Position numbers and translations under genes: made by a program | Shown: in pieces, positions 1-64,000 of the stretch | Layout of the letters: the number at the start of each line of letters is the position of its first letter | Numbering within the stretch: the first letter of the stretch is position 1 | DNA from: Amoebophrya sp. A120 | Taxonomy: Eukaryota; Protista; Dinoflagellata | DNA: 64,000 nt | Assembly (NCBI GenBank): GCA_905178155.1 | Contig: CAJINV010000007.1 | Coordinates: forward strand, 2,151,151-2,215,150 | Reading direction: 5' to 3' | The notes under the pieces: generated by a model | What the model was told of the DNA's origin: nothing | What the model saw: the letters and a program-made list of their open reading frames with translations, nothing else | The model's database searches: none

Positions 1-959
1 GAAAAGGCTAATAAGGTGATCCCGTCCGGCATGGCATCAGAAGTGCTACAATACTCACATCGATGTCGATCCGAAGGAGCATGGAGCGTTGAACAACTCT
101 ACGAATCAACTTCAGCGACTTTGCTCCCGGTCCCGGATCTTTTGCACAACAACTCTATCAAAAATCATGTGCTGTTTCTGTCTGGCAATCACCGCCACCT
201 GGCTGTTGCTTTATCTTCGTGAATTAGCTTTGACTTGTTCCTGTTCGTCTTCGTTCATCATATTTGGATACCCTTTGATGAAGCACCGTCTTGGTACACT
301 TTGCAAACGCAATTTGGCAAAAGCCTCTTTTAGAAGTGCGAGCGAAAAGCTGCACCTCTAGCTATCATCGAATTACAAAATAACAAGACAATATGGGAAG
401 TAGAACGAGAAGTAAATTTCAAGGAGCGTGAAGAAAACGATTGTTCTTAGGTTCGCCGGCAGCGCATAGCCGCGACGTTGAGGTACTTCGACACAACTGA
501 AAGTTCTGAAAAGAGCTCTGAGTTTGCTATATTCAAGAACGAATTTTGGCGTGACATTTTAGAAAATCAAAATCAAGAAGACTTTACTTTCTCAGTCGAA
601 TACCACGGAGGCAGCAGCCCTTCCTGGCGGTTGCTGCTCCACGATTCGCTGATCTCTTCTCGGGTCTTTGAACGCTACAGATAAATAAGGTCTTATTAAA
701 AGAGGTTGCAATCTATATGTAATTCGAGGAAAAAACTGAAGGGTCTTGTACTACAACACTAGCTTTGGTTTGTTGTTCTTGTTACATGAGGGAGAAATTC
801 TAATTTACCATTTCTGGAGGCGAACAAGTTCAGGCTGCTCTCCTTACCGTCTAACAGTAACAAGGAAAAACAGAATCACAGGAAGATAAAAAAGCGGTAG
901 CAGATGTTGATATTCCTGGTTGTTCCTCTCCTCTGCTACTCGCCCTCTTCCACCACTCC

Positions 960-3900
960 TCACACCTCATCTCCCATGTACCGGTCTTCGAGCCAGCTTC
1001 GAGCGTACTCGTTTTGCAGCCCCGGGTCCAGCAGTTTCGGGTCGCCCTTGCTGGCCTTTTCGAAGAACTTTTTGTCGTCCTTTTTGGAGTCGGAGGGGTC
1101 GTGGTCGCACCGCCACGCGCCGAAGAGAAACAGCGCGAGCATCAGCGCTATCCCGAAAACGGACGCCGTGTAGATGATGAACCCGATGTCTGGGTCCATG
1201 ATGCTGTCCATGTAAGGACAGATCGACCGATATATGTTGTCCGGACACAGCGACACGAATATGCTCCGTAACGGGAAGTCACGGAATATGTTCTTGAAAA
1301 ACCCGTCCTCTTCGTGCAACGCGGACTGGATGTCCACCTTCAGCCCGTCCAGCAGTTGCAGCAGCTCGTCCGCCGACCGCGTGCTGCCGTCGCTGCTCGG
1401 CCGGAAGATCGTGTTCACGATCACCCCCTCGGTCGTCGCTGCGGCGCCCGTGCCCGTTCGGGCCTCGGAAATGGACGCGACGACAAAGGTTTCGGAACTC
1501 ACGCCCAGCAGCTGTCCCAGCTCGTACGTGAAGCGGTAGACGTAGTATTTCCGCTCCGGGTGCTCGTCCGAGCGGTTCCAGATCATGTTATTTACCGCCT
1601 CGGGACTGGACATCTTGATCGGGACCATCAGCGTTCGGCTGTAGATGTCTTCCACCCCGCCCTTCGTCGTGGTCAGCGTGTAGGTTGTTCCGTTCAAATA
1701 CGGGTTCACGCGGTGGCCGACCATGTGCAGCTGCATGTTGGGGTCCACGTCTGGGCTCGTCGCCGCGGCGCTCGACGCGTCCATGGCACCGGAGGATGAG
1801 GTGGACGAAGCGGACGCGTCGGTGGACACGAGCTGCACCACGTTCTGCGCCAAGGCCTCGGCTTCGCTCGTTGCGACCGTGGACTGGGTGGTGGAAAGGT
1901 TGGTGCCCGGCTCGATGAAGATCGGGCTCGTTCGCCCAGGCTTCAGCTGCGACGCGGTTGCGTCAATGAAGAAAGCGGGGTCGGAATAGCTGTGGTTTGT
2001 TCGTATTTTCGAATTCAATGTTGTACATGTAGTCATAATATAGAGAACGCGCACGAAGAGCGGTCGTAGTAGTTTGGAAAGAAAAAACCATCAAACTCGT
2101 ATATCCTTGTACCCGTAAGTCTCCTCATTCTCGCACCTCCCGGCGACCGGGATGGTATCCGGCGGACAGTGGGTCACGCAAACAGTCCCGTCCACCGCCA
2201 CCTTGCCGGGTGGGCAGCTGGGCCGGACGATCACCATCCCGACGTCGTAGATGATATCGCGATGCAAGACGCAGATCCGAAAAAACCCGGCTTCTAAACC
2301 AGTGACCCCGTGAAACGTCAGCTCGTCCGCACCCTGCGAGAGCTCCCTGGAGGTGTAGTTGCTGAAAAACCGCAGCTCCGCGAAGGGGTCGTAGTTGTAA
2401 AACGCCTGGCGCTATCCTGTGCAAAAGTATCGCACTCGTATTGCAATCATGCATTGCAAGTCTTTTTCTCAAGGTAAATCAGCATCACAGATTTTGTTTC
2501 TCATGCTGAGAAAATGCTATGCATTTATACGAGTACGATACTTTTGCACAGGATAGGTACAGGGTCAACGCGTCGATCGTGGTCGTCGCCGTCGCGGTCG
2601 TAAGGACGCGGGGCTCGGCGGATGAGGGGACATCTTCTTCGGGATCCACATCGATGTCGATGCCTGTAGATAATTGTCGTGTAAATAAGATGATGAAGAG
2701 TCATGTATTTGAGGTGGGGAAACTGGGTTCAGCCTCTCTTTTAAGTAATTTATGCTTTTCTTCGCAGACGTAACAATATTCGCCTGTTTCAACATGCTTC
2801 CATCACAAAAGTAACACGCGACAAGTGAGTCTCTTAGTTGCAGTATACCTTCCAGATTCCTTCCCTCGTCTTCTCCTTTCGCGGCCCAGTAGGCGTTTTC
2901 GATTTCGAACGCCGCGTTTTCCAAGGCCCGCTCCGTCTCGACCGAAAACTCCAACTTTGTCTGTTCCGATTCCAGCGCAGCTAGCGTCCGCGCTTTCCCG
3001 AAGTTCGCCTGTTCTACGTGGATATGCATTGCAAAAGTATCGTACTAGTATCCTATAAATCGCAATACAAATTTTTTCAGAAGGAAAAATGGAATTTGTA
3101 ATGCTGATTTCGGTAAGAAATAAGATTTGTCATGCATAATTGCAACCAGCCACCCCCCGGCGGAGGCCGCCGGGGAGGGGGCTGTTCGGTGGAGGTGTTC
3201 CGGTGGGGAAGGTGGCGCCAGCAATGACCGCGCGCCGCTACACAACCAAATAAAAAGAACCCGGCCCATGTTTCGGCTATGATCGGCACCATGCCCGGCC
3301 TTAGTAGCTGCGCGCCGTGGGAAAATGCGCACAGGAAACTATTTCCGGGCGCCAACGTTCAAGACGCCACAAGGGCGACGCACCTGCTGCCAGCGCGCGC
3401 GGTCGCTGTGGGAAAGAAGTTGCGGCCACCCTAGGTGGCCGACCAGGTTAAGGCGTGGCGCCGCGCCCCCTCTGGGGGACGCAGAGCGGCGCACGCACTT
3501 TGAACGCCCGCTCTGATCTGAAAGCGAAATAAAACAATGCCGGCCGGTCGCTGCGCCCTAGCGAGCTTCTTTAGGGGGCGCCGCGCGCAGACAAGTGGGC
3601 AGGCTGTGCTCCTGGAGGTGGTCCGCGAGAGGGTCCGCGAGAGGGTCCGGGAGAGGGTCCGGGAGAGGGTCCGGGAGAGGGTCCGGGAGAGGGTCCGGGA
3701 GAGGTTCGGAGAGGGTCCCGGAGAGGGTCCGGGAGAGGGTCGGAGAGGTCCCGAGAGGGTCCGCGGAGAGTTAAAATAGAGGTTCCCGGAGAGGGTCGCG
3801 GTAGAGGGTCACATAGAGGGTCGCCCTATACTACGCACCCTCTCGGACCCTCCCGACCCTCTCCCCCTACCCTCTATTTGACCTCTGTCCACCCTCTACC

Positions 3901-6900
3901 TACCCTCTTCGGGCGTATAGCGCCGCTATAAGGGCCGACATACTACCCACCCTCTCCCTACCCTCTCCTTTACCTCTCGCTTTACCTCTCCCCGACCCTC
4001 TATCTTTCCCCGACCCTCTACTTTACCTCTCCCAACCTCTATTTTACCTCTATGGAACCTCTCCCCACCCTCTACCGGAACCTCTCCGGCCCCGTTTTCT
4101 TCCATATATAAATATATTAATTAGTACGAGTACGATACTTTTGCACAGGATAGTGGATTCTGCGAAGAATTTCCGCGTCGAGTTGGTCCAGGATTTCGTC
4201 GATTTCCCTATCGGCTTGAGTCTTTTTAGATGCTGTGCCTCTACTTTTGCTGGAAGATGTACTGGGTGAAGATGATCCTGCTAGTATTTGCTCTTCGATC
4301 AATTCTCTTCTCTGCACCGGTTCCCCTGGGGTCTGGAACTCCCGGTAGGAAGCGAATTTGAATGCCGGGTTCAAAACCTCGTTTTGCGCCGCAAAAATCA
4401 TCTCATCCAGCTCCCGGCTTTCGACAATATCCGACCAATGTCTGATCCCGCCCCAGTAGTCGACCTCCTGCAGTTTTCTACCGGATTTAGATGACTTCGA
4501 CGTCCTCTTGTCTAGCTCTTTGTCCTTGCTACTGGCACTACCTCCGGGCAACGCAGCTGCGTTACTTGCAGCTGTGCACAGCATTTCGCTGCTTCCGCAC
4601 TTTGCCCACCCGACCTCGTTCATCTTCGCGGTTCTTCTTTCCTCTAGTCTTTGTCTCAGCTCCCGCTTCATCGTCCGCATGAATTCCTGTCTTCTCCGCA
4701 ACGCCCGGTCTTGCCGCGCGTTGGCCGCGTGGATTTCTAGGCGCTCCATAATCCGGTCGTGCTTCTTCACCTCCGCCTCCAGCCATTCGCTGCTGTGCTC
4801 CAGCGCCGCTTCCGGGACTTTCCCGTCGGGCGAGAAGGCCGCCGGGTTTTCCTTCAACAATTCTTCCAACTCCCGCCTCCTTTCTTCCCGTCGTAGCCGC
4901 CGGGCTGACACCACCGTCGCCCCATTCCCGTTGCTATCCGGCGCCGTGCCGTACAGGTTGGCGAACACCCGGAAGTTGTCCGGGACGGGCGGGCACTGCT
5001 CATCCAAAGGCACGAAACCCACGCGGTCGGCCTCTTCGAGCTGGAAACCCCGGATTTTCAGGGGGACCGGGGCACCTGAGGGCGTGGGAGGGGGGATTGC
5101 AGTTTTTCTTTTTTGTCCTCGAAAAGTTGGTTTACTAAAAAATTGCCAGGATTATTGATGCCAAAGAACTTCTGCACAAACTGGCGTAGATTTCATTTCT
5201 TCATCATGTGTGTAAGCCCGTGTAAGTTCAATCTTCAAAGCACAAAAACGATAAAACGAATCTAACTCATTGACGTACCATCCGGAGCCAAATCCGCGAA
5301 GCACCCGCCCTCCTGCAGTTCCTGCGTGCTGCAGGGGTTGGTGACGACATTTTGGTTGATCGTGCACATGGACATCCGGGGCTCGATCGTGCGCGTACCC
5401 GTTTCGTATTGGTACATACAGAACCTCTGGTTCAAGTGCGGACCGTCGCCGACCATTGGCGAGTTTTTCACTTTGGCTTGCTTGATGTTGTTCACACCGG
5501 ACTTGATCTGTGAAAATGGTTTTTGATTTTGGTCGTGGTGTACTTCTCATGCTCTTTAACGAAAGCCAGAACTTGGAAGACTAGAGTTGTCATGCGTGGT
5601 GCCATGCAGAAATATCAAATATGTACCTTCAACTCCGGGTCGTCCTGTTCTAACGTTGCCGGCAGCTGAAATCCCTGCGATTCCTGAATGGTCAAGGACA
5701 GCGTCTGGTTTCCCCGGAGCACCTGGCCCTGCGCGATGGAAATCGTCAAATCCTGGGTGGTCGGATTCCAGGTCGCCTCGTAGCCCTCGATCATGGCCGC
5801 GTCCGGCCCCGTCATGTGGATCTTCGTGTTCCCCAACGCATTGGTGAAGCCGTAGAGCCGCAAGACGATGTCGTCGTTCGGACCGATATCCACGGTCGGC
5901 TTGAACATCATGCTGAACATGAACGTGGACCGAGCGTTCCGGGGGTCGTAGGAGAAAGTGGAAATGTCAAACGACCGGTCGACCACCTGCGGAGAGGAGC
6001 GAATCGGCTGGGACTTGATGATCTGCTTCGTCGTGGTTTGAATCGTCAACCGCGGGTCGTTGGGGTCTAGCCTGCTGGGCAGGCGGAACACGACGTTGGC
6101 CTGGTTCGACTTTATCGTCATCTTGTGCACCTGGTTCGGCGGGATCTCCTCCCCGGCGCGGAGCGTTAGATCCAGGGTGGAAGCTTCCTGGTTCCACTCC
6201 CCAAAGTACTCGATCACGTCCAGAACCTGCGTGGCGCCGTTGGCTGCGGTAGTTGTGACCTGCACCGTCCTCCGGGAGAAATAGGAATAGTGCAGGAGCG
6301 ACTCACCAGGAGGTGGCTCGAGTTTTGGTTGGGCGACCGCGCAGATGAAACCTAGAAAAAAAAATTGGTTGTCGTGATGTGCAAACTTTTGCTACAATGG
6401 ATTCGCTCAATCAGCCAGAAAGCGCTGCAGCATAGCATGCAGTGTAACCTTACGCACGATGGTATGATGCGTAGCGATAACAATTGCGCAGGAGAGCGTG
6501 AAGGAGAACATGATGCGCGGTGGGACGACAACGCATTCTTACGCTATAGACCAAAAAACTACACGAAGAAACCACAAAACAACAAACGGATCATCCGTTT
6601 CTTTACCCGGCAAAGTCAGCCGTATTGTCGTTCCACTTGGCAACGCGACGTTGGTTGCGAATTCTATCGTCAGATCCATGGGTGAGTTCGGATGCGCCAC
6701 CGACCCGACGGCACCGTAGGACAGCTGCGACTCCGTGAACTGCTTCCCCATGTCGTTTACCCGAGTCGTGAAATTGAACAGTTGCTGCGGAATCCCCGCC
6801 GCGGGGACGGCTATCTTCAAAGACGGGTCGTTCAAGTACATCGCGAAGGGAAGTTTGAACCTCTGATCGTACTCAATGAAGAAGATGGTCTCGACCCCCG

Positions 6901-9900
6901 CTGGCACCGGCGCCAAATTTGGGATGATCTGCGCCCGCAACTCGGACGAAACCGAGTCCCAGTACCCGGAACTGTAGGTGATCGCGCCGGAAGTGATGTT
7001 GGTGTACGCAAACATGGGTGCGTTTTTCCCGGATAAAGTGATGATCCCGGATTCTAGATTACCCGTTCCCACATCTCGTGTCAGCCCACCCATGGTGATG
7101 ATGATGGTCGAGTTCGGCCGAATATCGGAGTTCGCCTTGAAGTTGAACATCACCCTTGCGATGGAATTCGACAGCGTCCCCTGCGGCCCCGCGGCGGATT
7201 CAAACACCATCTCGCTGTTCGTGATGTACTTTTTCCCACCGAGTGCGGGCGTTTTTTTCAACATCTCCTTCGCGATGTACGCGCCGCGGCCCTCTATGTT
7301 CAAGATCCCGTCGTTCTCGGACAGTTTGTCTGGTAACCGGAAGCCCTGGTTTATCTCGATGCGGAACACCGTTGCTTGGGTTCGGTGGAGGATGTGGCCC
7401 TCGCGCACGCGGAGAGTCAAAGTATAGGTCGATTGCGTCCAGTCGCCACGGGAATGCGAGCCGTAGGCGTAGAACCTGTTTTATTTTTGAGAAGTTTGGA
7501 TCATCGAAAGTGGGCAGAAAAATGGACCATCTCTGGTGATGTCATGCGTTGTTTCACAAGACAAACCTCTTCTTGTGCAGATAGGTACCAAGTCCGCAAC
7601 AGAAAAATTTCGCCCCACGACTTACACCTTAAGTAGAACAGTATTTTTACCTAAAAGCATCCGCCCCGGTCAGAACAATTTCCCGACTGCTACACCGGAA
7701 TCCGTACAGGTACAGCAACACCTCGTCTCCCTGGTAAAAGACAATCGACGGCTGGATCGTGAAGGTGACGTTACTCACCACGTCCGGCTCGTTGGGCGAA
7801 AACCGGATTTCCGACCGCGTGAACTCCTTTTGTCCGTTGTTGATCGCAGTGGAGGCCATGATAGATCGCTTCGGGGACTCCACCCCGTCCCAGTCGCGGT
7901 TCCAAATCAGCAACGACGGGTCGTTCTCGTACATCGCCGGAGGGATTTGGAGGTCGACGAAAGTGACGGAAATCAGATTTGGCGCTTGGGAATACAGCGT
8001 CCGGATGACTTTCACAGTGAGTTCGTTCCTGGCCAGGTCGAACACGGCCTCCTGGTTGCGGAAGTACTGGATGTAGCTGCCTACTAACGGCACTTCAATA
8101 ATCTCCGCACTGAAACCCGGAAGACGCAGGTAAATCTGGATAATTTTGTTTTGTTCGCAGGTTAGGTGAGTTCTATCATCTTTTTGTTGATGTAATGCTC
8201 ATCGATCCTCAGCATGGAATTTGCGAACGCGATGCAGAATCAGGCATCGAAGAACGATTTGGTACGTAATAAATGCAGAATAATCACAGCAAGCATGTAA
8301 TATACCAAGCTGTCTTTCCAGAGTGGTGTGTTTGTCTGGAAGGTGAGCGTCACATCTACGTAGGTCTTCGTCATCTCTGCATTCTGTCTCGCCGAGCTGT
8401 ACTGTAGCCGTGACTGGAGGAACATGCGCATCTCTTGGATCTGGGTTTCGAGTTTTTTTGGGAAAAAGTTTGATACGATGCATGGCTTCAACGTTGAAGC
8501 AAACTTCTTTGTCATGCTAAAAAGAGCAGCAAAACAAGAAACAAGAAGATCCACTATCAAAAATCTAAATCATCTCTCTACCCTGTCACTCTGGAAGACC
8601 GGGGTTGGCTGGATCACTTCGTCTACCCCGTCGTAACTGAATGCTGCTACTTTAAGCCGGTTTGAATTCGAAGGCAACGAGTTCGGCAGAATGAAATCGT
8701 CCTTGATCGTCTTAAAGGTGATCATCTTCGACGGCGGCAGCACGGAGTCCGTGCGCAGGAAGAAGGTCAGCGCTTTTGAGGTGTCGTTGTACATTGCGAA
8801 GTACTCGAAGAGCACCCAGTCACTCCCCTCGGTCTGGAAGCCGACGTTTCCCGTCATGTCGGAAGTGCTGGTGGCGGCTGTAGAAATGTTTTCGTTGCAC
8901 ATGCATGCTGCACACTGAGCACGACGCAAAATTTCTTTTCATCTCCTTTTTTTTGCAAAACCTGAATGACAAACTACCATGATTATGATAACAAGCACCA
9001 CCACCACGAAACAAAAAAAAATACAGCTCGACGACAGGAAGTTTTGCCAGCTTTCCGACTGGATGTTCCGGGTTAAATCGGGCAGATACGCCACGATCCT
9101 TGCTCCGTTCCTCAACTCGCTGTTGACCTGTACCTTAATGGACACAACCGATTCCGCGTTCGACAATGCGGGATCGAACCTGACTTCTACGTGCGTGAAG
9201 TAATTCACCCGGATGATCTGCGGCACGGCTTTGATGGGTTGCGGCGTCCCGTTTTCGGGTAGGGTGTAACTGTTGGTCGGCTCGGTCCCGAGCTCGTTGG
9301 GCACGTAGGAGAGCTGACTGGCTATCAACGTGAAATCCAGCGGGTTTTCCGATAGCTGGTCCGGCAGGACGAAGCAACACAGCTCCAGATTCGCGTTCGC
9401 CGAGTGCAGAATTTCGTACTTGTCTTTCACTTTCAATTGCAAACTGTACTGCACAAAATCGAAATACGCCGGCGTTTCAAACAACCCGTTTTGGTCCGTG
9501 TTGTACGCCGTCGTGGGGTTCTCCCCCACCGCCGGCTGGTTCGTGCCCGTCACCTCAATTTGCCTCTTGTTCGGGTCCGTCGGGTGGGGTTTCAGGTTTG
9601 AGGGCAGGCCAAAGCCCGGGAGGGCGAAGGTGAGGGCCACGAGTTCCACGGAGTTCGCGACTTGCTTCAACGTGATCGAGGGTCGGAGGATGATTGTCAA
9701 CTTCGCGGTGACACCAGGTCCGGACGGGTTGTACGCGAGAACGGAGACGGGGAAGGTTGGGGGACAAAGCTCTTTACGGAATTGCTGGTAAGCGTCTTCC
9801 GTGCAGACGTTCTGGTGTTATGATGTTTTTGTTGTCCCTTGTTAATTGTCATGTAGGATTCTACGGAGAGAAAGCAAAGCATTTCTGTTTCTCAAGCATG

Positions 9901-11214
9901 AGCATGACACGAAATAACAAATTCCTCTAGCGAAATCGAGGCATACACGAATATTCATACCTGCCACACCGCAGCCACTTGCAATTGCCGCTCCGCGTGT
10001 GCTTCTGCTAATTCTCGGCCCTCCAACCCGTCTAATTTCACGTCGTCCTTGATTTGTTTCAACTTTTCTTGCCAGAACACGGGTAAGAGCTTTTCCCGCT
10101 CTTCCTCTTCTGTGCTGCTTTTCGTTACGATGTCAAACGTTGGCGGGTTGTCTGTGTCGTAATTTCTGTCTAAATTCGTGGAGTCCGATGTTGTCCCTAC
10201 AGACACGACCCCGTCGCTGTGGTAGGCAAACTCATCCTGCAGTTCCTGCTCCAGTTTCCGTTTCTTCTGCCGCTTCTTCTGCTGGTACTGCTTCTCGGCT
10301 AGATGCGTAGCGGTTTGCTGAGAGGACGAGGTGGTGGATAGGGAAGCTGTAACACCGACCGAAGCGAAGTTGCTAAATGCAGCTATGGTGGAGGCGAAAA
10401 GCCCAAATTTGGTGCTCCTCGACGACGCTGATGCTGTGCTGTGTGGTCCGTCATGTCGTTTGTTGCACCGGAACGAATTCAAATTCTTGCCCTTGATATT
10501 CACAAACTGGTGCTGCCTTGGACTTGTTGGGGGTGTTTTTCTTTTCGGTTTTATGGTCATAGCAGGATCATTTTCTTTGTGCTGTCCCGAGAAGCAATTG
10601 CTGGAAGAAGAACTGCTCGGTGAAGGTGGAGATGACGGAAATGTTTGTTCTCTTGGCGTTGTTTTCGTCATTAAGTTTGCAGCAACATATTGTTCCCTCG
10701 GTCTACTACCTTGCTCCTCTTCGTCTTCCTTCGGAACCATGTCGAAGTTGCCAAGCAGTGGCGCAGCACTGGTCATCCGTATTCTTGGCAGCCTGTTCAT
10801 GCGGTCAACCTTTTGAATTTGATCAAAGACGTGCAATGAGGGATGTGCGCGTATGAAACTTGCAGAAGCTGCTTCTGGAATGCACCTTGGTGACGGGGGC
10901 TCTGCAACTCTCGATGTTCTGCAACTCGCGCTGGTGAAACTAACGTCAAAGCTATCTCCACTGCTGGGTTTGCTTTCTCTTCCTGGTGCATCAGCATCTT
11001 GCGTCGGGGGCGCACCTATCCTAGCCAAAAAAGAAGGCCTGCCGACCTCGCCAGCAGTGCTCGTGCAGCCCGGTTTATCCGCAAAAAAGGATTTTGTTTC
11101 TTGACCTCCTCCACCAGTCGGGCTACATCTTGACGTTTGCTCCTGCGGCCCTCCAGAACAAGTTTGTCCTCCTGTACTGGAGGGCGAGGAGCCACCTGAG
11201 GAGAAAAGGCCCAT
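960..11214 (-). CDS. Giant (~2,425 aa) multi-exon membrane/surface protein with ~7 beta-rich repeat modules and a C-terminal TM helix
   Basis: Deduced exons: 11214-9961, 9784-9025, 8877-8582, 8440-8306, 8135-7651, 7475-6607, 6351-5627, 5507-5279, 5075-4153, 3017-2849, 2663-2556, 2407-2113, 1989-960. They sum to 7278 nt and stay in frame. Ten introns are GT-AG and two are TIR introners. Recurrent motifs: LTFALPGF, IYLRLPGF, VLLYLYGF, IRLTLPGF, IVLRLYGF and NDPxLxI. TM segment IGFIIYTASVFGIALMLALFLFGAW. Confidence 0.8.
2413..2555. mobile_element. Introner (MITE-like intron), family A, 143 bp
   Basis: TIR tatcctgtgcaaaagtatcgcactcgta (2413-2440) and tacgagtacgatacttttgcacaggata (2528-2555), 27/28 matching. 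Degenerate 5-bp TSD ggcgc/ggtac. Removal gives in-frame ...ALTLYQAFYNYDP... Confidence 0.9.
3146..4124 (-). mobile_element. Non-autonomous Helitron-like element (979 bp) nested in an introner
   Basis: Inserted exactly at an A|T site that is empty in the sister copy (ctcgta|ttgcaa), with no TSD. The minus-strand 3' end is CTGG, preceded by the hairpin CCCCGGCGG-CCT-CCGCCGGGG (3155-3175). The 5' end is CTAATTAATA. Confidence 0.75.
3615..3770 (+). repeat. 12-bp tandem array (GAGAGGGTCCGG)n
   Basis: Directly visible, about 12 units. A degenerate complementary ACCCTCT-rich array follows at ~3836-4090. Confidence 0.95.
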
Positions 11215-12171
11215 CCTGAAGAATTCACTTCAAGATGGGACCTCTGAGTTCCTCCACCTATGATTTTCTAGCATGCAAAATTTTAATTTTGTTGAATTCA
11301 TCATGCGGGTACGTGAGGGTGCGCTTTGCAACATATGGAGGGGTACTCCCAGGGACGAAGGAGAGAAAAGAGCTGTGAAATGTCGTGATCATGTGTGCCC
11401 TCTCCTTCACGAATATCATATAATTTGAATTGCAGCTCACTCCGACACGTACGACGATTTGCGTTTGCACAATACCACACGACGCAGCTGGAAAAGCAAA
11501 ATTAGTCTCCACCTCTAGCGATATGAACTCCAACAAAATAACGAAGGGAATCATTGTTCTTCACTCTGCAGAACCATAGTGGCGCGCTGCTCCCTCGTCA
11601 ATCAACTCTCCTCTAAAAACTCACACTCATTACACTCATTCACTTCGATGTCTACTTCCACTCGCGGTCCTCTATCTCGATCTCGAACTCAAGCGCGCTC
11701 GATTAGTTACGCTCGCTGTAGTTGAATTGATGTTTCCGCTTAGAAATAGCAGCGCTTTGTTTCTTGAGAACATCAAGGGGACCGCATATTACCATGAGAC
11801 ATTGACATTTGCAAAGACTTGCCGTTTGCGTTTACCGCCCTATAATTTGGCTTTTTTTATATAATTGGTCGGAGAAGATGAACGAGATGTTGTTGAAAGA
11901 TTGCGACCAGATCATTCCTGCAGTGTCTTTTTGAAGATTCACCAAACTTTCTCCTACCCAGGTCCACGCTCTCGAAAAAGTGCATTTTCGTGGTCCATGT
12001 TGGTGCGGAAGAAAAGGCACAAAAACTTGCTGGACGTACAACTCATCATTGGATGCCATGTTGAGCAGCAGTTATCGGTGTCAGCACCGCCCCGCCGCGT
12101 TAAACAGAATCTCTATGGTTATCATATGAAATAAGCCTACTCCAGGAGACCGTCCACTCTTCGCACCCTCG

Positions 12172-13578
12172 TCATCCTCCGGCCCCCTCCGCGGGTCCTT
12201 CCTCCTTGTACAGAATCTGCTGTACCTCTTTTACCAGCTTCGGCACCGTCATCTGTGCTATCGTGTGACTTGCCGTGGGATCTTCTGGATCCAGGGTCTG
12301 GCTGAGAATCTCGATTTCGCGGAGTTTGTGGAAGTAGTAGTCGCGCTCGGTTTCAAGCCCGTCCACGGTCACCTTCGAGCGTGGGTGGATTGCAAGAATC
12401 TCAACACATGTTAGAAGATCAACTTGGTCTGAGGATGCATAAATAGGAACACGGTTTCAGTTTTTTGTTGACGTAAGGGCGTGACAAGAAGATGAAATCC
12501 AAGCAATATTACTTGCATATTCCGCAACTCCTCCCGCAGTGATTCGACTTCTCGCGGGTCTCCGCGCTGTGAGGCTGGTATTCTCGCTTTCCCTGCGCCA
12601 CCAGCGCCACTTGGGGCTGTGCTCGGGAGCGCGGCTGGGATTGTGTTTTTTGCAGTCCCAGCATTCCGAGGAAGTCAGAGTCACCAAATGTGCTGACTTG
12701 GCAAACAAAAGTCAAAAATGAACAAAGCTTTATAAAGTCAACAATCACACCTCGGCTGGAGCTTGATGAGCTACTCGCACTCTTCTGCCCGCCCTCTGAG
12801 CGAGAAACCGCTCGCTGTGCAGGTCGGCGGCTGTTGCTGGGTTCGCTGACCATCGATTGCCCGGTCGTCATACCGCCGGGTCGCGCCCAATCGAACAAGG
12901 CCTTGCCGTCGCGCCTCTCGATGGGGTCGTAGGGGAGACCCTGGAATTTTTACGTGGTTCGTGTTCTTCATGCCGATGAAACGAACAAAAAGATGAAAGC
13001 TCTGAAAAAATAATAATGCAACTAGTGCTACATATCATTTTTATACCGCGAATGTGTGGTCGTAGTAGCACTTCATCCACTGCAGAAACTCCAGGTTGTC
13101 TTGGTATTTCCCTTTTATCAACTTGTCCACATCGATATTTCGGTCGATCTTCATCTTATCAAACGCTGCTTGCAGGATTTTGTAGTTGGGAATGTACTCG
13201 TGATCCACTTTTGCCGTCCAATTTACCCGCTTCATCTGCACCACGCCGCCGGGGTGGCAGGCGTCCAGCAGCTGGCAGTAGATGGCACCGGAGGCGCATT
13301 GCTCGACCTGTCGAACAACAAAAAGGCAAGTTCTACTATGTCATTCACATTTTTTACCACACAAGCACAGCATGACGCAGTTTGCCATTCACAAACCGCA
13401 CACGCACCAGCGACACACACACACATTAGTGCACCTTCTACTTCTGTACCTTCGACAGGCTCGTCAGTAATCGTTCGTTTGCCCAGTGCAGGAGCTCTGA
13501 CCTCCCCACGAAAAATGCAGCGTCCATCATACCCACGTTACTGGGATGGCCGCGCCCAATGCCTCCGCGAGCAGCCAT
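12172..13578 (-). CDS. EB1: Microtubule end-binding protein EB1 (RP/EB family), 5 exons
   Basis: CH domain: FVGRSELLHWAN...VEQCASGAIYCQLLD...NYKILQAAFDK...DVDKLIKGKYQDNLEFLQWMK. EBH motif: VDGLETERDYYFHKLREIEIL. Introns are GT-AG. Confidence 0.95.
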
Positions 13579-14450
13579 GTCTCTTGATGCCCGCGGTAGT
13601 CGAATGGCTTTAGACAGGTTTTTTTTACTCGCGATTTGGATTATTTGCACTGCGTGCTGCTCCCCGGTCAATTCACTTTCGCACAAATAAACGTGGTCGT
13701 GGTGGAGGTGGACCCTCGAGCCACCAGAAAGTAGTGGTGGCAGGAAAGGCACGCGTCGTCGATGAAGATGCTACGATTTTTGCGGTTGGGCGGACTGAGT
13801 AGCGCAGCAATAACAGTTTGTCATGGTAGAAAATTGTTGTGCAGGAGCAGAAGTGGTTTGTACTTATTTTTGTTTTCACCTTCACGTGTCTATCAGGATA
13901 AGCGATCACGTTCTAACTTGCGCTTGTTGTCGAGAACCGTAGTCACTTGTCACCGTTCGTTAGGGGGCCAACTCAGATGCATTTGATTTTGTGTTTAAAT
14001 TTTTTCAGCAATAATCTCGCCGCAAATTATACGGAAACATGATTGATGCGCCAGCCTCTTTGAAACCACAAGCTTTGCAGCTCCATCTCCAACGAGCAGC
14101 GACTCGGAAAGGCCGGCCATATTTGCACTCTTTTTCTCTAAAATTGAACAAGCAGGAGATGCAACCATCTTCAAAAACAAAAAATTTGTTTCACGAGCAA
14201 AAATGCTTGAGAGGGAAAAAACGCAGACCGGCGGGTCACGTCGCGTCGACGTCGTGGTCTCACACCAGAGCAGCCGCACTTTGTTCGCCTGAATCTTTCA
14301 TACGTCAACGTCGCCATTCCCGAACACATCCAAATGACATGCTTTCTACGAGCTTTTCGCTTGTCTATGTTTTCGCTTTGGAGCCGTAAAACTTGATGCG
14401 ATTCTGATTTCCGCGCTGCATACTTTGTGCTTGTGATACCTATGACATTT

Positions 14451-16951
14451 TTACCCAGTTGTCTCTACCTGAATCTTTTCGTATTTCATGTGAAACACAT
14501 CTTCTTCCATTTCCCCATCACATGTGTACGAAACCTCCCTCAGAAACTTCCTTTCCTCCTCTGCTCCAGACACGCACAGTGGCACCAGCGACGCACTGTA
14601 TTCCTGCGCTGCAATATGCACTGCAAATTGAGTATCTCAACATCTTTTTCTTTATCACGTGCGAACTGCAAACAACAATAAACATGGTAAAAACGAAGTC
14701 ACTGTCACTGACTCCGTGCTTACTACAAAGTCATACATTTTGATTCATATTCCTTTTTGTAAAAACACGACCGGCATGTTGAAGTAGAAGTAGTATGAGC
14801 GCGATACTTTTGCAGATGATATGCCGTGGCTTTGATCAGAAAAGCCTGGACCTGGTGGGGAAAGAGAATGCCAGTGATCGTCACATGGTGCCGCTCGATG
14901 TCAGCTTCTTCGCTTTCGTTTTCCTCTAGAGGAATGTCAGTCGCTTGCTTCGCGTGCTGTTCTTTGTTCTGGTCCTTCTCTTGGTTATCTTTAGCGTCTG
15001 CTTCCGCGATTATGTCTTCCATAGGGTCATCCTCATCCATGTTCAACTTCATAGGCGCAACCTTGTCGTCGCTGTTTAACTTCGGCCGTGTCGTGCTCTT
15101 ACTCGTCGCGTTTTCATCTTTTTTGCTCGAGTTACCCTGCTTGCTTGAAGATGTTCCAGCGCCTGCTCCCGCGGCACCAGTGTTGTTGCTGCCAGTACTA
15201 TTGCTCATCGCGACCCCCTTCACCGTTTCCACCATGGTTTTGGCACTACACCGCTTGTAGCTGGCGTTTAAGAAGGGTCTTTGCGCCACTAGTCTCGGCA
15301 CCGGGTTTTTGGTCGGGTGTTGCAAGTAGCTGCGAACCTGTTCCATGCGGTACACGTCGGCGAATGCCGCAACCGCACCAACCCCTTTGACAAAAACCGA
15401 CGTGTCCGAGGATTTTCTTTTCCCGACGGCCACATTTGCCCTTACCCCACGGTCTATGTTCAGGAAATTCTCTAGCACTTGCCTGTTTTCGAACTGATTG
15501 CTGTCAAGAACCCCCGCTCTCTCGCCGCCCGCAGCCGCGGTCGCGGCCGTTTGCTTTTTCAAATCGAAGCTCTCGGCGGGGCAGTCGAAGGGCACCTGGT
15601 GCTTCTTCAATAAATCGCGAAACTCTGGCTTCGTCGGGGACGCGTGGATCTCCGTGTCTGACCGGAACATCACCACCATGGACTGCCCGTGGTCTGCGAC
15701 GAACATACTGTTGTGATTCGCGTTCATCTCGTCCAACGCAAGCTCGTCCGAAGAATCAAAATCATCGTCGTCGGAGGCAGATGAGTCGCTGATGATTTTG
15801 TTCGATGGTGGTTTCCTAATGTTTTTCTTATTTCCGCCCCCGCTCGCCGCGCCTCTTGCAGGCGTTTGGAGTTGGAGCTTTGACATTTTGTTCTTTTCAC
15901 GACCGTTGGGAAGGTTCTTTTTGTCATTATCATCATCCACCTCCTCCTCGTCCTCGCTAAACGCGACTTTTCTCCTGCTTTTCGGCATCCTGTTCTTTCT
16001 TCGCAGTTCCATCTTTCTTTCCCGTTCTCGCACTGCGTCCCCGTGGTCGCGGGCAAGTCTGACCAGGTCCAGAAACGCGTGCGACCAGCTTTTTGCAATC
16101 TTCTGGACTTCGTGCTGGTGTGGCGGGATAAGTCTGTTTTGTTGATGTCCTCCACCTCCTATGGCGTTCTGAGAAAGAACCTGACCCTGCTCTATTGCAG
16201 CGACGCTGACCGCATTGAATTCGTAATATTCCAAAGCTGCGTTCGTGTGGGCCATGCACATAGCGATTTGCTCCAAATTTTCCTCCACGTCGATATGCTC
16301 CGAGATCGGGTGTCGCTCCAGTAACCGTCTCACCTGGTTGAAATCTTCGGGTCGAAACGACCCTAGACCCGGCGCGGTCAGCCACTTGAAACTCCAGTCA
16401 TCGGCGGCGAAATGGAGTTTCTGAAACACTGCGGTTTCGTCCCGCGCGAGTAGCTTATTCCCGTGTTTGTTGTACTCACTATTCTTGTAATTATTTCCGA
16501 GAATATTCGGCGAACTAGACCAGTGCTTCGACCGTTTTCTCTTCGACTTCTGGATGGACCGAAGCAGGATATTATGCTGCTCTAGAAAGTGGTCGCGGTT
16601 TCCTCTCCCTCGTCTGCCCGTCGACTTCGCGCCGAGCAATGCTCCTCTGCGCTTCCGCTCCTCGATTTGCTCCCTTCCCGGCGTGGAGAGGTGTTGGTGA
16701 TTGTCCTGCTCTCCGTCGGGATGGTTCCTCACAACCTCGTTGCGCTGCTTCGCCCCGAAATACGCATTCACGCTTTCAAACTTGTCCTCGCTTGCGTTTA
16801 ATATTTGGTGACCTGCAGCGGCACTGGACGAGGACAACTCAGCAACAGGATCACCTCCCGCTGCTAGATCTTTCGCCAACCTTTCCCGTTCTGCGGCTTC
16901 CGCGGCCCTGCGCTCGCGCAGCTGCTGCTTGATCGCCACGCGGGCACGCAT
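14451..16951 (-). CDS. DONSON: DONSON-like (downstream neighbour of SON) replication factor
   Basis: Motifs DWSFK, SWSHAFLDL, SPTKPEFRDLLKKHQVPF, VFVKG, PRLVAQRPFLNAS and VTITGILFPHQV occur in the DONSON order. The last exon (14609-14451, AQEYSASLVPL...FLREVSYT) joins after introner removal. Confidence 0.7.
14615..14821. mobile_element. Introner with family-A-like TIRs, 207 bp
   Basis: Right end gcgatacttttgcagatgata; left end tatgcactgcaaa. Degenerate TSD tgcaa/tgccg. Removing the element plus 5 nt gives an open 53-codon terminal exon. Confidence 0.75.
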
Positions 16952-18111
16952 TTTGATCTCAATACTTGTTGTTCATGTACGTATTTACTTATTCAGCAGG
17001 GACGAATACGAAATGAAAAGGTGGATGAAGAAGAGCGGAAATTAATACCTTGTTTGAAGGAGCTGCTCAACAACGTACTGGTCTGTTTCTGGTTGTACAA
17101 AAAAGAAGGGTATTAAAACAGCAATACAACCGCGACCTGTCCAGCGTTATAACTGTACTTACGAAAGGAAACGATCGTCGCCAGAAAACGTCAAAAAGCC
17201 CGGCAGCACTGCAGAAGTTTCACCAATGTGCAATACAGATTGTTTGATCATGAACGAAAGCAGGTATGGAAAAATCTTCACAGAAATTTTTATTTTTGTT
17301 TTTCACAGATACTGAACAAGATATTCCATGTTCGGCTTCTTCGACCATGACCAGAAATCATCCGCTGCAATGGCTTTATCAGTTCAATCACGACAATCCA
17401 GTGAATCAAAATGTCAGATTCCTGAACACGTACGTTCCATCCAGCTGCGACAGAAGCAAAGGCAGCTGCATCAGCTTTGTTGTATTTATTGCATTTACAG
17501 TTTGAAATCTTTTCGTTTTCCCACAAGGCGGCGTCCGACGAGCAGTTGAAGTTCATTTCGGCACAACATAGGGCGCTTCTTACTTTGCTCGACACTAGAG
17601 CAGAAGGTAGGACAAGAGACACATCAAATCGAAATCATGGATCTACTTGTAACAAACCTTCTCATAGCACGGTGATCGCGTGTCACAAACCTGGAGCAAC
17701 TGAAGCCGGGTGTAAAGTTGGACGATGCATGATGCCGCAAACTAATATAGACAAGCACGAAATTGTTGCGATTTGACGTTTTAAGGCATTAGCAATACAC
17801 ACTGAGAATTGTCTGATATACTGAGAGTTGTCTAGTTGAGAGAGTGTTCAACCTCCCATTTCCTGCTCGTAAGCATTGTGCATTTTATGATCATAAGCGA
17901 GAGAAACAGTTGTAACTCTGAAACGATTGTAACTTGTTCTGTTGTAACTTGAGTGTAACAATTATAACGGTTGTAAGTGTAACTTCTAGAGGAAACGGTT
18001 TTAGGATTTTGGTTCTACTTGCAGTGTAACTTTTGGACGGTTAGGCGATTTTACGGAACGAATCTCTGCGACGGAAACTCTGACACGATCCAGCGAAGAA
18101 AGACCCCGCAT

Positions 18112-20148
18112 TTACTTCTTGACGCCCACATCCATGACCGGTTTCTGTTGTATACAGTTTTTTTTCGCATATTATGAATTCTTGTTGAGAGCAGGAACCT
18201 AGTACACGACAATCATATTTGGTGGCCGAACAGAATCACAAATCGAGTTCGAGTTTATGCTTTTGCATGACAGAAACCAGAAGCACAACATCTCTACTGT
18301 ACCACGAAGTAGCTTGGGTTTGTCCTGACCGGCGGGGTGATAGCCCACGGTGGCTGCACGCGCACGTCTGGCAAGCTGCCGAAGGTCGGGGTTTCTGCCT
18401 GGGTCAGCTGTTTGAAGGTCATCTGACCGTCCTTCTGCTGGGCGAAGCACGGGAAGGTGTCACTGTTTGATTGTATGTGGTTTTTCATTGTACTAAAATG
18501 TGATCTTCATCTGTGTGTTCGTGATCTCACGCGGCGTGAAGATGTTCACACAGCGCTACATGGACTACACTTGTCATGCAGAGCCGGAACGAAAACAACG
18601 CCCTGTAAATCTTCGATAACGGGAAAATAACATACCGGCTTGGAGCTAAGCTTTCTCCCTTCATCTTCTCGTAGACACCGGTGTTGTGGTGCAGAACATC
18701 GTGGTTCCTGACGGGATCGTGACCACCATATCCGCTTGGAAGACCGGTCTTGACCTGGATAGTTTAGATAAACATGAATACTGACTTGGCTACATCACAA
18801 ATTGACCTAAAAAATACACAACACCTGAAGAAGTTGCCCCTAATAGACAGCGACGCTACATCCCGGATGTTAGTTGCAAGTGTATACATGGTGAGTGCTT
18901 TAGTTTTGGTTTCCCATGGCCGCGGATTTTTAAAATTTTATTTCTATTGACGACGAAAAGCGGACACAAGAAGTTCACTCTCGGAAGATAGCTGTGACTC
19001 TGCTTCTGGTGCTACAAGAACACTGCAATGTCTCTCGACTTCCAACAACCGCGAAAATTCAAAATTTTATTTTTATTAAGCTAAAAACTTGCGAAAGTTT
19101 AAAGCTTTATTTGTGTTCAGGTTCACGGAACAGCGGATATTACGTGTGAATAGCCGGTCCATTTAGATGTGCAACGTAGAAAATGTAAGGAATTTTCAAT
19201 CCGCGAAATTTTAAGATTTTATTTTTATTGAAAAACCAAATCCGCGAAATTTCAAAATTTTATTTTCATGCACTACGAAATCGCAAAGCATCCTGACATG
19301 GAAGATTATAAGTACATGAAATCATAGCAGAAGCTGCGACCGCCGCAGTCGAGCGTACGCGAAGCAGCGCTGGTACCGCCGACCGAGCGAGCAGCGCCAC
19401 CGCCGACCGCCGAACAGCGACGACCAGCGCCACCGCCAAGCAGCGCCGACCGCCGAGCAGCGCGACCGCCGAGCAGCGCCACCGCCGACCGCCGACCGCC
19501 GACCGCCGAGCAGCGCCACCGCCGACCGCCGAGCAGCGCCACCGCCGACCACCGACCACCGACCGCCGAGCAGCGCCGACCGCCGACCGCCGACCGCCGA
19601 CCGCCGAGCAGCGCCACCGCCGAGCAGCGCCACCGCCGGCCGCCGAGCAGCGCCACCGCCGGCCGCCGAGCAGCGCCACCGCCGGCCGCCGAGCAGCGCC
19701 ACCGCCGACCGCCGAGCAGCGCCACCGCCGACCTCCGACCGCCGAGCAGCGCCAACCGCCGACCAGCGCCACCGCCGATCGCCGAGCAGCGCCACCGCCG
19801 AGCAGCGCCACCGCCGATCGCCGAGCAGCGCCACCGCCGATCGCCGAGCAGCGCCACCGCCGGGCAGCGCCACCGCCGAGCAACGCCGCGACCGACAAGC
19901 GTCAAGCAGCGCGAACGCCCGGATGAAGTACAACAAGTAGTAGCTGAACACTCGCTATTTCTATTAACTAGCATCCACGCTGCAACATATCGTACCGAGA
20001 CTTCCCGATTGTGCATGGTATCGAAGGCGGTTGTTCGGTACATGTTCTTTGCCGCGTCCCGGAACTCGGTGTGCCACTCCCACTGTCGGCTGAGGTCGCC
20101 CTTCAGGCAGGCCTCCTGGATCTCCTCCTTCGTCATAGGTCGCGCCAT
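18112..20148 (-). CDS. Small 4-exon protein with a PSGYGGH motif; putative microtubule-inner/cytoskeletal protein (FAM166-like motif)
   Basis: GT-AG joins give MARPMTKEEIQ...MYRTTAFDTMHNREVS|VKTGLPSGYGGHDPVRNHDVLHHNT...R|DTFPCF...PPWAITPP...SYFV|KPVMDVGVKK*. The start context is TCAAAATG. Function is inferred from the motif only. Confidence 0.75.
19365..19890 (+). repeat. GC-rich intronic minisatellite (CCGCCGAGCAGCGCCA and CCGCCGA units)
   Basis: Directly visible mixed 7/16/23-bp units inside the GT-AG intron 18755-19995. Confidence 0.95.
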
Positions 20149-21064
20149 TTTGATCAGGCTTTATTTATTTCCCCCTGGTATCCCAGAAAAAACACTTCCC
20201 TGTATTGTACACTGCTGGAAAGAACTCTCTTAGGTGGTAGTTGTTGTGAGCGTCGCACTGCGACTGTGAACGCCAATAGCAATTCTTATACGAGTGGTTC
20301 TCTACGGGGTTTGACTAAGACTAGCTCAATGTCACTATAGTATTGGGAGTCTGGATTGAAAATCGTACATGAACCTCGTGCGTGGCGTTTAGAGTCGATT
20401 CCCCACAACGTCCTCTTCACTCGAAAAAATAGCATCGCGTTCCTGTTGGACGACAAGGATACTATCTACAGATACTGCTTCTCTCAACGAAAAGTTCTAA
20501 ATTGTACGAGAAATTTGCACGATTCTATTTTGGCCGTAGTGCTTCATGCGGTGCTTCTGAATCCTCGTTGCATGAGCACGAATATCGCGAAGATTGACTT
20601 TGTTTCGAACGCAAAACAGCCACACAAGTATTTGTATTATGGCGCCCTGTAACTTTCGAAGAGCTGTTGTTCCCTACTCAAGATACTGAAGCGCAAGAAC
20701 TTGCGCCTTTACTGCTCCTGCACAGGGACCGAAAAAAATCGTCTTGTGTTTCGTACGAACAGCAGGTACAGTGTCAAACCTCCAAAGAACAAATCTGATA
20801 CAAAACACCCTTCCAATATCTTCGCAAACGCAACCGCAAAAGCGTTACTAGCAGACGGTGGCCTTTTGATTTTACATTTCAAGCTCAGCTACAGAAACAG
20901 GTTCGAAACCAAACACAGTAAGTACACATCATAGATCTCACGAGTTAGAGGCAAAATGAAAGTTTTACTCGTGCACAAATCAAAGCAACAGTAACAGATT
21001 CGAGGGATCTATCAGCAGCAGGCTGCTCCTCTCAACGCCCCGCCTCCTTCTGATCTACAAAAAT

Positions 21065-23523
21065 CTACTTACCCCCGCCTCCGCCACTCCCATTCACCAA
21101 CTCCGTCACGTCTGTTCGGCACAGCGGGCACTTGACCACCGGCTCCCGCTGTTTCAAGGAGTGCACGCAATGCTTCCGCCAGCAACCGGAATGAAACAGG
21201 TGTTTGCACGGTAGCATCTGCACATTCTGCCGTGGTTCGAACTCCATCAGACAGAACGCGCAATCCTCCCCGATGTTCGTGTTTGTCTTGTTCAGTGTCA
21301 CATTCCGGATCCGCTTCTTGATTTTGCTTTGATACGTACCTCCTGCTCCGTCCATCGACTTGCTTCTCTGTCTTTTCGCCCGTTGCGGTAGTATCGCCGA
21401 CAGATCGCCCCCGAAGTCGTCATTTGTGGCCGCGCGGTCAGCCCTTGCTCTCGCAGCCTGTTGCCCTCCACCGCCATAATTTGTTTGGTTGGTGAGGCCT
21501 AGATTGCTGCTCTCTTCTATCGCCCGCCGCCGGTCCTCCGCAAGTCGGCCCAGCCGGGGAACGAGTATATCGTCCAGCCCACCACCAAAATCTTCCACCG
21601 TCGCCCGCTCGCGGTAGCCCCGCGCAGCACGAGTCTGCTGGTTGGTGTTTCGCGATAGTGGGTTGCTAGCGTACGGATTGTAGTCTTCTGGGACCTCGAA
21701 ACAGTAGTAGGCACCAGCATTATTGCGGTCGTCATCTGCCACTGGTGGTGCAGGATGATGACGTGTAGATTCATCTGGACGTACAGAGCCTGCTGCTGGA
21801 GTGGTGCGTGAGTTCATCTCGCCTCTTTCCGCCCGTGCAGATTCTCCTGCGGAAGTACTAGAGTGGCTTGTTTCTCTAGGCAGATTCGGTGTGTTGGCGT
21901 AGGGCGGTCGCGTGTTGTGTCTGCTCGGTCCTACTCGCGCTTGGTGCTGCTGCGAATTGGTTGCAAGAGGCGATGAACGAAGGTAGGGATTGACGTATTC
22001 ATCCTCTGTAGTACCAAGAACTGAAGGACGGTGACGGTCCGAAGGCGTTGCGCCAATAGGACCTGCTTGGTCTTGTGGTGGATCCAGGCCGGTGCCCGCG
22101 GACGTAGAGACAGACAAGTCAAAGTCTGCAGCATTGTCCAGATAGAAGGGATTGTGCTGGACAAGAGCATTTGAATTTGATGCAGCTTTTGATGTTCCGC
22201 TCCTCCTTGCAGTACCGCTGGGCGGCACGGCAACTCCAGCCAAGTACGGATTGAAGTCAGGGTGGCTCGGGTCGTTACTGCCTAGGGGACCACCGTGCGA
22301 CGAAGCTGCAGCTGCAAACTCCACCAGTGCAGGGACATCGCTACTTGCGCCGCTATTCTGTTGGTGTTGCGGCCACGAAGAGGAACTACCTCGACCCGGT
22401 GCTGCTGTCCGCTCACTGGCTTGTTCAAACCCCCGCTTATTTCGGAGGATGTTACTCCCCCTCGCGATCGCCAACGGCGACGGAGCAAAGTCGTCATGAC
22501 CGTGAAACAGGTTACTCACCCCAGAGCTTGCGTGTTGCTCTTGTCGGCGATCTTCTAGATACCGATCTCGATCCGGATCTGTGTCCACCGCAAGACGGAC
22601 AGGACGAGCACGAGAGGACGTCGCAATTCCTGATGTAGCACTAGCAGGACTCTTTGTCTTTGCATAATGAACAGGAGGCAGTTGTACTGTTCGTGTAGCG
22701 GCCGTCGAGTGGGGTGGTAAAGGTGGCCTTGGCGGAGGACCAGCTTGTGATTGTGCTGAGAAACTTCCTAAAACATCATGCGAAGCAGCATCACCAGCAA
22801 GCTCTTGATCTAGCCGCTTGTTCAAATTAGCGTGCCTCCTCGCAACACCACTCGACTGCAGCGCAGCTTCAAGACCCACGCCGTTCCAATCCGTCTCAAC
22901 TGACGCCACCGCGCGTCTTCCGGTGCCACTACTGCTCGTTCGCTGGTGTGCAGACGAGCCAGAGACTGGCTCCCACACGTAGGCTGGAATGGCGTTCTGC
23001 GACCGTGGTTGGATTGGAATCAGGTCGTGGCTGACTTCTGCGTGATGACTCGCAACAAAAGCATCGAGCTGTCGGTCGAGGGAGGATAGGTCGTTTTGAT
23101 GGACGCTGGTGCTGCTGCTGCTGGTGCGCATGATGTAGAAGTTCTTCGACTTCTCGACGTTCTCTTGGTGCCAGCTGGTCGTGCCAGAGATAGTACTTAT
23201 TTTCGAGCTGCGGTGAAAACTAATTTTTGTCTTTGCTTCTTGTTGTTGACCACCTCCCTCCACGACCTTCTTGGGACGTCGAACGATCCTCAAATCACCT
23301 TGATCACCGGATACTGTACCATACTTTTCACAGGTTCCGGCTCATCATCATCCAACTCTGTGGCCTTTTCCATCGCGGGGACCTTCACGCCCGCTGGCAC
23401 GTCGGGATGCACCGAGGGTGGGTTGAAGGTGGTGGGATTCACGTCAACCATTTCTTCCTCTTCCTCACCGGTGTCCACCTCCTCCGTGTCGCCTCCACCG
23501 GCACAACAGATGAGACTGCCCAT
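21065..23523 (-). CDS. RING-H2 finger protein (putative E3 ligase), probably with an acylated N-terminal exon
   Basis: C-terminal CAFC...PCKHLFHSGC...CPLC. The upstream ORF 23523-23290 begins MGSLICC in a GAAAAATG context. The splice linking the two ORFs is unresolved. Confidence 0.75.
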
Positions 23524-24425
23524 TTTTCAACCTTGACTTTGTTTCTCTAGGACAAGTTGTTCCTACTGCACTTCCTGTGTATGTCTGTTTTCAACACAGT
23601 AAAACCTCCAAAATTTGCATTGATTCCATCTCCGCTTCCTTGGTACATTCAGCCAAAACGACTCTGTCTCCGCGTCTTTGGTGCACGACCAAGCAACGAG
23701 ATGACGATCCTTTCAACGAACCAACTCACTCGACGGCGCGTTTTCTAAATTGATACGCTGCTTCTTGCTCAACATGTAGAAGTCATCCGAAGTACTACTT
23801 GTGGTGCTGGTTTCAGTCGATTCTGTCAGGAGCCATCCTTCTACTCGTCCTCCTGGTCTGTAGCTGTACTTACAAATCAAACGAAGCCTCACTCGCACAT
23901 ACACATGACACCGATGTTCGTGGCACGAATACTTGCTCGTTGCTGTAATTGTAAAGCATGATGCTTTCGACTATAATACGCTTGTGCATTTTTTGCAGAA
24001 CGCTAAGTATTGAACATGGAGTCATCCATCTTGGTTCATCTCCACGAGCATCCCGAAGACGGTGAACAAATTGATCTACGTACTGAAAAAGGTGTGACAC
24101 GATCATCAATTTTTGCATCCACTTTTACGTACGTGCCCCCAGCGAAATGCGGGCTACGCTATGCAGAGCTACCCAAAAATAGGGCCGATTCCGCAGGAAA
24201 ATTTGAAACGCGCAAAGTGATTTTTCAATTATTTTGGCGGGTTTTCATCTTGCAGTTCAAAAATTTCCGTGCTGTTCAATGTCATCTCGTGGTCCACAAA
24301 CCCGATCCGGATCCCGTCTCCGCCTTGGCTCCCGACAGAAATCTTCCCATGGCAACGATCTGGCTCCCAAGAACCATCGTCCTCCCATGGAGATGCTGGG
24401 AACGCTTTACGACTTCCACGACCCG

Positions 24426-26750
24426 CTCACTTCTTTATCAGGGGCTTCTTCGCCTCAGCCGCGTCCTGCAGCGATCGCAGTTCGATGTCGATTCGCTCGA
24501 TCTCCTTGTAGCTATCCGGCTTCAGACTTTCCGGGTACCACTGGTACCGCAAGTCTTCCCGCGCGGGTCGCATGCCGATGCCCGCCTCTGTATTTTTGTT
24601 GTATCATTTTCATTGATGTGTATTTATTTTTCTGGGTTAAGGTAAAAGGTCAACATCATAGCCTGAGTGCATACATTTGCACTTCGTCTTCGTTTTGGTT
24701 TTGCATCACAGAAATTTAGATGCCCATGTCCAAAGAAAAAACTATAGAAAATACCCATTCTATCCACGTAGTTGTTCATGCTGCTCTCTACCACATGCTC
24801 GCGAATGTAGCCCCTGTCCGACCCGAGAAAAAAGAGGAACAGCCGGTAGCAAATGTCGAGGATGAAAACTGTTTATGGTTTCTTGCATACCTTGCATGAC
24901 AAAACCAAAAGCAATAGCTTGCACATGACAACTTGCATCTACTGAGGAACCCATTCAAAATCCACCTCGTCTGAATCTGGAATAAAACTTGCATCAAGAT
25001 GAATATACGTGCCCTGAGAACGACGAAGATCAGGATCGTGAAGTCCAAACTGGGGTCACAGCTGCCCATGAACAATGTCAAAACTTCAGGTATCTCCGCC
25101 ATCAGGGCTAGGGTCGTCATCACCGGGACCCAGATGAAGACTATCGCGAGCGCGACGCCACCGGTCAACGCGCCAGCGAGCATGTAGGACCTGTGCGTGT
25201 AGTATATTTGTTTATTATTTCAACGTACTTGTTCTGGCACGTTTTTTCTCATTCTTGCCAATTGCACTACTTATCAGACAAAAAATCCGTCACAACTACA
25301 TCAAAAAATCCGCCACTTTCACACCCTTTCGGAGTCCCTGCTATGTCCGCGAATATGACCGCAAGTTTGGAAGATTTTCCTAACGCTGCTTTTCGCTTCG
25401 CCGCGTCCATTGACCGGCTCATCTCAACTCCGTCTCCATCGTAAAACTGGGCTAATCTTCTGCCATAGCCTTTCGGATCCACATCCAGTGCGGAGTAAAC
25501 GGGCGAAAGGCAGATTAGCACCTGATAGTTGTCACGAGCATGAGCTTTTCTTGTCCTGTTGCAGGTGACTGATTTTCGCATCTTCAAAAAGATTTTATCT
25601 TTAAATCCCTGCGCCTGCTGCACTCTCGTTCATCAGTGCATGTTGACAAAATTATAAAATCACGATGAGTCGATATTAAATACGAAGAGCGCGAACAGTA
25701 TCGCTCCCGCGACACTGATGCTGCTATCGATGTTGAGCCACAGCATGGCCACGTGGTCGCACTTCCGCATGTTGGTGTAGGTCAGGCACGCCGTCAGCTC
25801 GAGGCACGCGAAGCAGAAGTAGGGCAGCTGAAAGCTCGAGAACCAGCAGATGTACTTCTGATAGAGCGTGCTAATCTCGCCGGGCTCGAGTTTCATAATC
25901 ATCGGGAGGTCCTTTTCGCTTCTTGATGGAGGTGAAAGTATCTGATGCCGAGTTCATCTTGTCGATGGGCCAAGTTTTTTTGGCGCGACGTACTAGAAGT
26001 ACATCTTCAAGAGCAGGAACATGCACGACGACGCTCAAAATTTGAATTTGCCTTTATCATAGCATTGGAATTGGAAACGGAATGCAAGTTTTCAAATTTC
26101 AACTGAAGATGCATACTAGAAGTCGGAGGATGTAGTTGTAGTTGTGTGTCAACAGGAGCTCCGAACTCGATCAAACTTTCTACACGGCCATAGGTCCAGC
26201 ATTCGTTGCGCCAGGCCGAGTATTTCTTCTTTCTTATCTTGGAGGTCGCGTCTGGAGTTACATTTTTTGATGATACGTTGAGTTGTAGTACTTCAAGCAT
26301 CACATATACGAAAAGCTCTGCTCTTTCCTCTGCTCCTGCAAATCGACCTACGAAAAACGGTATAGATACATTTTCCTTTTCGACCCATCATCTGGTGGCA
26401 TTGGCATCGGTGGTGGCACCCCCTCGCCCTCGTTTTTGATGGGTTTCATCTTCTTTTTGCGCTCCTCCTCAAGCTCCCGCTCTTTCTGCTCCTTTTCCTT
26501 CCGCATTTTCTCCTTGTCAAGGTCCGCCTGCTCCTTGTCCCGCTTCGCAGCCGCAAGCTCTGCATCGAGCTTGCTCTGTTGGAAGTTTTTTGTAATGGTG
26601 TAAATTTTCGACAGTGCTGCTTAGAGGCGGCGCCATAACAATGCAAAGTGGAGGAGCTGCAGCAGGTGCAATGAGAACGAGAAGCCAAATGCGAAGACTG
26701 AAAGTAGATCTTACCGTGTCCGGAGGTTTCCCGCCGCCACAACACGCCAT
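24426..26750 (-). CDS. Multi-exon hypothetical membrane protein (N-terminal MACC, coiled coil, several TM segments)
   Basis: GC3-rich exons can be joined by plausible splice sites: MACCGGGKPPDT|SKLDAELAAAK..., ...YQKYICWFSSFQLPYFCF..., ...LAIVFIWVPVMTTLAL..., ...EDLRYQWYPES... Some junctions are uncertain. Confidence 0.6.
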
Positions 26751-27327
26751 TTTCTTTGTCGGTTATCTGTTTATTTCGACACAAACTTGGTGCTAACGAT
26801 CGACTGAAAGAACAATGTGAAGCACCTTGACTTTTTCTTTTCCTCCAACCTTTCCGGTGCCAGCTCTTGGGTGCTGGGACCTCTAGTTCACACACCTAAA
26901 CGGCCGCAAGCACTCACGCACTCGCAATAAACATATGACACTTATTTTCCTATCTCAGCAGCACGCGCAGTCGGTCCGGTGATAGCTTGCACAACTACAC
27001 AATGCTCTCTCATCAACGACCGATGTGGCGGCAGATAGTTGCTGTCTCTCACCTCAAAACCAAGCCAGCCTGAGGGGTAAGAGCCAGCGTATGCTACGCT
27101 GCGGTTGCGGCCCTTCATGTATTTGATGCAGCGACTGATCAGGTCAAAGTAGCGCGAACGCCAATTCGCAGCCACGGCACTAGTTTGAATTTGGCGTCGT
27201 GCGTTTTTCGTTTTGTCAAGGGAGTCTCAAGTTCTTATTTCTATAGTGCTTTAGCTTTTCCTTCTACTTAATCAAATCAGTGCACTTTCCGCAGCGCTGC
27301 AGTACTTAGCATAGATTTTAATTTTTT

Positions 27328-29835
27328 TCACAAACCAAAACTGTCCTCCCGGGGATCGACCTGTCGCACGGGCGCGTACTGCCCACGATTCGTAGCGCTG
27401 CTGGTGGGACTACTGGCAACACTCCAAGACCCGCCAACAGAAAACAACCTCGACGCCATGTTTTGCAACGACGACAAAGACGCTGCAAAAGGAATGTGAA
27501 TCATCCCGGGAGAGCCAATCCCTTTGCGAGGGTTCCCAAAACTACCGCCGCCCTCGTCGTCATATGTCAATTCGTGGGCAGTGATGCGCATGAGTTGCGG
27601 TGAGTCCGCACTTAGCTCGTCGTGGTTTCCAAAATTGTTGTATCGCGCAGATGAAAGAGAAAGCGGTCCATTCGATGGGTATTGAGTTTTCGACGCTGTT
27701 GAAGTGCTGGGACTCGCTTGCATCTCCAGTGCGGTTCTGTTCCGCACGAAGCTTTGCTTTTCCTCGTCGTAATAGTGCTCCTGTCCATCTCCACCATCCT
27801 CCAGGTCGTATTCCGCAATGATCGCCCTGCCACTTTTTCGCCCGTGTGATTTATTTGACGACGAAGATGAGGAGCCAGCATGTTGACCCGACGAGGACGA
27901 TGTTTTTGCGATTCCGTACAGCAAGACTCCTACCTGGCCGGACGCGACGCCGACCAACTGCCAGTAATTCAGCTTTTCGCGGAAAACCACCATCCCCGCG
28001 ACAATCAGCAACAGATTGTGACAAACGCCGAAGATGCACAGAGTCAGTGCGCTGGTGAGCTGCAACACCCGGAGCTCCGCTAAGAGCAGGCTCATGACCG
28101 CAAGCCCGATGCTGGTCAAGCGGATTAGCAAGTGAATCCCCTCGTAGGTGAGGAAGTGCGCGAACATGGGGGTGACAAAGGTCAGAAACGCGTTCGGCTC
28201 GAAAAGAAAACTGCCAACCGCCAGGACCACACCCGTAATTGGTGCGGTATGGAGCAGCAGCTCGCAGGGCCCGGAAAACTCGTGCACCAGTCGCTGCATC
28301 AGCGCCCAGCGCGTGCACCCGCACAAAGGCGCCATCACACCGAAAAACAGGCCAAGGTGGGAGACGTTTGTCCAGGCAGTTTTAGGTGCGATACCGGCGG
28401 AGGCGGAGGCGTTCGTCGTGGACGAGATTGCTGCCGTTGTTGGCAAGTCTACCACAACATCCAGAACCCCATGATTGGGTGGAGGAGATGGCACTACAAC
28501 TGAAGGGGTGGAGGACACCGCCAAGGCCGACGTTGCGTCTCCTGTACTAAGTTCTGCTGCATTTGCTGGTGTTAGTACCACCCCGCCACTTCCAGGATCC
28601 TGGCACAGAAATATCCCGCCGATGCTGCAACACAAGATCGCAATTAGCACGGTGCGGCTGCTGTGAAATTCCAGCCCCATCAGCCGACACACGACGTACA
28701 TGCAGAGCGGCTGCAGGCTGTGCATGGTGGTTCGAACGACCAAAGGGAGGTAGTAGAGGGAGGAGTTCGCCGCGCCGATTTCCAGTCCACCAATGAAGCC
28801 GACAATCAGAACCGTGTTTCTCCTTGCATGGACGATGTCCGCTTGATGGGATAGTTGTGTCGCTGTCGCACTGCTAGTAGTATAATTCGGAGAACGTCTC
28901 TGAGGTGGACTACTCGCTACTGTACTACTTTCACCAGTTGCAAAGCTCGGACTACCACCAGGCTTCCGGAGGTTCGGACTTCCCCCGGTTCCTCCGCCGT
29001 CATCTTTGACGAGGGTTGAGGTTGACAGTCCACCAGGTCGGGGCGGTGATGCCATATTGATTCCGCTACTGGCACCAGCCACGTCAAACATTTCTCGGTC
29101 CTGCTCACTCGTGCCGTGCGCAGATACTGAGCCAATGGTAGAGGCGCTAGTGCTGGCTTCGGCTTCTCCCGTGGCAGCGGTGGAGATATCATCATGATAG
29201 TCGGTTGTCTTTCTACCGCTGGAGCTGCTGTTGCCTTTCTCATGTAGCCGGCCATTGTGCATGCCATCATGATCCACATCGTCCTCACCGTCGGGGAAAA
29301 GAAAATCCAGGCAGGATTTCGCTGCTCCGCTTGTTTCGCCCAACGAAGATATTGCTGCTCCGGTACTACTCCTTTTCTGCTTGATATTCCAGTGCCAGGC
29401 ACAGCAAAGGAAACTCATAACAATATTCGACCACGCGGATAGGAAAAGTGGGTAGGGGAACTCTCCGGTAGAAGTACCGTTTTGCTGCGAGGTGGATTCC
29501 GATTTTTTGTTCGCATTTGATGAAGCTGATGAACCAGCAGGAGTTGATGGTGTGGTGCCATCCTGCTTATCATCATGCTCTCCTGCTGGAGGTGCAAAGT
29601 CAATCCCAGAAGATCCAGCATTTTTCGTCTCGGAGGCAGACACAGAACCAGAACCGGCGTTGCTGGCAAGCACCGGCGCACCGCCCTCCTTCCCGAGCAA
29701 GAGCTTGCTCTGCGAAATAACATAGACGCCCAGGCCCCACCAAACTAGAAGACACACGATGATCTGAACCGTTTTGGGGCAGGCAAACTTCTTGCTTGCT
29801 CGTAGAGCAGACAAAGGGGACGACTGGACGGCCAT
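27328..29835 (-). CDS. Nucleotide-sugar/triose-phosphate transporter family protein (SLC35C2-like)
   Basis: FPYPLFLS, GLEIGAANSSLYYLPL, CGCTRWALMQRL and ELRVLQLTSALTLCIFG motifs; about 10 hydrophobic helices with low-complexity loops. Confidence 0.85.
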   Translation of the reverse strand: MAVQSSPLSALRASKKFACPKTVQIIVCLLVWWGLGVYVISQSKLLLGKEGGAPVLASNAGSGSVSASETKNAGSSGIDFAPPAGEHDDKQDGTTPSTPAGSSASSNANKKSESTSQQNGTSTGEFPYPLFLSAWSNIVMSFLCCAWHWNIKQKRSSTGAAISSLGETSGAAKSCLDFLFPDGEDDVDHDGMHNGRLHEKGNSSSSGRKTTDYHDDISTAATGEAEASTSASTIGSVSAHGTSEQDREMFDVAGASSGINMASPPRPGGLSTSTLVKDDGGGTGGSPNLRKPGGSPSFATGESSTVASSPPQRRSPNYTTSSATATQLSHQADIVHARRNTVLIVGFIGGLEIGAANSSLYYLPLVVRTTMHSLQPLCMYVVCRLMGLEFHSSRTVLIAILCCSIGGIFLCQDPGSGGVVLTPANAAELSTGDATSALAVSSTPSVVVPSPPPNHGVLDVVVDLPTTAAISSTTNASASAGIAPKTAWTNVSHLGLFFGVMAPLCGCTRWALMQRLVHEFSGPCELLLHTAPITGVVLAVGSFLFEPNAFLTFVTPMFAHFLTYEGIHLLIRLTSIGLAVMSLLLAELRVLQLTSALTLCIFGVCHNLLLIVAGMVVFREKLNYWQLVGVASGQVGVLLYGIAKTSSSSGQHAGSSSSSSNKSHGRKSGRAIIAEYDLEDGGDGQEHYYDEEKQSFVRNRTALEMQASPSTSTASKTQYPSNGPLSLSSARYNNFGNHDELSADSPQLMRITAHELTYDDEGGGSFGNPRKGIGSPGMIHIPFAASLSSLQNMASRLFSVGGSWSVASSPTSSATNRGQYAPVRQVDPREDSFGL

Positions 29836-31054
29836 GTAGTGATGTACTAGACGGAAATATGCTACTTTACACTGACTTACCTTCAATGCAACCCCAGCCA
29901 CGAGGACATATTGATGAAACGAATGGAAGGAACAACATCACTTAATAGCGGATCAAGGTCAGGTAATTGCGTTTGCGTTATGGTAATGTTACTCCTACGC
30001 TAGCATGAGGTAAAGGCATCTTCGTGTTGCCGGTGCGATTCGTGAAATATAATTTGCGGATACACGACTTCGTCTACTTACTAGCATGTGCTTCTCCAGC
30101 AGTTTTTCCTCAAGCCCTCGAGTTTCAAATATCACAATTACTCCGCAAGCTCACGCTGTGCTACGGGAAAGGCTGACGGTATTCAAGTATTTATGATGCT
30201 CATGGTAGCAAACCTGTAGAAGTTGTTGGTGTTACTTACAGACCTTTGTGCTTGTACTTCGTAATGACAGAATGTAGAATCTTCTGACCGACGGCCCCGA
30301 CTAGTATCTTGGTGCGCTAGTGGAAGATATGGATCTGTTCTCATTCGCTTTCACCTTGGCGTGAAGGTTTCGATAAAGAGGTGATCGTGTTCGAGTTCGT
30401 GATCCTGTCTGGTTTCAGTTGCCGGTTCCTCGTAGTACTTGCAGACACGAAATGTGCTGCAGCAGCTGCAGACATCGACTTCGACCCCATAACACGAAAT
30501 GTTGCTACTCGTGCTGCGCTTGTTCCTTTCTTGCGGCGCAGCAGAAGGATTGATTTCCTATGTCGTATCTTCTGATGCAATCGTTCTTTCGGATGAGAAA
30601 CTCCGGACTCCAAAGAAACTTTTCATTTTGTACAACAAAACGAGAGTCGCTGGTAGTACTTTTAGTGGCACTTAATTTTCTACCAGGGCATTCTTTGCAT
30701 TTTTGTGCATGGATGTGCTCCACCAGGTCGTAACTCTAACAACATTTTCGAGCGCAAAACATATGTACATTCGGATTTTTTCCGTATTTTATGCCTTCAA
30801 ATATACGGCGTCAATTCTGACAAGTGCGCAGCATGCTGCCCTTGTCATAGAGCGGAGCCGTCAAAGATACGAGTCGCTAGTCGCTTCGTCCTAATCCTGT
30901 GTGTTTGATCCTCGACAAGAATAGGTACTACAGGAGCAATAGATACGAAGTACACTCACACAAGCGTCGAGTTCTTGAGAATCTGCACAACAGACTGACA
31001 GGAAATGAAGAAGTTAAGTACGAGATGAAGAGAATCACAGCTATTCTACTTCTT

Positions 31055-32792
31055 CTAACCAATATCCATCATACTACCGCTGCTGTCCCGGTCTTCCATA
31101 AAACCGCTTTCCACGCTGTTGTCCCGCTCCATCTGACCAGCGATTCCCGTCACACTACTACTCGACGCAGTTGGATACACGGTCGGCTCCTCGTACACCA
31201 TGATCGCCAGGCCCTGATTCTGCGCTCCGTTTGGCCGCAGCAGTGTGGCGGAATTTGTGTTTTGTTGCTGATGTGATGCACTAGCGGCTGTTGTTCCGCT
31301 GTGATTGTCGTGTCGATTCGTCCCGACCAAACTGCTTCGCGCGGCCTGTTGGTGCTGCTGGGCGAACACCTGCGGCAGGCCAAGAAACTGGTTTTGCTGC
31401 AGGTGGATATGGGAAATCGAAGGCTCGAACTGCACGGAACCTGAGTTTTTTTTCGAACTGTAAGTATACTAAAGAGTGCTTAACCAGAACCAGAAGCTTC
31501 TTCATCATATCGTCTTGCTAGCGAGAAGCGGTAGAAGCAAGCTGCTCATCAAGGGAATTCTTTACTCCTGTGCAAGGCAGCAAGAGCAACGTTACCCAAA
31601 GGCAAAGACCACGAGAAGCAGGAAGAAAGCAAACAATTGTACGTGGGATGCTGGTGCCCGTTTGTCCCCTCTGCTGGATCTGCGCAATTTGTTCCTCGGG
31701 GGACTGGTATGGGATAATGGCGTAGGGGTGATACGGTGGCGTCGGTGCGGAACTCAGATTGGTCACACCCGCAATTTCCAGTGGCCGCGGAATCCGCTCC
31801 TTCTTTTCCTCGTTTTCATCCGCATCGTCTGAGGAGAGTGAGGTGGTTTTCTGCAGAAGGTCGTTTGCTGTTCTGCTACTTCTCCGTTCGGCGTAGTTCA
31901 TCTTACTATCTACCATACTGACATTCGGACTGGAGTGTGGCGTCTTCGATGTTGTTGAGAGCGGATGCTTAGGGAAGATTGCCATGTTCGTTGCCGAGGA
32001 ATCGGGTGGGCCCACCATGCTTGTTCCGTCGAACGATGGCGTTTGGCGGTTACTCTGTAGAAACTGACGGCCCGCCGTCCCTGCTGTTGTTGTTCTACCA
32101 CTTCTTCCCTGGTGGTTCATTGCTGAAGACGACGACGATGCAGCAAGCGTGTTCTCCGTCAACAGCCCGTGCATGTGTCCACCGCCTCCAATTGCGTTTG
32201 CGAGCAACTCTCTGTCTCCGTCCGTCACGGGGCTGAGCGCGCTGCAGGCCAGGTCGTCGGTTTGCTCAGGCCGGGGAACTACTGCCTGTGCTGAAGACGC
32301 TACGCCATACGGTCCAGGTCTGTAATGGTCAGACATCGTGCTCCCGCCCAACGTCCGCGGTGACCAGAGAGACTGACCAAGTAGAGAAGAAGATGAATGA
32401 CTGTGACTCTGGTCTCCAGTAGCTCCCGCGAGCCCGCCTGTGTGTAACGCCAGGTGGTGGCTCGAAGTCGTGCCAAATGTTGGCGTCATTGGAGGCTGCT
32501 GTTGGTAAGCGGACGATGAGGCGGAGGCGGAGCTGGACGAAGATGCGATCCCTGGAGCTGCTGCTAGTCCTGTACTTGCTGCTGCGCTGCCAAATGGCTG
32601 GGCTGATGAAAGATTTCTCGACGAGCTACTGGAGGAGCCACCAACGAGAGTTGAAGTTGCGACATTCGGATCCATTTTTCGCATTTTTGAAGCCAGCTCG
32701 TGGTCGATGTCATGGTCGGCGACTGGACGTGCGCGTTTCGCCAGATACACGGAGCCCCAGTCGAAGGCCGGACGCTGCGATTGGTCGCTCAT
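31055..32792 (-). CDS. Low-complexity Ser/Gln-rich hypothetical protein, about 3 exons
   Basis: 424-aa ORF with an AAAAAAATG start, plus 3' exons (DMMKKLLVL|FEPSISH...AIMVYEEP) joinable by GT-AG introns. Confidence 0.6.
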
Positions 32793-34115
32793 TTTTTTGA
32801 CGTCTGTACTCAGTCCTTGTGGAGCGCTGCAAAAACACTACTCACAACCACACGACCGCTTGACTAGTATCATGTCCTCGTCAATGCGCAGCTTGACTCG
32901 CGAGACGAGGCTCAAGAACATGCACGCTTCTATACTCACTCTACCACAGATAGCACAGCGTCACACACTTGTATACACGTACACTAATATCGCGTCCCTT
33001 GAGCGCACGTCAACACAAATTCGCTATGGAACCGCGGCCGCTGTGAGATGATGGAGGGAGTTCTTTCCTTTCTTGTGCTCGTTGCAATTTTGACTCAGCT
33101 GCATCTTCAGTCGGTTTCTCTCATGGATCTGTATGCTGCGCAAGACACGCTCGGTTGGATGAAATGCGCAAGTTCAGGGACCAGAACCTTACTTCCTGTC
33201 GTGTCGTGTCACCTGCACGCGCACATGCAACGGGCAATTCAAATTCACAAATGGCCATTTAACGAATCATCATTTACTCTCGAAGAACTTCATTGCCTTC
33301 AATTTCTCGGTGCACGCTAGAACTGCTTCGTTTCCCGGGCACCATGAATAGAAGATTCTCCTTCTCGTTTTTCTATTGCCGTCAGGAGAAGGGCGTCCTG
33401 TGAAAGACCTGGACCTGCTCTGTGAACGTCGATCAGTAACACAGAAACGCACAGCAAGTAGCAACTTCGCATGTGACAGAATTCCTCCCTCAACGCGTGG
33501 CTGAACACTATCTAAATTGCGTCCTCAATTCAACAGCCAAAATCACGCGCTGGTGCTTGGCAGTATGATTGCTTTCCTGCTTTGGAAAATTCGCTATGTT
33601 TAGGAAAGATCTCTCACCACATTTGCTTCTCCCCAAAAGAACTACAAGCACCCTGCCTCAAAACCGCCACTCTGTGACCATTCCTGTCGTCTGGCCATCG
33701 TGTCATACGTCAAAAGTCTCAAGCAATTGGCTCCAACGCTCTTCTCCTTCTAGAGGGACATTTGCACTCCGCCGCAAGAACGTTTTTTTAGAATTGACAA
33801 AACAAGTATTACTTTCATTTAGTTTTCATGTAGAAAGTATTCTCGTCACCGAGTGAAAAAGCGACACAGGGATTCATGTAGTGAAGGGGAGATTGAACTA
33901 GAATTACACGAGTTGGAAAAGAAACTGAAACAAAAACGTTCAAATAAGGGCTCATCTACTTTATATATACTTACTCCTAAAAGCTCAGGGTGAAACGTGT
34001 GAGTGACGTGTGAAAAGAAGACTAAAGAACCCGCCGCACTAGTATCTAAATCAACTGTCTCAGTCGATTTCCCTCGAGATGTCGTCTATCTACTGTTTCC
34101 ACCTTCAGCGATCAT

Positions 34116-34673
34116 TTAGGCGACGCTGCACATCTTGCAGCAGTCCCCCTCCTCGTAGGTTTCCTTGGTACCCATGGGGCAGCTGAGCGGTGGGCAGAAA
34201 ATCGGGACCGGATCAAAGCAGCTGGACGGGGCATTCGGGTGCGTCTCGGCGCCCTTGGCGAGCTCCGGGGTCTTGCCGGGGATTACGACCTGAATTTGAA
34301 TATTTCGGTAACGAGTACAATTTTTTTTTTTGAAAAAGATTGTAGAATTGGGTTGGGTTTTATCGCAGAGATTCTCTTGCTCCATGCGCATTCCGAACCT
34401 CAACACGCTATTAGGGCAAGAACGCCATCACGGTTTAAAGCATTTATACAGTGGTTTCAAGTTCAACAAACATGGACCACATACCGATTCCGAAAAGCAG
34501 ACCGGGCAGCAGGTTCCGGCGTCTTGGGCGGATTTAAACTCGAAGGGGGCCGGGCAGGAGATAGAGCCACACGTGATTCCCTCGCAAGCCGGGAGCACTG
34601 GAGCTGCCGGCTGGAACATTTGCGCCACCGCACATGAAGCAAACGACGTCGCAGCAACAAGCAACAGCCGCAT
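34116..34673 (-). CDS. Small secreted cysteine-rich protein (two VWC-like CxxxxC...CCxxC modules)
   Basis: Signal peptide MRLLLVAATSFASCAVA. GT-AG intron 34290-34484. Modules CGSISCP...TCCPVC and CPPLSCP...DCCKMC. Confidence 0.85.
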
Positions 34674-35420
34674 TTTAATTGTTGTTTCCCTCTAGTACCG
34701 CAAGTTTAGATGATCCTCTCGACACTCTCTGCTTTAAAAGTGCTGCTGGTCGCGATCCCCGTCCGCCTTACTATAAAGCCAAAGTGAACAACTTTATGAT
34801 TTGACCACGCTTGTGCTCATGCTTTTGGAACTCACTCCTGGATGTCAGGTCGACAGAACAACGGAAGATCCGAAAACGCCGAACAACAAAAAGCGAAAGA
34901 GTTTCTGTCAGAAAAAGATTCCTCAAGCGTTTCTTTCAAGTGCGACGCAAAGAAACTGCGTCTGAAATTGTAAAAACTATAAAACGCACCATGAAACGAT
35001 GAAACTAAAAGGTTTTGGGCTAGGTTTCATTAGGTTTTGTATACTTGTTTTCTCGGTGTCGGCGAAGTCTTTGGGTAGTACTCATCCTCACACCTTGTCC
35101 TACTTCCAGGATTCATTTCGTGTCTTTAAATTTGCGTTGCTTATGATTTTGGAGATTGGTTGTACTGTACTAGTTTGATGGTCCAAGCATTTGCGAAAGC
35201 CGTCTTTCTATCGTTGCTGACATGAGGTCCGCGTCCTCTGCTGTGAAGTTTCGAGCACGGGCATCGTTCCACTTCTTCGTCATTATTGTTTTATTCTTCT
35301 ACAAGTCTTGTACTGGTTAGTTCGTTACGAAATTCTAAAAAATATCCGCTTCTTTTTTCCGGCCTCCTCGACAGGATAAATCTTGTATCCCGATCGGCGT
35401 GTAATTTTTGACTTCATCTG

Positions 35421-38400
35421 CTATCTCGAGACTCCAACAGCCGTGTAAGCAGGCACCTGCGGCCCCACGTTCGCAACCTGCTGTCCGTTACTACTCATGC
35501 GCGTTTGAGGGTAAAAGCCTGTTCGCAGCGGAGATGAGCTGAAGGCGCGGCTGGGCATCCCCCCGCCCCCGGAGCCTAAATTCAGCAGCATGCGTGGCTG
35601 TGAGACCGGAGGACCCTGTTGTCTCGCGGCTGGTGCAGTGCCGGAGTTACTGCTTGTTGTTTGGCCCGCTGCAGTAGACTGGCTGGCGCTCATTGTTAGT
35701 CTCAGACCTAATTTTTTTGAGTTGATGCAAGAAGTTCTTGTAGGTATACCTACCTCTAAATAAGTATCTAAAAATGTAATGGAGCGTCACGTTGAAAAAC
35801 AAAAAGAACAAGTCCACGTGTCGCATCAGCTCACGAAATTTTTCTCTCTTGCTATTAGGTGGTGAAAAATTTCCGAACCTCCCTGCGCTGGGCTCCATTC
35901 TCTCGCGACAGCAGATCCAGGGCCGGAGGCAACGCCACCCGCCGTGCTAAATTGTAGTCGCGGCGATATCCCGAACCCCGCCTTCATCGTTGGCCCAGCC
36001 GAGGTTGCGCGCTGCGGCTGCACGACGGCAGAGTTGTCCGCGGAAACCATTCGGGTGGCGCTCAGTTGCGGGCTCGCGATGGACATACCTGTCGAAATCG
36101 AAGAGAAGAAATTTTACGAAATTTAAATAATGTTCGGACTTCGACGAGCTTGCTACAGAAGCAGAATTGCAGATTGCACCACCTGATGAAGATCACAAAA
36201 TTGAAAATATCCAAATTTAAATCAGTACATGCCAGTTTCGGTTGCTGGAAATTTAGAACCCCGTTCTTTTGCTTTGGCTTTTGCAGGGCCTTTAAATACT
36301 CCGCAATCGGCAAGAAGCTCGTGCCACCTGAGAGGGTGATTAATGCCAGAGTTTCTAATGCAAGACCTGGAGTGAGACAGTCACTCCTTGGCATTGCTGT
36401 AGTCATGTTCAACAAGTTGTTCTTCTCAAGATCGACAAACTAAATCGCCCACCTTGAACTACTTAATTCTTTACCATCACTGCTCGCGACCACCCTATTA
36501 CTCTCGTCCAGTTTCAGCAAGCACCTTGAATCGCCAAAATTGTACAACCCGTTGCCGACGCGAATCACTGCCCGGTCGAATGCGATCGAGTCTAAAACTT
36601 CCTTCAGCTGTTTCTCCATCTCAATCACTTTCTGCTTCGACGACAATCCACCAGAGGTACTTTTGTGCTTACTCGACTGCTGCGAAGGCTGCGACGGGGC
36701 GGACGCTTGTCTGCTCGGGGGATTGGGCGCAGCTGTTGCTGTCGAGGGCTGAGGTTGTAGTTGTTGGTGGGCGTGATTCTGATTTGTGCTGGAACTAGTA
36801 ACAACTCTTGTGGCGTTCTTTCCTTCTACAACAGGATGATGAGGTGGGCGACGCTCCCCTGGGACGAGCTCCGACGTTGTGCTAGAAATCGGGTCAATGA
36901 CGCGATTAGGTTGAACTAGAGGCGGCGCTGTGGAAGACGCCGACCCGCCGCCAGTGGCGCTTCCTATTGTTCCTATCCCGGCCCTCATCGGATAATTAGC
37001 GGGCGATGCAGCTGTCACTGGGCCCACGGCCGCTTGTACTACGACCGCTGCACTTACCGCGCCAACGCCCCCTGCTGGAACTGCAACTGGTGCTGTCACT
37101 GGCACTCCTTGAGCCTGAGACTGATGCTGCGCCAGCTGCTGTTGTCGTTGTGTCAAAACTTGCGAAGGCATGGTCCTTCTTGCTGGGTAAGAATTGTCGC
37201 GCTGGTGCTGGTGCTGAGGCAGCTGATACTGCGACGCGGCTGCCTGAGCTGCTGCGTCGAGGTGGACGCCAGCGCTCTGCTGAATTTGCCCAGGAGACCC
37301 TGCGGGAAGAAGGTGAGCCGATGGAGGACTGGTCGAGGTTGCGCCGAAGATCGGCGACAGCGCGTTGGGCCGCAAAACCCGCAAATTCTGATTTTGCTGT
37401 TGCTGGATCACGGATGCCGCTGTGGAACTTGTGCTGGATGTCGCACTCGCAGAAGGCGGTATTGTCGCACCTGATCCCCCCATCTGTGGAGGTGCTTGTT
37501 GGGCGCTGCTGATTTGCGGCGGAGGGGAGATGTACTCCTGATAATACTGCGGCGACGGCGTTTGCAGTGCTGCCGTGTGCAGCCCCCCTGGAGGACCCGG
37601 TGTGTGCATCTGCAGAACCGGCTGGTGGCCGTAGCTTTTCGGAGCTGGCGCGTCGAAGGAGGCTGGCCCTGCAGCGCTGCTGGCGTTTAGTAGCGGAGGG
37701 GGAGGCATTTGTCCGATTGATGCTGCAGACGCGGAGGGCGCCGCCGCAGAAGTCGCTGCGGCTGCTCCTCCGCCCCCTGCGATAGCGGTGTTGTTGACAA
37801 AGGGCGGCAATTTGTTGCTCTGCGCCAGGATCAAATAGGGATTTGCCTGTCCGGGCTGTCTGTTCGTATTGGGTGAGGTCACTTTTGCTGCAGCCATGCG
37901 GGAAGGAGAAGAGGTAGTTGCATTCGTTTTCACTCCCTGCTGGTAGTTGTGGTGATCCTGTTGTGGCGAAGAAGCGGCTCCTCGCGCGCGGGAAAAAGTA
38001 GAAGGCACTCCACCTGTGCTACTGATTGCGGGGTTTGTTTGCGGATTGTGTTGCTCTAGAACAGGTGGAGCTGGGAGCACATTGGTGGAGGTTGCTGATT
38101 GCGGTTGTGGTCCAGAACCAGCCATGGCATCGAGCGCAGCTCCACCTTGTTCGCCTATCAGACTCGTATTCTGCGACTGTGCTTGCGTCGCGATGGTCGC
38201 GTGGGTCACCACCGAAACGGATGCGGTACCTAGTCCTCTTGTTTGTTCTGCGTTAGATGTAGTTGCAAGAGTTGTAGTCCCGCCCGCTCCGCCATTCACC
38301 GACCCGTCCGCCCTTGTGGAGGTATCCAGCGTGTTGTCGAAACTGTTTCGCTTGCTGACCCCCTCGCGAATCGACGACAAATCGGACATGGCGCCGTCCA

Positions 38401-39898
38401 GGGGGGCGTCTGCTGCTGCGGCGCTCGTACCAGTTACGCGTGGGGGCTCTTGTTGTAATATCACTGCGCCACTGGTGGTCGAGACAGAAACAGATGCAGG
38501 AGCGTTTGTGTCATCGCCGTTCGAGGTGTCTTGTCTATTTTGTGTTTGTTGAGCAGTACCAGTTTCTGCAGCAGCGCCGCCCTTGCTGGTGTGCTGCAGT
38601 TGCTCCTCTTGCTTCCCTCGTAGCGCAAAATTTTCCAGCTGTAAATCGCAAAACGACGTATGTAATTTGGCCGACAGCTTCTGCTCCTCCGTTAATCGGA
38701 CGGCAAAGTCTCGATTTTGTTGCCGCACCTGGTCAAGCTCGCTTTTCAACTTTTCCATTTGACCTGAAGTGTATGCAGAGGTAGAATCAACATAGCGAGT
38801 CATCCACATGAAGTCACGAAGACAGTTCTTGCATCTGCACCTGCGTAACAACTTACTTGAATGAGGGGACTGAATCAAAATGACAATAAATCTTCATCTA
38901 TGTACCATTCAACTTCGTTTCCCGATCTGTCATGGCAGTGAGTAGTTCCTTTTCAACGTCGTTGCTCTTCTCGGTCGACAGCAACGAGACTAATCGGTCC
39001 ATCAAAAACTGCACTCGCTTCTCCGTCTCTGCGTTCGTCTGTCTCAGGGTTTGCAGCTCCTGCTTCGTTTCCTTTTCGTCTTCCTGCAAACTATCGCAAA
39101 AACGCTGGAGCTTGGCCTGTACTAAGAAGTCGTATTTTTAGAGAGAAAAGTAGTGTGAAGAGCGGTTCTTGCAAGCGTTGTAGTGGAATGTAGTGTGACA
39201 GATAAATGGAATGTACTGTGGCAGACTTAGATGAAATAAGTAAACTAAAAATAGTCGCCCATGATCACGTGCTTGAAATCATGAAATCACAATAATACGT
39301 TTTCCGATTCGAACGTCTTGAGCTTCTCAGTCATGGCAAATCAAAGTCAGAAATTTCAGAGTCAGGCCGCCGAGTTCGTCATGCGGAGCGAGCGGCAACG
39401 GATTCATTGCGGGGTCGTGCACGAAAACGGTAAATTTTTACCTCCCTTATTTCCGGTTAAAGTTCTTGGATAGAGGTATCATAAAAATACTTGAGTTCGA
39501 TAAAGGCGCTGTGCATTTTTGGAAGAAGTTGTAGATTAACGCATGACGCTGACTACTTATGAAAATGATATGATCCCAGCATGACAACAAGTCCTCGACT
39601 TCGCTGACTCAAAATTCCGCTCCCCTATTGCCTTCTCCGTGGCCTCCCACTGGTCCATCTGCGCCTCCATGCTGCTAACGAAGTCCCGCTCTTTCGCCTC
39701 ATATTCGACGATCGATTTCTTGTACTTTTCTCGGGCCTGCTTCTCCTGTTGCAGCCGCCGCAACAGAAATTGCTCCCGCTGGTCGAGAAAGGCGGTTTCC
39801 TCGGGATTCAGCTGCGCCGTGCCGTTCGCCGACGTCGTTATCGATTTCAGAATGACGGCCTGGATTTCGTCGTCCCGGCTGCGGATCAGGTGGGCCAT
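35421..39898 (-). CDS. Coiled-coil, low-complexity protein with a GAS2/GAR-like microtubule-binding domain
   Basis: The N-terminal exons are coiled-coil. IRVGNGLYNFGDS...VVASSDG|GTSFLPIAEYL resembles the GAR consensus. The first intron (39117-39631) is probably GC-AG. Confidence 0.7.
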
Positions 39899-41258
39899 TT
39901 TGGTGGTAACTTGGTCGACGTGTGGTCCTCTTCGTGTAGTCTCCTGAAGGCTGATGTCCTTCTTGTGTGGAAGCTTCGACGTCGCTACTGGAAGTGTCAG
40001 GTCGGTGACTGCACTTCTAAAGCAATGAGTCAACTACACGTCAGCTGCAATTTCATTTCGTGACGTGCCGTCGTCCTGGTCAGGTACAACACGTGTCGAT
40101 ACATTTTCTTTTCAGAAGCATCTGTAGGACAAATCATATTTAGATTTTTATTTTTTTCTGTCTGCTTGTGAGGCGGTTATTGTTTAGATGAACTACGTAT
40201 AATACTTTACTTTTCACTATCACTCACGACCGCTGCAATAGACTTTGTTCGCACAGGCGAAGGACAGCGTACCAGGGCAAGGGTGGCGCAAGCTTATCCT
40301 TACGCAACAAGAGCCACACCTACCGTCCTAGGTTTTTGCGGTGAAAAGCCAGAAGCTCTCTTCCCGGTAAGGATTTACAACTGCTCGTCTACCTGCATTA
40401 GCATTAACATTTCACACTACGATTACAACACGACTACAGTTGCACCAACTTCCAGCACATCTACTACAGCCATCAGTCCTCCGCGATAGTGAAATTCACA
40501 TTCGGTATGGCAATATGATACGCGACAACTAAAAAAGAAAAAACGAATTCATCGTTGACCCCATAAAGATAGCATTAGCAGCACACGTGTCGATTTTGTG
40601 GCTCGTGCGCTATTTCTATTTGCCTCGACGTTTTTTGGCACCGCCGCGTCATTTCCGTCTCGCTGCCTGCTGCTTACCGCACCTCCTCAAAAACTATTAA
40701 ACGAAATGGAAGAAAAAACAGAACACCACGACCTTCCTGAGAATCAAGGCCATCTCGAAAGACGAGTTTCCTACTATTGAGTAGTAGTGGAACGACACTG
40801 ACGTTTTTTGCCTGTAGTTACTACAACCCACCTGCGCACCGTGGAGGCCAGAAATGAAGAAGCATCGCCCTTCTTTATCGTACAGTTGTGTTTGGCTTCA
40901 AGTTCAATTCAAATAATTATTGACCAAGCTATAACTACACCGTTTTTCTGTGCATTCTGCCATCGCATGCAGACGCGTTGTCGGCCGGTAGTACGACGAG
41001 TCATCGAAAGCTTACGGTGACGACAAAAGAGAAAAATCCAACATAGCTAACTGATTTTACAAAAAATATGAACTACAGGCTTCCTCGTTATCTTCTGTAG
41101 AAAAGTAAAATTTTGCAACACGTTTAGGATTACAGTTACGTTTCGGCTACCCCTAAGGTAGCTTTCTTGAATTTATATTGGTATTTAGTAAAATTTTGAT
41201 CGCGATCCATCTGCGTGCAGGGTTCTTCTTCAGGACACATCAACACAAATCGCCCCTT

Positions 41259-44200
41259 CTACCCCAGCCCCTGCGTTATGACGTCGAAAAACGAGACGAC
41301 AAACGCGACGGTCGTAAACGCCAGACAGAACTGCGCCACCTGCTGCATCCGCTCCCGGGAGATCCACTTGTGCGGCAGCCCCCAGTGCGCCTTGCTGCTC
41401 CGATCGTGGAGACTGGACCGCATCTCCAAGTACCCCTCTGCCTCGTTCGTCAAGTAGACCTCATTGTACTTGAGAAACACGATGAACGGCACGACAAAGT
41501 TCACAAACGTGCAGAACAGGAGAGACCCATAATTCAAAAAATCCTGCGTGCCCTCGCCGTGGTTCCAGGTTTGCAGGGGAATGGCCAGCGTCCAGGGGAG
41601 GGCGATGGCCCAAATATTCGCGACGAACGCGGTCTCGCAAAGCTGATTGTGCGGTTTGATTTTGCGCTTTGAGTAGAGGTGAATTCAACTTCGACCTGTT
41701 GATGAGGCAAGTTACTTGATGCCAGAAGCAGAACAAACACAATCCCATGTAGTGAGTCCGCAGCAACATACTACTATACCTCTTGCTCCAGCAGGTTGTA
41801 GCGACACACGATGCTGCAGAGCGGCACCCCGGTGAGCGCCGCGACCAGGGGAAAGGTGTAGCAGGTGAAGCGAACGAGAAACGAGTTTGTTCTGTGAATC
41901 ATCACAGTCAGGAAGTTCGCTTGCTCCGAAAGTAGGTGACCGAAGAAAGCGGCGCCGAGGATGCCGACCGTGAGGTAGATCACCGTACATATCCGGAGTA
42001 AAAACGTCCCCACGCCAGAGTTGTCATGCAGATTTGCAATGACAGGAACATTTGTAATGCGCATCGCCAGGAGAGGCATTTTTAGTCGTGTTTTGGAATT
42101 TGTAATGCTGTAAACAGGATGAGCAGATGGATTTCTGATGCAGCTGGCCTTGCGAACCTGCACTACACTACGGACTGCAACTTCTGATGCGTGACCCCCA
42201 AAAGTTCTAGGTTTGTGTTGCAAAGTCCCCATCTTGACTCCGGTGTGGGGATGTTTTTACTCAGGATAGTACAGAGCGACATGGAGAACTGATTTCAATA
42301 ATATTTGCTTCTTTATTTGGGCAAGAGAAACAGAAAGAGAAACACTCCACCGAAGGAGCGACGCAGCAAAAAAGGCTACAGCAAAGCCTCTGTTACTTTT
42401 GTTCGTGCTAGTAACTCATCGCATGCAACCCTGAACAAGCTTTCTGTTTCTGTTTCTTTCCTTCATCAAAAAAGTAAAGAATCTCCCACAAATCATACCC
42501 ACACACTCCTGCTGACAGACACTTCGGGGCTTTTCTCGTTGAGCCAGGAGGGGATGATCATGCACACAGCGAAGTTGGACAAGACCGTGCCCATTAGCTG
42601 CGAGTATTTGCCGTCGCCAAACGGATCCGTTTTGAAGTACGTCTCTACCTCGTGCACGTCGTTGGTCCCGACCGGCGGTGGCTTTGGTTTCGGCTTACTA
42701 TCTTCACTACTTGAAGATGGTGCAGCCGTGCGGCCCTTGTTTTGTGGTTCCTCGGCCGAAGGCGGAGCTGAAGACGAGGTGGAGGAGGCTTTCTGCGTCG
42801 TCTCGTCTTTATTCTCGTGCGCGGTGTGGGTCGTTTCTGTGCTAGTACTACCATGTCTATCTTGTTGTTCCCGACCTCTATTATCACTTCCCGTTCTTAC
42901 CGTTGCGTGTGCGTCACTTGACGTGCTGCTGGCGCTATCGCTGCCTGTCTTGGTTGTGTCTTTCGTACCTATACTTGGCTTTCCTGTCTCGGCCGAGCTT
43001 TTTGACGATGGGGAAGATGTTGGGCTTGCATCTGTTGTAGGACCTGAAGGTGCCGATTTGCTTGTCTTTGTGTCTTCATCTGACTTCTTTGCTGCTCGAC
43101 TAGTCATCTCTGAGGAATCGCCGGCCACCTGCGTCAACTCTGCTTGTGCTTGCTGCTCCTTTTTTCCCGCGTTACTACTTGAAGCATTGTCCACCTTTAC
43201 CTTTGGAGAGGGAGGTAGATCCCCCACTGGTGATACGATGTTCTCCGGTTTCCCTCCTGTAGCCTGTTCCACTAGCTCCAACTCTCCCGCTGGCCCAGCT
43301 GCTGCTGTTATTCCAGAAGCAGCTTCGGAAGTAAACCTCATTTCACTTACTGCGCCTGAGTCTTCTGATCTCGTCTGCAGTAACGAGAGCGGATGCTCAG
43401 GAAGAGTTCTACTTCTGGGGTCGTCATCTTCTGCATGCCTCATATCGCTGCCCGTTCTTGAGGGAGATGAGGCTAAAGGTGCTTCAAAAATGTCTGGATG
43501 CGTGGTTATTTTCCTGGTCTCATTCAGCATCGACATCACAGTCACCACCGCTGCTGTGCCCGCGGCTTTCACGGCGTCATGTGTGGTGCCAACTAATTGC
43601 TGCGATTTTTCTGTAGCTGCTGTCGCTAGGCTGCTTGCCGTTGCCCTCAATGCGGTTGTAGCGGCTGTTGCCGCAGCAGCTCTGGCGGCGTTCATGCTAC
43701 TGGTGGTGGACGTCGTTGCTGTACCCGCTGCAGCGCTAGTACCGACCATCACAGCTGATGTTGATGAGGAATTTTCTCCGATCCCACTCCCGTCTGTTCC
43801 GCCACAAAGTAAGTCGTAGACCCACAACGCGAAGGTGCAGAAGCAGAAGATGAACGTGACTACCTGCACCGGCACATTGTCCTCCATATTCACGATGGCC
43901 AGGGGCACGGCGAGCAGACAGCAAACCAAATACCCTTCCGTGATTGCGGGGGAAACAAAGGGGGTGTTGACCGGCTCCTGAATTTTTCCGGACAAGGAGT
44001 CCGTGTCCTTTTGGATGCAGTGCAAGCCGAACCCGTTGCTTAAGCCCGTCGCCACTCTACTCGAATCAATATCCGTTAGTGATGCGAAGTCCAGGGAGAA
44101 GCCGCAATTCCGGCCCGTCAACTCCAAGATCAGACCGTCGATCCCCTGCGCGGTTGTCACAATCGAGACTACGTTCAATGTCTGCAACGCGCCGAACAGC

Positions 44201-44973
44201 GTTATCGCGGTCACTTTGACGAACCAATTTGGATAGGGAATGAAGTTCTGCGTGCAGGAGATGAACTCCACGCGGCTGTTGAAGTACTCGTTCCCGGGGA
44301 CAAACCGAATGCACTCGCAGAGCCACACGGACGCTAGCCCGGATAACAACGAGAAGGCCAGCACGAGAAACCCGGGGATCAGCCAGCCGCCCTGGACGAA
44401 CACAAGCGGGATTTGGGCCAAACCCGCCCCGACCGTGGTGTTCACGATGATGGCGATGCCGCCCCACCACCCGATGTTTTTCGTCCCGAAAAGGAAGTGC
44501 GCGGAGGGGGTGATGGGCGTGATGTTTGTCTCTCGGGCGGAATCGAGAGACTCCCTACTCGCGGACCTGGCCCAGGATAACGATCGACCTAGAGGCTCCG
44601 AACGGTCGAAGGAAAAGGATCGTATACAAGAAAAAAACGGCTGTAGCTGTAGCTGTCGTGGGGGGACAGAGACGGCTTATCAAATTTGTAGTTCTGCATG
44701 ACAGAGAAATCCTGTCGTGGGGGGCGGCACCTAGCACGTGAAAACACGGACGAAATAAAGAGGAAACCGTGGCCGCTGGCCAACATGACAAATGTAACTG
44801 TGCTGTAGCATGCTTATTTGCCATGCAGCCTTACGCTACAGGTACAGCACGCAGTCTTTTTTTCTTGCGATAGATCGGGCGGGCCGGTTAATCTGCTCGG
44901 GGTAGGTGTCGATGGAGAGTTCTCGGGAAAGCCGCTCCCGCGAACCCGAGCCGGACGCGTTGCGTTTTAACAT
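41259..44973 (-). CDS. Amino-acid transporter (Aa_trans/AAAP family)
   Basis: Motifs IGWWGGIAIIVNTTVGAGLAQIPLVFVQGGW, RVEF, IIPSWLNEKSPEVSV and GVPLCSIVCRYNL. Exons 44973-44873, 44617-42499, 42288-42269, 41984-41780, 41643-41259. Confidence 0.9.
41990..42268. mobile_element. Introner family B, 279 bp
   Basis: TIR tatccggagtaaaaacgtccccacgccagagt and actccggtgtggggatgtttttactcaggata. Exact TSD gtaca at 41985-41989 and 42269-42273. Removal gives SMSLCTVIYLTVG. Confidence 0.92.
44623..44872. mobile_element. Introner family C, 250 bp
   Basis: Imperfect ~35-bp TIR tatacaagaaaaaaacggctg and cagtctttttttcttgcgata. Exact TSD gatcg at 44618-44622 and 44873-44877. Contains an in-frame TAG. Removal gives RPARSFSFDRSEP. 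Confidence 0.85.
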
Positions 44974-46378
44974 CTTTATTGCGGACTCCTCGTCTTTCTA
45001 ATTCGGACTCCTCGTCTATCTTATCGCAAGGTAGCACTACTACTAACCTACCTCAATTGGTCCGCGACCTAGTAAAAACGAATCTCGTGGTACTAGTTGT
45101 ACTGACAAGAGTGGCTGGGCCTCGGACTTCTTCTAGGCTCAGGAAGACGATCAGAATGGAAGCAGACTTTCTTTTTGGCAACCACAACATGGACAGAAGC
45201 CTGCGCCTGGTGGGCATTACCGATTTTTTATACGGTGCTTCTTTTCCCCGTCCCCGTTCCATTCACGATATCAATACCGAAGACGAATGATTGCTTTTTA
45301 TTGCGTTTAGGCCTCACAACGCTTTAGGTCGTGCTCCCCGAAGATCATGCACTGTGTCGCAGTTCATGCGGTTCATTATTTCCGCTTTTCACCAAGTGTT
45401 CACGATAAAGACACAGGATCTTTCTCATCCTTGGATAAGCCGTCCTAAAGATACGTACTCACTTGAGGAAGAGGACAAGGACTGAATTCGAACTTATAAA
45501 AGAACCGAGAATTATTGGCTATGATCTTGCCCCTCGCTGTCCTAGTTCTGTCCTACTTTTGCGGAAGAACTCGGGCGATAAAGAACAAGCATGGTGATCC
45601 GATTTCGTTGTTCGCCGGCTGCAGCAGGCAAAATCGGCCGTCAAGGTGACGCTCCACGATACAGCCCTGTATTGTTACAGAATCTAGGAATGCTCGCGAG
45701 TCTACGGTCGTTCGGTCTTTCAAGGTGAAGCCAGCAGGTGAGTGGTCCTCGTGCTGCTAGTTGTACCTGATCGTGTTCTATGATCATCAGACTGTAAGAA
45801 AGTTGGTATTAATCTAACAAATATCATCAACTAGTTCGTACAGAAAACATGTTTCACAAGATCATACACATAATCTCGTTCCAAATCATCAAGTGGACGT
45901 AAACTACATATTATAGTGCTGCTTCAATTCCATTACCATTGGGGTGAGCATCTATCATATCAGTTGCTTTTGTTATGCACAAAACCAAACGCAGGTTTCT
46001 TGCTGAGTAGAAGATCTTCGTGTCTACTGCTGTCCAAAATGTGTCAGATCCTGTCGCGCGTCAACCGCGACGCGCGACAGAATCTGACCCAACGCCTGCA
46101 GGTCCTCATACAGCATCTGGCCCTGGCGCAGCAGCGATCACAAGACAGGAGGTAGAAGTACAGCATGTATATCAACATCGTGATAGACGAAGCCGAGAGT
46201 CACTTGTTCTAGTGGATCAGGCTACTTCTGAGTCCTCTTTTTCGCACTGTCCCTACCAATTGACCTTCTCGATGATCATATTATGATCAACTATTTACGT
46301 CGTGAATAGTTGGTCACCACTCTTCTAGCATCTTCGACGCGCTCCGCCCGTTCTTACGTTCTCCAAAATCATTCACCT

Positions 46379-47628
46379 TCACGCCTGTTCCTCCCCAGCA
46401 AACGCTCGGGCCACGGCGGCTTCACAATGAATCAACGCCGTGTCGAACGGTGGCAAGGGGCTGTTCTCCAGGCTCAACAGCAACCCCACCTCCGTGCAAC
46501 CCAGAATCAAGCAGTCCGCGCCGTTTTCCTTCAGGCGTCCGGCGATCTCCTCGTATGCAGTTCTACTGTTGTCTTTGATGATGTTTTTGCACAGCTCCTC
46601 GAAGATGATCCGGTGGCACTCCTTGCGATCCTCCTCTCCCGGAATGAGCACTTCCAAGCCTTGGTTTTGCAGCCTGCTCTTGTAGAAGTCTTGCTCCATC
46701 GTGTAGGCCGTAGCCATCAAGCCAGGTTTTTGGAACCCAGCTTTTTTGATAGCGGAAGCGGTCGCGTCCGCGAGATGCAGGAAGCGGGCTTTGCCCTTAT
46801 TTTCATCTGATCGATGGTTTTGCGATTCGATGGCGTAAGTATGAGTGTCGGAGGACTCGTGTTGTTCGTCAATCGATGCCGCGTCGCCGCCTGCTCCTGC
46901 GTCCGAGGCGGCATCGGACGACCCTGGAGAGGAGAGAGAGGATTTCAGCTGATGGTCGCTGTTACGAGATCCTTTGTCCTGATTCAGCTTCGCCCCGGTG
47001 GCAGGCAGGAAGCTCTCACACTCTCCAAGTTTGCGCTCAATCGCTTCCGCACACTTGTCCTTGTGCATCGTGTTGGTCGCGAGAATCACAAACTCGGCGC
47101 CGCCGGCCCTGTAGAATTCCATTTCTTCGATTCGAGGTCTGATATCAGCATGTCACAAAAGAGGACACGCAAAAATTACAACGAATGTGTTGCTCCTACG
47201 TGCAACGAGACGCATCAACAAGAGGTAACGCATTATTATCTCGGGGCACTGTCAATGCCAACATTGCTCAGTGTCTATGTGCAATGCAATCTATGAAACT
47301 CAATGATGTATACAAAAGTCGGAAACAAGGTGCAAGCTCACCTTAACTCCGCGGCACAATCCGCCAGAATTTCGCCCGCTCTCGCCCAGTCGCCCTGCTT
47401 CTGCAATTCCTCGATTTCCGCGAAGTTCACCGAGCGGAGGATCAAATCACAGGACGTCAGCGGGTTCAGTCCCCGCTTCGCCGCGGTTTCCTGCGTCAAC
47501 CGGTTGAGCTCCATGTAGTAGGTCTTGGCCGAGGCATACGACATTCCACCGATAATCCCGATCCGAGACTGCTGCGGCTGCTGGTTGGGCAGCGGTGGAG
47601 GGCAGGACGATTTGTGATGCTGTGCCAT
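46379..47628 (-). CDS. PLP-independent aspartate/amino-acid racemase, YgeA/RacX-like
   Basis: Motifs IGIIGGMSYAS, LRSVNFAEIEELQKQGDW, ILATNTMH, LHLADAT, TAYTMEQDFY, IIFEELC, ILGCTE and FDTALIH. GT-AG intron 47109-47341. Confidence 0.95.
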
Positions 47629-48631
47629 TGTGATCACTCTGTCTCCACCTGCTTTCGGCGTGGTCGATTTTCGTCTTGAACAAGTTAGTAGCCCAGTGAA
47701 TGGTAGGTCAGAAATAAAATAGCGATCCGGGAAAAGTCAAAACGAAATTGTAAAAAAGAAAAAGGACGCCGACGCGAACAGAAATAGGTCGAGTCGGGAG
47801 AGCTGGATGCTAGCTAGTAGAGGAGGTCAAAAAAGTGTAGCAAAAAAAAGGAACAAGCTGTACAGCAGAGGCCAAAATCAAAGCTAGAAAGGCTGAAGTT
47901 CACACACTGGCTGCATGTAAAATCTTGAGCGACAGAGAAATGGAAATAGGAAATAGTCGACGGCGAGTTTTTTTTCAAAAACTTGGGCACTACGATAATG
48001 CTGATCCTCTTCACAACGACGACGTCGGGCGTTTTTTTAGATCATTTTCTAGATCGAACTCGAACAATGAGTGGTGGTGTTATAGTACTTGTTCCGGCAA
48101 TACTTATACTTGGAGGCGACAACTTCAGCTCGATCCGTTTCTCGTATGGCTAAGAAATACCGGGTGAAGAGGTAGCAAATCTGGCTTCACCTAGTCCACA
48201 GATGACGATAGCGTCGACCCTCGTCGACGCGGCCTGCCAAATTATGAATTTCAATTTCAATTCTAATTTTTTCAATATTATCACATAAAATATGTTGATC
48301 GCAAACGTGGCTTGGCCTTCATGCTGCTTTTGTCTTTCGGTAATCGATGCTCTTTTCCATCGTCTTTTTGCAATGCAAGTGTTTTTTTAATTTTAGGGGT
48401 CGCAACGGCCGCCGCGTGGCCAAAAGTTAAGCTAGAACATCTCATCGTTATCTGGGCTACTTCTAAAGCCAAATGGTGTGCCGCGGGTGTATGGATAGGT
48501 AGTAACGAGCGACAGGGATATCCATAGTCAACAACAATGAAGATGATATAAGTAAATATTTATAAGAACTTACCGGCGGGTTTCAAGCAGATCCCATGCG
48601 CATGCAGGTACCCCCGAGCAGTGCTAACTTT

Positions 48632-49081
48632 TTAACCCTTTTTGAAAACATACGTATCGACGGTGACCACCGAACTGCAATCGTGCCCCTTCGCTGGCGG
48701 CGTCGCAGTGCTCGTGCTGTGGTGCGTCAAAGTCCAACCAGCCGCTGCAATCCACTCCAGAAGGTGAAAAATGCAAGCCCGCTCCGGATCCTGGACGCTG
48801 TCTATGCTCAGCTTCAACAGAGTCGTTCGCCAGTGCCAGGTCTTCATGTCGTCCGGGGGCAAAACCTGGTCTGGCAGATGCATTCCGTACTTTCTCAGAA
48901 CTGCTTCTGCGATGGCGGCATTATAATCTTTCACGTACTTCTCCACATGACTCATGTATTTCTCCACGATATGCTCGCGCAATGCGGGCGGTAATTCGCC
49001 CAAAATCGCGTCTGCTCTTCGATCAATCGCGCGCGAGGTTTGGGAGCAATTGCTCTTCGTTTTGAGGACGGCGAAACTCAT
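48632..49081 (-). CDS. Hypothetical 149-aa intronless protein
   Basis: ATG-started ORF with globular-looking composition; no motif recognised. Confidence 0.5.
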   Translation of the reverse strand: MSFAVLKTKSNCSQTSRAIDRRADAILGELPPALREHIVEKYMSHVEKYVKDYNAAIAEAVLRKYGMHLPDQVLPPDDMKTWHWRTTLLKLSIDSVQDPERACIFHLLEWIAAAGWTLTHHSTSTATPPAKGHDCSSVVTVDTYVFKKG

Positions 49082-49703
49082 GTTGGAAAATTCAGGAAAG
49101 GCTTAAACAGGCGTTTCGTTATACAGTCGTCGGCGCTTCGTTATACAGGCAAGGCTTAAAAGCGAATTGCTAATATGTTATTGGGGAGCAGCCGGCGTTT
49201 TGCTTCTGGAGCGCGATGCTAAAAATGCTTCTTCGGACTTCGGGTGGTCGAGCGGTGGGCGTCTATCTGCCCCCCGACTCGGACTCGAAACTGAAGCCAC
49301 GCACTCGAAACTGAAGCCACACTACTGGTAGCTTCCGGCAAAAATATTGTCACTCAATTAAAGAGCGAAGACCGGTGTCGCTCTTGCTCTCGGACGACTT
49401 CGGTTCCACTACTTGTTCGTATAAGAGGTTTGCTTGTGGCCAAGCGGAATGAAGTTGAAGTTAAATCATGAACATGAAGAGCTTGTCAACATAGCCCTCT
49501 CGAAGCGTGAGAAGATCATCGATGGAACAAGACACTCGATAGAGAAATAGAAACTTCGACCGGCGATTTTCGTGGACGGACATCCATTTTCACGATGACC
49601 GGTACCGGACTAGTCAATCCATTAACTGATAATCATGAATTTCCTTTCGTGCTTTGTTCTGGATTCGGATTCTTTCTGTCCACAAGCACGATGAAAGAAT
49701 AAC

Positions 49704-51548
49704 TCATATTAATACAAACAAAAACCCCTGGCCACAAAAAAACGGCAAAAAGTTTCAAGACACGCGCGCGCGCGCGTTACGCGCGCGCGGGTAACGCGTG
49801 CGCGAGCGCGGGCGCGCGTAATGCGCGCACACGCGTAACGCGTACAGGCGGGCGCGTAACGCGCTGCGCGTCGCGTAACGCGCACACGCGTAACGCGCGA
49901 GGCACGCGGGGGGGCCGGGCGGGGGCCGGGCGGGGGCCGGGGGGGCAGCCGGCAGCAGGCGGGGGCGGGGGATGGGGGGGGCCGCGCCCCCCCCCGGCGG
50001 CCGCGGGCCGGGCGGGCGCCGCGGGCAGGCGGCAGGGGCCGGCAGCTGGCGGGGGCGGGGAATGGGGGGGGCCGCGCCCCCTCCCCGGCGGCCGCGGGCC
50101 GGGCGCCGCGGGCGGGCGGCAGGGAGCGGCAGCTGGCGGGCACGCAGGCGGCAGGGAGCGGCAGCTGGCGGGCATGCAGGCGGCCGGGGGCGGCAGCTGG
50201 CGGGGGCGGGGGGTTAGGGGGGCCGCGGGCGGGCGGCAGGGGCCGGCATCTGGCGGGCACGCAGGCGGCCGGGAGCGGCAGCTGGCGGGCGGGGGCCGGC
50301 ATCCGCCCCGCGGGCAGGCGGCCGGGAGCGGCAGCTGGCGGGGGCGGGGAATGGGGGGGGCCGCGCCCCCGCCCCGGCGGCCGCGGGCCGGGCGCCGCGG
50401 GCGGGCGGCAGGGGCCGGCATCCGGCGGGCACGCAGGCGGCCGGGAGCGGCAGCTGGCGGGGGCGGGGAATGGGGGGGGCCGCGCTCCCCCCGGCGGCCG
50501 CGGGCCCGCCGGGCGCCGCGGGCGGGCGGCAGCCAGGGGCCGGAATCTGGCAGACTGGGTGGGTGGCGGGCACGCAGGCGGCCGGGGCCGGCAAAATTCC
50601 CCCGCAAATGGGCGGCGGCGCGGGGCGCGCGGGGGCCGGGCGGGCAGGCGGCCCTGGGCGGGGGCGGGGAATGGGGGACGGGCGCGCCCCTCCCCCGGCG
50701 GCCTCGGGCCGGGCGGGCAGGCGGAGCGGGCGAGCCGGCAACAGGTGGGGGCGCGCGGGGGGCGGGGGCCGGCCGCGGGTCGGGCGGGCGGAAGGGGTCG
50801 GCGGCGCGCGGGGGCGGGGAATGGCGGGGGCCGCGCCCCCCCGGCGGCCGCGCGCGGCCCGGGGCCGGGCCGGGGGGGGCGGGCAAGCAGGCGCGCGGCG
50901 GCCGCCCGCAGGCGGGCGCGGGCCGGACGGCGGGGGGCGGCTGCAGGCGGGGGCCGGAGGGGGGCCGCGCCCCCTCCCCCGCCGGCCGCGGCGGGCTTGG
51001 GGCGGGCAGGCGGCGACGAATCGCCCGCCGCAGCAGGCAGGCGGCCGGGGTCGGCCGTAGGGAAACATGTGCGAGCGGGCGGCGGTCGGGCGCGGCTGCG
51101 GGCGGGGGCGGGGACGGCAACGTGCTGTGGTAGCACCAAGGCTTCCCGCCCGGCGGCCGGGGGGCGGGAACAGGCGACCGCAGGCAAGCGGGCCGCCCGA
51201 TTAGCCGGCGCGCACGTGCTTCGCGGGCAAGCGAGACGGGCAAATGCCCTCCCCTGCGGCCAGTGCACAGCACCACGCGGGGACAGGCGAGGGCGCCTCG
51301 ACCCGATGGGGGCCCGTTACCGATGGGCCCCTCGGGGGCTGCGCGCCGAAGCGCGGTTGGACGACACCGACGGCACTTTTATTTTGGTTTCGCGTTCTTT
51401 GGACGAAAATCTTGGCGCGCAGTTTCTGATTTTTCGAACGAACGACAACGCGCGGGCTTTTTGTGCCTAGCCGCACGAATTGCGCGGCCTTCAGTCTGTA
51501 ACTTTTTGCTTTAACTATACTGGCCAGGGGCCGGACTGCTTTCCCTAG
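49704..51548 (+). mobile_element. Non-autonomous Helitron-like element (1,845 bp) with an extremely GC-rich repeat core
   Basis: 5' end A|CTCATATTAATA. 3' hairpin ctggcc-agg-ggccgg (51520-51534), then CTAG|T (51545-51548). Subterminal inverted repeats cccctggcca (49725-49734)/tggccagggg (51521-51530) and gcaaaaagtt/aactttttgc. No TSD. Confidence 0.65.
49760..51120 (+). repeat. CG-alternating CGCGTAACGCG block followed by a G-run minisatellite
   Basis: 49760-49900 is largely alternating purine/pyrimidine. 49900-51100 has recurrent GGCAGCTGGCGGGGGCGGGGAATGGGGGGGGCCGCGCCCC units. Confidence 0.9.
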
Positions 51549-51728
51549 TATGCGTTATTTTATAAGTAGCATGAAAAGCGTAAATACGCTTGTGAAAGTA
51601 CCGAGATACTTTTGAAGACCGCAGGCACGACATCAACTTTTGTTTGACCACTAGGACCACTATTTCCCAACCAGCCGGCTTCATGTCAATCCCAACAAGG
51701 TCACTTTTGTGTGCGCAGTAGCTGCTTT

Positions 51729-54700
51729 CTAATCTACCTCAACATCTTCCACTTCTTCATCAGCAGACGAATTTCCCTCCTCATCTTCTTCCTCCTCTTC
51801 CAGTTCCGCTCCAGCATCAGGATTCTCCTGGTGACCCCCGTTCCCTCCGGGACCGTCCGCGGAGGGCGTCACACCGTCCGCGCGATCAAAGAAAATCTTG
51901 TCCCGGGCGACGTCGAAGCTGTGATTTTTTAAGGCATGACGACGGTCGAGAAAAGGAAATATAACCACAATCCTGCAAAAATCATCTAAATCACGATGCA
52001 AAAATGCTACGTATCGAAGATTTATCCAAAAACAATAGAAAAAAGCGACGTAGGAGCGTCATTTGTACAGTTGTGGAATCCGTAGAATTTCGCCGTCCAC
52101 GTGTCCCAAAATCTTCTCATCGATCTGCGTGTCCGGCAGCCTAGCAAAATCCTTCGCAAACTTACAATACTCGCGAAAACTCTCTTTCGCGTCTTCCTTC
52201 GAAATTGTCCCGGCTTTTTCCCACTCCGCGGCTTCGTAGTCCGGATCCCGGAGGGCCCATTTCTGTTCGAAACCTTCCCGCACGTCCGCGGCGAAGTCGA
52301 GAGTGGGTGTGCCTCCGCTCGCCGTTTTCCAGATACTGTTGTCCGCAGCCTGCCAAGGATGCAGCGCGAGGCTGCCCCGAAAGGAGGTTTTTGCAGGTTC
52401 TCCGATGGTGGAGGGACTGCACGTTTCTGATTTATTTTTCGACGACGCGCTCCTCGGATTTCCATTTGCATTTCCATGAGGTTTGTCCAAATCAAGGTAT
52501 GTGGTTTCGGGGTTTTTGCACGTCATGGGCGGTTCCCCTTCTATTGTCCCCGAGATGAACCCAGTCGGCTCCCACTGCAGATCATCTCTACTGCACGTCG
52601 AAGCAATCGCCACTTTCAGCCGGCCGTAAAGCCGGTAAGCTTCGAACGACTTGTCGAACACAAAGCTTGCTGCGTTGTCGATTTGCGCAGGGTAGAAATC
52701 CGTTCCCGGCTCAATCACGTGCGAAAACTTCGGAGCTTTGATGCGCGACCAAAACGTGTCTATTAGTGGAGCCTTCGACGCATTTTGATTTTCTTTACCT
52801 TTGGCCACGGAAGAAGTTGAAGATGATGCACCAGACGACGCAACAGCTTTAAGATTTTCTCTCCCTCCAGCTCGGCGTCGTTTTTCGCTGTCAGTCAGGG
52901 GAAAAATCCCACTTTTCGGCCGTAGCAGTCGCATTGCTTTTTCCGCTAGTGTCGGTACCGCGCGGAAGAGATTTTGCGGCCGGAGCAGAACGTCCGAAAC
53001 AGTGAGACCGCTTTTCGTGATATCCTCAGCGGTAGGATCCATTTTGTGCTTGTCGCTTGATGAAGATATTGAAGATTCTACGGCTTTTTTATCCTTCTCC
53101 TCTACTTCAGCGGACACCCTTGAACCGGGCTCCTCTTTCCCCAAGTTGCAGTCGCGAAAAATCCGCACCGCGTAGCGCAGGTCCTTGTGCTCGCGGAAAT
53201 CGCTTATGGGTGCGCTACTGCAGTAGATACTCATCAGGTGGCCCCCCGCAGTCGCCTCTTTGAACACTTTCGCCATGTCCATGTGCCCGGCCTCCACCAT
53301 CCGCTTCGTGCTCTCCACGGGGTTGCCCTGGTAGTGTAGATTGCCTACAATACCGATCTGCCCGTTGAGTTCCGGCCGCGCGGACAAGTTGTCTACAAAA
53401 ACCAGCGTTCCCGGGGGGAGAAACAGAGCCGGGTTGGAGGAGGCGGGGGACCCTGCCCTACTCGGTGCGGACGTCGGTGTCCAGGCTGATTTGCGCTTTT
53501 TCAGTGCGGCCGTCCCTGGTGGTACAACTGCGGCGGGAGAATTCATTCCTCGCGGACAGTTCGGCGTGACCGCGACGGTGTTTGCGAAAAGCGTGTGCGG
53601 CGAAGAGTAGGCGTCCAGCGACGTGTGCTTCTTGATCTCGGGAATGAACGCATTGGGTGGCGCTTTCATGTTTCGGAACAACTCCTGCAACTTGAAGTTC
53701 ATGTGCTGGTGCAGGTCCCCAAAGAACGTGCTCTCTTGCACCAGGTCGTCGTGCTTCTTGGTCAAGTGCTCTGTGGAGAGACGCGCGCGTCGGCGCCGCG
53801 CGACCTCTCGTCTCCGCACTGCAGCGTCCTCGTCGGTGAGGGTTTCGCCTTTCAATGTGAGTTTCTCGAGGAGCAACTTGTTTGGGTTTGCCTTGCACTG
53901 TTTTGTGTTGACAGCTTGGTCCTCTTTCGTTGTTTTTTTGTTTTTGAAGAATGCGACTTCTTCCACGACTTTCTCTTCCTCGTCCCGGTCTTTGCAGAAC
54001 TTTTCGAATTCGTCCAAAATATTGATCGCTTTGCCGCCCAGATCGTTACACGGACGACGAAACCGCCGACGCAGCGGCAAACTCGCTGTGGTCAGCAGTG
54101 TTAGCTGGTATTGCATTTCCTCCGTGACGCTAGAAGAGTACGGATAATCGTCGACAAAACAGGGCCCACGCCATGCGTCGTGACCGCGAACGGTGCACCG
54201 CTTCTCGTAGTGATTTACGTATCCCGAATTGACGCCCTTCATGCACTGCGAGATCGAGTTGTCGTCGCCGTGGAGAAACAAGGAACGAAGTTTCACACTC
54301 AACGGGCAGAAAAAGTTGGGATGCGCAATGTCTCGGACTCCATAGACAAAGGTCACGTATCCCTGCGCGTCCATGCAGCGTTCGACGTCTGTAAAGGGAA
54401 ATTCGTTGTTTAGCTCACCGTTCAGCTCATCCGTGTGGAGTGGCTGGCTGCCGTAGCGGACGGAATGCAGCACCGAGTCCCTCTTGTAGCCATGCGCCCG
54501 GAAGTAGTCCAGTCGTTTTGCGTAGGAGTCCGGCCGATTACGCCAGTAATCGATTTCTTCATCGCTGATTGGCATCTGTATCATGTCGTCGTGGCGGATG
54601 TCCAGGTTATTCTCATGGGCCGCCAGCGCACTGCGAGCAAATCTACGGGCAGCGTCCATTTCGCGACGTGCAAACTGCTGCTCTTTCTTGGATTGTTCAG

Positions 54701-57700
54701 CGGTTGGTGTTGCGCCGCATTTGCGTCGTCGTCCGGCCTGTCGGAGGCTAGTTTCCGGATACAGCCGGGCATACCGGTGCGAGGCCTCAAGGTCTTCCGA
54801 CCAATGGCTGATGTCCCGTTTCGGACGAAACTGCTCCCCGGGCGCGGGGGCCCGTGCCCGATTGCGAGCTGTTATGCGAGTCATGTTGGCGACATCCAGC
54901 GAATCTGACCTCGTATTCAATGCCGAAGCGACCGTTTGCGAGAAAAGTGAAAACGGCCCGGCGAGAAGTTTCACGAAGTGCGTATGGTGAATGGCTCCTC
55001 GCGACACCAAGTCGCTCCAGGAAAACTCGGCTTCGTCAATGTTGTCATGGCCGAGCATCGCGGCCAGCCGTCCCGGTTCGAAATCCTGCTGCTCGTCGGC
55101 CCAGTCGTTGCCCCAGGGAAAATATCCTCTCGCAAAACTGCTGGTGTACCTACTATACTACGTACCAATCGATGCACTCGCATGACCTTTTTAGTTTTTC
55201 ACTTGTGGGAACGGTAAGATTAGTGAACGAAAAATTCAATTTGTACGTGGAAGTAAAGACGCTTTTGCAAGAATATGAGTGCATACAAAAAGTTCCAAAG
55301 GAAAGGTAATGTCGCCGATGCGGTGGCCAATGTGATTGCGTTTTTGCCGGGCCTCCCACGTGTCGATGTCGCACACATCGTTAAAATTTTTCGCCGGTAC
55401 ACAGTTCAGTGCGCTCTTCTGGCCAATCGAATGTGTTCCCCAGTGTACTTTGCGACGCCATTCTTTATTAGTCGTACCACGCAGATAATTCCGCTGCCGA
55501 AACTGCTGCGCCAGCAGGTCTGCTAACTTAAGGGTCAAAATTTCAACTTCTGGTGGCGCAGCCTGTCGTTGTTCTTCTGCGAGAAGTGCACTGCTGTAAC
55601 TGTCGTGGCGAGACGCGCACGCGAAAAAAGCATTGTTTGAAGCACCGCCGAGGGCCAGGGAGTCAGGGTCAGCGTCGCTGCTTAGAAAAGCCGGCAACGA
55701 CACCTCGCGATCTCCATGCAGGCGGCGAGCGACCACACCCGCAATAAACGGGTCGACGTCGATGGGGTTCAAGTGGAGCCAGCAGTCGATCATGTGCCTG
55801 CGTTTGGGTGGATCCGCTTGATTCAGCCTCTTTCCCTCCGCCAAGGAAGCCACACAATTCGCGTAAAGGTACCGCATCGCATTCGCATCTTGAGACAACA
55901 GCGAAACGACGTCTCCGCGCGAATGAGTGTCCTGGTAGGGCATTCGAACAAGGAGTAGCAAGGGCCACAACGGTGACATGAGTGCCTGGACGATCACGCG
56001 TTCGACGTGTAGCTTAGAAGCTGCAAAACGATCCAACACGGCAGCGTCGAATGGCATCGCATCTTGACAATGTGCAAAAGGTTGCTTGCCGTTGCTCTCA
56101 ACAGTAGCTCCCGCGTTCTCGATGTAAGTGAAAACAAGCGACAAGACATCTTCTTCGACGTTCACCACCAATACGTCACTGAGCAACAGTCGGCACATGT
56201 AGATGGGTGGAAACCGCCACGGGTTCTTTAGATGTTTGCAGAAAGCCGGACAGTCGAGCGCCGCCTGAAAGTTGCGCGCCAGAAAAAACAAGCAAATTTC
56301 CTCAGCCGTTGCCCGCACCTCGGGAGAGAACTTTAGAAGCAGTTCCTTCATGAAGAGAAGGTCGTAGTAGTTTGCCAGTACCACCGCAATGGCCATCCGC
56401 GAGAAGATTGTTATCTGCAGCACCTCCGCGATTTTCAGTAAAGGAATGACGGACTTCAACCGGTCCGAGCGGATTTCGTCGAAGATAGCTGCGTCTGTTG
56501 CCTTTGGAGCATTTGGATCGTCTTGTGGTGAAGCAGCCGCACCATCGGAGTCTGCGGGACTCACTGACGCTGCGGTCGATTTGGTATTCGATGCGCCGAA
56601 GAGACCACCAGCCAGGGGCACTACACTGCGTGCTTCCTGAAAGATGTTCACCGTCTTCGCCGCGTCCTTCTTTTTTTGCACTTCCGCGATTGCTTCTTCC
56701 CGCGACATGTCGCCGATGATGTTTGTCCGGAACCATTTCGCTAGGTCGCCCTTCCCGGATTCCGCAAATTCCATTTCATACATAAACTTTAATATCGTTT
56801 CGAAGTACGGGTGCGTTTCGGCTGGCAGCAAGTCGTCCAGAGCGATGGACCACGGTGGAGTGCTGGAACATGATCGAAGGTTCTGGTCATATTGTCCCGC
56901 CACCGCCGACGTTTCCGTTTCGCTGCGGTGCTGAAACAAATCGCTTTCTGCCCGTTCCGCCGTTCTCTCGAGGAAGTCCGCTCTTGCTTCGAAGAAGTGG
57001 CTGTGCTTTGTCAGCACGCGAACTGGGGCACAGTAGGTCTTATCACCAACCACGATTTCAAGTATCTTCTTCGAAAAAGGCGACCGATGCGCTTGAACTT
57101 GTTCTCGCGCTGCTTCGAAAGCAGAGGACGTGGCACGGCCAGGACCGTCACTCGTGATCCCTGTAGTTGCAGTTGCTGCCAGCGGGCCGGTGGTCGACGG
57201 AACCGCTTCCCACGGTTTTCGTAGATTCTCGAGACCGTCGCTGACTTTCTCTTCCTCTGTCTCAAACGTCGTGGCTCCGTCGTCAAAGGAAAACGTGTGC
57301 GAGAACGCCAATTCCTCGTCCACCAGATCGAACTGCTCCTCGTCAGTGACGACAAAAGTGCTGTTCCCAAGCGTCGAATACTCGCAGCCGTCCGTAAAAT
57401 GCTCGTCCTCATACTCGTCCAGGCCGACAACCACAGGTTTCTTGTTACCGGTATGGAGATCTTCCGGAACTGGCTTCGGGTCGTTTCTGTCTACTTTTCC
57501 GCAGTAGAATCTCCCCTGCACAGAAAGCGCAAAGTCGATGTCCGCGCTTTTAGCTGCTGCTGATGAATTTCGTGAAGGAAACAATCGAGTGAACGCTTTT
57601 TCTGGCGTCGAGTCGTGCGTCTGCTCTTAAATGGCAACCAATAGTGCCTCAGAACGCTTGCTCAAAAATTGCAAGCGGTTTTTGCACGGGGCGAATGCTG

Positions 57701-58181
57701 GCAGACCATGGTCCGAATCAGCGCTGTTGCGTGTCGTGTTGCTGTTGCCCGTGCAACTTTCGAGGACGGTTGTTCCCTCATCGGAGGCGGAGACACCATC
57801 TGGCGGCTGGGCTTCATCACATTCAACTGCCTTCGGCTGTGGCAGACCGTCCCAGCGTGACACACCCTCGAGATGCCGGTTGTTCCAGACATGTTCGATG
57901 TCGACCCTCCGCTTGTATTTCCGAATGTCCGTGCAGCCGTAAAGGCGACGGCATTTGTAGTGACGCTTGGGCACACGGAGTGGTTCGTCGTCATCGTCCT
58001 CCGAAGAGCCGCCGTGGAGCATAGTGTAGTACTCACCGTCGCTGTCATCGTGGCGGCAGCGCCCCTTTCCGAGCCCCCGGGTCACATCGAGATTCTTTGC
58101 ACGGGCCAGACGGTGAAGCAAGTACTTGTCCTTGGCCAAAGCGGCCAACGCCGGCTGGTCATCATACCTACGGTGCGCCAT
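51729..58181 (-). CDS. Large BTB/POZ(-BACK-like) protein; the ORFs at 57627-58181, 55236-57584, 52059-55058 and a last exon probably form one gene
   Basis: BTB-like IVVGDKTYCAPVRVLTKHSHFF...FETILKFMY. BACK-like RLLLSDVLVVNVEEDVLSLVFTY. SH3-like GTLVFVDNLSARPELNGQIG...RYAV...LRPQNL. The three large ORFs share one frame and are separated by short intron-like gaps. Confidence 0.6.
55123..55275. mobile_element. Diverged introner family A copy, 153 bp
   Basis: Ends tatcctctcgcaaaac and cttttgcaagaata. Interior cgtaccaatcgatgcactcgcatgaccttttt resembles cgtattgcaatcatgcattgcaagtcttttt of the 2413 copy. It covers the stops between two same-frame ORFs. No recognisable TSD. Confidence 0.65.
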
Positions 58182-58906
58182 GAGGGGTTAGAGGGGCAGG
58201 AGTTCGCGAAGGTTGCGCAACTGACTACAAGTCGACGCCTGCCCAGAACGAAACTACAAGACACACTATCGCTATTTCATTTCCTTTTTGGGTCTGTTAA
58301 AGGTACAACAGATGGATTATTTTTACAGAATCAAAAGTGGCCGAGTCCTCGGGGACAGGAATTTCAAGAACTCCTGGCAGCAGCAGCGGCAATGGCCGAG
58401 CTCATGCTGAACACACACAGCTGAGGGATCAAACTTTTCGGCAGCCACAGCACGGACGGATGGGCGATGGTGCCACTTCATTGCATTCATCTTGAATGAG
58501 CACAAAATGAACTAGAAGCCTTTGCCTTGAGGCCTTGAGATGTTGAAAAATAAACTTAAGCCCCAATAAAGAAGTGCGAAGTCTTATAATTTTTCATCTG
58601 GTTCTCGTTCTGGTACAATAGGTGTGATATTATTATACACGACGACAATACGCCTTGCCTGAACTGCCGGTCAAGTCGAAGTCTGTTGACAATGAGAGCA
58701 TCTTGGTGCTGGCATGAGAACCCGCAGGGCAAGAAACTGAAACAAGAGATATTCGCAGCCGGGCGCGTACTAACAGACGGAAGTAGGAGTCATAGCAACT
58801 GCAGACGCAGATGCAGAAAGGGGTTAGAATCATGTACTCGACGCAAACTGCAACAAGATGATCCCGCAGGTTCGTTATACTTTCGAGGACAGCTGACACG
58901 TTATCA

Positions 58907-60289
58907 TCAAGAGCTCTTCACCGTCGCCCCGTCCTCAAAGACCCACTCGTATTCCAAATCCCTGCCCAAATCCTTCGTTAGCCGCAAGATTTGTTTCTTC
59001 TGCAGCCTCGCCAGAAACCTCCGCGGCATGGACCGCATAATCACGTTCAGTGGCGTCACGACCTGCCCCTCCAAATGCCACCCCGGGTCCTCGCTGCAGT
59101 ACTCGTAGGAGTCGGCCAAAGCAAGTTTCCCGGCCCTAGAGGAGACGTTCAACTTCAACTCCGGTGGTAACTGCACGTTCGCAAACAACTTGTTCCGCGT
59201 TTTCAGAACCACGTACATTTGCAAAAAATCGTGCAGAAACGGCCGGCCCCAATTTGCCTTCCAGCCGCAGACAGGGAGGAAATCCAGTAGGTGGATGAGG
59301 TGGAAGTTCAGATGCGTCCACAAATCGGCCAGCGACATCTCGATCTTCTTCCCATCCAGCATCCGCTGGAACCGGACCGCATTTGGTACTTTTTGACGTG
59401 GGTCGTCATCACTATTTGCACCCTGGGTGTGCATAATTTCAAAAGCTGTTCTGTCCCACAAGTCCTGCAGGAAGTTCGTTCCCTTCAACAGCCTAACCAC
59501 CGTCGGAAAAGCTTCGACGTGTTTGAATTCGTTGTCATCCAACAACTTCTGCAATTCCGGTACTTTCCCCACCTCCATCGGCCACAAATTCGTCGCGACG
59601 CCCATGATGCTGTGGAGAAATAGGATTCGACAGGATTGCTGTGGGTAATGCACCGCGCTGTAGTCGCGGACGAAATACAAATGGTCGAGAAAGGACCCGT
59701 CCGCGTGCTCCATTTTGAAGTTGCAGTTGTTCGTCATGAAGTCCATCAGCGGTAAAATCCGCGCCGTCGCATCCTTCAGCGGGCGCGAGGGGGACAGAGT
59801 CCCGCTCCACGCCTGGTGGATTTTCGACACTCTGTCCTCGTGCCAGTAGACGTGCTGGGCCAGGTAGGACTGCAGGCCCGCGCGGGGAATGGCGCCCTTG
59901 ATGCTGACGAAAATGGTTTTGTTCAAGTCAAACTCCGGATCCGGCAGGAGCTGGACGTGGCCCCGGTGGTCAATCGGCTTCGCGGACACTAACATCGCGA
60001 GACGAGCGGGGTTGTGTTGGGATACATCAGCGGTGGTCGATTTTTGCTCGTCTTGGGGGTCGGCTGCTTGCGGTGGCCGTGCGGCTGCAGCCACGGCAGC
60101 TGCGAGGTCGTCTGCGACTGCAAAGCCATCTACGGGCCTCTTGTTCCGGACTTTCGGCGTCACCACATACCACCGCCGGAAACAGTCCCTCGCGAGGAAA
60201 TGGCCGACAAGAATCGTACAGAGGATGAGGAGCGCGGAGCGGGCCCAGCCGTCATCGGTGATAAACTTCTCCCAGAAATCAGGCGTCAT
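58907..60289 (-). CDS. Intronless 460-aa protein with an N-terminal TM helix and an HD-like (DUF6817-like) His motif
   Basis: GC3-rich ORF. HADGSFLDHL...LFLHSIMG resembles the HxGxxLxxHL...HSxYG pattern (similarity recalled, not searched). Confidence 0.8.
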   Translation of the reverse strand: MTPDFWEKFITDDGWARSALLILCTILVGHFLARDCFRRWYVVTPKVRNKRPVDGFAVADDLAAAVAAAARPPQAADPQDEQKSTTADVSQHNPARLAMLVSAKPIDHRGHVQLLPDPEFDLNKTIFVSIKGAIPRAGLQSYLAQHVYWHEDRVSKIHQAWSGTLSPSRPLKDATARILPLMDFMTNNCNFKMEHADGSFLDHLYFVRDYSAVHYPQQSCRILFLHSIMGVATNLWPMEVGKVPELQKLLDDNEFKHVEAFPTVVRLLKGTNFLQDLWDRTAFEIMHTQGANSDDDPRQKVPNAVRFQRMLDGKKIEMSLADLWTHLNFHLIHLLDFLPVCGWKANWGRPFLHDFLQMYVVLKTRNKLFANVQLPPELKLNVSSRAGKLALADSYEYCSEDPGWHLEGQVVTPLNVIMRSMPRRFLARLQKKQILRLTKDLGRDLEYEWVFEDGATVKSS

Positions 60290-61476
60290 GATAGTACTGG
60301 TGGTTTATCCTGCGAATGGGGGATGAGAATGAGAATGACTTAAATGTATGGAGCAGGCTATTTTTAATACACGCGAAGAAATTCTGTATCGAGGACCTGT
60401 CATGTCGAGCGATTTGGTAGGCAGACGGTGAATCTTGGTGCTGAGCATAGGTACTAACCCCACGTTTTCGCATTCTTGTTGCCATACTAGTTGTTTGACA
60501 TCATACATAGCACAGCACCGTATGTTGCTGGGGCAAAGAAGTCTTCTCGATTCTAGACTCAATCTCTCAGCGAGAATCTCTGACCTAAACCAATAAAGAG
60601 AGAGAACCTAGAAAAAAAAACGAAGGTAGAACATCCTTGATTTTGTGTACTGGCAGCATCACTGAATTCTTTAACCAGCACTAGTTCCGTATAGTCATGC
60701 AGGACCCGCCTAGATGCTTGAAAGCAAATGCAGCTCGATGACAAAACCGCCTTTTTTGTCAAGGAAGTCTTTCTTGCGTCACTAAGTCCCCCAGCGGATT
60801 TTCCCGGCATGAAGGATTTCCTTATTTAATAGTATGTTGAGCTTTTGCGTCTTCAATGTCATCGTGAAGATCTTCACTTTTAAGTACTGCCCAAAGAACG
60901 GCTTAGAGCCAGGCCTGTACAGAGTAATCATGATGTAGAAAGAACGCCTGCGCTTGTGCATCGTGTGATGAAAAAGAACTAAGTACGTAGAAAAGGAAAG
61001 GAAAATGTGATCATCTTATCCTTGGCAACACTTGTTGCCACTCGGAGGAGGACGTGAACCAAGCTATACGCTTGGAGCAGGCTCGCGCACCAAGAACAGT
61101 TTCCTCCCCCTCCGAACCCACGCGAGTTTCACGACTCAAGACTGGCGGGCCACGAAGTCATGTGCTCCTTTCCCCAAGACTCAGCCGTAGTCTCCCCGTA
61201 GTTCGTGGCCCCCGCGGCTTGGAATCCGTAGCAAAAACAACAAGCAACACCGAGACAACTCCCGCAGATCCGAACCGGCATGCTTTTGTGGTGCCCGATA
61301 ACCTTTACTTTCACCAGGGAATTATACTGACGAAGACAAAAATTCCGAGAAGAGTATGCGCTGGTGGACGTCCGCATGCACAGCGTGCTCCTCACCACCA
61401 CACTCATCCGGTTCCCGATGGGAATGCCGTACGCGCAGTCCTTCACATCTATGCTGATGCTCCTGTCCCGCAACTC

Positions 61477-64000
61477 CTACTCACTCCCACTTGCGCCACT
61501 TGCTGCCGGCGGTGGTCCCAGCGTTCCACCACCTTGGCGAGTAGTTCCTGACGAAGATGAAACCGGTACAATTTCGTGATGGAAAACCGCGGTCGGACTA
61601 AACTTGTCTGCGCCACTTTGATTTTCTTCCGCGAGAGCACCAACGTCCCCAGTATAATTCGTTGGTCGGAACACAATGTCCTTCATGAACTTCAGAAATC
61701 TTTCCGCGTACATATCCGGCGGGCAACAGCTGACGCCCTTCCAGTTGGTCGGATGGAGACAGGACTTCACCCGGTGCTCGATGTTCTTCCGGACACCGTA
61801 ATGCGTCAAAATGTCGATAACCCCGATGTAGTACAGTTTCGGGTTTTCCCGATCTGCGCCCGCGAGCCCGCCGAAGTGCTGCTCGTGGTAGGCGATGGAA
61901 GGGGGGAGTTGTGCGGCCGCAGTGTGGTTCCGCAACGGAAAGGACTTTCGTTGCATGCTGTTGGTGGTGGTGCCATTGCTGAACCCTCGTGCTTGTTGTG
62001 GCCCACTAGTAAAAGGAGCTGGACCTCCCCCTGCTTGTCCCGATGACGTTGCGGCTAGCAGGGAGGTACTCATCTCAGTCACTCCGTTTGCTGTCAACTG
62101 CAGTGTTGGCGTCCGAGGCTGCTGATAATTGGAATTCGTCAAGTACTGTGCTGCTGGGCTATGGGGCCTGCTCGTGTTGTTCAACATCAGTTGCTGCGAA
62201 CAAATCTGTTGGTTGTGCGTATCCAGGTCCGAAATTGCCTGCCAGAAATCGAACCTGTCCTCCGGCGCGACGGTGTGAACACCAAGTAGAAGACTGTAGT
62301 CGATGATGCTGTTTTTCGCCAAGAATTCGCTGTCCGCACGCAGCTGGTCGGTGATGATTTGGTAAGCTTGCTGGGACAGGACGACAGGCACATGAGTAGA
62401 CACAGCAGGCTCGTCATGATGTTGTTCCTCACTGTGCTCGTTTTGACCCGCTGCACTCAGTGGTTGGTTCTGATTTCTCTTCGAACGTTGATTATGTGGT
62501 GCACTTGAACTAGATGTGGCACCGCCATCAGGTGTAGCACCCGTTCTCTTGAGGGCCAGCGCCGTACTAGACGACGCGGCCGTCGCACTGCTCGATGTTC
62601 CTGCCGTGCCGCCGCTACCCCTCGTCGCAGCCGTACTGGTTGCACTCGCGGTCACTTCGTGCAAGAAGTCCATGTCTTTCCTCGCGACTGTTTTGTCTTC
62701 CAACAGGGACGCGTTTGTCGTCCGGCCGAACGTGCTGCCCTTCAAGTCGTACCTCGTATGGATCTCGTACGGCGTGTTAAACATGTTTCCCATGACCACA
62801 AAGTAGATCTTCTTTTCCCGGATCTTGCTCGACGCACGGAAGGACCCGATGTTGTTGCTCTGTTTCCGCACCCGCAGCGCGTGCAGCCCAAAAAACTTGA
62901 TCAGCAGCGAGTCCGGGTACTTCTTCAAATGCAGCCAATACGGCAGCATGATCGTCTGCAGCCACTCCTTCTCCTCCTTGCTAATCGTCTTGATCATGAA
63001 GGATCCGTCGGCGGTGTAGTAGAAAAAAGCCCCGGATTTCCCCTCGGAGGACAGCTCGGAGAGACTGCTGAGGTTGCCGAGAATCATGTTTCCCAGAAGC
63101 TGTTCCGGGCCGACGGACCGGAGATACTGCTCCGGTTTGATGCCTCGCAGTTGTCGGATCTTGCGGAAGACAAAGGGCAGATAATCGACGAAAATCGTGT
63201 AGTTTTGGTTCGCCGCGGCCACACTGTCCATGATGTTCGCGAGGTTGGGCAGGATCGCGAATTTGTCCCGCATTTTGAAATCCAACGATTGCAACCCCCG
63301 GTCACCCTCGGTGCTGCTCCGTCCGACGGCCAGTCGGATGCCAATCATCATGTTCAACACCATGTTCCAATTTTCGTGCCCGAAATGCACCGCCAACCCC
63401 TTCTTCGGTCCGAGGATCTTGTGTTGCTGCTTGTGCACCCGTGACAGAGCTGCGGCCGGGTGGGTCAGATTGACTGCGGTGGCGCCGGTTGGGCGGAGCC
63501 GTGAGTAGCGGCGCGCGTTGGATGTAGTAGAGCCAGGAAGTTGTAGCTGCTGGTGCTGTGCACCTCCTTGCATCGTCGCGACAGATGCCAGCGACGTGCC
63601 AAAACGAGCCGTCGTGGCCACGGAGACGTCGGTCGTGGGCCGGCGCGGATACGCTGGGTCTGGAAGTAAAACTCCTGAGCGGGAATTGGACTGGAGAGTC
63701 TGCTGTGTGATCAAAGAATTCGGGCTTTCGTTATTTTCATGATGGTGGCCGAGATTCAGATTGTGGTCTTGCGCATCATGATTTTCGAGCATGTGAATTT
63801 CATTCCCCCTTGAACTGGCAGGGCTGTCTAGCGGCGGGGGGAACAAAAAAGCACTATCCCCACCCGTTTGAAGTCCACTTCTAGCTGGTCCGCCTGCAGC
63901 TCCATGTCGCAGGTAATAAAACTGCTGCGCGTGGTGATGGTTGACATTCGCGCCGCCGGGGGACCGCACCAGCGACGACGGAGAGATGGGAGAGACGGGC
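61477..64000 (-). CDS. PIP5K: Phosphatidylinositol-4-phosphate 5-kinase (5' end outside the window)
   Basis: Motifs HENWNMVLNMMIGIR, DYLPFVFRKIR, SEGKSGAFFYYTADGSFMIKT, YDLKGS, KDMDF, IIDYSLLLG, YIGVIDIL and YAERF. Confidence 0.97.
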   Translation of the reverse strand, partial: PVSPISPSSLVRSPGGANVNHHHAQQFYYLRHGAAGGPARSGLQTGGDSAFLFPPPLDSPASSRGNEIHMLENHDAQDHNLNLGHHHENNESPNSLITQQTLQSNSRSGVLLPDPAYPRRPTTDVSVATTARFGTSLASVATMQGGAQHQQLQLPGSTTSNARRYSRLRPTGATAVNLTHPAAALSRVHKQQHKILGPKKGLAVHFGHENWNMVLNMMIGIRLAVGRSSTEGDRGLQSLDFKMRDKFAILPNLANIMDSVAAANQNYTIFVDYLPFVFRKIRQLRGIKPEQYLRSVGPEQLLGNMILGNLSSLSELSSEGKSGAFFYYTADGSFMIKTISKEEKEWLQTIMLPYWLHLKKYPDSLLIKFFGLHALRVRKQSNNIGSFRASSKIREKKIYFVVMGNMFNTPYEIHTRYDLKGSTFGRTTNASLLEDKTVARKDMDFLHEVTASATSTAATRGSGGTAGTSSSATAASSSTALALKRTGATPDGGATSSSSAPHNQRSKRNQNQPLSAAGQNEHSEEQHHDEPAVSTHVPVVLSQQAYQIITDQLRADSEFLAKNSIIDYSLLLGVHTVAPEDRFDFWQAISDLDTHNQQICSQQLMLNNTSRPHSPAAQYLTNSNYQQPRTPTLQLTANGVTEMSTSLLAATSSGQAGGGPAPFTSGPQQARGFSNGTTTNSMQRKSFPLRNHTAAAQLPPSIAYHEQHFGGLAGADRENPKLYYIGVIDILTHYGVRKNIEHRVKSCLHPTNWKGVSCCPPDMYAERFLKFMKDIVFRPTNYTGDVGALAEENQSGADKFSPTAVFHHEIVPVSSSSGTTRQGGGTLGPPPAASGASGSE

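What the first reader, a model, noticed from the sequence alone, without database searches (positions are those of the whole stretch)
2408..55275. Introner system: unrelated MITE families with TAT...ATA termini and 5-bp TSDs act as non-GT-AG introns
Seen: six elements (2413-2555, 3023-4152, 14615-14821, 41990-42268, 44623-44872, 55123-55275) interrupt four otherwise intact genes. All begin with TAT and end with ATA. Three have exact 5-bp TSDs and two have 3/5 matches; in those five, deleting the element plus one TSD restores the frame and a sensible protein. The interiors fall into at least three families. Known: introners with inverted and direct repeats are reported in Amoebophrya genomes. 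Inference: one transposase type mobilises all families. TAT termini with a 5-bp TSD do not match Transib (CAC), Ginger (TGT) or LTR elements (TG..CA). Removal may be guided by the TIR stem rather than by U1/U2 dinucleotides.
Basis: partly seen in the sequence, partly recalled or inferred. Interest (0 to 1): 0.88.

Follow-up and report, generated by a model that had tools for sequence, protein, structure and literature searches.

The report
Known Amoebophrya introners, confirmed spliced out
Six small transposon-like inserts in four genes of the parasitic dinoflagellate Amoebophrya A120 are the non-standard introns already published for this genome; RNA shows two of them cut out cleanly without GT-AG ends, likely by a relaxed spliceosome helped by their paired ends.

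Summary
The feature is real but already known. The window is Amoebophrya sp. A120: three annotated proteins map to it exactly. The six elements are the introner elements of Farhat et al. 2021, who report the TAT-N7-AAA ends, 3-5 nt direct repeats, hairpins and missing U1. Gozashti et al. 2025 list an A120 family with '5-bp TSD, TA/TA termini'.

RNA contigs from 4 of 4 runs (2 samples, 1 study) skip elements 1 and 2 plus exactly 5 nt, with no GT-AG register. Public gene models remove elements 3-6 the same way.

Corrections: element 6 ends at 55285, not 55275, and then has a 4/5 TSD. Families are not unrelated: elements 1 and 2 are one family in opposite orientations. TA..TA ends match IS3EU/GingerRoot (TSD usually 6 bp).

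Small additions: diverged TSD copies place the cut 1-2 nt before TAT if one register holds. The 1-nt register gives N-T-A, a canonical donor with relaxed G. Equally strong exonic hairpins stay in the mRNA, so a stem alone is not the signal. The machinery and the transposase remain untested.

The parts
2413..2555 (.). Element 1: 143-nt TIR element, 29-nt near-perfect TIR, TSD copies 3/5 (2408-2412, 2556-2560); intron removed = 148 nt
   Evidence: RNA joint 2407->2556, slide 2, in 4 of 4 runs
3023..4152 (.). Element 2: member of the element-1 family in the opposite orientation, with a ~976-nt insert (3144-4119); TSD 5/5; intron removed = 1135 nt
   Evidence: RNA joint 3017->4153, slide 6, in 4 of 4 runs; DNA contigs of other copies jump 3143->4119/4120
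14615..14821 (.). Element 3: 207 nt, degenerate TIR of the element-1 type, TSD 3/5; 212 nt missing from RNA
   Evidence: depth ratio gives 211.5-212.4 nt skipped in X3, X4, X6; P0003 uses the non-canonical register; a GT-AG pair of the same length exists
41990..42268 (.). Element 4: 279 nt, 32-nt TIR, TSD 5/5
44623..44872 (.). Element 5: 250 nt, TSD 5/5
55123..55285 (.). Element 6, corrected: 163 nt, TSD 4/5 (55118-55122, 55286-55290); inner TAT at 55275
960..11352 (-). Host gene 1 (no Pfam hit in 7 ORF pieces): transcript with 12 introns, namely elements 1 and 2 and 10 GT-AG
   Evidence: 9 GT-AG joints shown; the tenth (8878-9024) inferred from record lengths
14451..16951 (-). Host gene of element 3 (P0003, CAD7955583.1, 762 aa, unnamed)
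41259..44973 (-). Host gene of elements 4 and 5: amino-acid transporter, Aa_trans PF01490 (P0001, CAD7955601.1, 942 aa)
51729..55877 (-). Host gene of element 6 (P0005, CAD7955609.1, 1276 aa, unnamed)
6836..7280 (.). Control: exonic inverted repeat (arms 6836-6859 and 7257-7280, -30 kcal/mol) that stays in the mRNA
   Evidence: RNA pieces run unbroken over 6605-7473

Best explanation
These are Amoebophrya A120 introner elements, short non-coding inserts with TAT...ATA inverted ends and 5-bp target duplications, that are removed from the mRNA together with one duplication copy at non-GT-AG junctions (shown for two, annotated for four), likely by a modified major spliceosome, and that were likely spread by an integrase-like cut-and-paste transposase encoded elsewhere.

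Shown: (1) the boundaries and TSDs; (2) many dispersed copies of the element-1/2 ends; (3) removal of element+5 nt for elements 1 and 2; (4) one family is removed in both orientations.

Inferred: (5) the 5' cut lies 1 nt before TAT, so the element supplies U+2/A+3 of this genome's GTA donor while G+1 is relaxed; (6) the 3' cut is set without AG, 4 nt beyond the stem, so 1+4 nt equals one TSD and the exon is rebuilt exactly; (7) the mobiliser is a GingerRoot/IS3EU-like DDE enzyme.

Odds: identity as A120 introners about 0.97; spliceosomal removal with stem help about 0.6; the 1+4 register about 0.5; integrase-type mobiliser about 0.55.
For: Identity: P0001, P0003 and P0005 are named Amoebophrya sp. 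A120 and map exactly to the window. Farhat 2021 section 11 gives TAT + 7 nt + at least 3 A, direct repeats of 3-5 nt, and 29,850 repeated introns in 1954 families; Fig. S19 legend gives 5-bp direct repeats.

Splicing: joints 2407->2556 (148 nt) and 3017->4153 (1135 nt) in 4 of 4 runs; the other 13 of 15 joints shown are GT-AG. None of the 3 + 7 possible registers is GT-AG, GC-AG or AT-AC. A GT..AG pair of 149 nt at element 1 would shift the frame and is not among the 15 joints shown. DNA run X1 carries the elements, with no differences in its long contigs (table 8). The AT5.2 homolog P0002 aligns without gaps across element 4's junction (69% over 175 aa).

Register: RNA at element 1 allows 0-2 nt of upstream TSD in the intron; the models allow 1-5 at element 6 and 0-4 at element 3. 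The overlap is 1-2. Register 1 gives NTAT at all six, and a true GTATGC at element 6. Canonical donors here have T+2 in 15 of 15 and A+3 in 14 of 15. All 9 predominant A120 motifs in Farhat Table S4 have T at +2, and all 9 A25 motifs begin TT, where elements begin TTA.

Stem: end duplexes are -16 to -49 kcal/mol for 6 of 6 elements against -2.8 to -13.7 for 15 of 15 canonical introns.

Machinery: 83 of 89 spliceosomal proteins and U2/U4/U5/U6 are reported in A120.

Mobiliser: IS3EU/GingerRoot have TA..TA ends; A120 family 38 has TIRs, a 5-bp TSD, TA/TA termini and Copia/Gypsy-like ORFs.
Against: No call tests the machinery: no lariat, branch point or knockdown data. U1 was not found in A120.

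The register rests on one RNA junction plus two gene models and assumes a single register; Farhat calls the sites variable relative to the hairpin. Table S4 motifs may reflect aligner placement inside the TSD, and 8 of 9 also have A at -2, which the mirror-image register would give.

The RNA evidence is contigs from 2 samples of 1 study, labelled 'RNA?'. Contigs drop rare variants, so imprecise minor products could be hidden. Raw-read runs X11 and X12 laid 0 reads.

Element 3's 212-nt skip also fits a canonical GT-AG pair (14807 to 14596). At element 6 the outer TAT is not in the predicted stem.

No transposase or integrase was found in 27 of the window's 74 long ORFs scanned, no genome was held, and Farhat found no transposase in A120. 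The TSD is 5 bp, not the 6 bp usual for IS3EU/GingerRoot.
Confidence: 0.58

Rival explanations
1. The elements are cut out by a spliceosome-independent, hairpin-triggered system like SOS splicing (unknown nuclease plus RTCB ligation). The clean junction seen is the main or decay-surviving product.
For: All six have terminal stems; one family is removed in both orientations; there is no GT-AG; U1 is unreported. SOS splicing is triggered by inverted-repeat pairing in animals (PMC12779559 passages).
Against: SOS splicing is imprecise and leaves indels, whereas one exact junction appears in 4 of 4 runs (contigs hide rare forms). Exonic duplexes of -25 to -40 kcal/mol in 6 of 6 continuous RNA pieces are not removed (best-of-many, GC-rich windows). 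The T+2/A+3 match to the donor would be a coincidence. AKAP17A, CAAP1 and RTCB were not searched in A120.
Confidence: 0.2
2. A dedicated nonconventional machinery, as in Euglena, reads the paired TAT-N7-AAA motif and cuts at fixed spacers from it, independent of donor-like bases.
For: Euglena nonconventional introns need a paired motif with asymmetric spacers (3 nt and 5-6 nt; PMC12501133 abstract). Here 10-11 of 12 ends share TAT-N7-AAA and the spacers are asymmetric (1-2 and 4-3).
Against: At element 6 the annotated 5' cut is 11 nt from the best-paired TAT but sits on a perfect GT donor. A25 uses a different motif and A120 lists a GG/CC-ended Mutator introner.
Confidence: 0.15
3. The elements are removed by ordinary GT-AG splicing at nearby sites, are retained, or sit in pseudogenes.
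For: In-frame GT/GC-AG pairs exist within 30 nt of the ends of 5 of 6 elements; one matches element 3's 212 nt exactly. Farhat finds this IR/DR layout in 15% of A120 canonical introns.
Against: RNA joints for elements 1 and 2 are non-canonical in every register. Depth inside element 2 is 0-1.2 against 26-411 in exons. Element 4 has no in-frame canonical pair within 30 nt. Gene models use the non-canonical register for elements 3-6.
Confidence: 0.03
4. The elements are assembly artefacts, or are excised from DNA so that the 'spliced' contigs are empty alleles.
For: Runs X3-X6 are only guessed to be RNA; the joined form in other runs was not given (table 5b); 99 joints were hidden.
Against: The same contigs skip the GT-AG introns, so they are cDNA. 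X1 contigs bridge element ends into both flanks and cover element 3 intact (records 1, 2, 8).
Confidence: 0.02

Closest known systems
Amoebophrya A120 introner elements / non-canonical introns (Farhat et al. 2021, PMC7789003)
   Same: Same genome; TAT-N7-AAA inverted ends; 3-5 nt direct repeats with a 5-bp example; hairpin; many families; non-GT-AG removal supported by RNA; MITE likeness and a U1-free mechanism already proposed.
   Different: Nothing in kind. The text I could read leaves the border position unknown; this window narrows it to 1-2 nt before TAT if one register holds.
A120 introner family 38 and other TIR families (Gozashti et al. 2025, PMC12130899, Dataset S2)
   Same: '5-bp TSD, TA/TA Termini'; TIR DNA class; families of similar lengths (about 150, 210, 250, 280, 1180 bp).
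   Different: Family 38 is about 808 bp with Copia/Gypsy-like ORFs; none of the six has a frame over 125 aa without a stop. I could not match elements to their families (no sequences in the rows read).
IS3EU/GingerRoot DNA transposons (PMC10045372, PMC12730594)
   Same: TA..TA termini with TIRs; integrase-like DDE class.
   Different: TSD usually 6 bp against 5 bp here; no transposase seen.
SOS splicing of C. elegans and human cells (PMC12779559)
   Same: Inverted-repeat elements removed from mRNA without GU-AG.
   Different: Imprecise, with indels; here one exact junction restoring the exon.
Euglena nonconventional introns (PMC12501133) and Fritillaria non-canonical introns (PMC13326754)
   Same: Genome-wide non-GT-AG introns beside canonical ones; paired ends with fixed spacers (Euglena); an adapted spliceosome (Fritillaria).
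   Different: Different motifs and lineages; both have experimental tests, A120 has none that I found.

Membership tests
A120 introner elements (Farhat 2021) | Located in the A120 genome | tested here: met
   P0001, P0003, P0005 map exactly
A120 introner elements (Farhat 2021) | Terminal inverted repeat starting TAT + 7 nt + at least 3 A | tested here: met
   11 of 12 ends as given; 10 of 12 with the corrected element 6
A120 introner elements (Farhat 2021) | 3-5 nt direct repeat at the exon/intron boundary | tested here: met
   5/5 x3, 4/5 x1, 3/5 x2
A120 introner elements (Farhat 2021) | Removed from mRNA at non-GT-AG sites | tested here: met
   RNA joints for 2 of 6; size only for element 3; gene models for 3-6
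A120 introner elements (Farhat 2021) | Repeated in the genome | tested here: met
   Elements 1 and 2: 44-90 contigs with other flanks per end. Element 3 barely above single-copy depth at 92% likeness. Elements 4-6 not tested.
MITE (non-autonomous TIR DNA transposon) | Short, non-coding, TIR and TSD | tested here: met
   143-279 nt for five; element 2 is 1130 nt with no stop-free frame over 125 aa
MITE (non-autonomous TIR DNA transposon) | Cognate autonomous transposase with the same ends | not testable with these tools
   No genome held; no transposase in 27 of 74 window ORFs scanned
IS3EU/GingerRoot | TA..TA termini | tested here: met
   12 of 12 ends; feature
IS3EU/GingerRoot | TSD usually 6 bp | tested here: not met
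   5 bp; 6-mers do not match at any of 6. Not filed as a member.
IS3EU/GingerRoot | IS3/IS481-like DDE transposase | not testable with these tools
   No autonomous copy in reach
SOS-spliced transposons | Imprecise excision at several sites with indels | tested here: inconclusive
   One exact joint each, but contigs hide minor forms; raw-read runs laid 0 reads
SOS-spliced transposons | Dependence on AKAP17A, CAAP1, RTCB | not testable with these tools
   Needs genome search and knockdown
U2-type canonical introns | GT/GC...AG ends | tested here: not met
   0 of 10 possible registers at elements 1 and 2; open for element 3
U2-type canonical introns | Lariat and branch point | not testable with these tools
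   No lariat data

The most novel reading that the evidence does not exclude
A120 splices its introners with a fixed '1+4 ruler'. The spliceosome cuts one base before TAT, keeping only U+2/A+3 of the donor (the same N-T-A that A25's TTA ends supply), and places an AG-free 3' cut four bases past the terminal stem. Any element with these ends and a 5-bp TSD is then silent in either orientation, and the spreading agent is an undescribed 5-bp-TSD GingerRoot/IS3EU-like transposase.
Probability: 0.35. Interest if true: 0.6.

Novelty: already known. Interest (0 to 1): 0.22.

Why it matters
The phenomenon is striking, but it was published for this genome in 2021 and extended in 2025, so the finding itself adds six examples to about 30,000. 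What stays open is how these introns are cut out. The one usable idea here is cheap: elements whose two TSD copies have diverged reveal the true cut position. Applied genome-wide to existing RNA reads, that would separate a relaxed spliceosome (fixed N-T-A register) from SOS-like hairpin excision (scattered cuts).

Tried and rejected
No whole genome was held, so no genome-wide scan or transposase search was possible.

Raw-read runs X11 and X12 laid 0 reads: no test.

One search mixed DNA and RNA runs, and repeat hits crowded out the joints (15 of 114 shown). Length arithmetic alone gave 101 solutions and was superseded. Both read-laying runs went on the first 19 kb, so elements 4-6 have no RNA test here.

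X5 depths around element 3 come from several contigs and could not fix the register.

A de novo TAT..ATA scan gave no convincing seventh element. The best other pair, 24008-25682 (15/20, TSD 4/5), does not fit the motif and is left as chance. At threshold 13/20 the scan also missed elements 3 and 6, so other degenerate elements may be unseen.

A search for a protein over 1806 aa for element 6's gene found none; one search then found the 1276-aa model. My first readings of element 6 (153-nt element-only removal; GC-AG 156 nt) were dropped: the second hits a stop and the model shows 168 nt.

Branch-point motif hunt: AYGAC 12 in the sense strand of 15 canonical introns against 3.9 in shuffles, but 6 antisense, chosen post hoc; YTRAY was under-represented. 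Not used as support.

A Pfam scan of element 2's frames did not run, so its lack of coding capacity rests on frame lengths only.

Both look-ups of earlier findings were empty. Gozashti file 3 was the wrong dataset.


Full report
Observation. All six elements begin TAT and end ATA at the stated coordinates. The flanking 5-mers match 5/5 (elements 2, 4, 5), 3/5 (1, 3) and 0/5 (6). Eleven of 12 ends fit TAT-N7-AAA. Three such pairs carry a perfect TSD, against a mean of 0.003 and a maximum of 1 in 300 shuffles (pattern chosen post hoc). In DNA run X1, long contigs match the window without differences and run into the element ends, and 44-90 contigs leave the window with unrelated flanks exactly at 2413, 2555, 3023 and 4152. 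Summed depth over those ends is thousands of times single-copy depth; the tool warns this is not a copy number, but the ends are clearly those of a dispersed repeat.

Source. No genome was held. Protein searches returned P0001, P0003 and P0005, named Amoebophrya sp. A120 by their sources, and these map exactly to the window.

Splicing. RNA-type contigs X3-X6 (2 samples, 1 study; labelled 'RNA?' but skipping GT-AG introns) show joints 2407->2556 (148 nt = 143+5) and 3017->4153 (1135 nt = 1130+5) in 4 of 4 runs. The other 13 of the 15 joints shown (16 in all) are GT-AG. None of the 10 possible registers of the two joints is GT-AG, GC-AG or AT-AC. For element 3, depth ratios give 211.5-212.4 nt missing in three runs. 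That fits element+5 but also a canonical pair of exactly 212 nt; the public model uses the non-canonical one. Elements 4 and 5 are removed +5 in P0001, and the AT5.2 homolog P0002 aligns without gaps across element 4's junction. The models were built from transcript alignments (Farhat section 25) but are not direct evidence. Raw-read runs X11 and X12 laid nothing.

Element 6. P0005 removes 168 nt. This points to an outer TAT at 55285: a 163-nt element with a 4/5 TSD, so it follows the same element+5 rule.

Families. Elements 1 and 2 are one family in opposite orientations (74% over 117 columns), and both are removed from the same transcript. Element 2 is a short member with a ~976-nt insert that other DNA copies lack. 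Element 3 shares the TIR, and element 4 shares two short interior motifs with element 2. At least three interiors is fair; 'unrelated' is not.

Mechanism. Where the two TSD copies differ, the mRNA shows where the cut falls. RNA at element 1 allows 0-2 nt of the upstream copy in the intron; the models allow 1-5 at element 6 and 0-4 at element 3. If one register holds, it is 1 or 2. Register 1 gives N-T-A-T at all six, matching the canonical donors of this window at +2 (15 of 15) and +3 (14 of 15), and gives a true GT donor at element 6. All 9 predominant A120 motifs in Farhat Table S4 have T at +2, and all 9 A25 motifs start TT, where elements start TTA; aligner placement could contribute to this. 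All six elements have end duplexes stronger than any of 15 canonical introns. However, 6 of 6 continuous RNA pieces contain exonic duplexes of -25 to -40 kcal/mol that are not removed (best-of-many windows, so a soft control). I therefore favour a relaxed major spliceosome reading N-T-A, with the stem placing an AG-free 3' cut (about 0.6), over SOS-like excision (0.2) or a Euglena-type code (0.15). This step is inference; nothing here tests the machinery.

Mobiliser. TA..TA ends are the mark of IS3EU/GingerRoot, whose TSD is usually 6 bp; here it is 5 bp, so I do not file the elements there. Gozashti 2025 describe A120 family 38 with TIRs and Copia/Gypsy-like ORFs and label it 'Ginger; 5-bp TSD, TA/TA Termini'. 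They also list a Mutator family with GG/CC ends, so one enzyme cannot explain all A120 introners. Farhat found no transposase in A120, and I found none in 27 of 74 window ORFs scanned.

Literature seen. PMC7789003: abstract, sections 10-12, 16, 25, 32, passages, and supplement text (legends S19-S25, Tables S4, S7). Its figures (Fig. 3 logos, S23, S25) were not visible and may already show the register. PMC12130899: main-text passages, supplement file 1 passages, and 50 of 58 A120 rows of file 8. Passages only: PMC10045372, PMC12730594, PMC11453091, PMC11282704, PMC12779559, PMC12005148. Abstract and outline only: PMC12501133, PMC13326754. Roy et al. 2023 was not read. In searches (one search listed 20 of 231) I saw no paper stating the N-T-A register or naming IS3EU for Amoebophrya; that is weak evidence of absence.

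Verdict. Observation confirmed with two corrections; interpretation partly supported; already known. Interest 0.22. The most novel reading not excluded, a fixed 1+4 ruler with a 5-bp GingerRoot-like mobiliser, has probability about 0.35 and would deserve about 0.6.

Noticed in passing
window 3144-4119: Insert inside element 2: GC-rich, multi-copy (X1 pieces at depth 155-361 against 26), with a 12-nt tandem array (3620-3810) and an inverted counterpart (about 3950-4092); no TAT pair at its own ends.
   Followed up: partly
elements 1, 4, 5: CAYGA lies 39, 39 and 38 nt from the 3' end on the transcribed strand in three different elements; a possible branch or protein-binding site, found post hoc.
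   Followed up: partly
window 55878-57626: The frame of P0005 stays open about 580 codons upstream of its annotated start (1799 aa once the 168 nt are removed), so the public model may be 5'-truncated.
   Followed up: no
window 49700-51400: Very GC-rich repeat block (89% GC at 50001-51000; periods 85-119 nt), unexplained.
   Followed up: no
window 19375-19887: Tandem array with 16/23/62-nt periods, open in several frames.
   Followed up: no
15 canonical introns, window 1990-18635: Short (106-255 nt); 3' ends are mostly A/C-rich rather than polypyrimidine; YTRAY is under-represented.
   Followed up: partly
window 46379-47152: Asp/Glu/hydantoin racemase domain (PF01177, E 7e-18) in a eukaryotic parasite; origin not examined.
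   Followed up: no
window 2412-2559 and 4154-4155: RNA contigs join element ends to unrelated sequence: other copies retained in some transcripts, or DNA in the runs (table 7).
   Followed up: no
P0002, P0004: Homologs of two host genes carry nearby gene numbers (g4881, g4874), hinting at synteny; P0002 is from strain AT5.2, P0004's organism was not looked up.
   Followed up: partly
window 21065-23341 and 27328-29937: RING-finger protein and a weak triose-phosphate-transporter match.
   Followed up: no

What the first reader, a model, noticed from the sequence alone, without database searches (positions are those of the whole stretch)
2413..4152. The same introner is inserted in both orientations in one gene, suggesting orientation-independent splicing
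Seen: 3055-3145 (ataaatcgcaatacaaattttttcag...atgctgattt...catgcataattgcaa) aligns to the reverse complement of 2441-2528. The two family-A copies, ~470 bp apart, therefore face opposite ways, yet both must be removed to keep the 7,278-nt frame. Inference: the TIRs present the same end sequence on either strand, so internal strand-specific branch-point or polypyrimidine signals may be dispensable.
Basis: partly seen in the sequence, partly recalled or inferred. Interest (0 to 1): 0.78.

Follow-up and report, generated by a model that had tools for sequence, protein, structure and literature searches.

The report
Transposon introns spliced in either orientation
Two copies of an already published hairpin-ended transposon intron, likely of the marine parasite Amoebophrya, sit back-to-back in one gene and both are missing from transcript assemblies, and predicted gene directions put the family about half each way, so the splicing machinery likely reads the folded ends rather than a one-way sequence.

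Summary
2413-2555 and 3023-4152 are copies of one terminal-inverted-repeat (TIR) family with 5-nt target duplications, facing opposite ways in a minus-strand 2,434-aa gene. RNA-like contigs from two samples lack both at element+5 nt without GT-AG; keeping either truncates the protein. In a sister strain, 92 of 157 copies with a confident host strand split 51:41 (p=0.35). The elements match the published Amoebophrya A120 introner class (PMC7789003), noted many times by this scan on other DNA; either-way introners with canonical sites are published for Polarella. I found no orientation tally for A120 in print. Corrections: copy 2 is 1,130 nt with a 975-nt Helitron-like insert; the frame is 7,305 nt; the family's two ends differ at positions 4-7; the element is pseudo-symmetric for ~50 nt, so orientation-independence does not prove a branch point dispensable; canonical introns here mostly lack a pyrimidine tract anyway. 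Likely mechanism: the TIR hairpin forms on either strand and cuts fall at fixed offsets set by transcript direction. Efficiency by orientation was not measurable.

The parts
960..11214 (-). Host gene CDS, 13 exons, 2,434 aa; one predicted C-terminal hydrophobic segment (KD windows 2359-2368); function not identified
   Evidence: Joints of RNA-like contigs (nine canonical joints listed, the tenth, 8877/9025, inferred from contig coordinates); ORF; hydropathy; Pfam: no hit above cutoff in 11 exon frames
2413..2555 (-). Introner copy 1 (143 nt), orientation 'M' in the transcript; near-perfect ~29-nt TIRs, TATCCTG at both ends
   Evidence: hairpin z=-12.0 on the transcript strand, z=-9.9 on the other
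2408..2412 (-). Decayed downstream (in transcript) 5-nt target-site copy of copy 1, 3 of 5 matching; at least its first three nt leave with the intron
   Evidence: joint 2407->2556, both=2; compatible cuts 0+5, 1+4, 2+3 only
2556..2560 (-). Upstream target-site copy of copy 1, kept in the mRNA for at least its first three nt
2664..2848 (-). Canonical GT-AG intron lying between the two introners
   Evidence: joint 2662->2848, CT..AC on +
3023..4152 (-). Introner copy 2 (1,130 nt; 155 nt without its insert), orientation 'P' in the transcript; family-typical unequal ends (TATCCTG at 5', TATGCAT at 3')
   Evidence: joint 3017->4153 skips 1,135 = element+5; TIRs pair across the whole element in the predicted fold
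3018..3022 (.). Perfect 5-nt target-site duplication of copy 2 (other copy 4153-4157)
   Evidence: sequence; both=6 at the joint
3146..4120 (-). 975-nt, 63% GC repeat nested in copy 2, 32 nt inside the 5' end; Helitron-like (between A and T, ends CTGG, 21-nt palindrome 9 nt from the end, but starts TT not TC)
   Evidence: DNA-like run X6 holds insert-free forms (joint 3138->4119) and depth ~1,100-1,400 over the insert against ~27 in single-copy bins (not a copy number)

Best explanation
These are two opposite-facing copies of a small transposon-derived intron that are both absent from transcript assemblies at element-plus-5-nt, and they are likely removed because the terminal inverted repeats fold into a long hairpin on either strand and the splicing machinery likely cuts at fixed offsets from its base. 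Shown: family, 5-nt duplication, opposite orientation, clean absence from contigs, no GT-AG. Shown for copy 1: the 5' cut lies 0-2 nt before the element and the 3' cut 3-5 nt after it, so polarity comes from the direction of the RNA. Predicted: the hairpin. Inferred: the asymmetric middle of the element carries no required signal, and the catalyst is a relaxed major spliceosome (PMC7789003 reports nearly all spliceosomal proteins but no detectable U1 snRNA), the hairpin replacing site recognition.
For: Both orientations gone from one contig in X1 and X2. Hairpin on both strands, z -12.0 and -9.9, 0 of 200 shuffles. No orientation bias: 51:41 of 92 (95% CI 0.45-0.66), 36:30 of 66, 19:18 of 37 at stricter cut-offs; classifier 100% and 98.5% correct at that cut-off in cross-tests on the window (73/123 and 42/65 positions kept of 150), 7 of 7 Pfam-anchored frames agree. 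Five of 12 loci with two or more confident same-strand copies hold both orientations. GT/GC-AG reachable by any slide in only 6 of 91. Perfect-duplication rate and interior divergence do not differ by orientation (p=0.33, 0.90). Copy 2 is removed although 975 nt separate its 5' TIR from the interior and its first sense box is 1,018 nt in. Copy 1 is removed with positions 4-7 paired and copy 2 with positions 4, 6 and 7 unpaired, so that loop is not the signal. Summed coding likelihood weakly favours keeping the upstream duplication copy in both orientations (10 + 10 copies).
Against: No experiment; the catalyst is untested. Evidence is assembled contigs of one study whose RNA nature the tool only guesses; raw-read run X10 laid 0 reads, so efficiency by orientation is unknown. 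The tally is from a sister strain (contigs differ at 17 of ~449, 18 of 244 and 35 of ~594 exon letters), uses predicted strands, drops 65 of 157 uncertain copies, and samples only copies with one exact 20-nt end; an uninformative classifier would also give 50:50. A second strand check by predicted canonical introns agreed in only 12 of 19, though that predictor visibly picked up introners. At L013 one joint skips 152 nt rather than element+5 = 155, unexplained (other strain; site may be empty there). The element is pseudo-symmetric, so sequence signals on both strands are not excluded.
Confidence: 0.5

Rival explanations
1. Sequence signals are needed but are supplied on both strands: a branch-like AYGAY and a UUUUGCA stretch in the 3' TIR arm (or the subterminal box) are read by U2/U2AF, so orientation does not matter although a branch point does.
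For: AYGAY at -25..-21 from the element end in 25 of 41 P and 21 of 51 M copies; AYGAY in -55..-10 of 7 of 10 canonical introns of the host gene against 1.6 in shuffles. Box within 28-50 nt of both ends in 36-37 of 41 and 44-47 of 51.
Against: The motif was chosen on those same 10 introns (antisense control 4 of 10); in 11 independently predicted window introns it was 2 of 11 against 1.6; the 21 of 73 in loci is contaminated by introners. About half the copies lack the motif at that place, and it would lie inside the predicted stem.
Confidence: 0.25
2. A non-spliceosomal route: a structure-specific endonuclease and ligase excise the hairpin with a staggered cut and release a linear or circular RNA, as proposed for Euglena non-conventional introns.
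For: No conserved dinucleotides (6 of 91); no strand bias; staggered cut at copy 1; U1 snRNA undetected (PMC7789003 section 10); Euglena introns are defined by paired ends at offsets N3 and N5-6 (PMC12501133 abstract).
Against: Nearly complete spliceosome is present; 15% of A120 canonical introns share the same DR/IR layout; no enzyme identified here.
Confidence: 0.17
3. The joints are reverse-transcriptase skips across a strong hairpin between short direct repeats, not in vivo splicing.
For: Hairpin plus direct repeat is the recalled recipe for such artefacts (PMC2923612, search listing only); only cDNA-derived contigs were seen.
Against: Copy 1 is skipped precisely with only 2 nt of repeat; retention truncates the protein; 64 of 92 copies in predicted coding sites have stops in all three frames, including copies beside AAA-ATPase, aminotransferase and KAP domains.
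Confidence: 0.05
4. Splicing is polar: the TATCCTG end must be 5', and copy 1 is an interior flip between the TIRs rather than a reversed insertion (my own idea).
For: The two ends differ: TATCCTGTGC at the left end in 131 of 157, at the right in 8; both window copies have TATCCTG at the 5' end.
Against: In the tally TATCCTG is 5'-only in 39 and 3'-only in 39 of 92; ends follow the element, not the transcript.
Confidence: 0.03

Closest known systems
Introner elements among non-canonical introns of Amoebophrya sp. A120 (Farhat et al. 2021, PMC7789003; seen: abstract, sections 10, 11, 12, 16, passages, supplement text search; figures not visible)
   Same: IR starts TAT, seven less-conserved nt, then As; 5-bp direct repeats (Fig. 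S19 legend); non-GT-AG ends; predicted hairpin; repeated families.
   Different: All 4 main-text uses of 'orientation', and the 2 of 3 supplement uses shown, concern gene order; no orientation tally seen. Here the 'less-conserved' stretch is shown to be a systematic left/right difference at positions 4-7.
Polarella glacialis introner classes 1, 2, 3, 6, 7, 8, 10 and Aureococcus introners (bioRxiv 10.1101/2020.10.14.339549, passages; the Aureococcus paper itself was not held)
   Same: [quoted passage not shown]
   Different: Those use GT/GC/GA donors and AG acceptors from the element or TSD and the preprint reports a bias to one orientation; here no canonical sites and no detectable bias.
Euglena non-conventional introns (PMC12501133, abstract and passages)
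   Same: MITE-like paired ends, no GT-AG, junctions at fixed offsets from a paired core, direct repeats at borders.
   Different: Euglena signature is N3-CDG ... CH'G-N5-6|R and was tested by knock-in; the termini here are TAT...ATA with ~29-nt TIRs; unrelated lineage; 'orientation' has 0 occurrences in that paper.
Non-autonomous Helitron (hallmarks from PMC4778049, passages) - for the nested insert only
   Same: Insertion between A and T, CTRR 3' end, subterminal palindrome about 10 nt from the end.
   Different: Starts TT, not TC; a 2-nt TT ambiguity at the borders; no second copy with ends was available to confirm them.

Membership tests
Amoebophrya A120 introner element | Terminal inverted repeat starting TAT-N7-AAA | tested here: met
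   All four ends of the two copies; 157 relatives
Amoebophrya A120 introner element | 3-5 nt direct repeat at the borders | tested here: met
   5 nt: perfect in 117 of 157, other lengths at background; copy 2 perfect, copy 1 3 of 5
Amoebophrya A120 introner element | Removed from transcripts without GT-AG | tested here: met
   Joints in X1, X2; contigs only, RNA nature guessed by the tool but they also lack the canonical introns
Amoebophrya A120 introner element | Repeated genome-wide | tested here: met
Amoebophrya A120 introner element | Window belongs to strain A120 | tested here: inconclusive
   Inferred from the IR motif, which PMC7789003 gives as strain-specific; no named genome for the window
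Canonical U2 (GT/GC-AG) introner, Polarella/Aureococcus type | GT/GC donor and AG acceptor from element or TSD | tested here: not met
   Observed joints have none at any slide; 6 of 91 relatives could. GA donors were not counted.
Spliceosomal intron | Lariat with 2'-5' branch; dependence on U2/U6 | not testable with these tools
   No lariat or inhibition data
MITE (non-autonomous TIR transposon) | Autonomous partner with the same TIR and a transposase | not tested
Helitron (insert 3146-4120) | A|T target, CTRR-3', subterminal hairpin | tested here: met
   (z -3.1, 1 of 200 shuffles)
Helitron (insert 3146-4120) | 5'-TC start | tested here: not met
   Starts TT
Helitron (insert 3146-4120) | RepHel partner; other copies with the same ends | not tested
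   Only a 48-nt internal hit among 152 loci

The most novel reading that the evidence does not exclude
Amoebophrya has a second, branch-point-free splicing route that excises any TAT...ATA hairpin as a purely structural object, in either orientation and whatever lies inside, with a staggered cut that exactly cancels the 5-nt target duplication, making insertion of these transposons (and of anything nested in them) nearly free for genes.
Probability: 0.2. Interest if true: 0.85.

Novelty: already known. Interest (0 to 1): 0.4.

Why it matters
How more than 60% of Amoebophrya introns are removed without GT-AG is an open question (PMC7789003). An unbiased two-way orientation narrows it: any required signal must lie in the symmetric outer ~50 nt or in the fold. 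It gives ready natural test pairs (one family, one gene, both directions) for lariat mapping and direct RNA sequencing, and helps explain the family's spread: neither orientation appears purged. It also matters for annotation, since a same-orientation filter (passage of PMC12130899) would split such families. The class itself and either-way introners are published, so the surprise for a specialist is modest.

Tried and rejected
Polar-termini idea: rejected. Hidden canonical sites inside the TIR (GT at AAAA|GTATCG, TTTTGCACAG): not used by the observed joints. Branch-motif discovery: circular, null (2 of 11), contaminated; inconclusive. Strand check by predicted canonical introns: 12 of 19 agreement, predictor unreliable. 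L013 as a second cut-register test: the RNA contigs are from another strain; they join the exons in one 286-codon minus-strand frame across a P copy, an M copy and a third family but may be empty sites, and the 152-nt skip is unexplained. TIR in viral contigs: 0. Rfam over 2300-4300: 11 matches, all far below gathering scores. Pfam on host exons: nothing above cutoff; host function not identified. Global alignment of the two copies discriminates orientation poorly because the TIRs match either way (158 v 114). No whole genome was available for a true genome-wide tally. The supplement of the bioRxiv preprint and the figures of PMC7789003 could not be seen and may bear on the 'no tally in print' claim.
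Full report
Observation. The interior of 2442-2526 matches the reverse complement of 3052-3150 with local score 56 (same orientation 20; 5,000 dinucleotide shuffles mean 16.0, maximum 32), and a scan of the window finds no other comparable match. The repeat finder shows four TIR ends at 2413, 2555, 3023 and 4152. Copy 1 is 2413-2555 (143 nt). Copy 2 is 3023-4152 (1,130 nt): a 155-nt family member carrying a 975-nt, 63% GC insert at 3146-4120. The gap between them is 467 nt.

Removal from transcripts. Four runs were laid on 700-15200. X1 and X2 (contigs; RNA is the tool's guess; two samples, one study) each give one 8.1-8.2-kb contig with nine listed CT..AC joints (GT-AG on the minus strand) plus 2407->2556 (148 = 143+5) and 3017->4153 (1,135 = 1,130+5). 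The DNA-like run X6 shows zero depth for these joints; raw-read run X10 laid nothing and is no test. Copy 1's duplication has decayed at two of five positions, which fixes the cut to 0+5, 1+4 or 2+3 nt before/after the element; copy 2's perfect duplication is uninformative. This fits, but does not by itself prove, the 1+4 register in earlier unreviewed notes of this scan.

What it is. The ends follow TAT-N7-AAA, given as the IR motif of Amoebophrya A120 introner elements in PMC7789003 section 11; the supplement legend shows 5-bp direct repeats. The organism is inferred from this motif; no genome was held. These gave 158 complete elements, 157 with family interiors; the duplication is 5 nt (perfect in 117 of 157).

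Orientation across the family. I called the host strand with a three-periodic coding model trained on the window. Cross-tests within the window were 100% (73 and 123 of 150 positions kept) and 100%/98.5% (42 and 65 kept) correct at score difference above 5. At that cut-off 92 of 157 copies were kept: 51 lie as copy 1 does and 41 as copy 2 does (p=0.35); 36:30 and 19:18 at stricter cut-offs; 46:37 when the frame must be open 60 nt on both sides. Because a blind classifier also gives 50:50, I checked it: of 142 strand-blind flanking frames, 7 hit Pfam at 1e-5 and all 7 lie on the called strand, three beside M copies and four beside P copies; 12 of 13 loci with two or more confident copies call one strand, and 5 of those 12 hold both orientations. 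Against this, a predictor of canonical introns agreed in only 12 of 19, but its top hits are plainly introners. Duplication decay and interior divergence do not differ by orientation. At L013, contigs of all four runs X1-X4 join exons across opposite-facing copies in a 286-codon minus-strand frame, as called, but they come from the other strain and one skip is 152 rather than 155 nt.

How symmetric is the element? TIR positions 1-3 and 8-15 pair in 96-100% of copies, positions 4, 6, 7 in 10-11% and position 5 in 45%: the left end is mostly TATCCTG and the right TATG(A/C)A(C/T). I tested whether one end type must be 5': it is 39 against 39, so no. Copy 1 folds into a hairpin on both strands (z -12.0, -9.9) and copy 2's TIRs pair across 1.1 kb in the predicted fold. 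A GCAT(Y/G)ACA box (wording from an earlier scan note) lies 28-50 nt from both ends in most copies in either orientation, and an AYGAY motif lies in the 3' TIR arm in about half. So only the middle ~50 nt is truly strand-specific. A pyrimidine tract is weak even in this gene's canonical introns (7 of 10 at or below 50% pyrimidines). My search for a branch motif was inconclusive.

Mechanism. Most likely (0.5) the hairpin brings the ends together and cuts are measured from its base, 5' cut at or just before it and 3' cut 3-5 nt beyond, by a relaxed spliceosome; the hairpin is predicted and the catalyst inferred from PMC7789003 section 10. Rivals: symmetric sequence signals in the TIR (0.25), a non-spliceosomal cut-and-ligate route as discussed for Euglena (0.17), reverse-transcriptase skipping (0.05), polar ends (0.03).

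Comparison and novelty. The class is published for A120, and this scan has noted it on many other pieces of the same genome; a word search of the scan for orientation found no matching note. Either-orientation introners are published for Polarella and, by that preprint's account, Aureococcus, with canonical sites and a bias; PMC9860276 allowed opposite-orientation matches in its methods (passage). Paper searches and term searches in PMC7789003 showed no orientation tally for Amoebophrya; subscription papers, figures and the preprint's supplement were not visible. PMC11282704 and PMC12130899 were seen as passages.

Nested insert. On the transcript strand it sits between A and T, ends CTGG and has a 21-nt GC palindrome 9 nt from the end, three Helitron hallmarks in PMC4778049, but begins TT. 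X6 shows insert-free family forms and high depth over the insert. Its clean removal with copy 2 shows the distance from the 5' TIR to the interior does not matter.

Verdict. Real, already-known intron class; orientation neutrality is a useful, probably unpublished constraint on an open mechanism. Interest 0.4.

Noticed in passing
window 3146-4120: Multi-copy GC-rich insert with Helitron-like 3' end, a 12-nt tandem array (3622-3760) and a long internal inverted repeat, nested in introner copy 2 and removed with it.
   Followed up: partly
window 14615-14821: Degenerate third element with family-type ends (TATGCACTGC... / ...GCAGATGATA) and a 3-of-5 duplication, read from the sequence; removal not seen among the joints shown.
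   Followed up: no
window 41990-42268: Introner of another family (279 nt, TAT-N7-AAA ends, perfect 5-nt duplication), 77% like an element in L005.
   Followed up: partly
window 49750-51400: Very GC-rich repeat region, open in several frames on both strands; its short hairpin units resemble 3146-3182 in inverted orientation.
   Followed up: no
window 19396-19925: Tandem array of 23/16/7-nt GC-rich units, preceded by four ~39-nt AT-rich repeats at 18920-19280.
   Followed up: no
window 1-64000: The long frames used as genes all lie on the minus strand, in line with the co-oriented gene blocks reported in PMC7789003.
   Followed up: partly
L013 1369-1522: Other-strain contigs skip 152 nt where element+5 would be 155; both keep the frame. 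Unexplained.
   Followed up: partly
L001, L015, L021, L114: A few copies have the interior flipped relative to the usual end types, suggesting inversion or conversion between the inner TIRs.
   Followed up: no
window introns 1990-9960: Canonical introns start GTA and often have A-rich 3' ends with a possible AYGAY motif instead of a pyrimidine tract.
   Followed up: partly

What the first reader, a model, noticed from the sequence alone, without database searches (positions are those of the whole stretch)
3146..4124. Helitron-like element nested in an introner nested in an exon
Seen: the sister introner gives the empty site (GTA|TTGCAA). The 979-bp insert sits exactly at A|T with no TSD and ends in a 9-bp GC hairpin plus CTGG. 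Known: A|T insertion, a 3' hairpin and CTRR are Helitron hallmarks. Unusual: the 5' end is CT rather than TC. Inference: the introner tolerates ~7-fold expansion, so such introns can shelter other mobile elements.
Basis: partly seen in the sequence, partly recalled or inferred. Interest (0 to 1): 0.74.

Follow-up and report, generated by a model that had tools for sequence, protein, structure and literature searches.

The report
Helitron-like element inside a spliced introner
A 975-base repeated element, likely a rolling-circle (Helitron-type) transposon, sits inside a small hairpin-ended intron of a conserved gene in what is likely a marine parasitic dinoflagellate, and transcript-like assemblies skip the whole seven-times-enlarged intron exactly, so the insertion likely does the gene no harm.

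Summary
The insert is 975 bp (3146-4120, minus strand), not 979: 4121-4124 is host introner sequence (120 sister contigs). It therefore starts TT, not CT, ends in a 9-bp hairpin plus CTGG, and fits A|T with no duplication. It is a multicopy family: three other copies leave the window sequence at these ends and run into other flanks. Two RNA-like contigs skip the whole 1,135-nt intron (160 nt without the insert, 7.1-fold) in frame, and a homologous protein is colinear across it. Best reading (0.72): a non-autonomous Helitron-like element with ends like the oomycete proto-Helentron (5'-TT, A|T, no TSD). It fails the 5'-TC test of canonical Helitrons and the TIR test of HLE2. No RepHel partner could be sought because no genome is held. 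A 2-bp TT duplication is disfavoured, not excluded. That the RNA came from cells carrying the filled allele is not shown. The scan already noted a LINE and a 13.8-kb transposon nested in introners elsewhere in this genome, so sheltering is not new here. Modest interest.

The parts
3146..4120 (-). 975-bp non-coding multicopy element, likely non-autonomous Helitron-like; starts TT, ends CTGG, between host A and T
   Evidence: Empty-site form in sister contigs; other copies leave the window at 3143-3145 and 4120-4121; no Pfam hit above cut-off in 8 of its 20 listed frames
3155..3175 (-). 3' hairpin core (9-bp stem, 3-nt loop), ending 9 nt before the element end; can extend imperfectly to the terminal CTG
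   Evidence: the terminal 81 nt are identical in L001
3146..3149 (-). 3' terminal CTGG (fits CTRR)
   Evidence: Sequence; same end in L001
4096..4120 (-). AT-rich 5' end (12% GC), starting TT
   Evidence: other copies reach 4120-4121 (X3 record 9, X7 records 29-31)
3600..4095 (.). Large imperfect fold-back: degenerate purine-rich repeats (about 3835-4095) facing a 12-bp minisatellite (3620-3810, 16 copies)
   Evidence: whole insert z -7.05 against 20 shuffles
4121..4124 (-). 4-nt spacer of the host introner, wrongly counted as the insert's start
   Evidence: table 7; table 5c; the L001 sister also has a 4-nt spacer here
3023..4152 (-). Host introner (TAT...ATA, TIRs of about 28 bp at 4125-4152 and 3023-3050); 155 bp without the insert
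3018..4152 (-). 1,135-nt non-GT-AG intron skipped in RNA-like contigs (joint can slide 6 nt); 5-bp direct repeat at 3018-3022 and 4153-4157
   Evidence: X6 contig of 6,893 nt covers 2848-3023 and 4153-4420 with adjoining record positions; X3 loose end at 4153 equals 2988-3017
2413..2555 (.). Sister introner; 148 nt skipped in the X6 contig
4153..5076 (-). Upstream coding exon of the host gene
   Evidence: tblastn of P0001 residues 1113-1419; RNA-like contigs
2848..3017 (-). Downstream coding exon, in frame after the joint
   Evidence: P0001 residues 1418-1474

Best explanation
The 975-bp insert is a multicopy non-coding element that is likely a non-autonomous rolling-circle (Helitron-like) transposon, and it sits 32 nt inside a hairpin-ended introner that transcript-like contigs skip whole and in frame. 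Shown: the boundaries, the empty site, other copies with the same ends and other flanks, the 3' hairpin plus CTGG, and the exact skip of 1,135 nt. Inferred: a RepHel transposase encoded elsewhere in the genome would nick at the 5'-TT end, peel off one strand, stop at the hairpin-CTGG signal and paste the copy between A and T without duplication. Inferred: the host survives because the insert leaves both introner ends intact; these are predicted to pair equally well with or without it, so splicing that reads the ends would ignore the added kilobase. The introner is likely a chance AT-rich landing place that selection tolerates, not a specific target.
For: Ends: A|TT ... hairpin-CTGG|T; hairpin controls. 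Other copies: L001 shares the last 81 nt exactly and then has another flank; X6 record 13 (20 differences, 6 gaps) aligns 3145-3525 and has 45 further nt; X3 record 9 (7 differences) aligns 3972-4121 and has 21 further nt; X7 records 29-31 stop at 4120, 4121, 4121. Summed contig depth over the insert in X1 is 290-2,400 against 26 for single-copy exons (the tool says this is no copy number). Published ends: HLE1 TC...hairpin-CTRR at A|T (PMC11417382, passages); proto-Helentron 5'-TT, 3'-CTAG, A|T, no TSD (PMC4067079, passages); hairpin as terminator 11 nt from the end (PMC4778049, passages); a RepHel in the dinoflagellate Symbiodinium (PMC8788227, passages). Splicing; unspliced, the frame stops 11 codons into the intron. 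TIR pairing: 21.9 of 28 nt filled, 21.8 modelled empty, 20.1-22.0 in 12 of 12 shuffled inserts.
Against: The 5' end is TT, not the canonical TC, and the 3' end is CTGG, not the proto-Helentron's CTAG. No RepHel was found: none in 21 window ORFs, and the genome could not be searched. Two of three known 3' flanks begin TT (window and L001 both TTG), which also fits a TT duplication. The arguments against that (X6 record 13 stopping at 3145, X3 record 9 reaching 4121) are read from alignment coordinates, not from printed flank letters. No copy other than the window's is held with both ends. No listed contig bridges either insert junction of this locus in X1, so the nesting rests on the window assembly, and the RNA-like samples could carry an empty allele. 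The RNA label of X3 and X6 is the tool's guess.
Confidence: 0.72

Rival explanations
1. The element is 973 bp (3146-4118), targets TT and leaves a 2-bp TT repeat, moved by a different enzyme (Crypton-type tyrosine recombinase, Replitron Rep, or an unknown DDE transposase) or by an HLE2-type transposase with T-rich ends.
For: The filled site has TT on both sides and the empty site one TT; L001 also has TT after CTGG. HINEs are flanked by Ts on both ends (PMC4067079, passages). Replitrons have short terminal direct repeats and a right-end hairpin (PMC10288648, passages).
Against: X6 record 13 stops aligning after one T; the A before TT is shared by X3 record 9 and by two of three X7 contig ends. 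No terminal inverted repeat beyond chance: best 10 nt with one mismatch, reached by 20 of 200 shuffles. No 6-bp terminal direct repeat is seen. The CTRR end would be coincidence.
Confidence: 0.15
2. The element is a SINE-like retroposon read on the plus strand, with a GC-rich head at 3146 and an AT-rich tail at 4120.
For: AT-rich (TA)n-like end at 4101-4120; retroelements are reported among Amoebophrya introners (PMC12130899, passages).
Against: No TSD beyond 2 nt. The supposed 5' end is precise and identical over 81 nt in another assembly, where retroposons are usually 5'-truncated (recalled). The tail end stops at the same place in four contigs. No Rfam match at gathering score.
Confidence: 0.06
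3. The element is real but its place inside this introner is a mis-assembly or a rare allele, so the spliced RNA says nothing about tolerance of expansion.
For: X1 contigs break at 3047 and 4148 and no listed piece bridges an insert junction. At several positions (3259, 3282, 3403, 3507) every laid X1 contig differs from the window copy.
Against: Both junctions are base-exact against the commonest empty form and against the ends of other copies. Exons are identical between window, X1, X3 and X6 (0 differences in the listed pieces). Private differences also fit an older, fixed insertion whose variants were dropped from contigs.
Confidence: 0.07

Closest known systems
proto-Helentron-Pi of Phytophthora infestans (Thomas et al. 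2014, PMC4067079, passages; revisited in PMC11417382, section 24 read)
   Same: 5'-TT start, insertion between A and T, no TSD, Helitron-like ends
   Different: This one is 975 bp and non-coding, ends CTGG rather than CTAG, and lies in a dinoflagellate-like genome. HELIANO reports about 12-nt TIRs and a 5' stem-loop in the Phytophthora family; no such TIR is seen here. RepHel unknown.
Canonical Helitrons (HLE1), e.g. Helraiser (PMC4778049, PMC11417382, passages)
   Same: A|T target, no TSD, hairpin about 10 nt before a CTRR end
   Different: 5' end TT, not TC; no RepHel partner shown
HLE2 / Helentron non-autonomous elements, HINE and DINE-1 (PMC4067079, passages)
   Same: Non-coding, 3' stem-loop, large internal tandem repeats, T-rich ends
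   Different: No 11-18-nt subterminal inverted repeats; the target fits A|T better than T|T
Introner elements of Amoebophrya (Farhat et al. 2021, PMC7789003; passages, section 10, supplement search)
   Same: Host intron has terminal inverted repeats, a 5-nt direct repeat and non-GT-AG ends
   Different: This copy carries a nested element. 'Helitron' occurs 0 times in that paper's main text and its one held supplement.

Membership tests
Helitron (HLE1) | 5'-TC terminus | tested here: not met
   Starts TT after the boundary correction
Helitron (HLE1) | 3' hairpin followed by CTRR | tested here: met
   9-bp stem, 5 nt, CTGG; same end in L001
Helitron (HLE1) | Insertion between A and T without TSD | tested here: inconclusive
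   Fits the empty site and three other copy ends, but a TT duplication is only disfavoured, from alignment coordinates
Helitron-like elements (all) | RepHel transposase in an autonomous partner with the same ends | not testable with these tools
   No genome held; none in 21 window ORFs; end patterns found only L001
Helitron-like elements (all) | Interspersed copies with shared precise termini | tested here: met
   L001, X6 record 13, X3 record 9, X7 records 29-31; each shows one end only
HLE2 (Helitron2/Helentron) | 11-18-nt terminal or subterminal inverted repeats | tested here: not met
   Best 10 nt with one mismatch; 20 of 200 shuffles reach it
HLE2 (Helitron2/Helentron) | Insertion at T|T | tested here: inconclusive
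   The window site allows T|T; the shared A at 4121 and the stop at 3145 favour A|T
proto-Helentron | 5'-TT start, A|T target, no TSD | tested here: met
   with the same TT caveat
proto-Helentron | 3'-CTAG | tested here: not met
   CTGG in window and L001
proto-Helentron | Helentron-clade RepHel lacking the endonuclease domain | not testable with these tools
   No autonomous copy in hand
Amoebophrya-type introner (host) | Terminal inverted repeats and a 3-5-nt direct repeat at the exon borders | tested here: met
Amoebophrya-type introner (host) | Multicopy and removed from transcripts | tested here: met
   5,630 X1 contigs laid on 2200-3612, mostly on the introners by depth; skip in X3 and X6 contigs, whose RNA label is a guess

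The most novel reading that the evidence does not exclude
Syndinian parasites carry an undescribed rolling-circle transposon lineage with TT...CTGG ends, the first proto-Helentron-type ends outside oomycetes, and their thousands of end-defined introners act as neutral landing pads that let such elements sit inside coding exons.
Probability: 0.3. Interest if true: 0.58.

Novelty: new member of a known kind. Interest (0 to 1): 0.38.

Why it matters
It adds a likely Helitron-type family to a lineage for which the papers I searched name none, with ends otherwise reported only from Phytophthora (PMC11417382, section 24). It is also a natural experiment on an unexplained splicing system: 975 nt added 32 nt from the intron's 5' end does not shift the joint, which points to the ends as the signal. 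The surprise is limited. Transposons in introns are ordinary (general knowledge), kilobase-long Amoebophrya introners are already tabulated (fam103, about 1.2 kb, PMC12130899 dataset row), and this scan has noted larger nested cases.

Tried and rejected
Genome-wide search for copies and RepHel: impossible, no genome held for the window or for L001. Exact end patterns: 0 hits in viral contigs, 0 in prokaryote genomes, 1 in metagenome contigs; that contig starts inside the element, so its 5' end is missing. Raw-read RNA run X13 laid 0 reads, so it is no test. Rfam: two weak matches far below gathering score, rejected. Pfam on 8 of 20 insert frames: one hit below cut-off, rejected. Protein Atlas gave no answer. 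The idea that the insert's own fold-back helps the introner ends pair was rejected: shuffled or reversed inserts give the same predicted pairing. Specific targeting of this introner position was rejected: the L001 copy's flank does not match the introner and X3 record 9 leaves the window at 4121. Earlier scan notes: none by sequence, none with 'Helitron' in this genome. Literature: 'introner + nested + helitron' 0 papers; 'amoebophrya + helitron' one work, whose dataset file 8 has 18 'helitron' places, none in an Amoebophrya row; 2 of its 14 supplement files were not searched. PMC13085455 had none of my five terms.
Full report
Setting. No whole genome is held for this window. Nearly all long ORFs lie on the minus strand. 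An exon of the host gene has 23 homologues among 3,930 candidates, with named hits from Effrenium and Symbiodinium at 43-46% identity and one unnamed protein, P0001, at 84%. With the hairpin-ended non-GT-AG introns this fits an Amoebophrya-like dinoflagellate as described by Farhat et al. (PMC7789003; passages and section 10 read, supplement searched). The lineage is my inference.

Observation. Removing the insert leaves a sequence that aligns end to end with the sister introner at 2413-2555 (79% over 146 nt). On the minus strand the insert ends in a 9-bp stem with a 3-nt loop, 5 nt, then CTGG and a host T. The last 45 nt fold at z -4.0 (0 of 200 shuffles as stable). Among 381 CTRR-T sites in the window, 12 have a stem of 7 bp or more nearby and only this one has a short loop. 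The 5' half is a fold-back of about 500 nt, built from a 12-bp minisatellite (3620-3810) facing degenerate inverse repeats. Eight of the 20 listed frames were scanned and gave no Pfam hit above cut-off.

Boundary correction. The sister lacks a 4-nt spacer that is common in the family. In run X1, 120 contigs align from 4119 onward and 64 from 4120, preceded by introner-internal sequence; X7 shows 47 and 16 (24 of 79 loose-end rows shown). Sister contigs read 3145, TTAG, then the TIR (table 5c). The L001 sister also has 4 nt at this place. So 4121-4124 is host, and the element is 3146-4120, 975 bp, starting TT. The target remains A|T.

Other copies. A pattern scan of metagenome contigs gave one locus, L001. 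It shares the last 81 nt exactly, is 90-95% alike further in, has about 75-80 extra nt, and runs into a flank that does not match the introner. X6 record 13 (430 nt, 20 differences, 6 gaps) aligns 3145-3525 and has 45 nt left over. X3 record 9 (171 nt, 7 differences) aligns 3972-4121 with 21 nt left over, and three X7 contigs stop at 4120, 4121 and 4121. I deduced the orientation of minus-strand records from the ordered pieces of the X6 transcript contig. Summed depth on the insert in X1 is 290-2,400,350 against about 26 for exons; the tool warns that this is no copy number, so I say only 'multicopy, probably tens'. A seawater metagenome holds a 235-nt piece of the interior (X9 record 19). No second copy is held with both ends.

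TSD or not. The filled site reads A-TT...CTGG-TT and the empty site A-TT, so the window alone cannot tell an element that starts TT from a duplicated TT. Window and L001 both continue TTG, which fits duplication. Against it, X6 record 13 stops after one T, and the A before TT is shared by X3 record 9 and two of three X7 contig ends. These points rest on alignment coordinates. A|T without duplication is favoured, not proven.

Splicing. The 6,893-nt X6 contig covers 2200-2407, 2556-2662, 2848-3023 (record 4485-4660) and 4153-4420 (record 4223-4490) with no differences. The 6-nt overlap is the direct repeat, so 1,135 nt are skipped. In X3, the loose end at 4153 equals 2988-3017. X3 and X6 are one sample, and their RNA label is a guess. 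The joint is in frame, whereas read-through stops after 11 codons. P0001 is colinear across it: residues up to 1419 map to 4156 and residues from 1418 map from 3020. Without the insert the intron would be 160 nt, a 7.1-fold expansion. Predicted pairing of the introner ends is 21.9 of 28 nt filled, 21.8 modelled empty, 21.7 with the insert reversed and 20.1-22.0 in 12 of 12 shuffles, so the end helix is predicted not to depend on what lies between. Caveat: X1 contigs break at 3047 and 4148 and no listed piece bridges an insert junction, so it is not shown that the spliced RNA came from the filled allele.

Mechanism. Shown: ends, empty site, other copies, exact skip. From the literature: Helitrons insert at A|T without TSD and use a hairpin about 11 nt from the 3' end as terminator (PMC4778049, passages); HLE1 starts TC, HLE2 has short TIRs and inserts at T|T (PMC11417382, passages and section 24); the Phytophthora proto-Helentron has 5'-TT, 3'-CTAG, A|T and no TSD, and HINEs often hold tandem repeats (PMC4067079, passages); a RepHel exists in Symbiodinium (PMC8788227, passages). 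Inferred: a RepHel acting in trans copied this element into an AT-rich spot 32 nt inside the introner, and the insertion persisted because both ends stayed intact. I put this at 0.72. Rivals: a TT-duplicating element of another class (0.15; Replitron features from PMC10288648, passages), a mis-assembly or rare allele (0.07), a retroposon read the other way (0.06).

Membership. It works like a Helitron by its ends. It fails the HLE1 5'-TC test, the HLE2 TIR test (best 10 nt with one mismatch, 20 of 200 shuffles) and the strict proto-Helentron CTAG. The RepHel test could not be run (none in 21 window ORFs). I file it as Helitron-like, subgroup open.

Novelty. My searches found no Helitron named for Amoebophrya and no paper holding 'introner', 'nested' and 'helitron' together; the library lacks most subscription papers, and 2 of 14 supplement files of PMC12130899 were not searched. 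That dataset does class one Polarella introner family as Helitron and lists Amoebophrya introners of about 1.2 kb. Unreviewed notes of this scan describe a LINE and a 13.8-kb transposon nested in introners elsewhere in this genome, which I did not check. The case is real and tidy but of modest interest: 0.38.

Noticed in passing
window 49725-51529: A 1.8-kb very GC-rich repeat region bounded by an imperfect inverted repeat of about 35 nt, with no obvious TSD. Its units hold a 28-nt stretch 86-89% like the left arm of the insert's 3' hairpin, which may inflate depth at 3160-3207.
   Followed up: partly
window 18920-19925: Four AT-rich 39-nt repeats followed by a 500-nt array of 23/16/7-nt GC-rich units; possibly another non-coding mobile element.
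   Followed up: no
window 14794-14821: A lone, diverged TIR of the same introner family at an exon border; no partner end found.
   Followed up: partly
window 41990-42268: A 279-bp TAT...ATA inverted-repeat element with a perfect 5-bp direct repeat, likely another introner.
   Followed up: no
window 905-9817 (minus): Host gene encodes a conserved dinoflagellate protein of about 1,500-1,960 aa with internal repeats and no Pfam match.
   Followed up: partly
window 3259, 3282-3284, 3403, 3507, 3527: All or nearly all laid X1 contig depth differs from the window copy at these places: either private mutations of an older insertion or assembly errors.
   Followed up: no
L001 5006-5150: A diverged sister (74%) of the host introner with the same asymmetric end type.
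   Followed up: partly
L001 about 1200-1250, 2710-2750, 3715-3750: A 35-50-nt sequence repeated three times, 1.0 and 1.5 kb apart, seen by eye; possibly ends of a retroelement.
   Followed up: no
window 2408-2555: The sister's flanking 5-mers match at only 3 of 5 places, yet 148 nt (element plus 5) are skipped; this fits the fixed cut register in earlier scan notes.
   Followed up: partly
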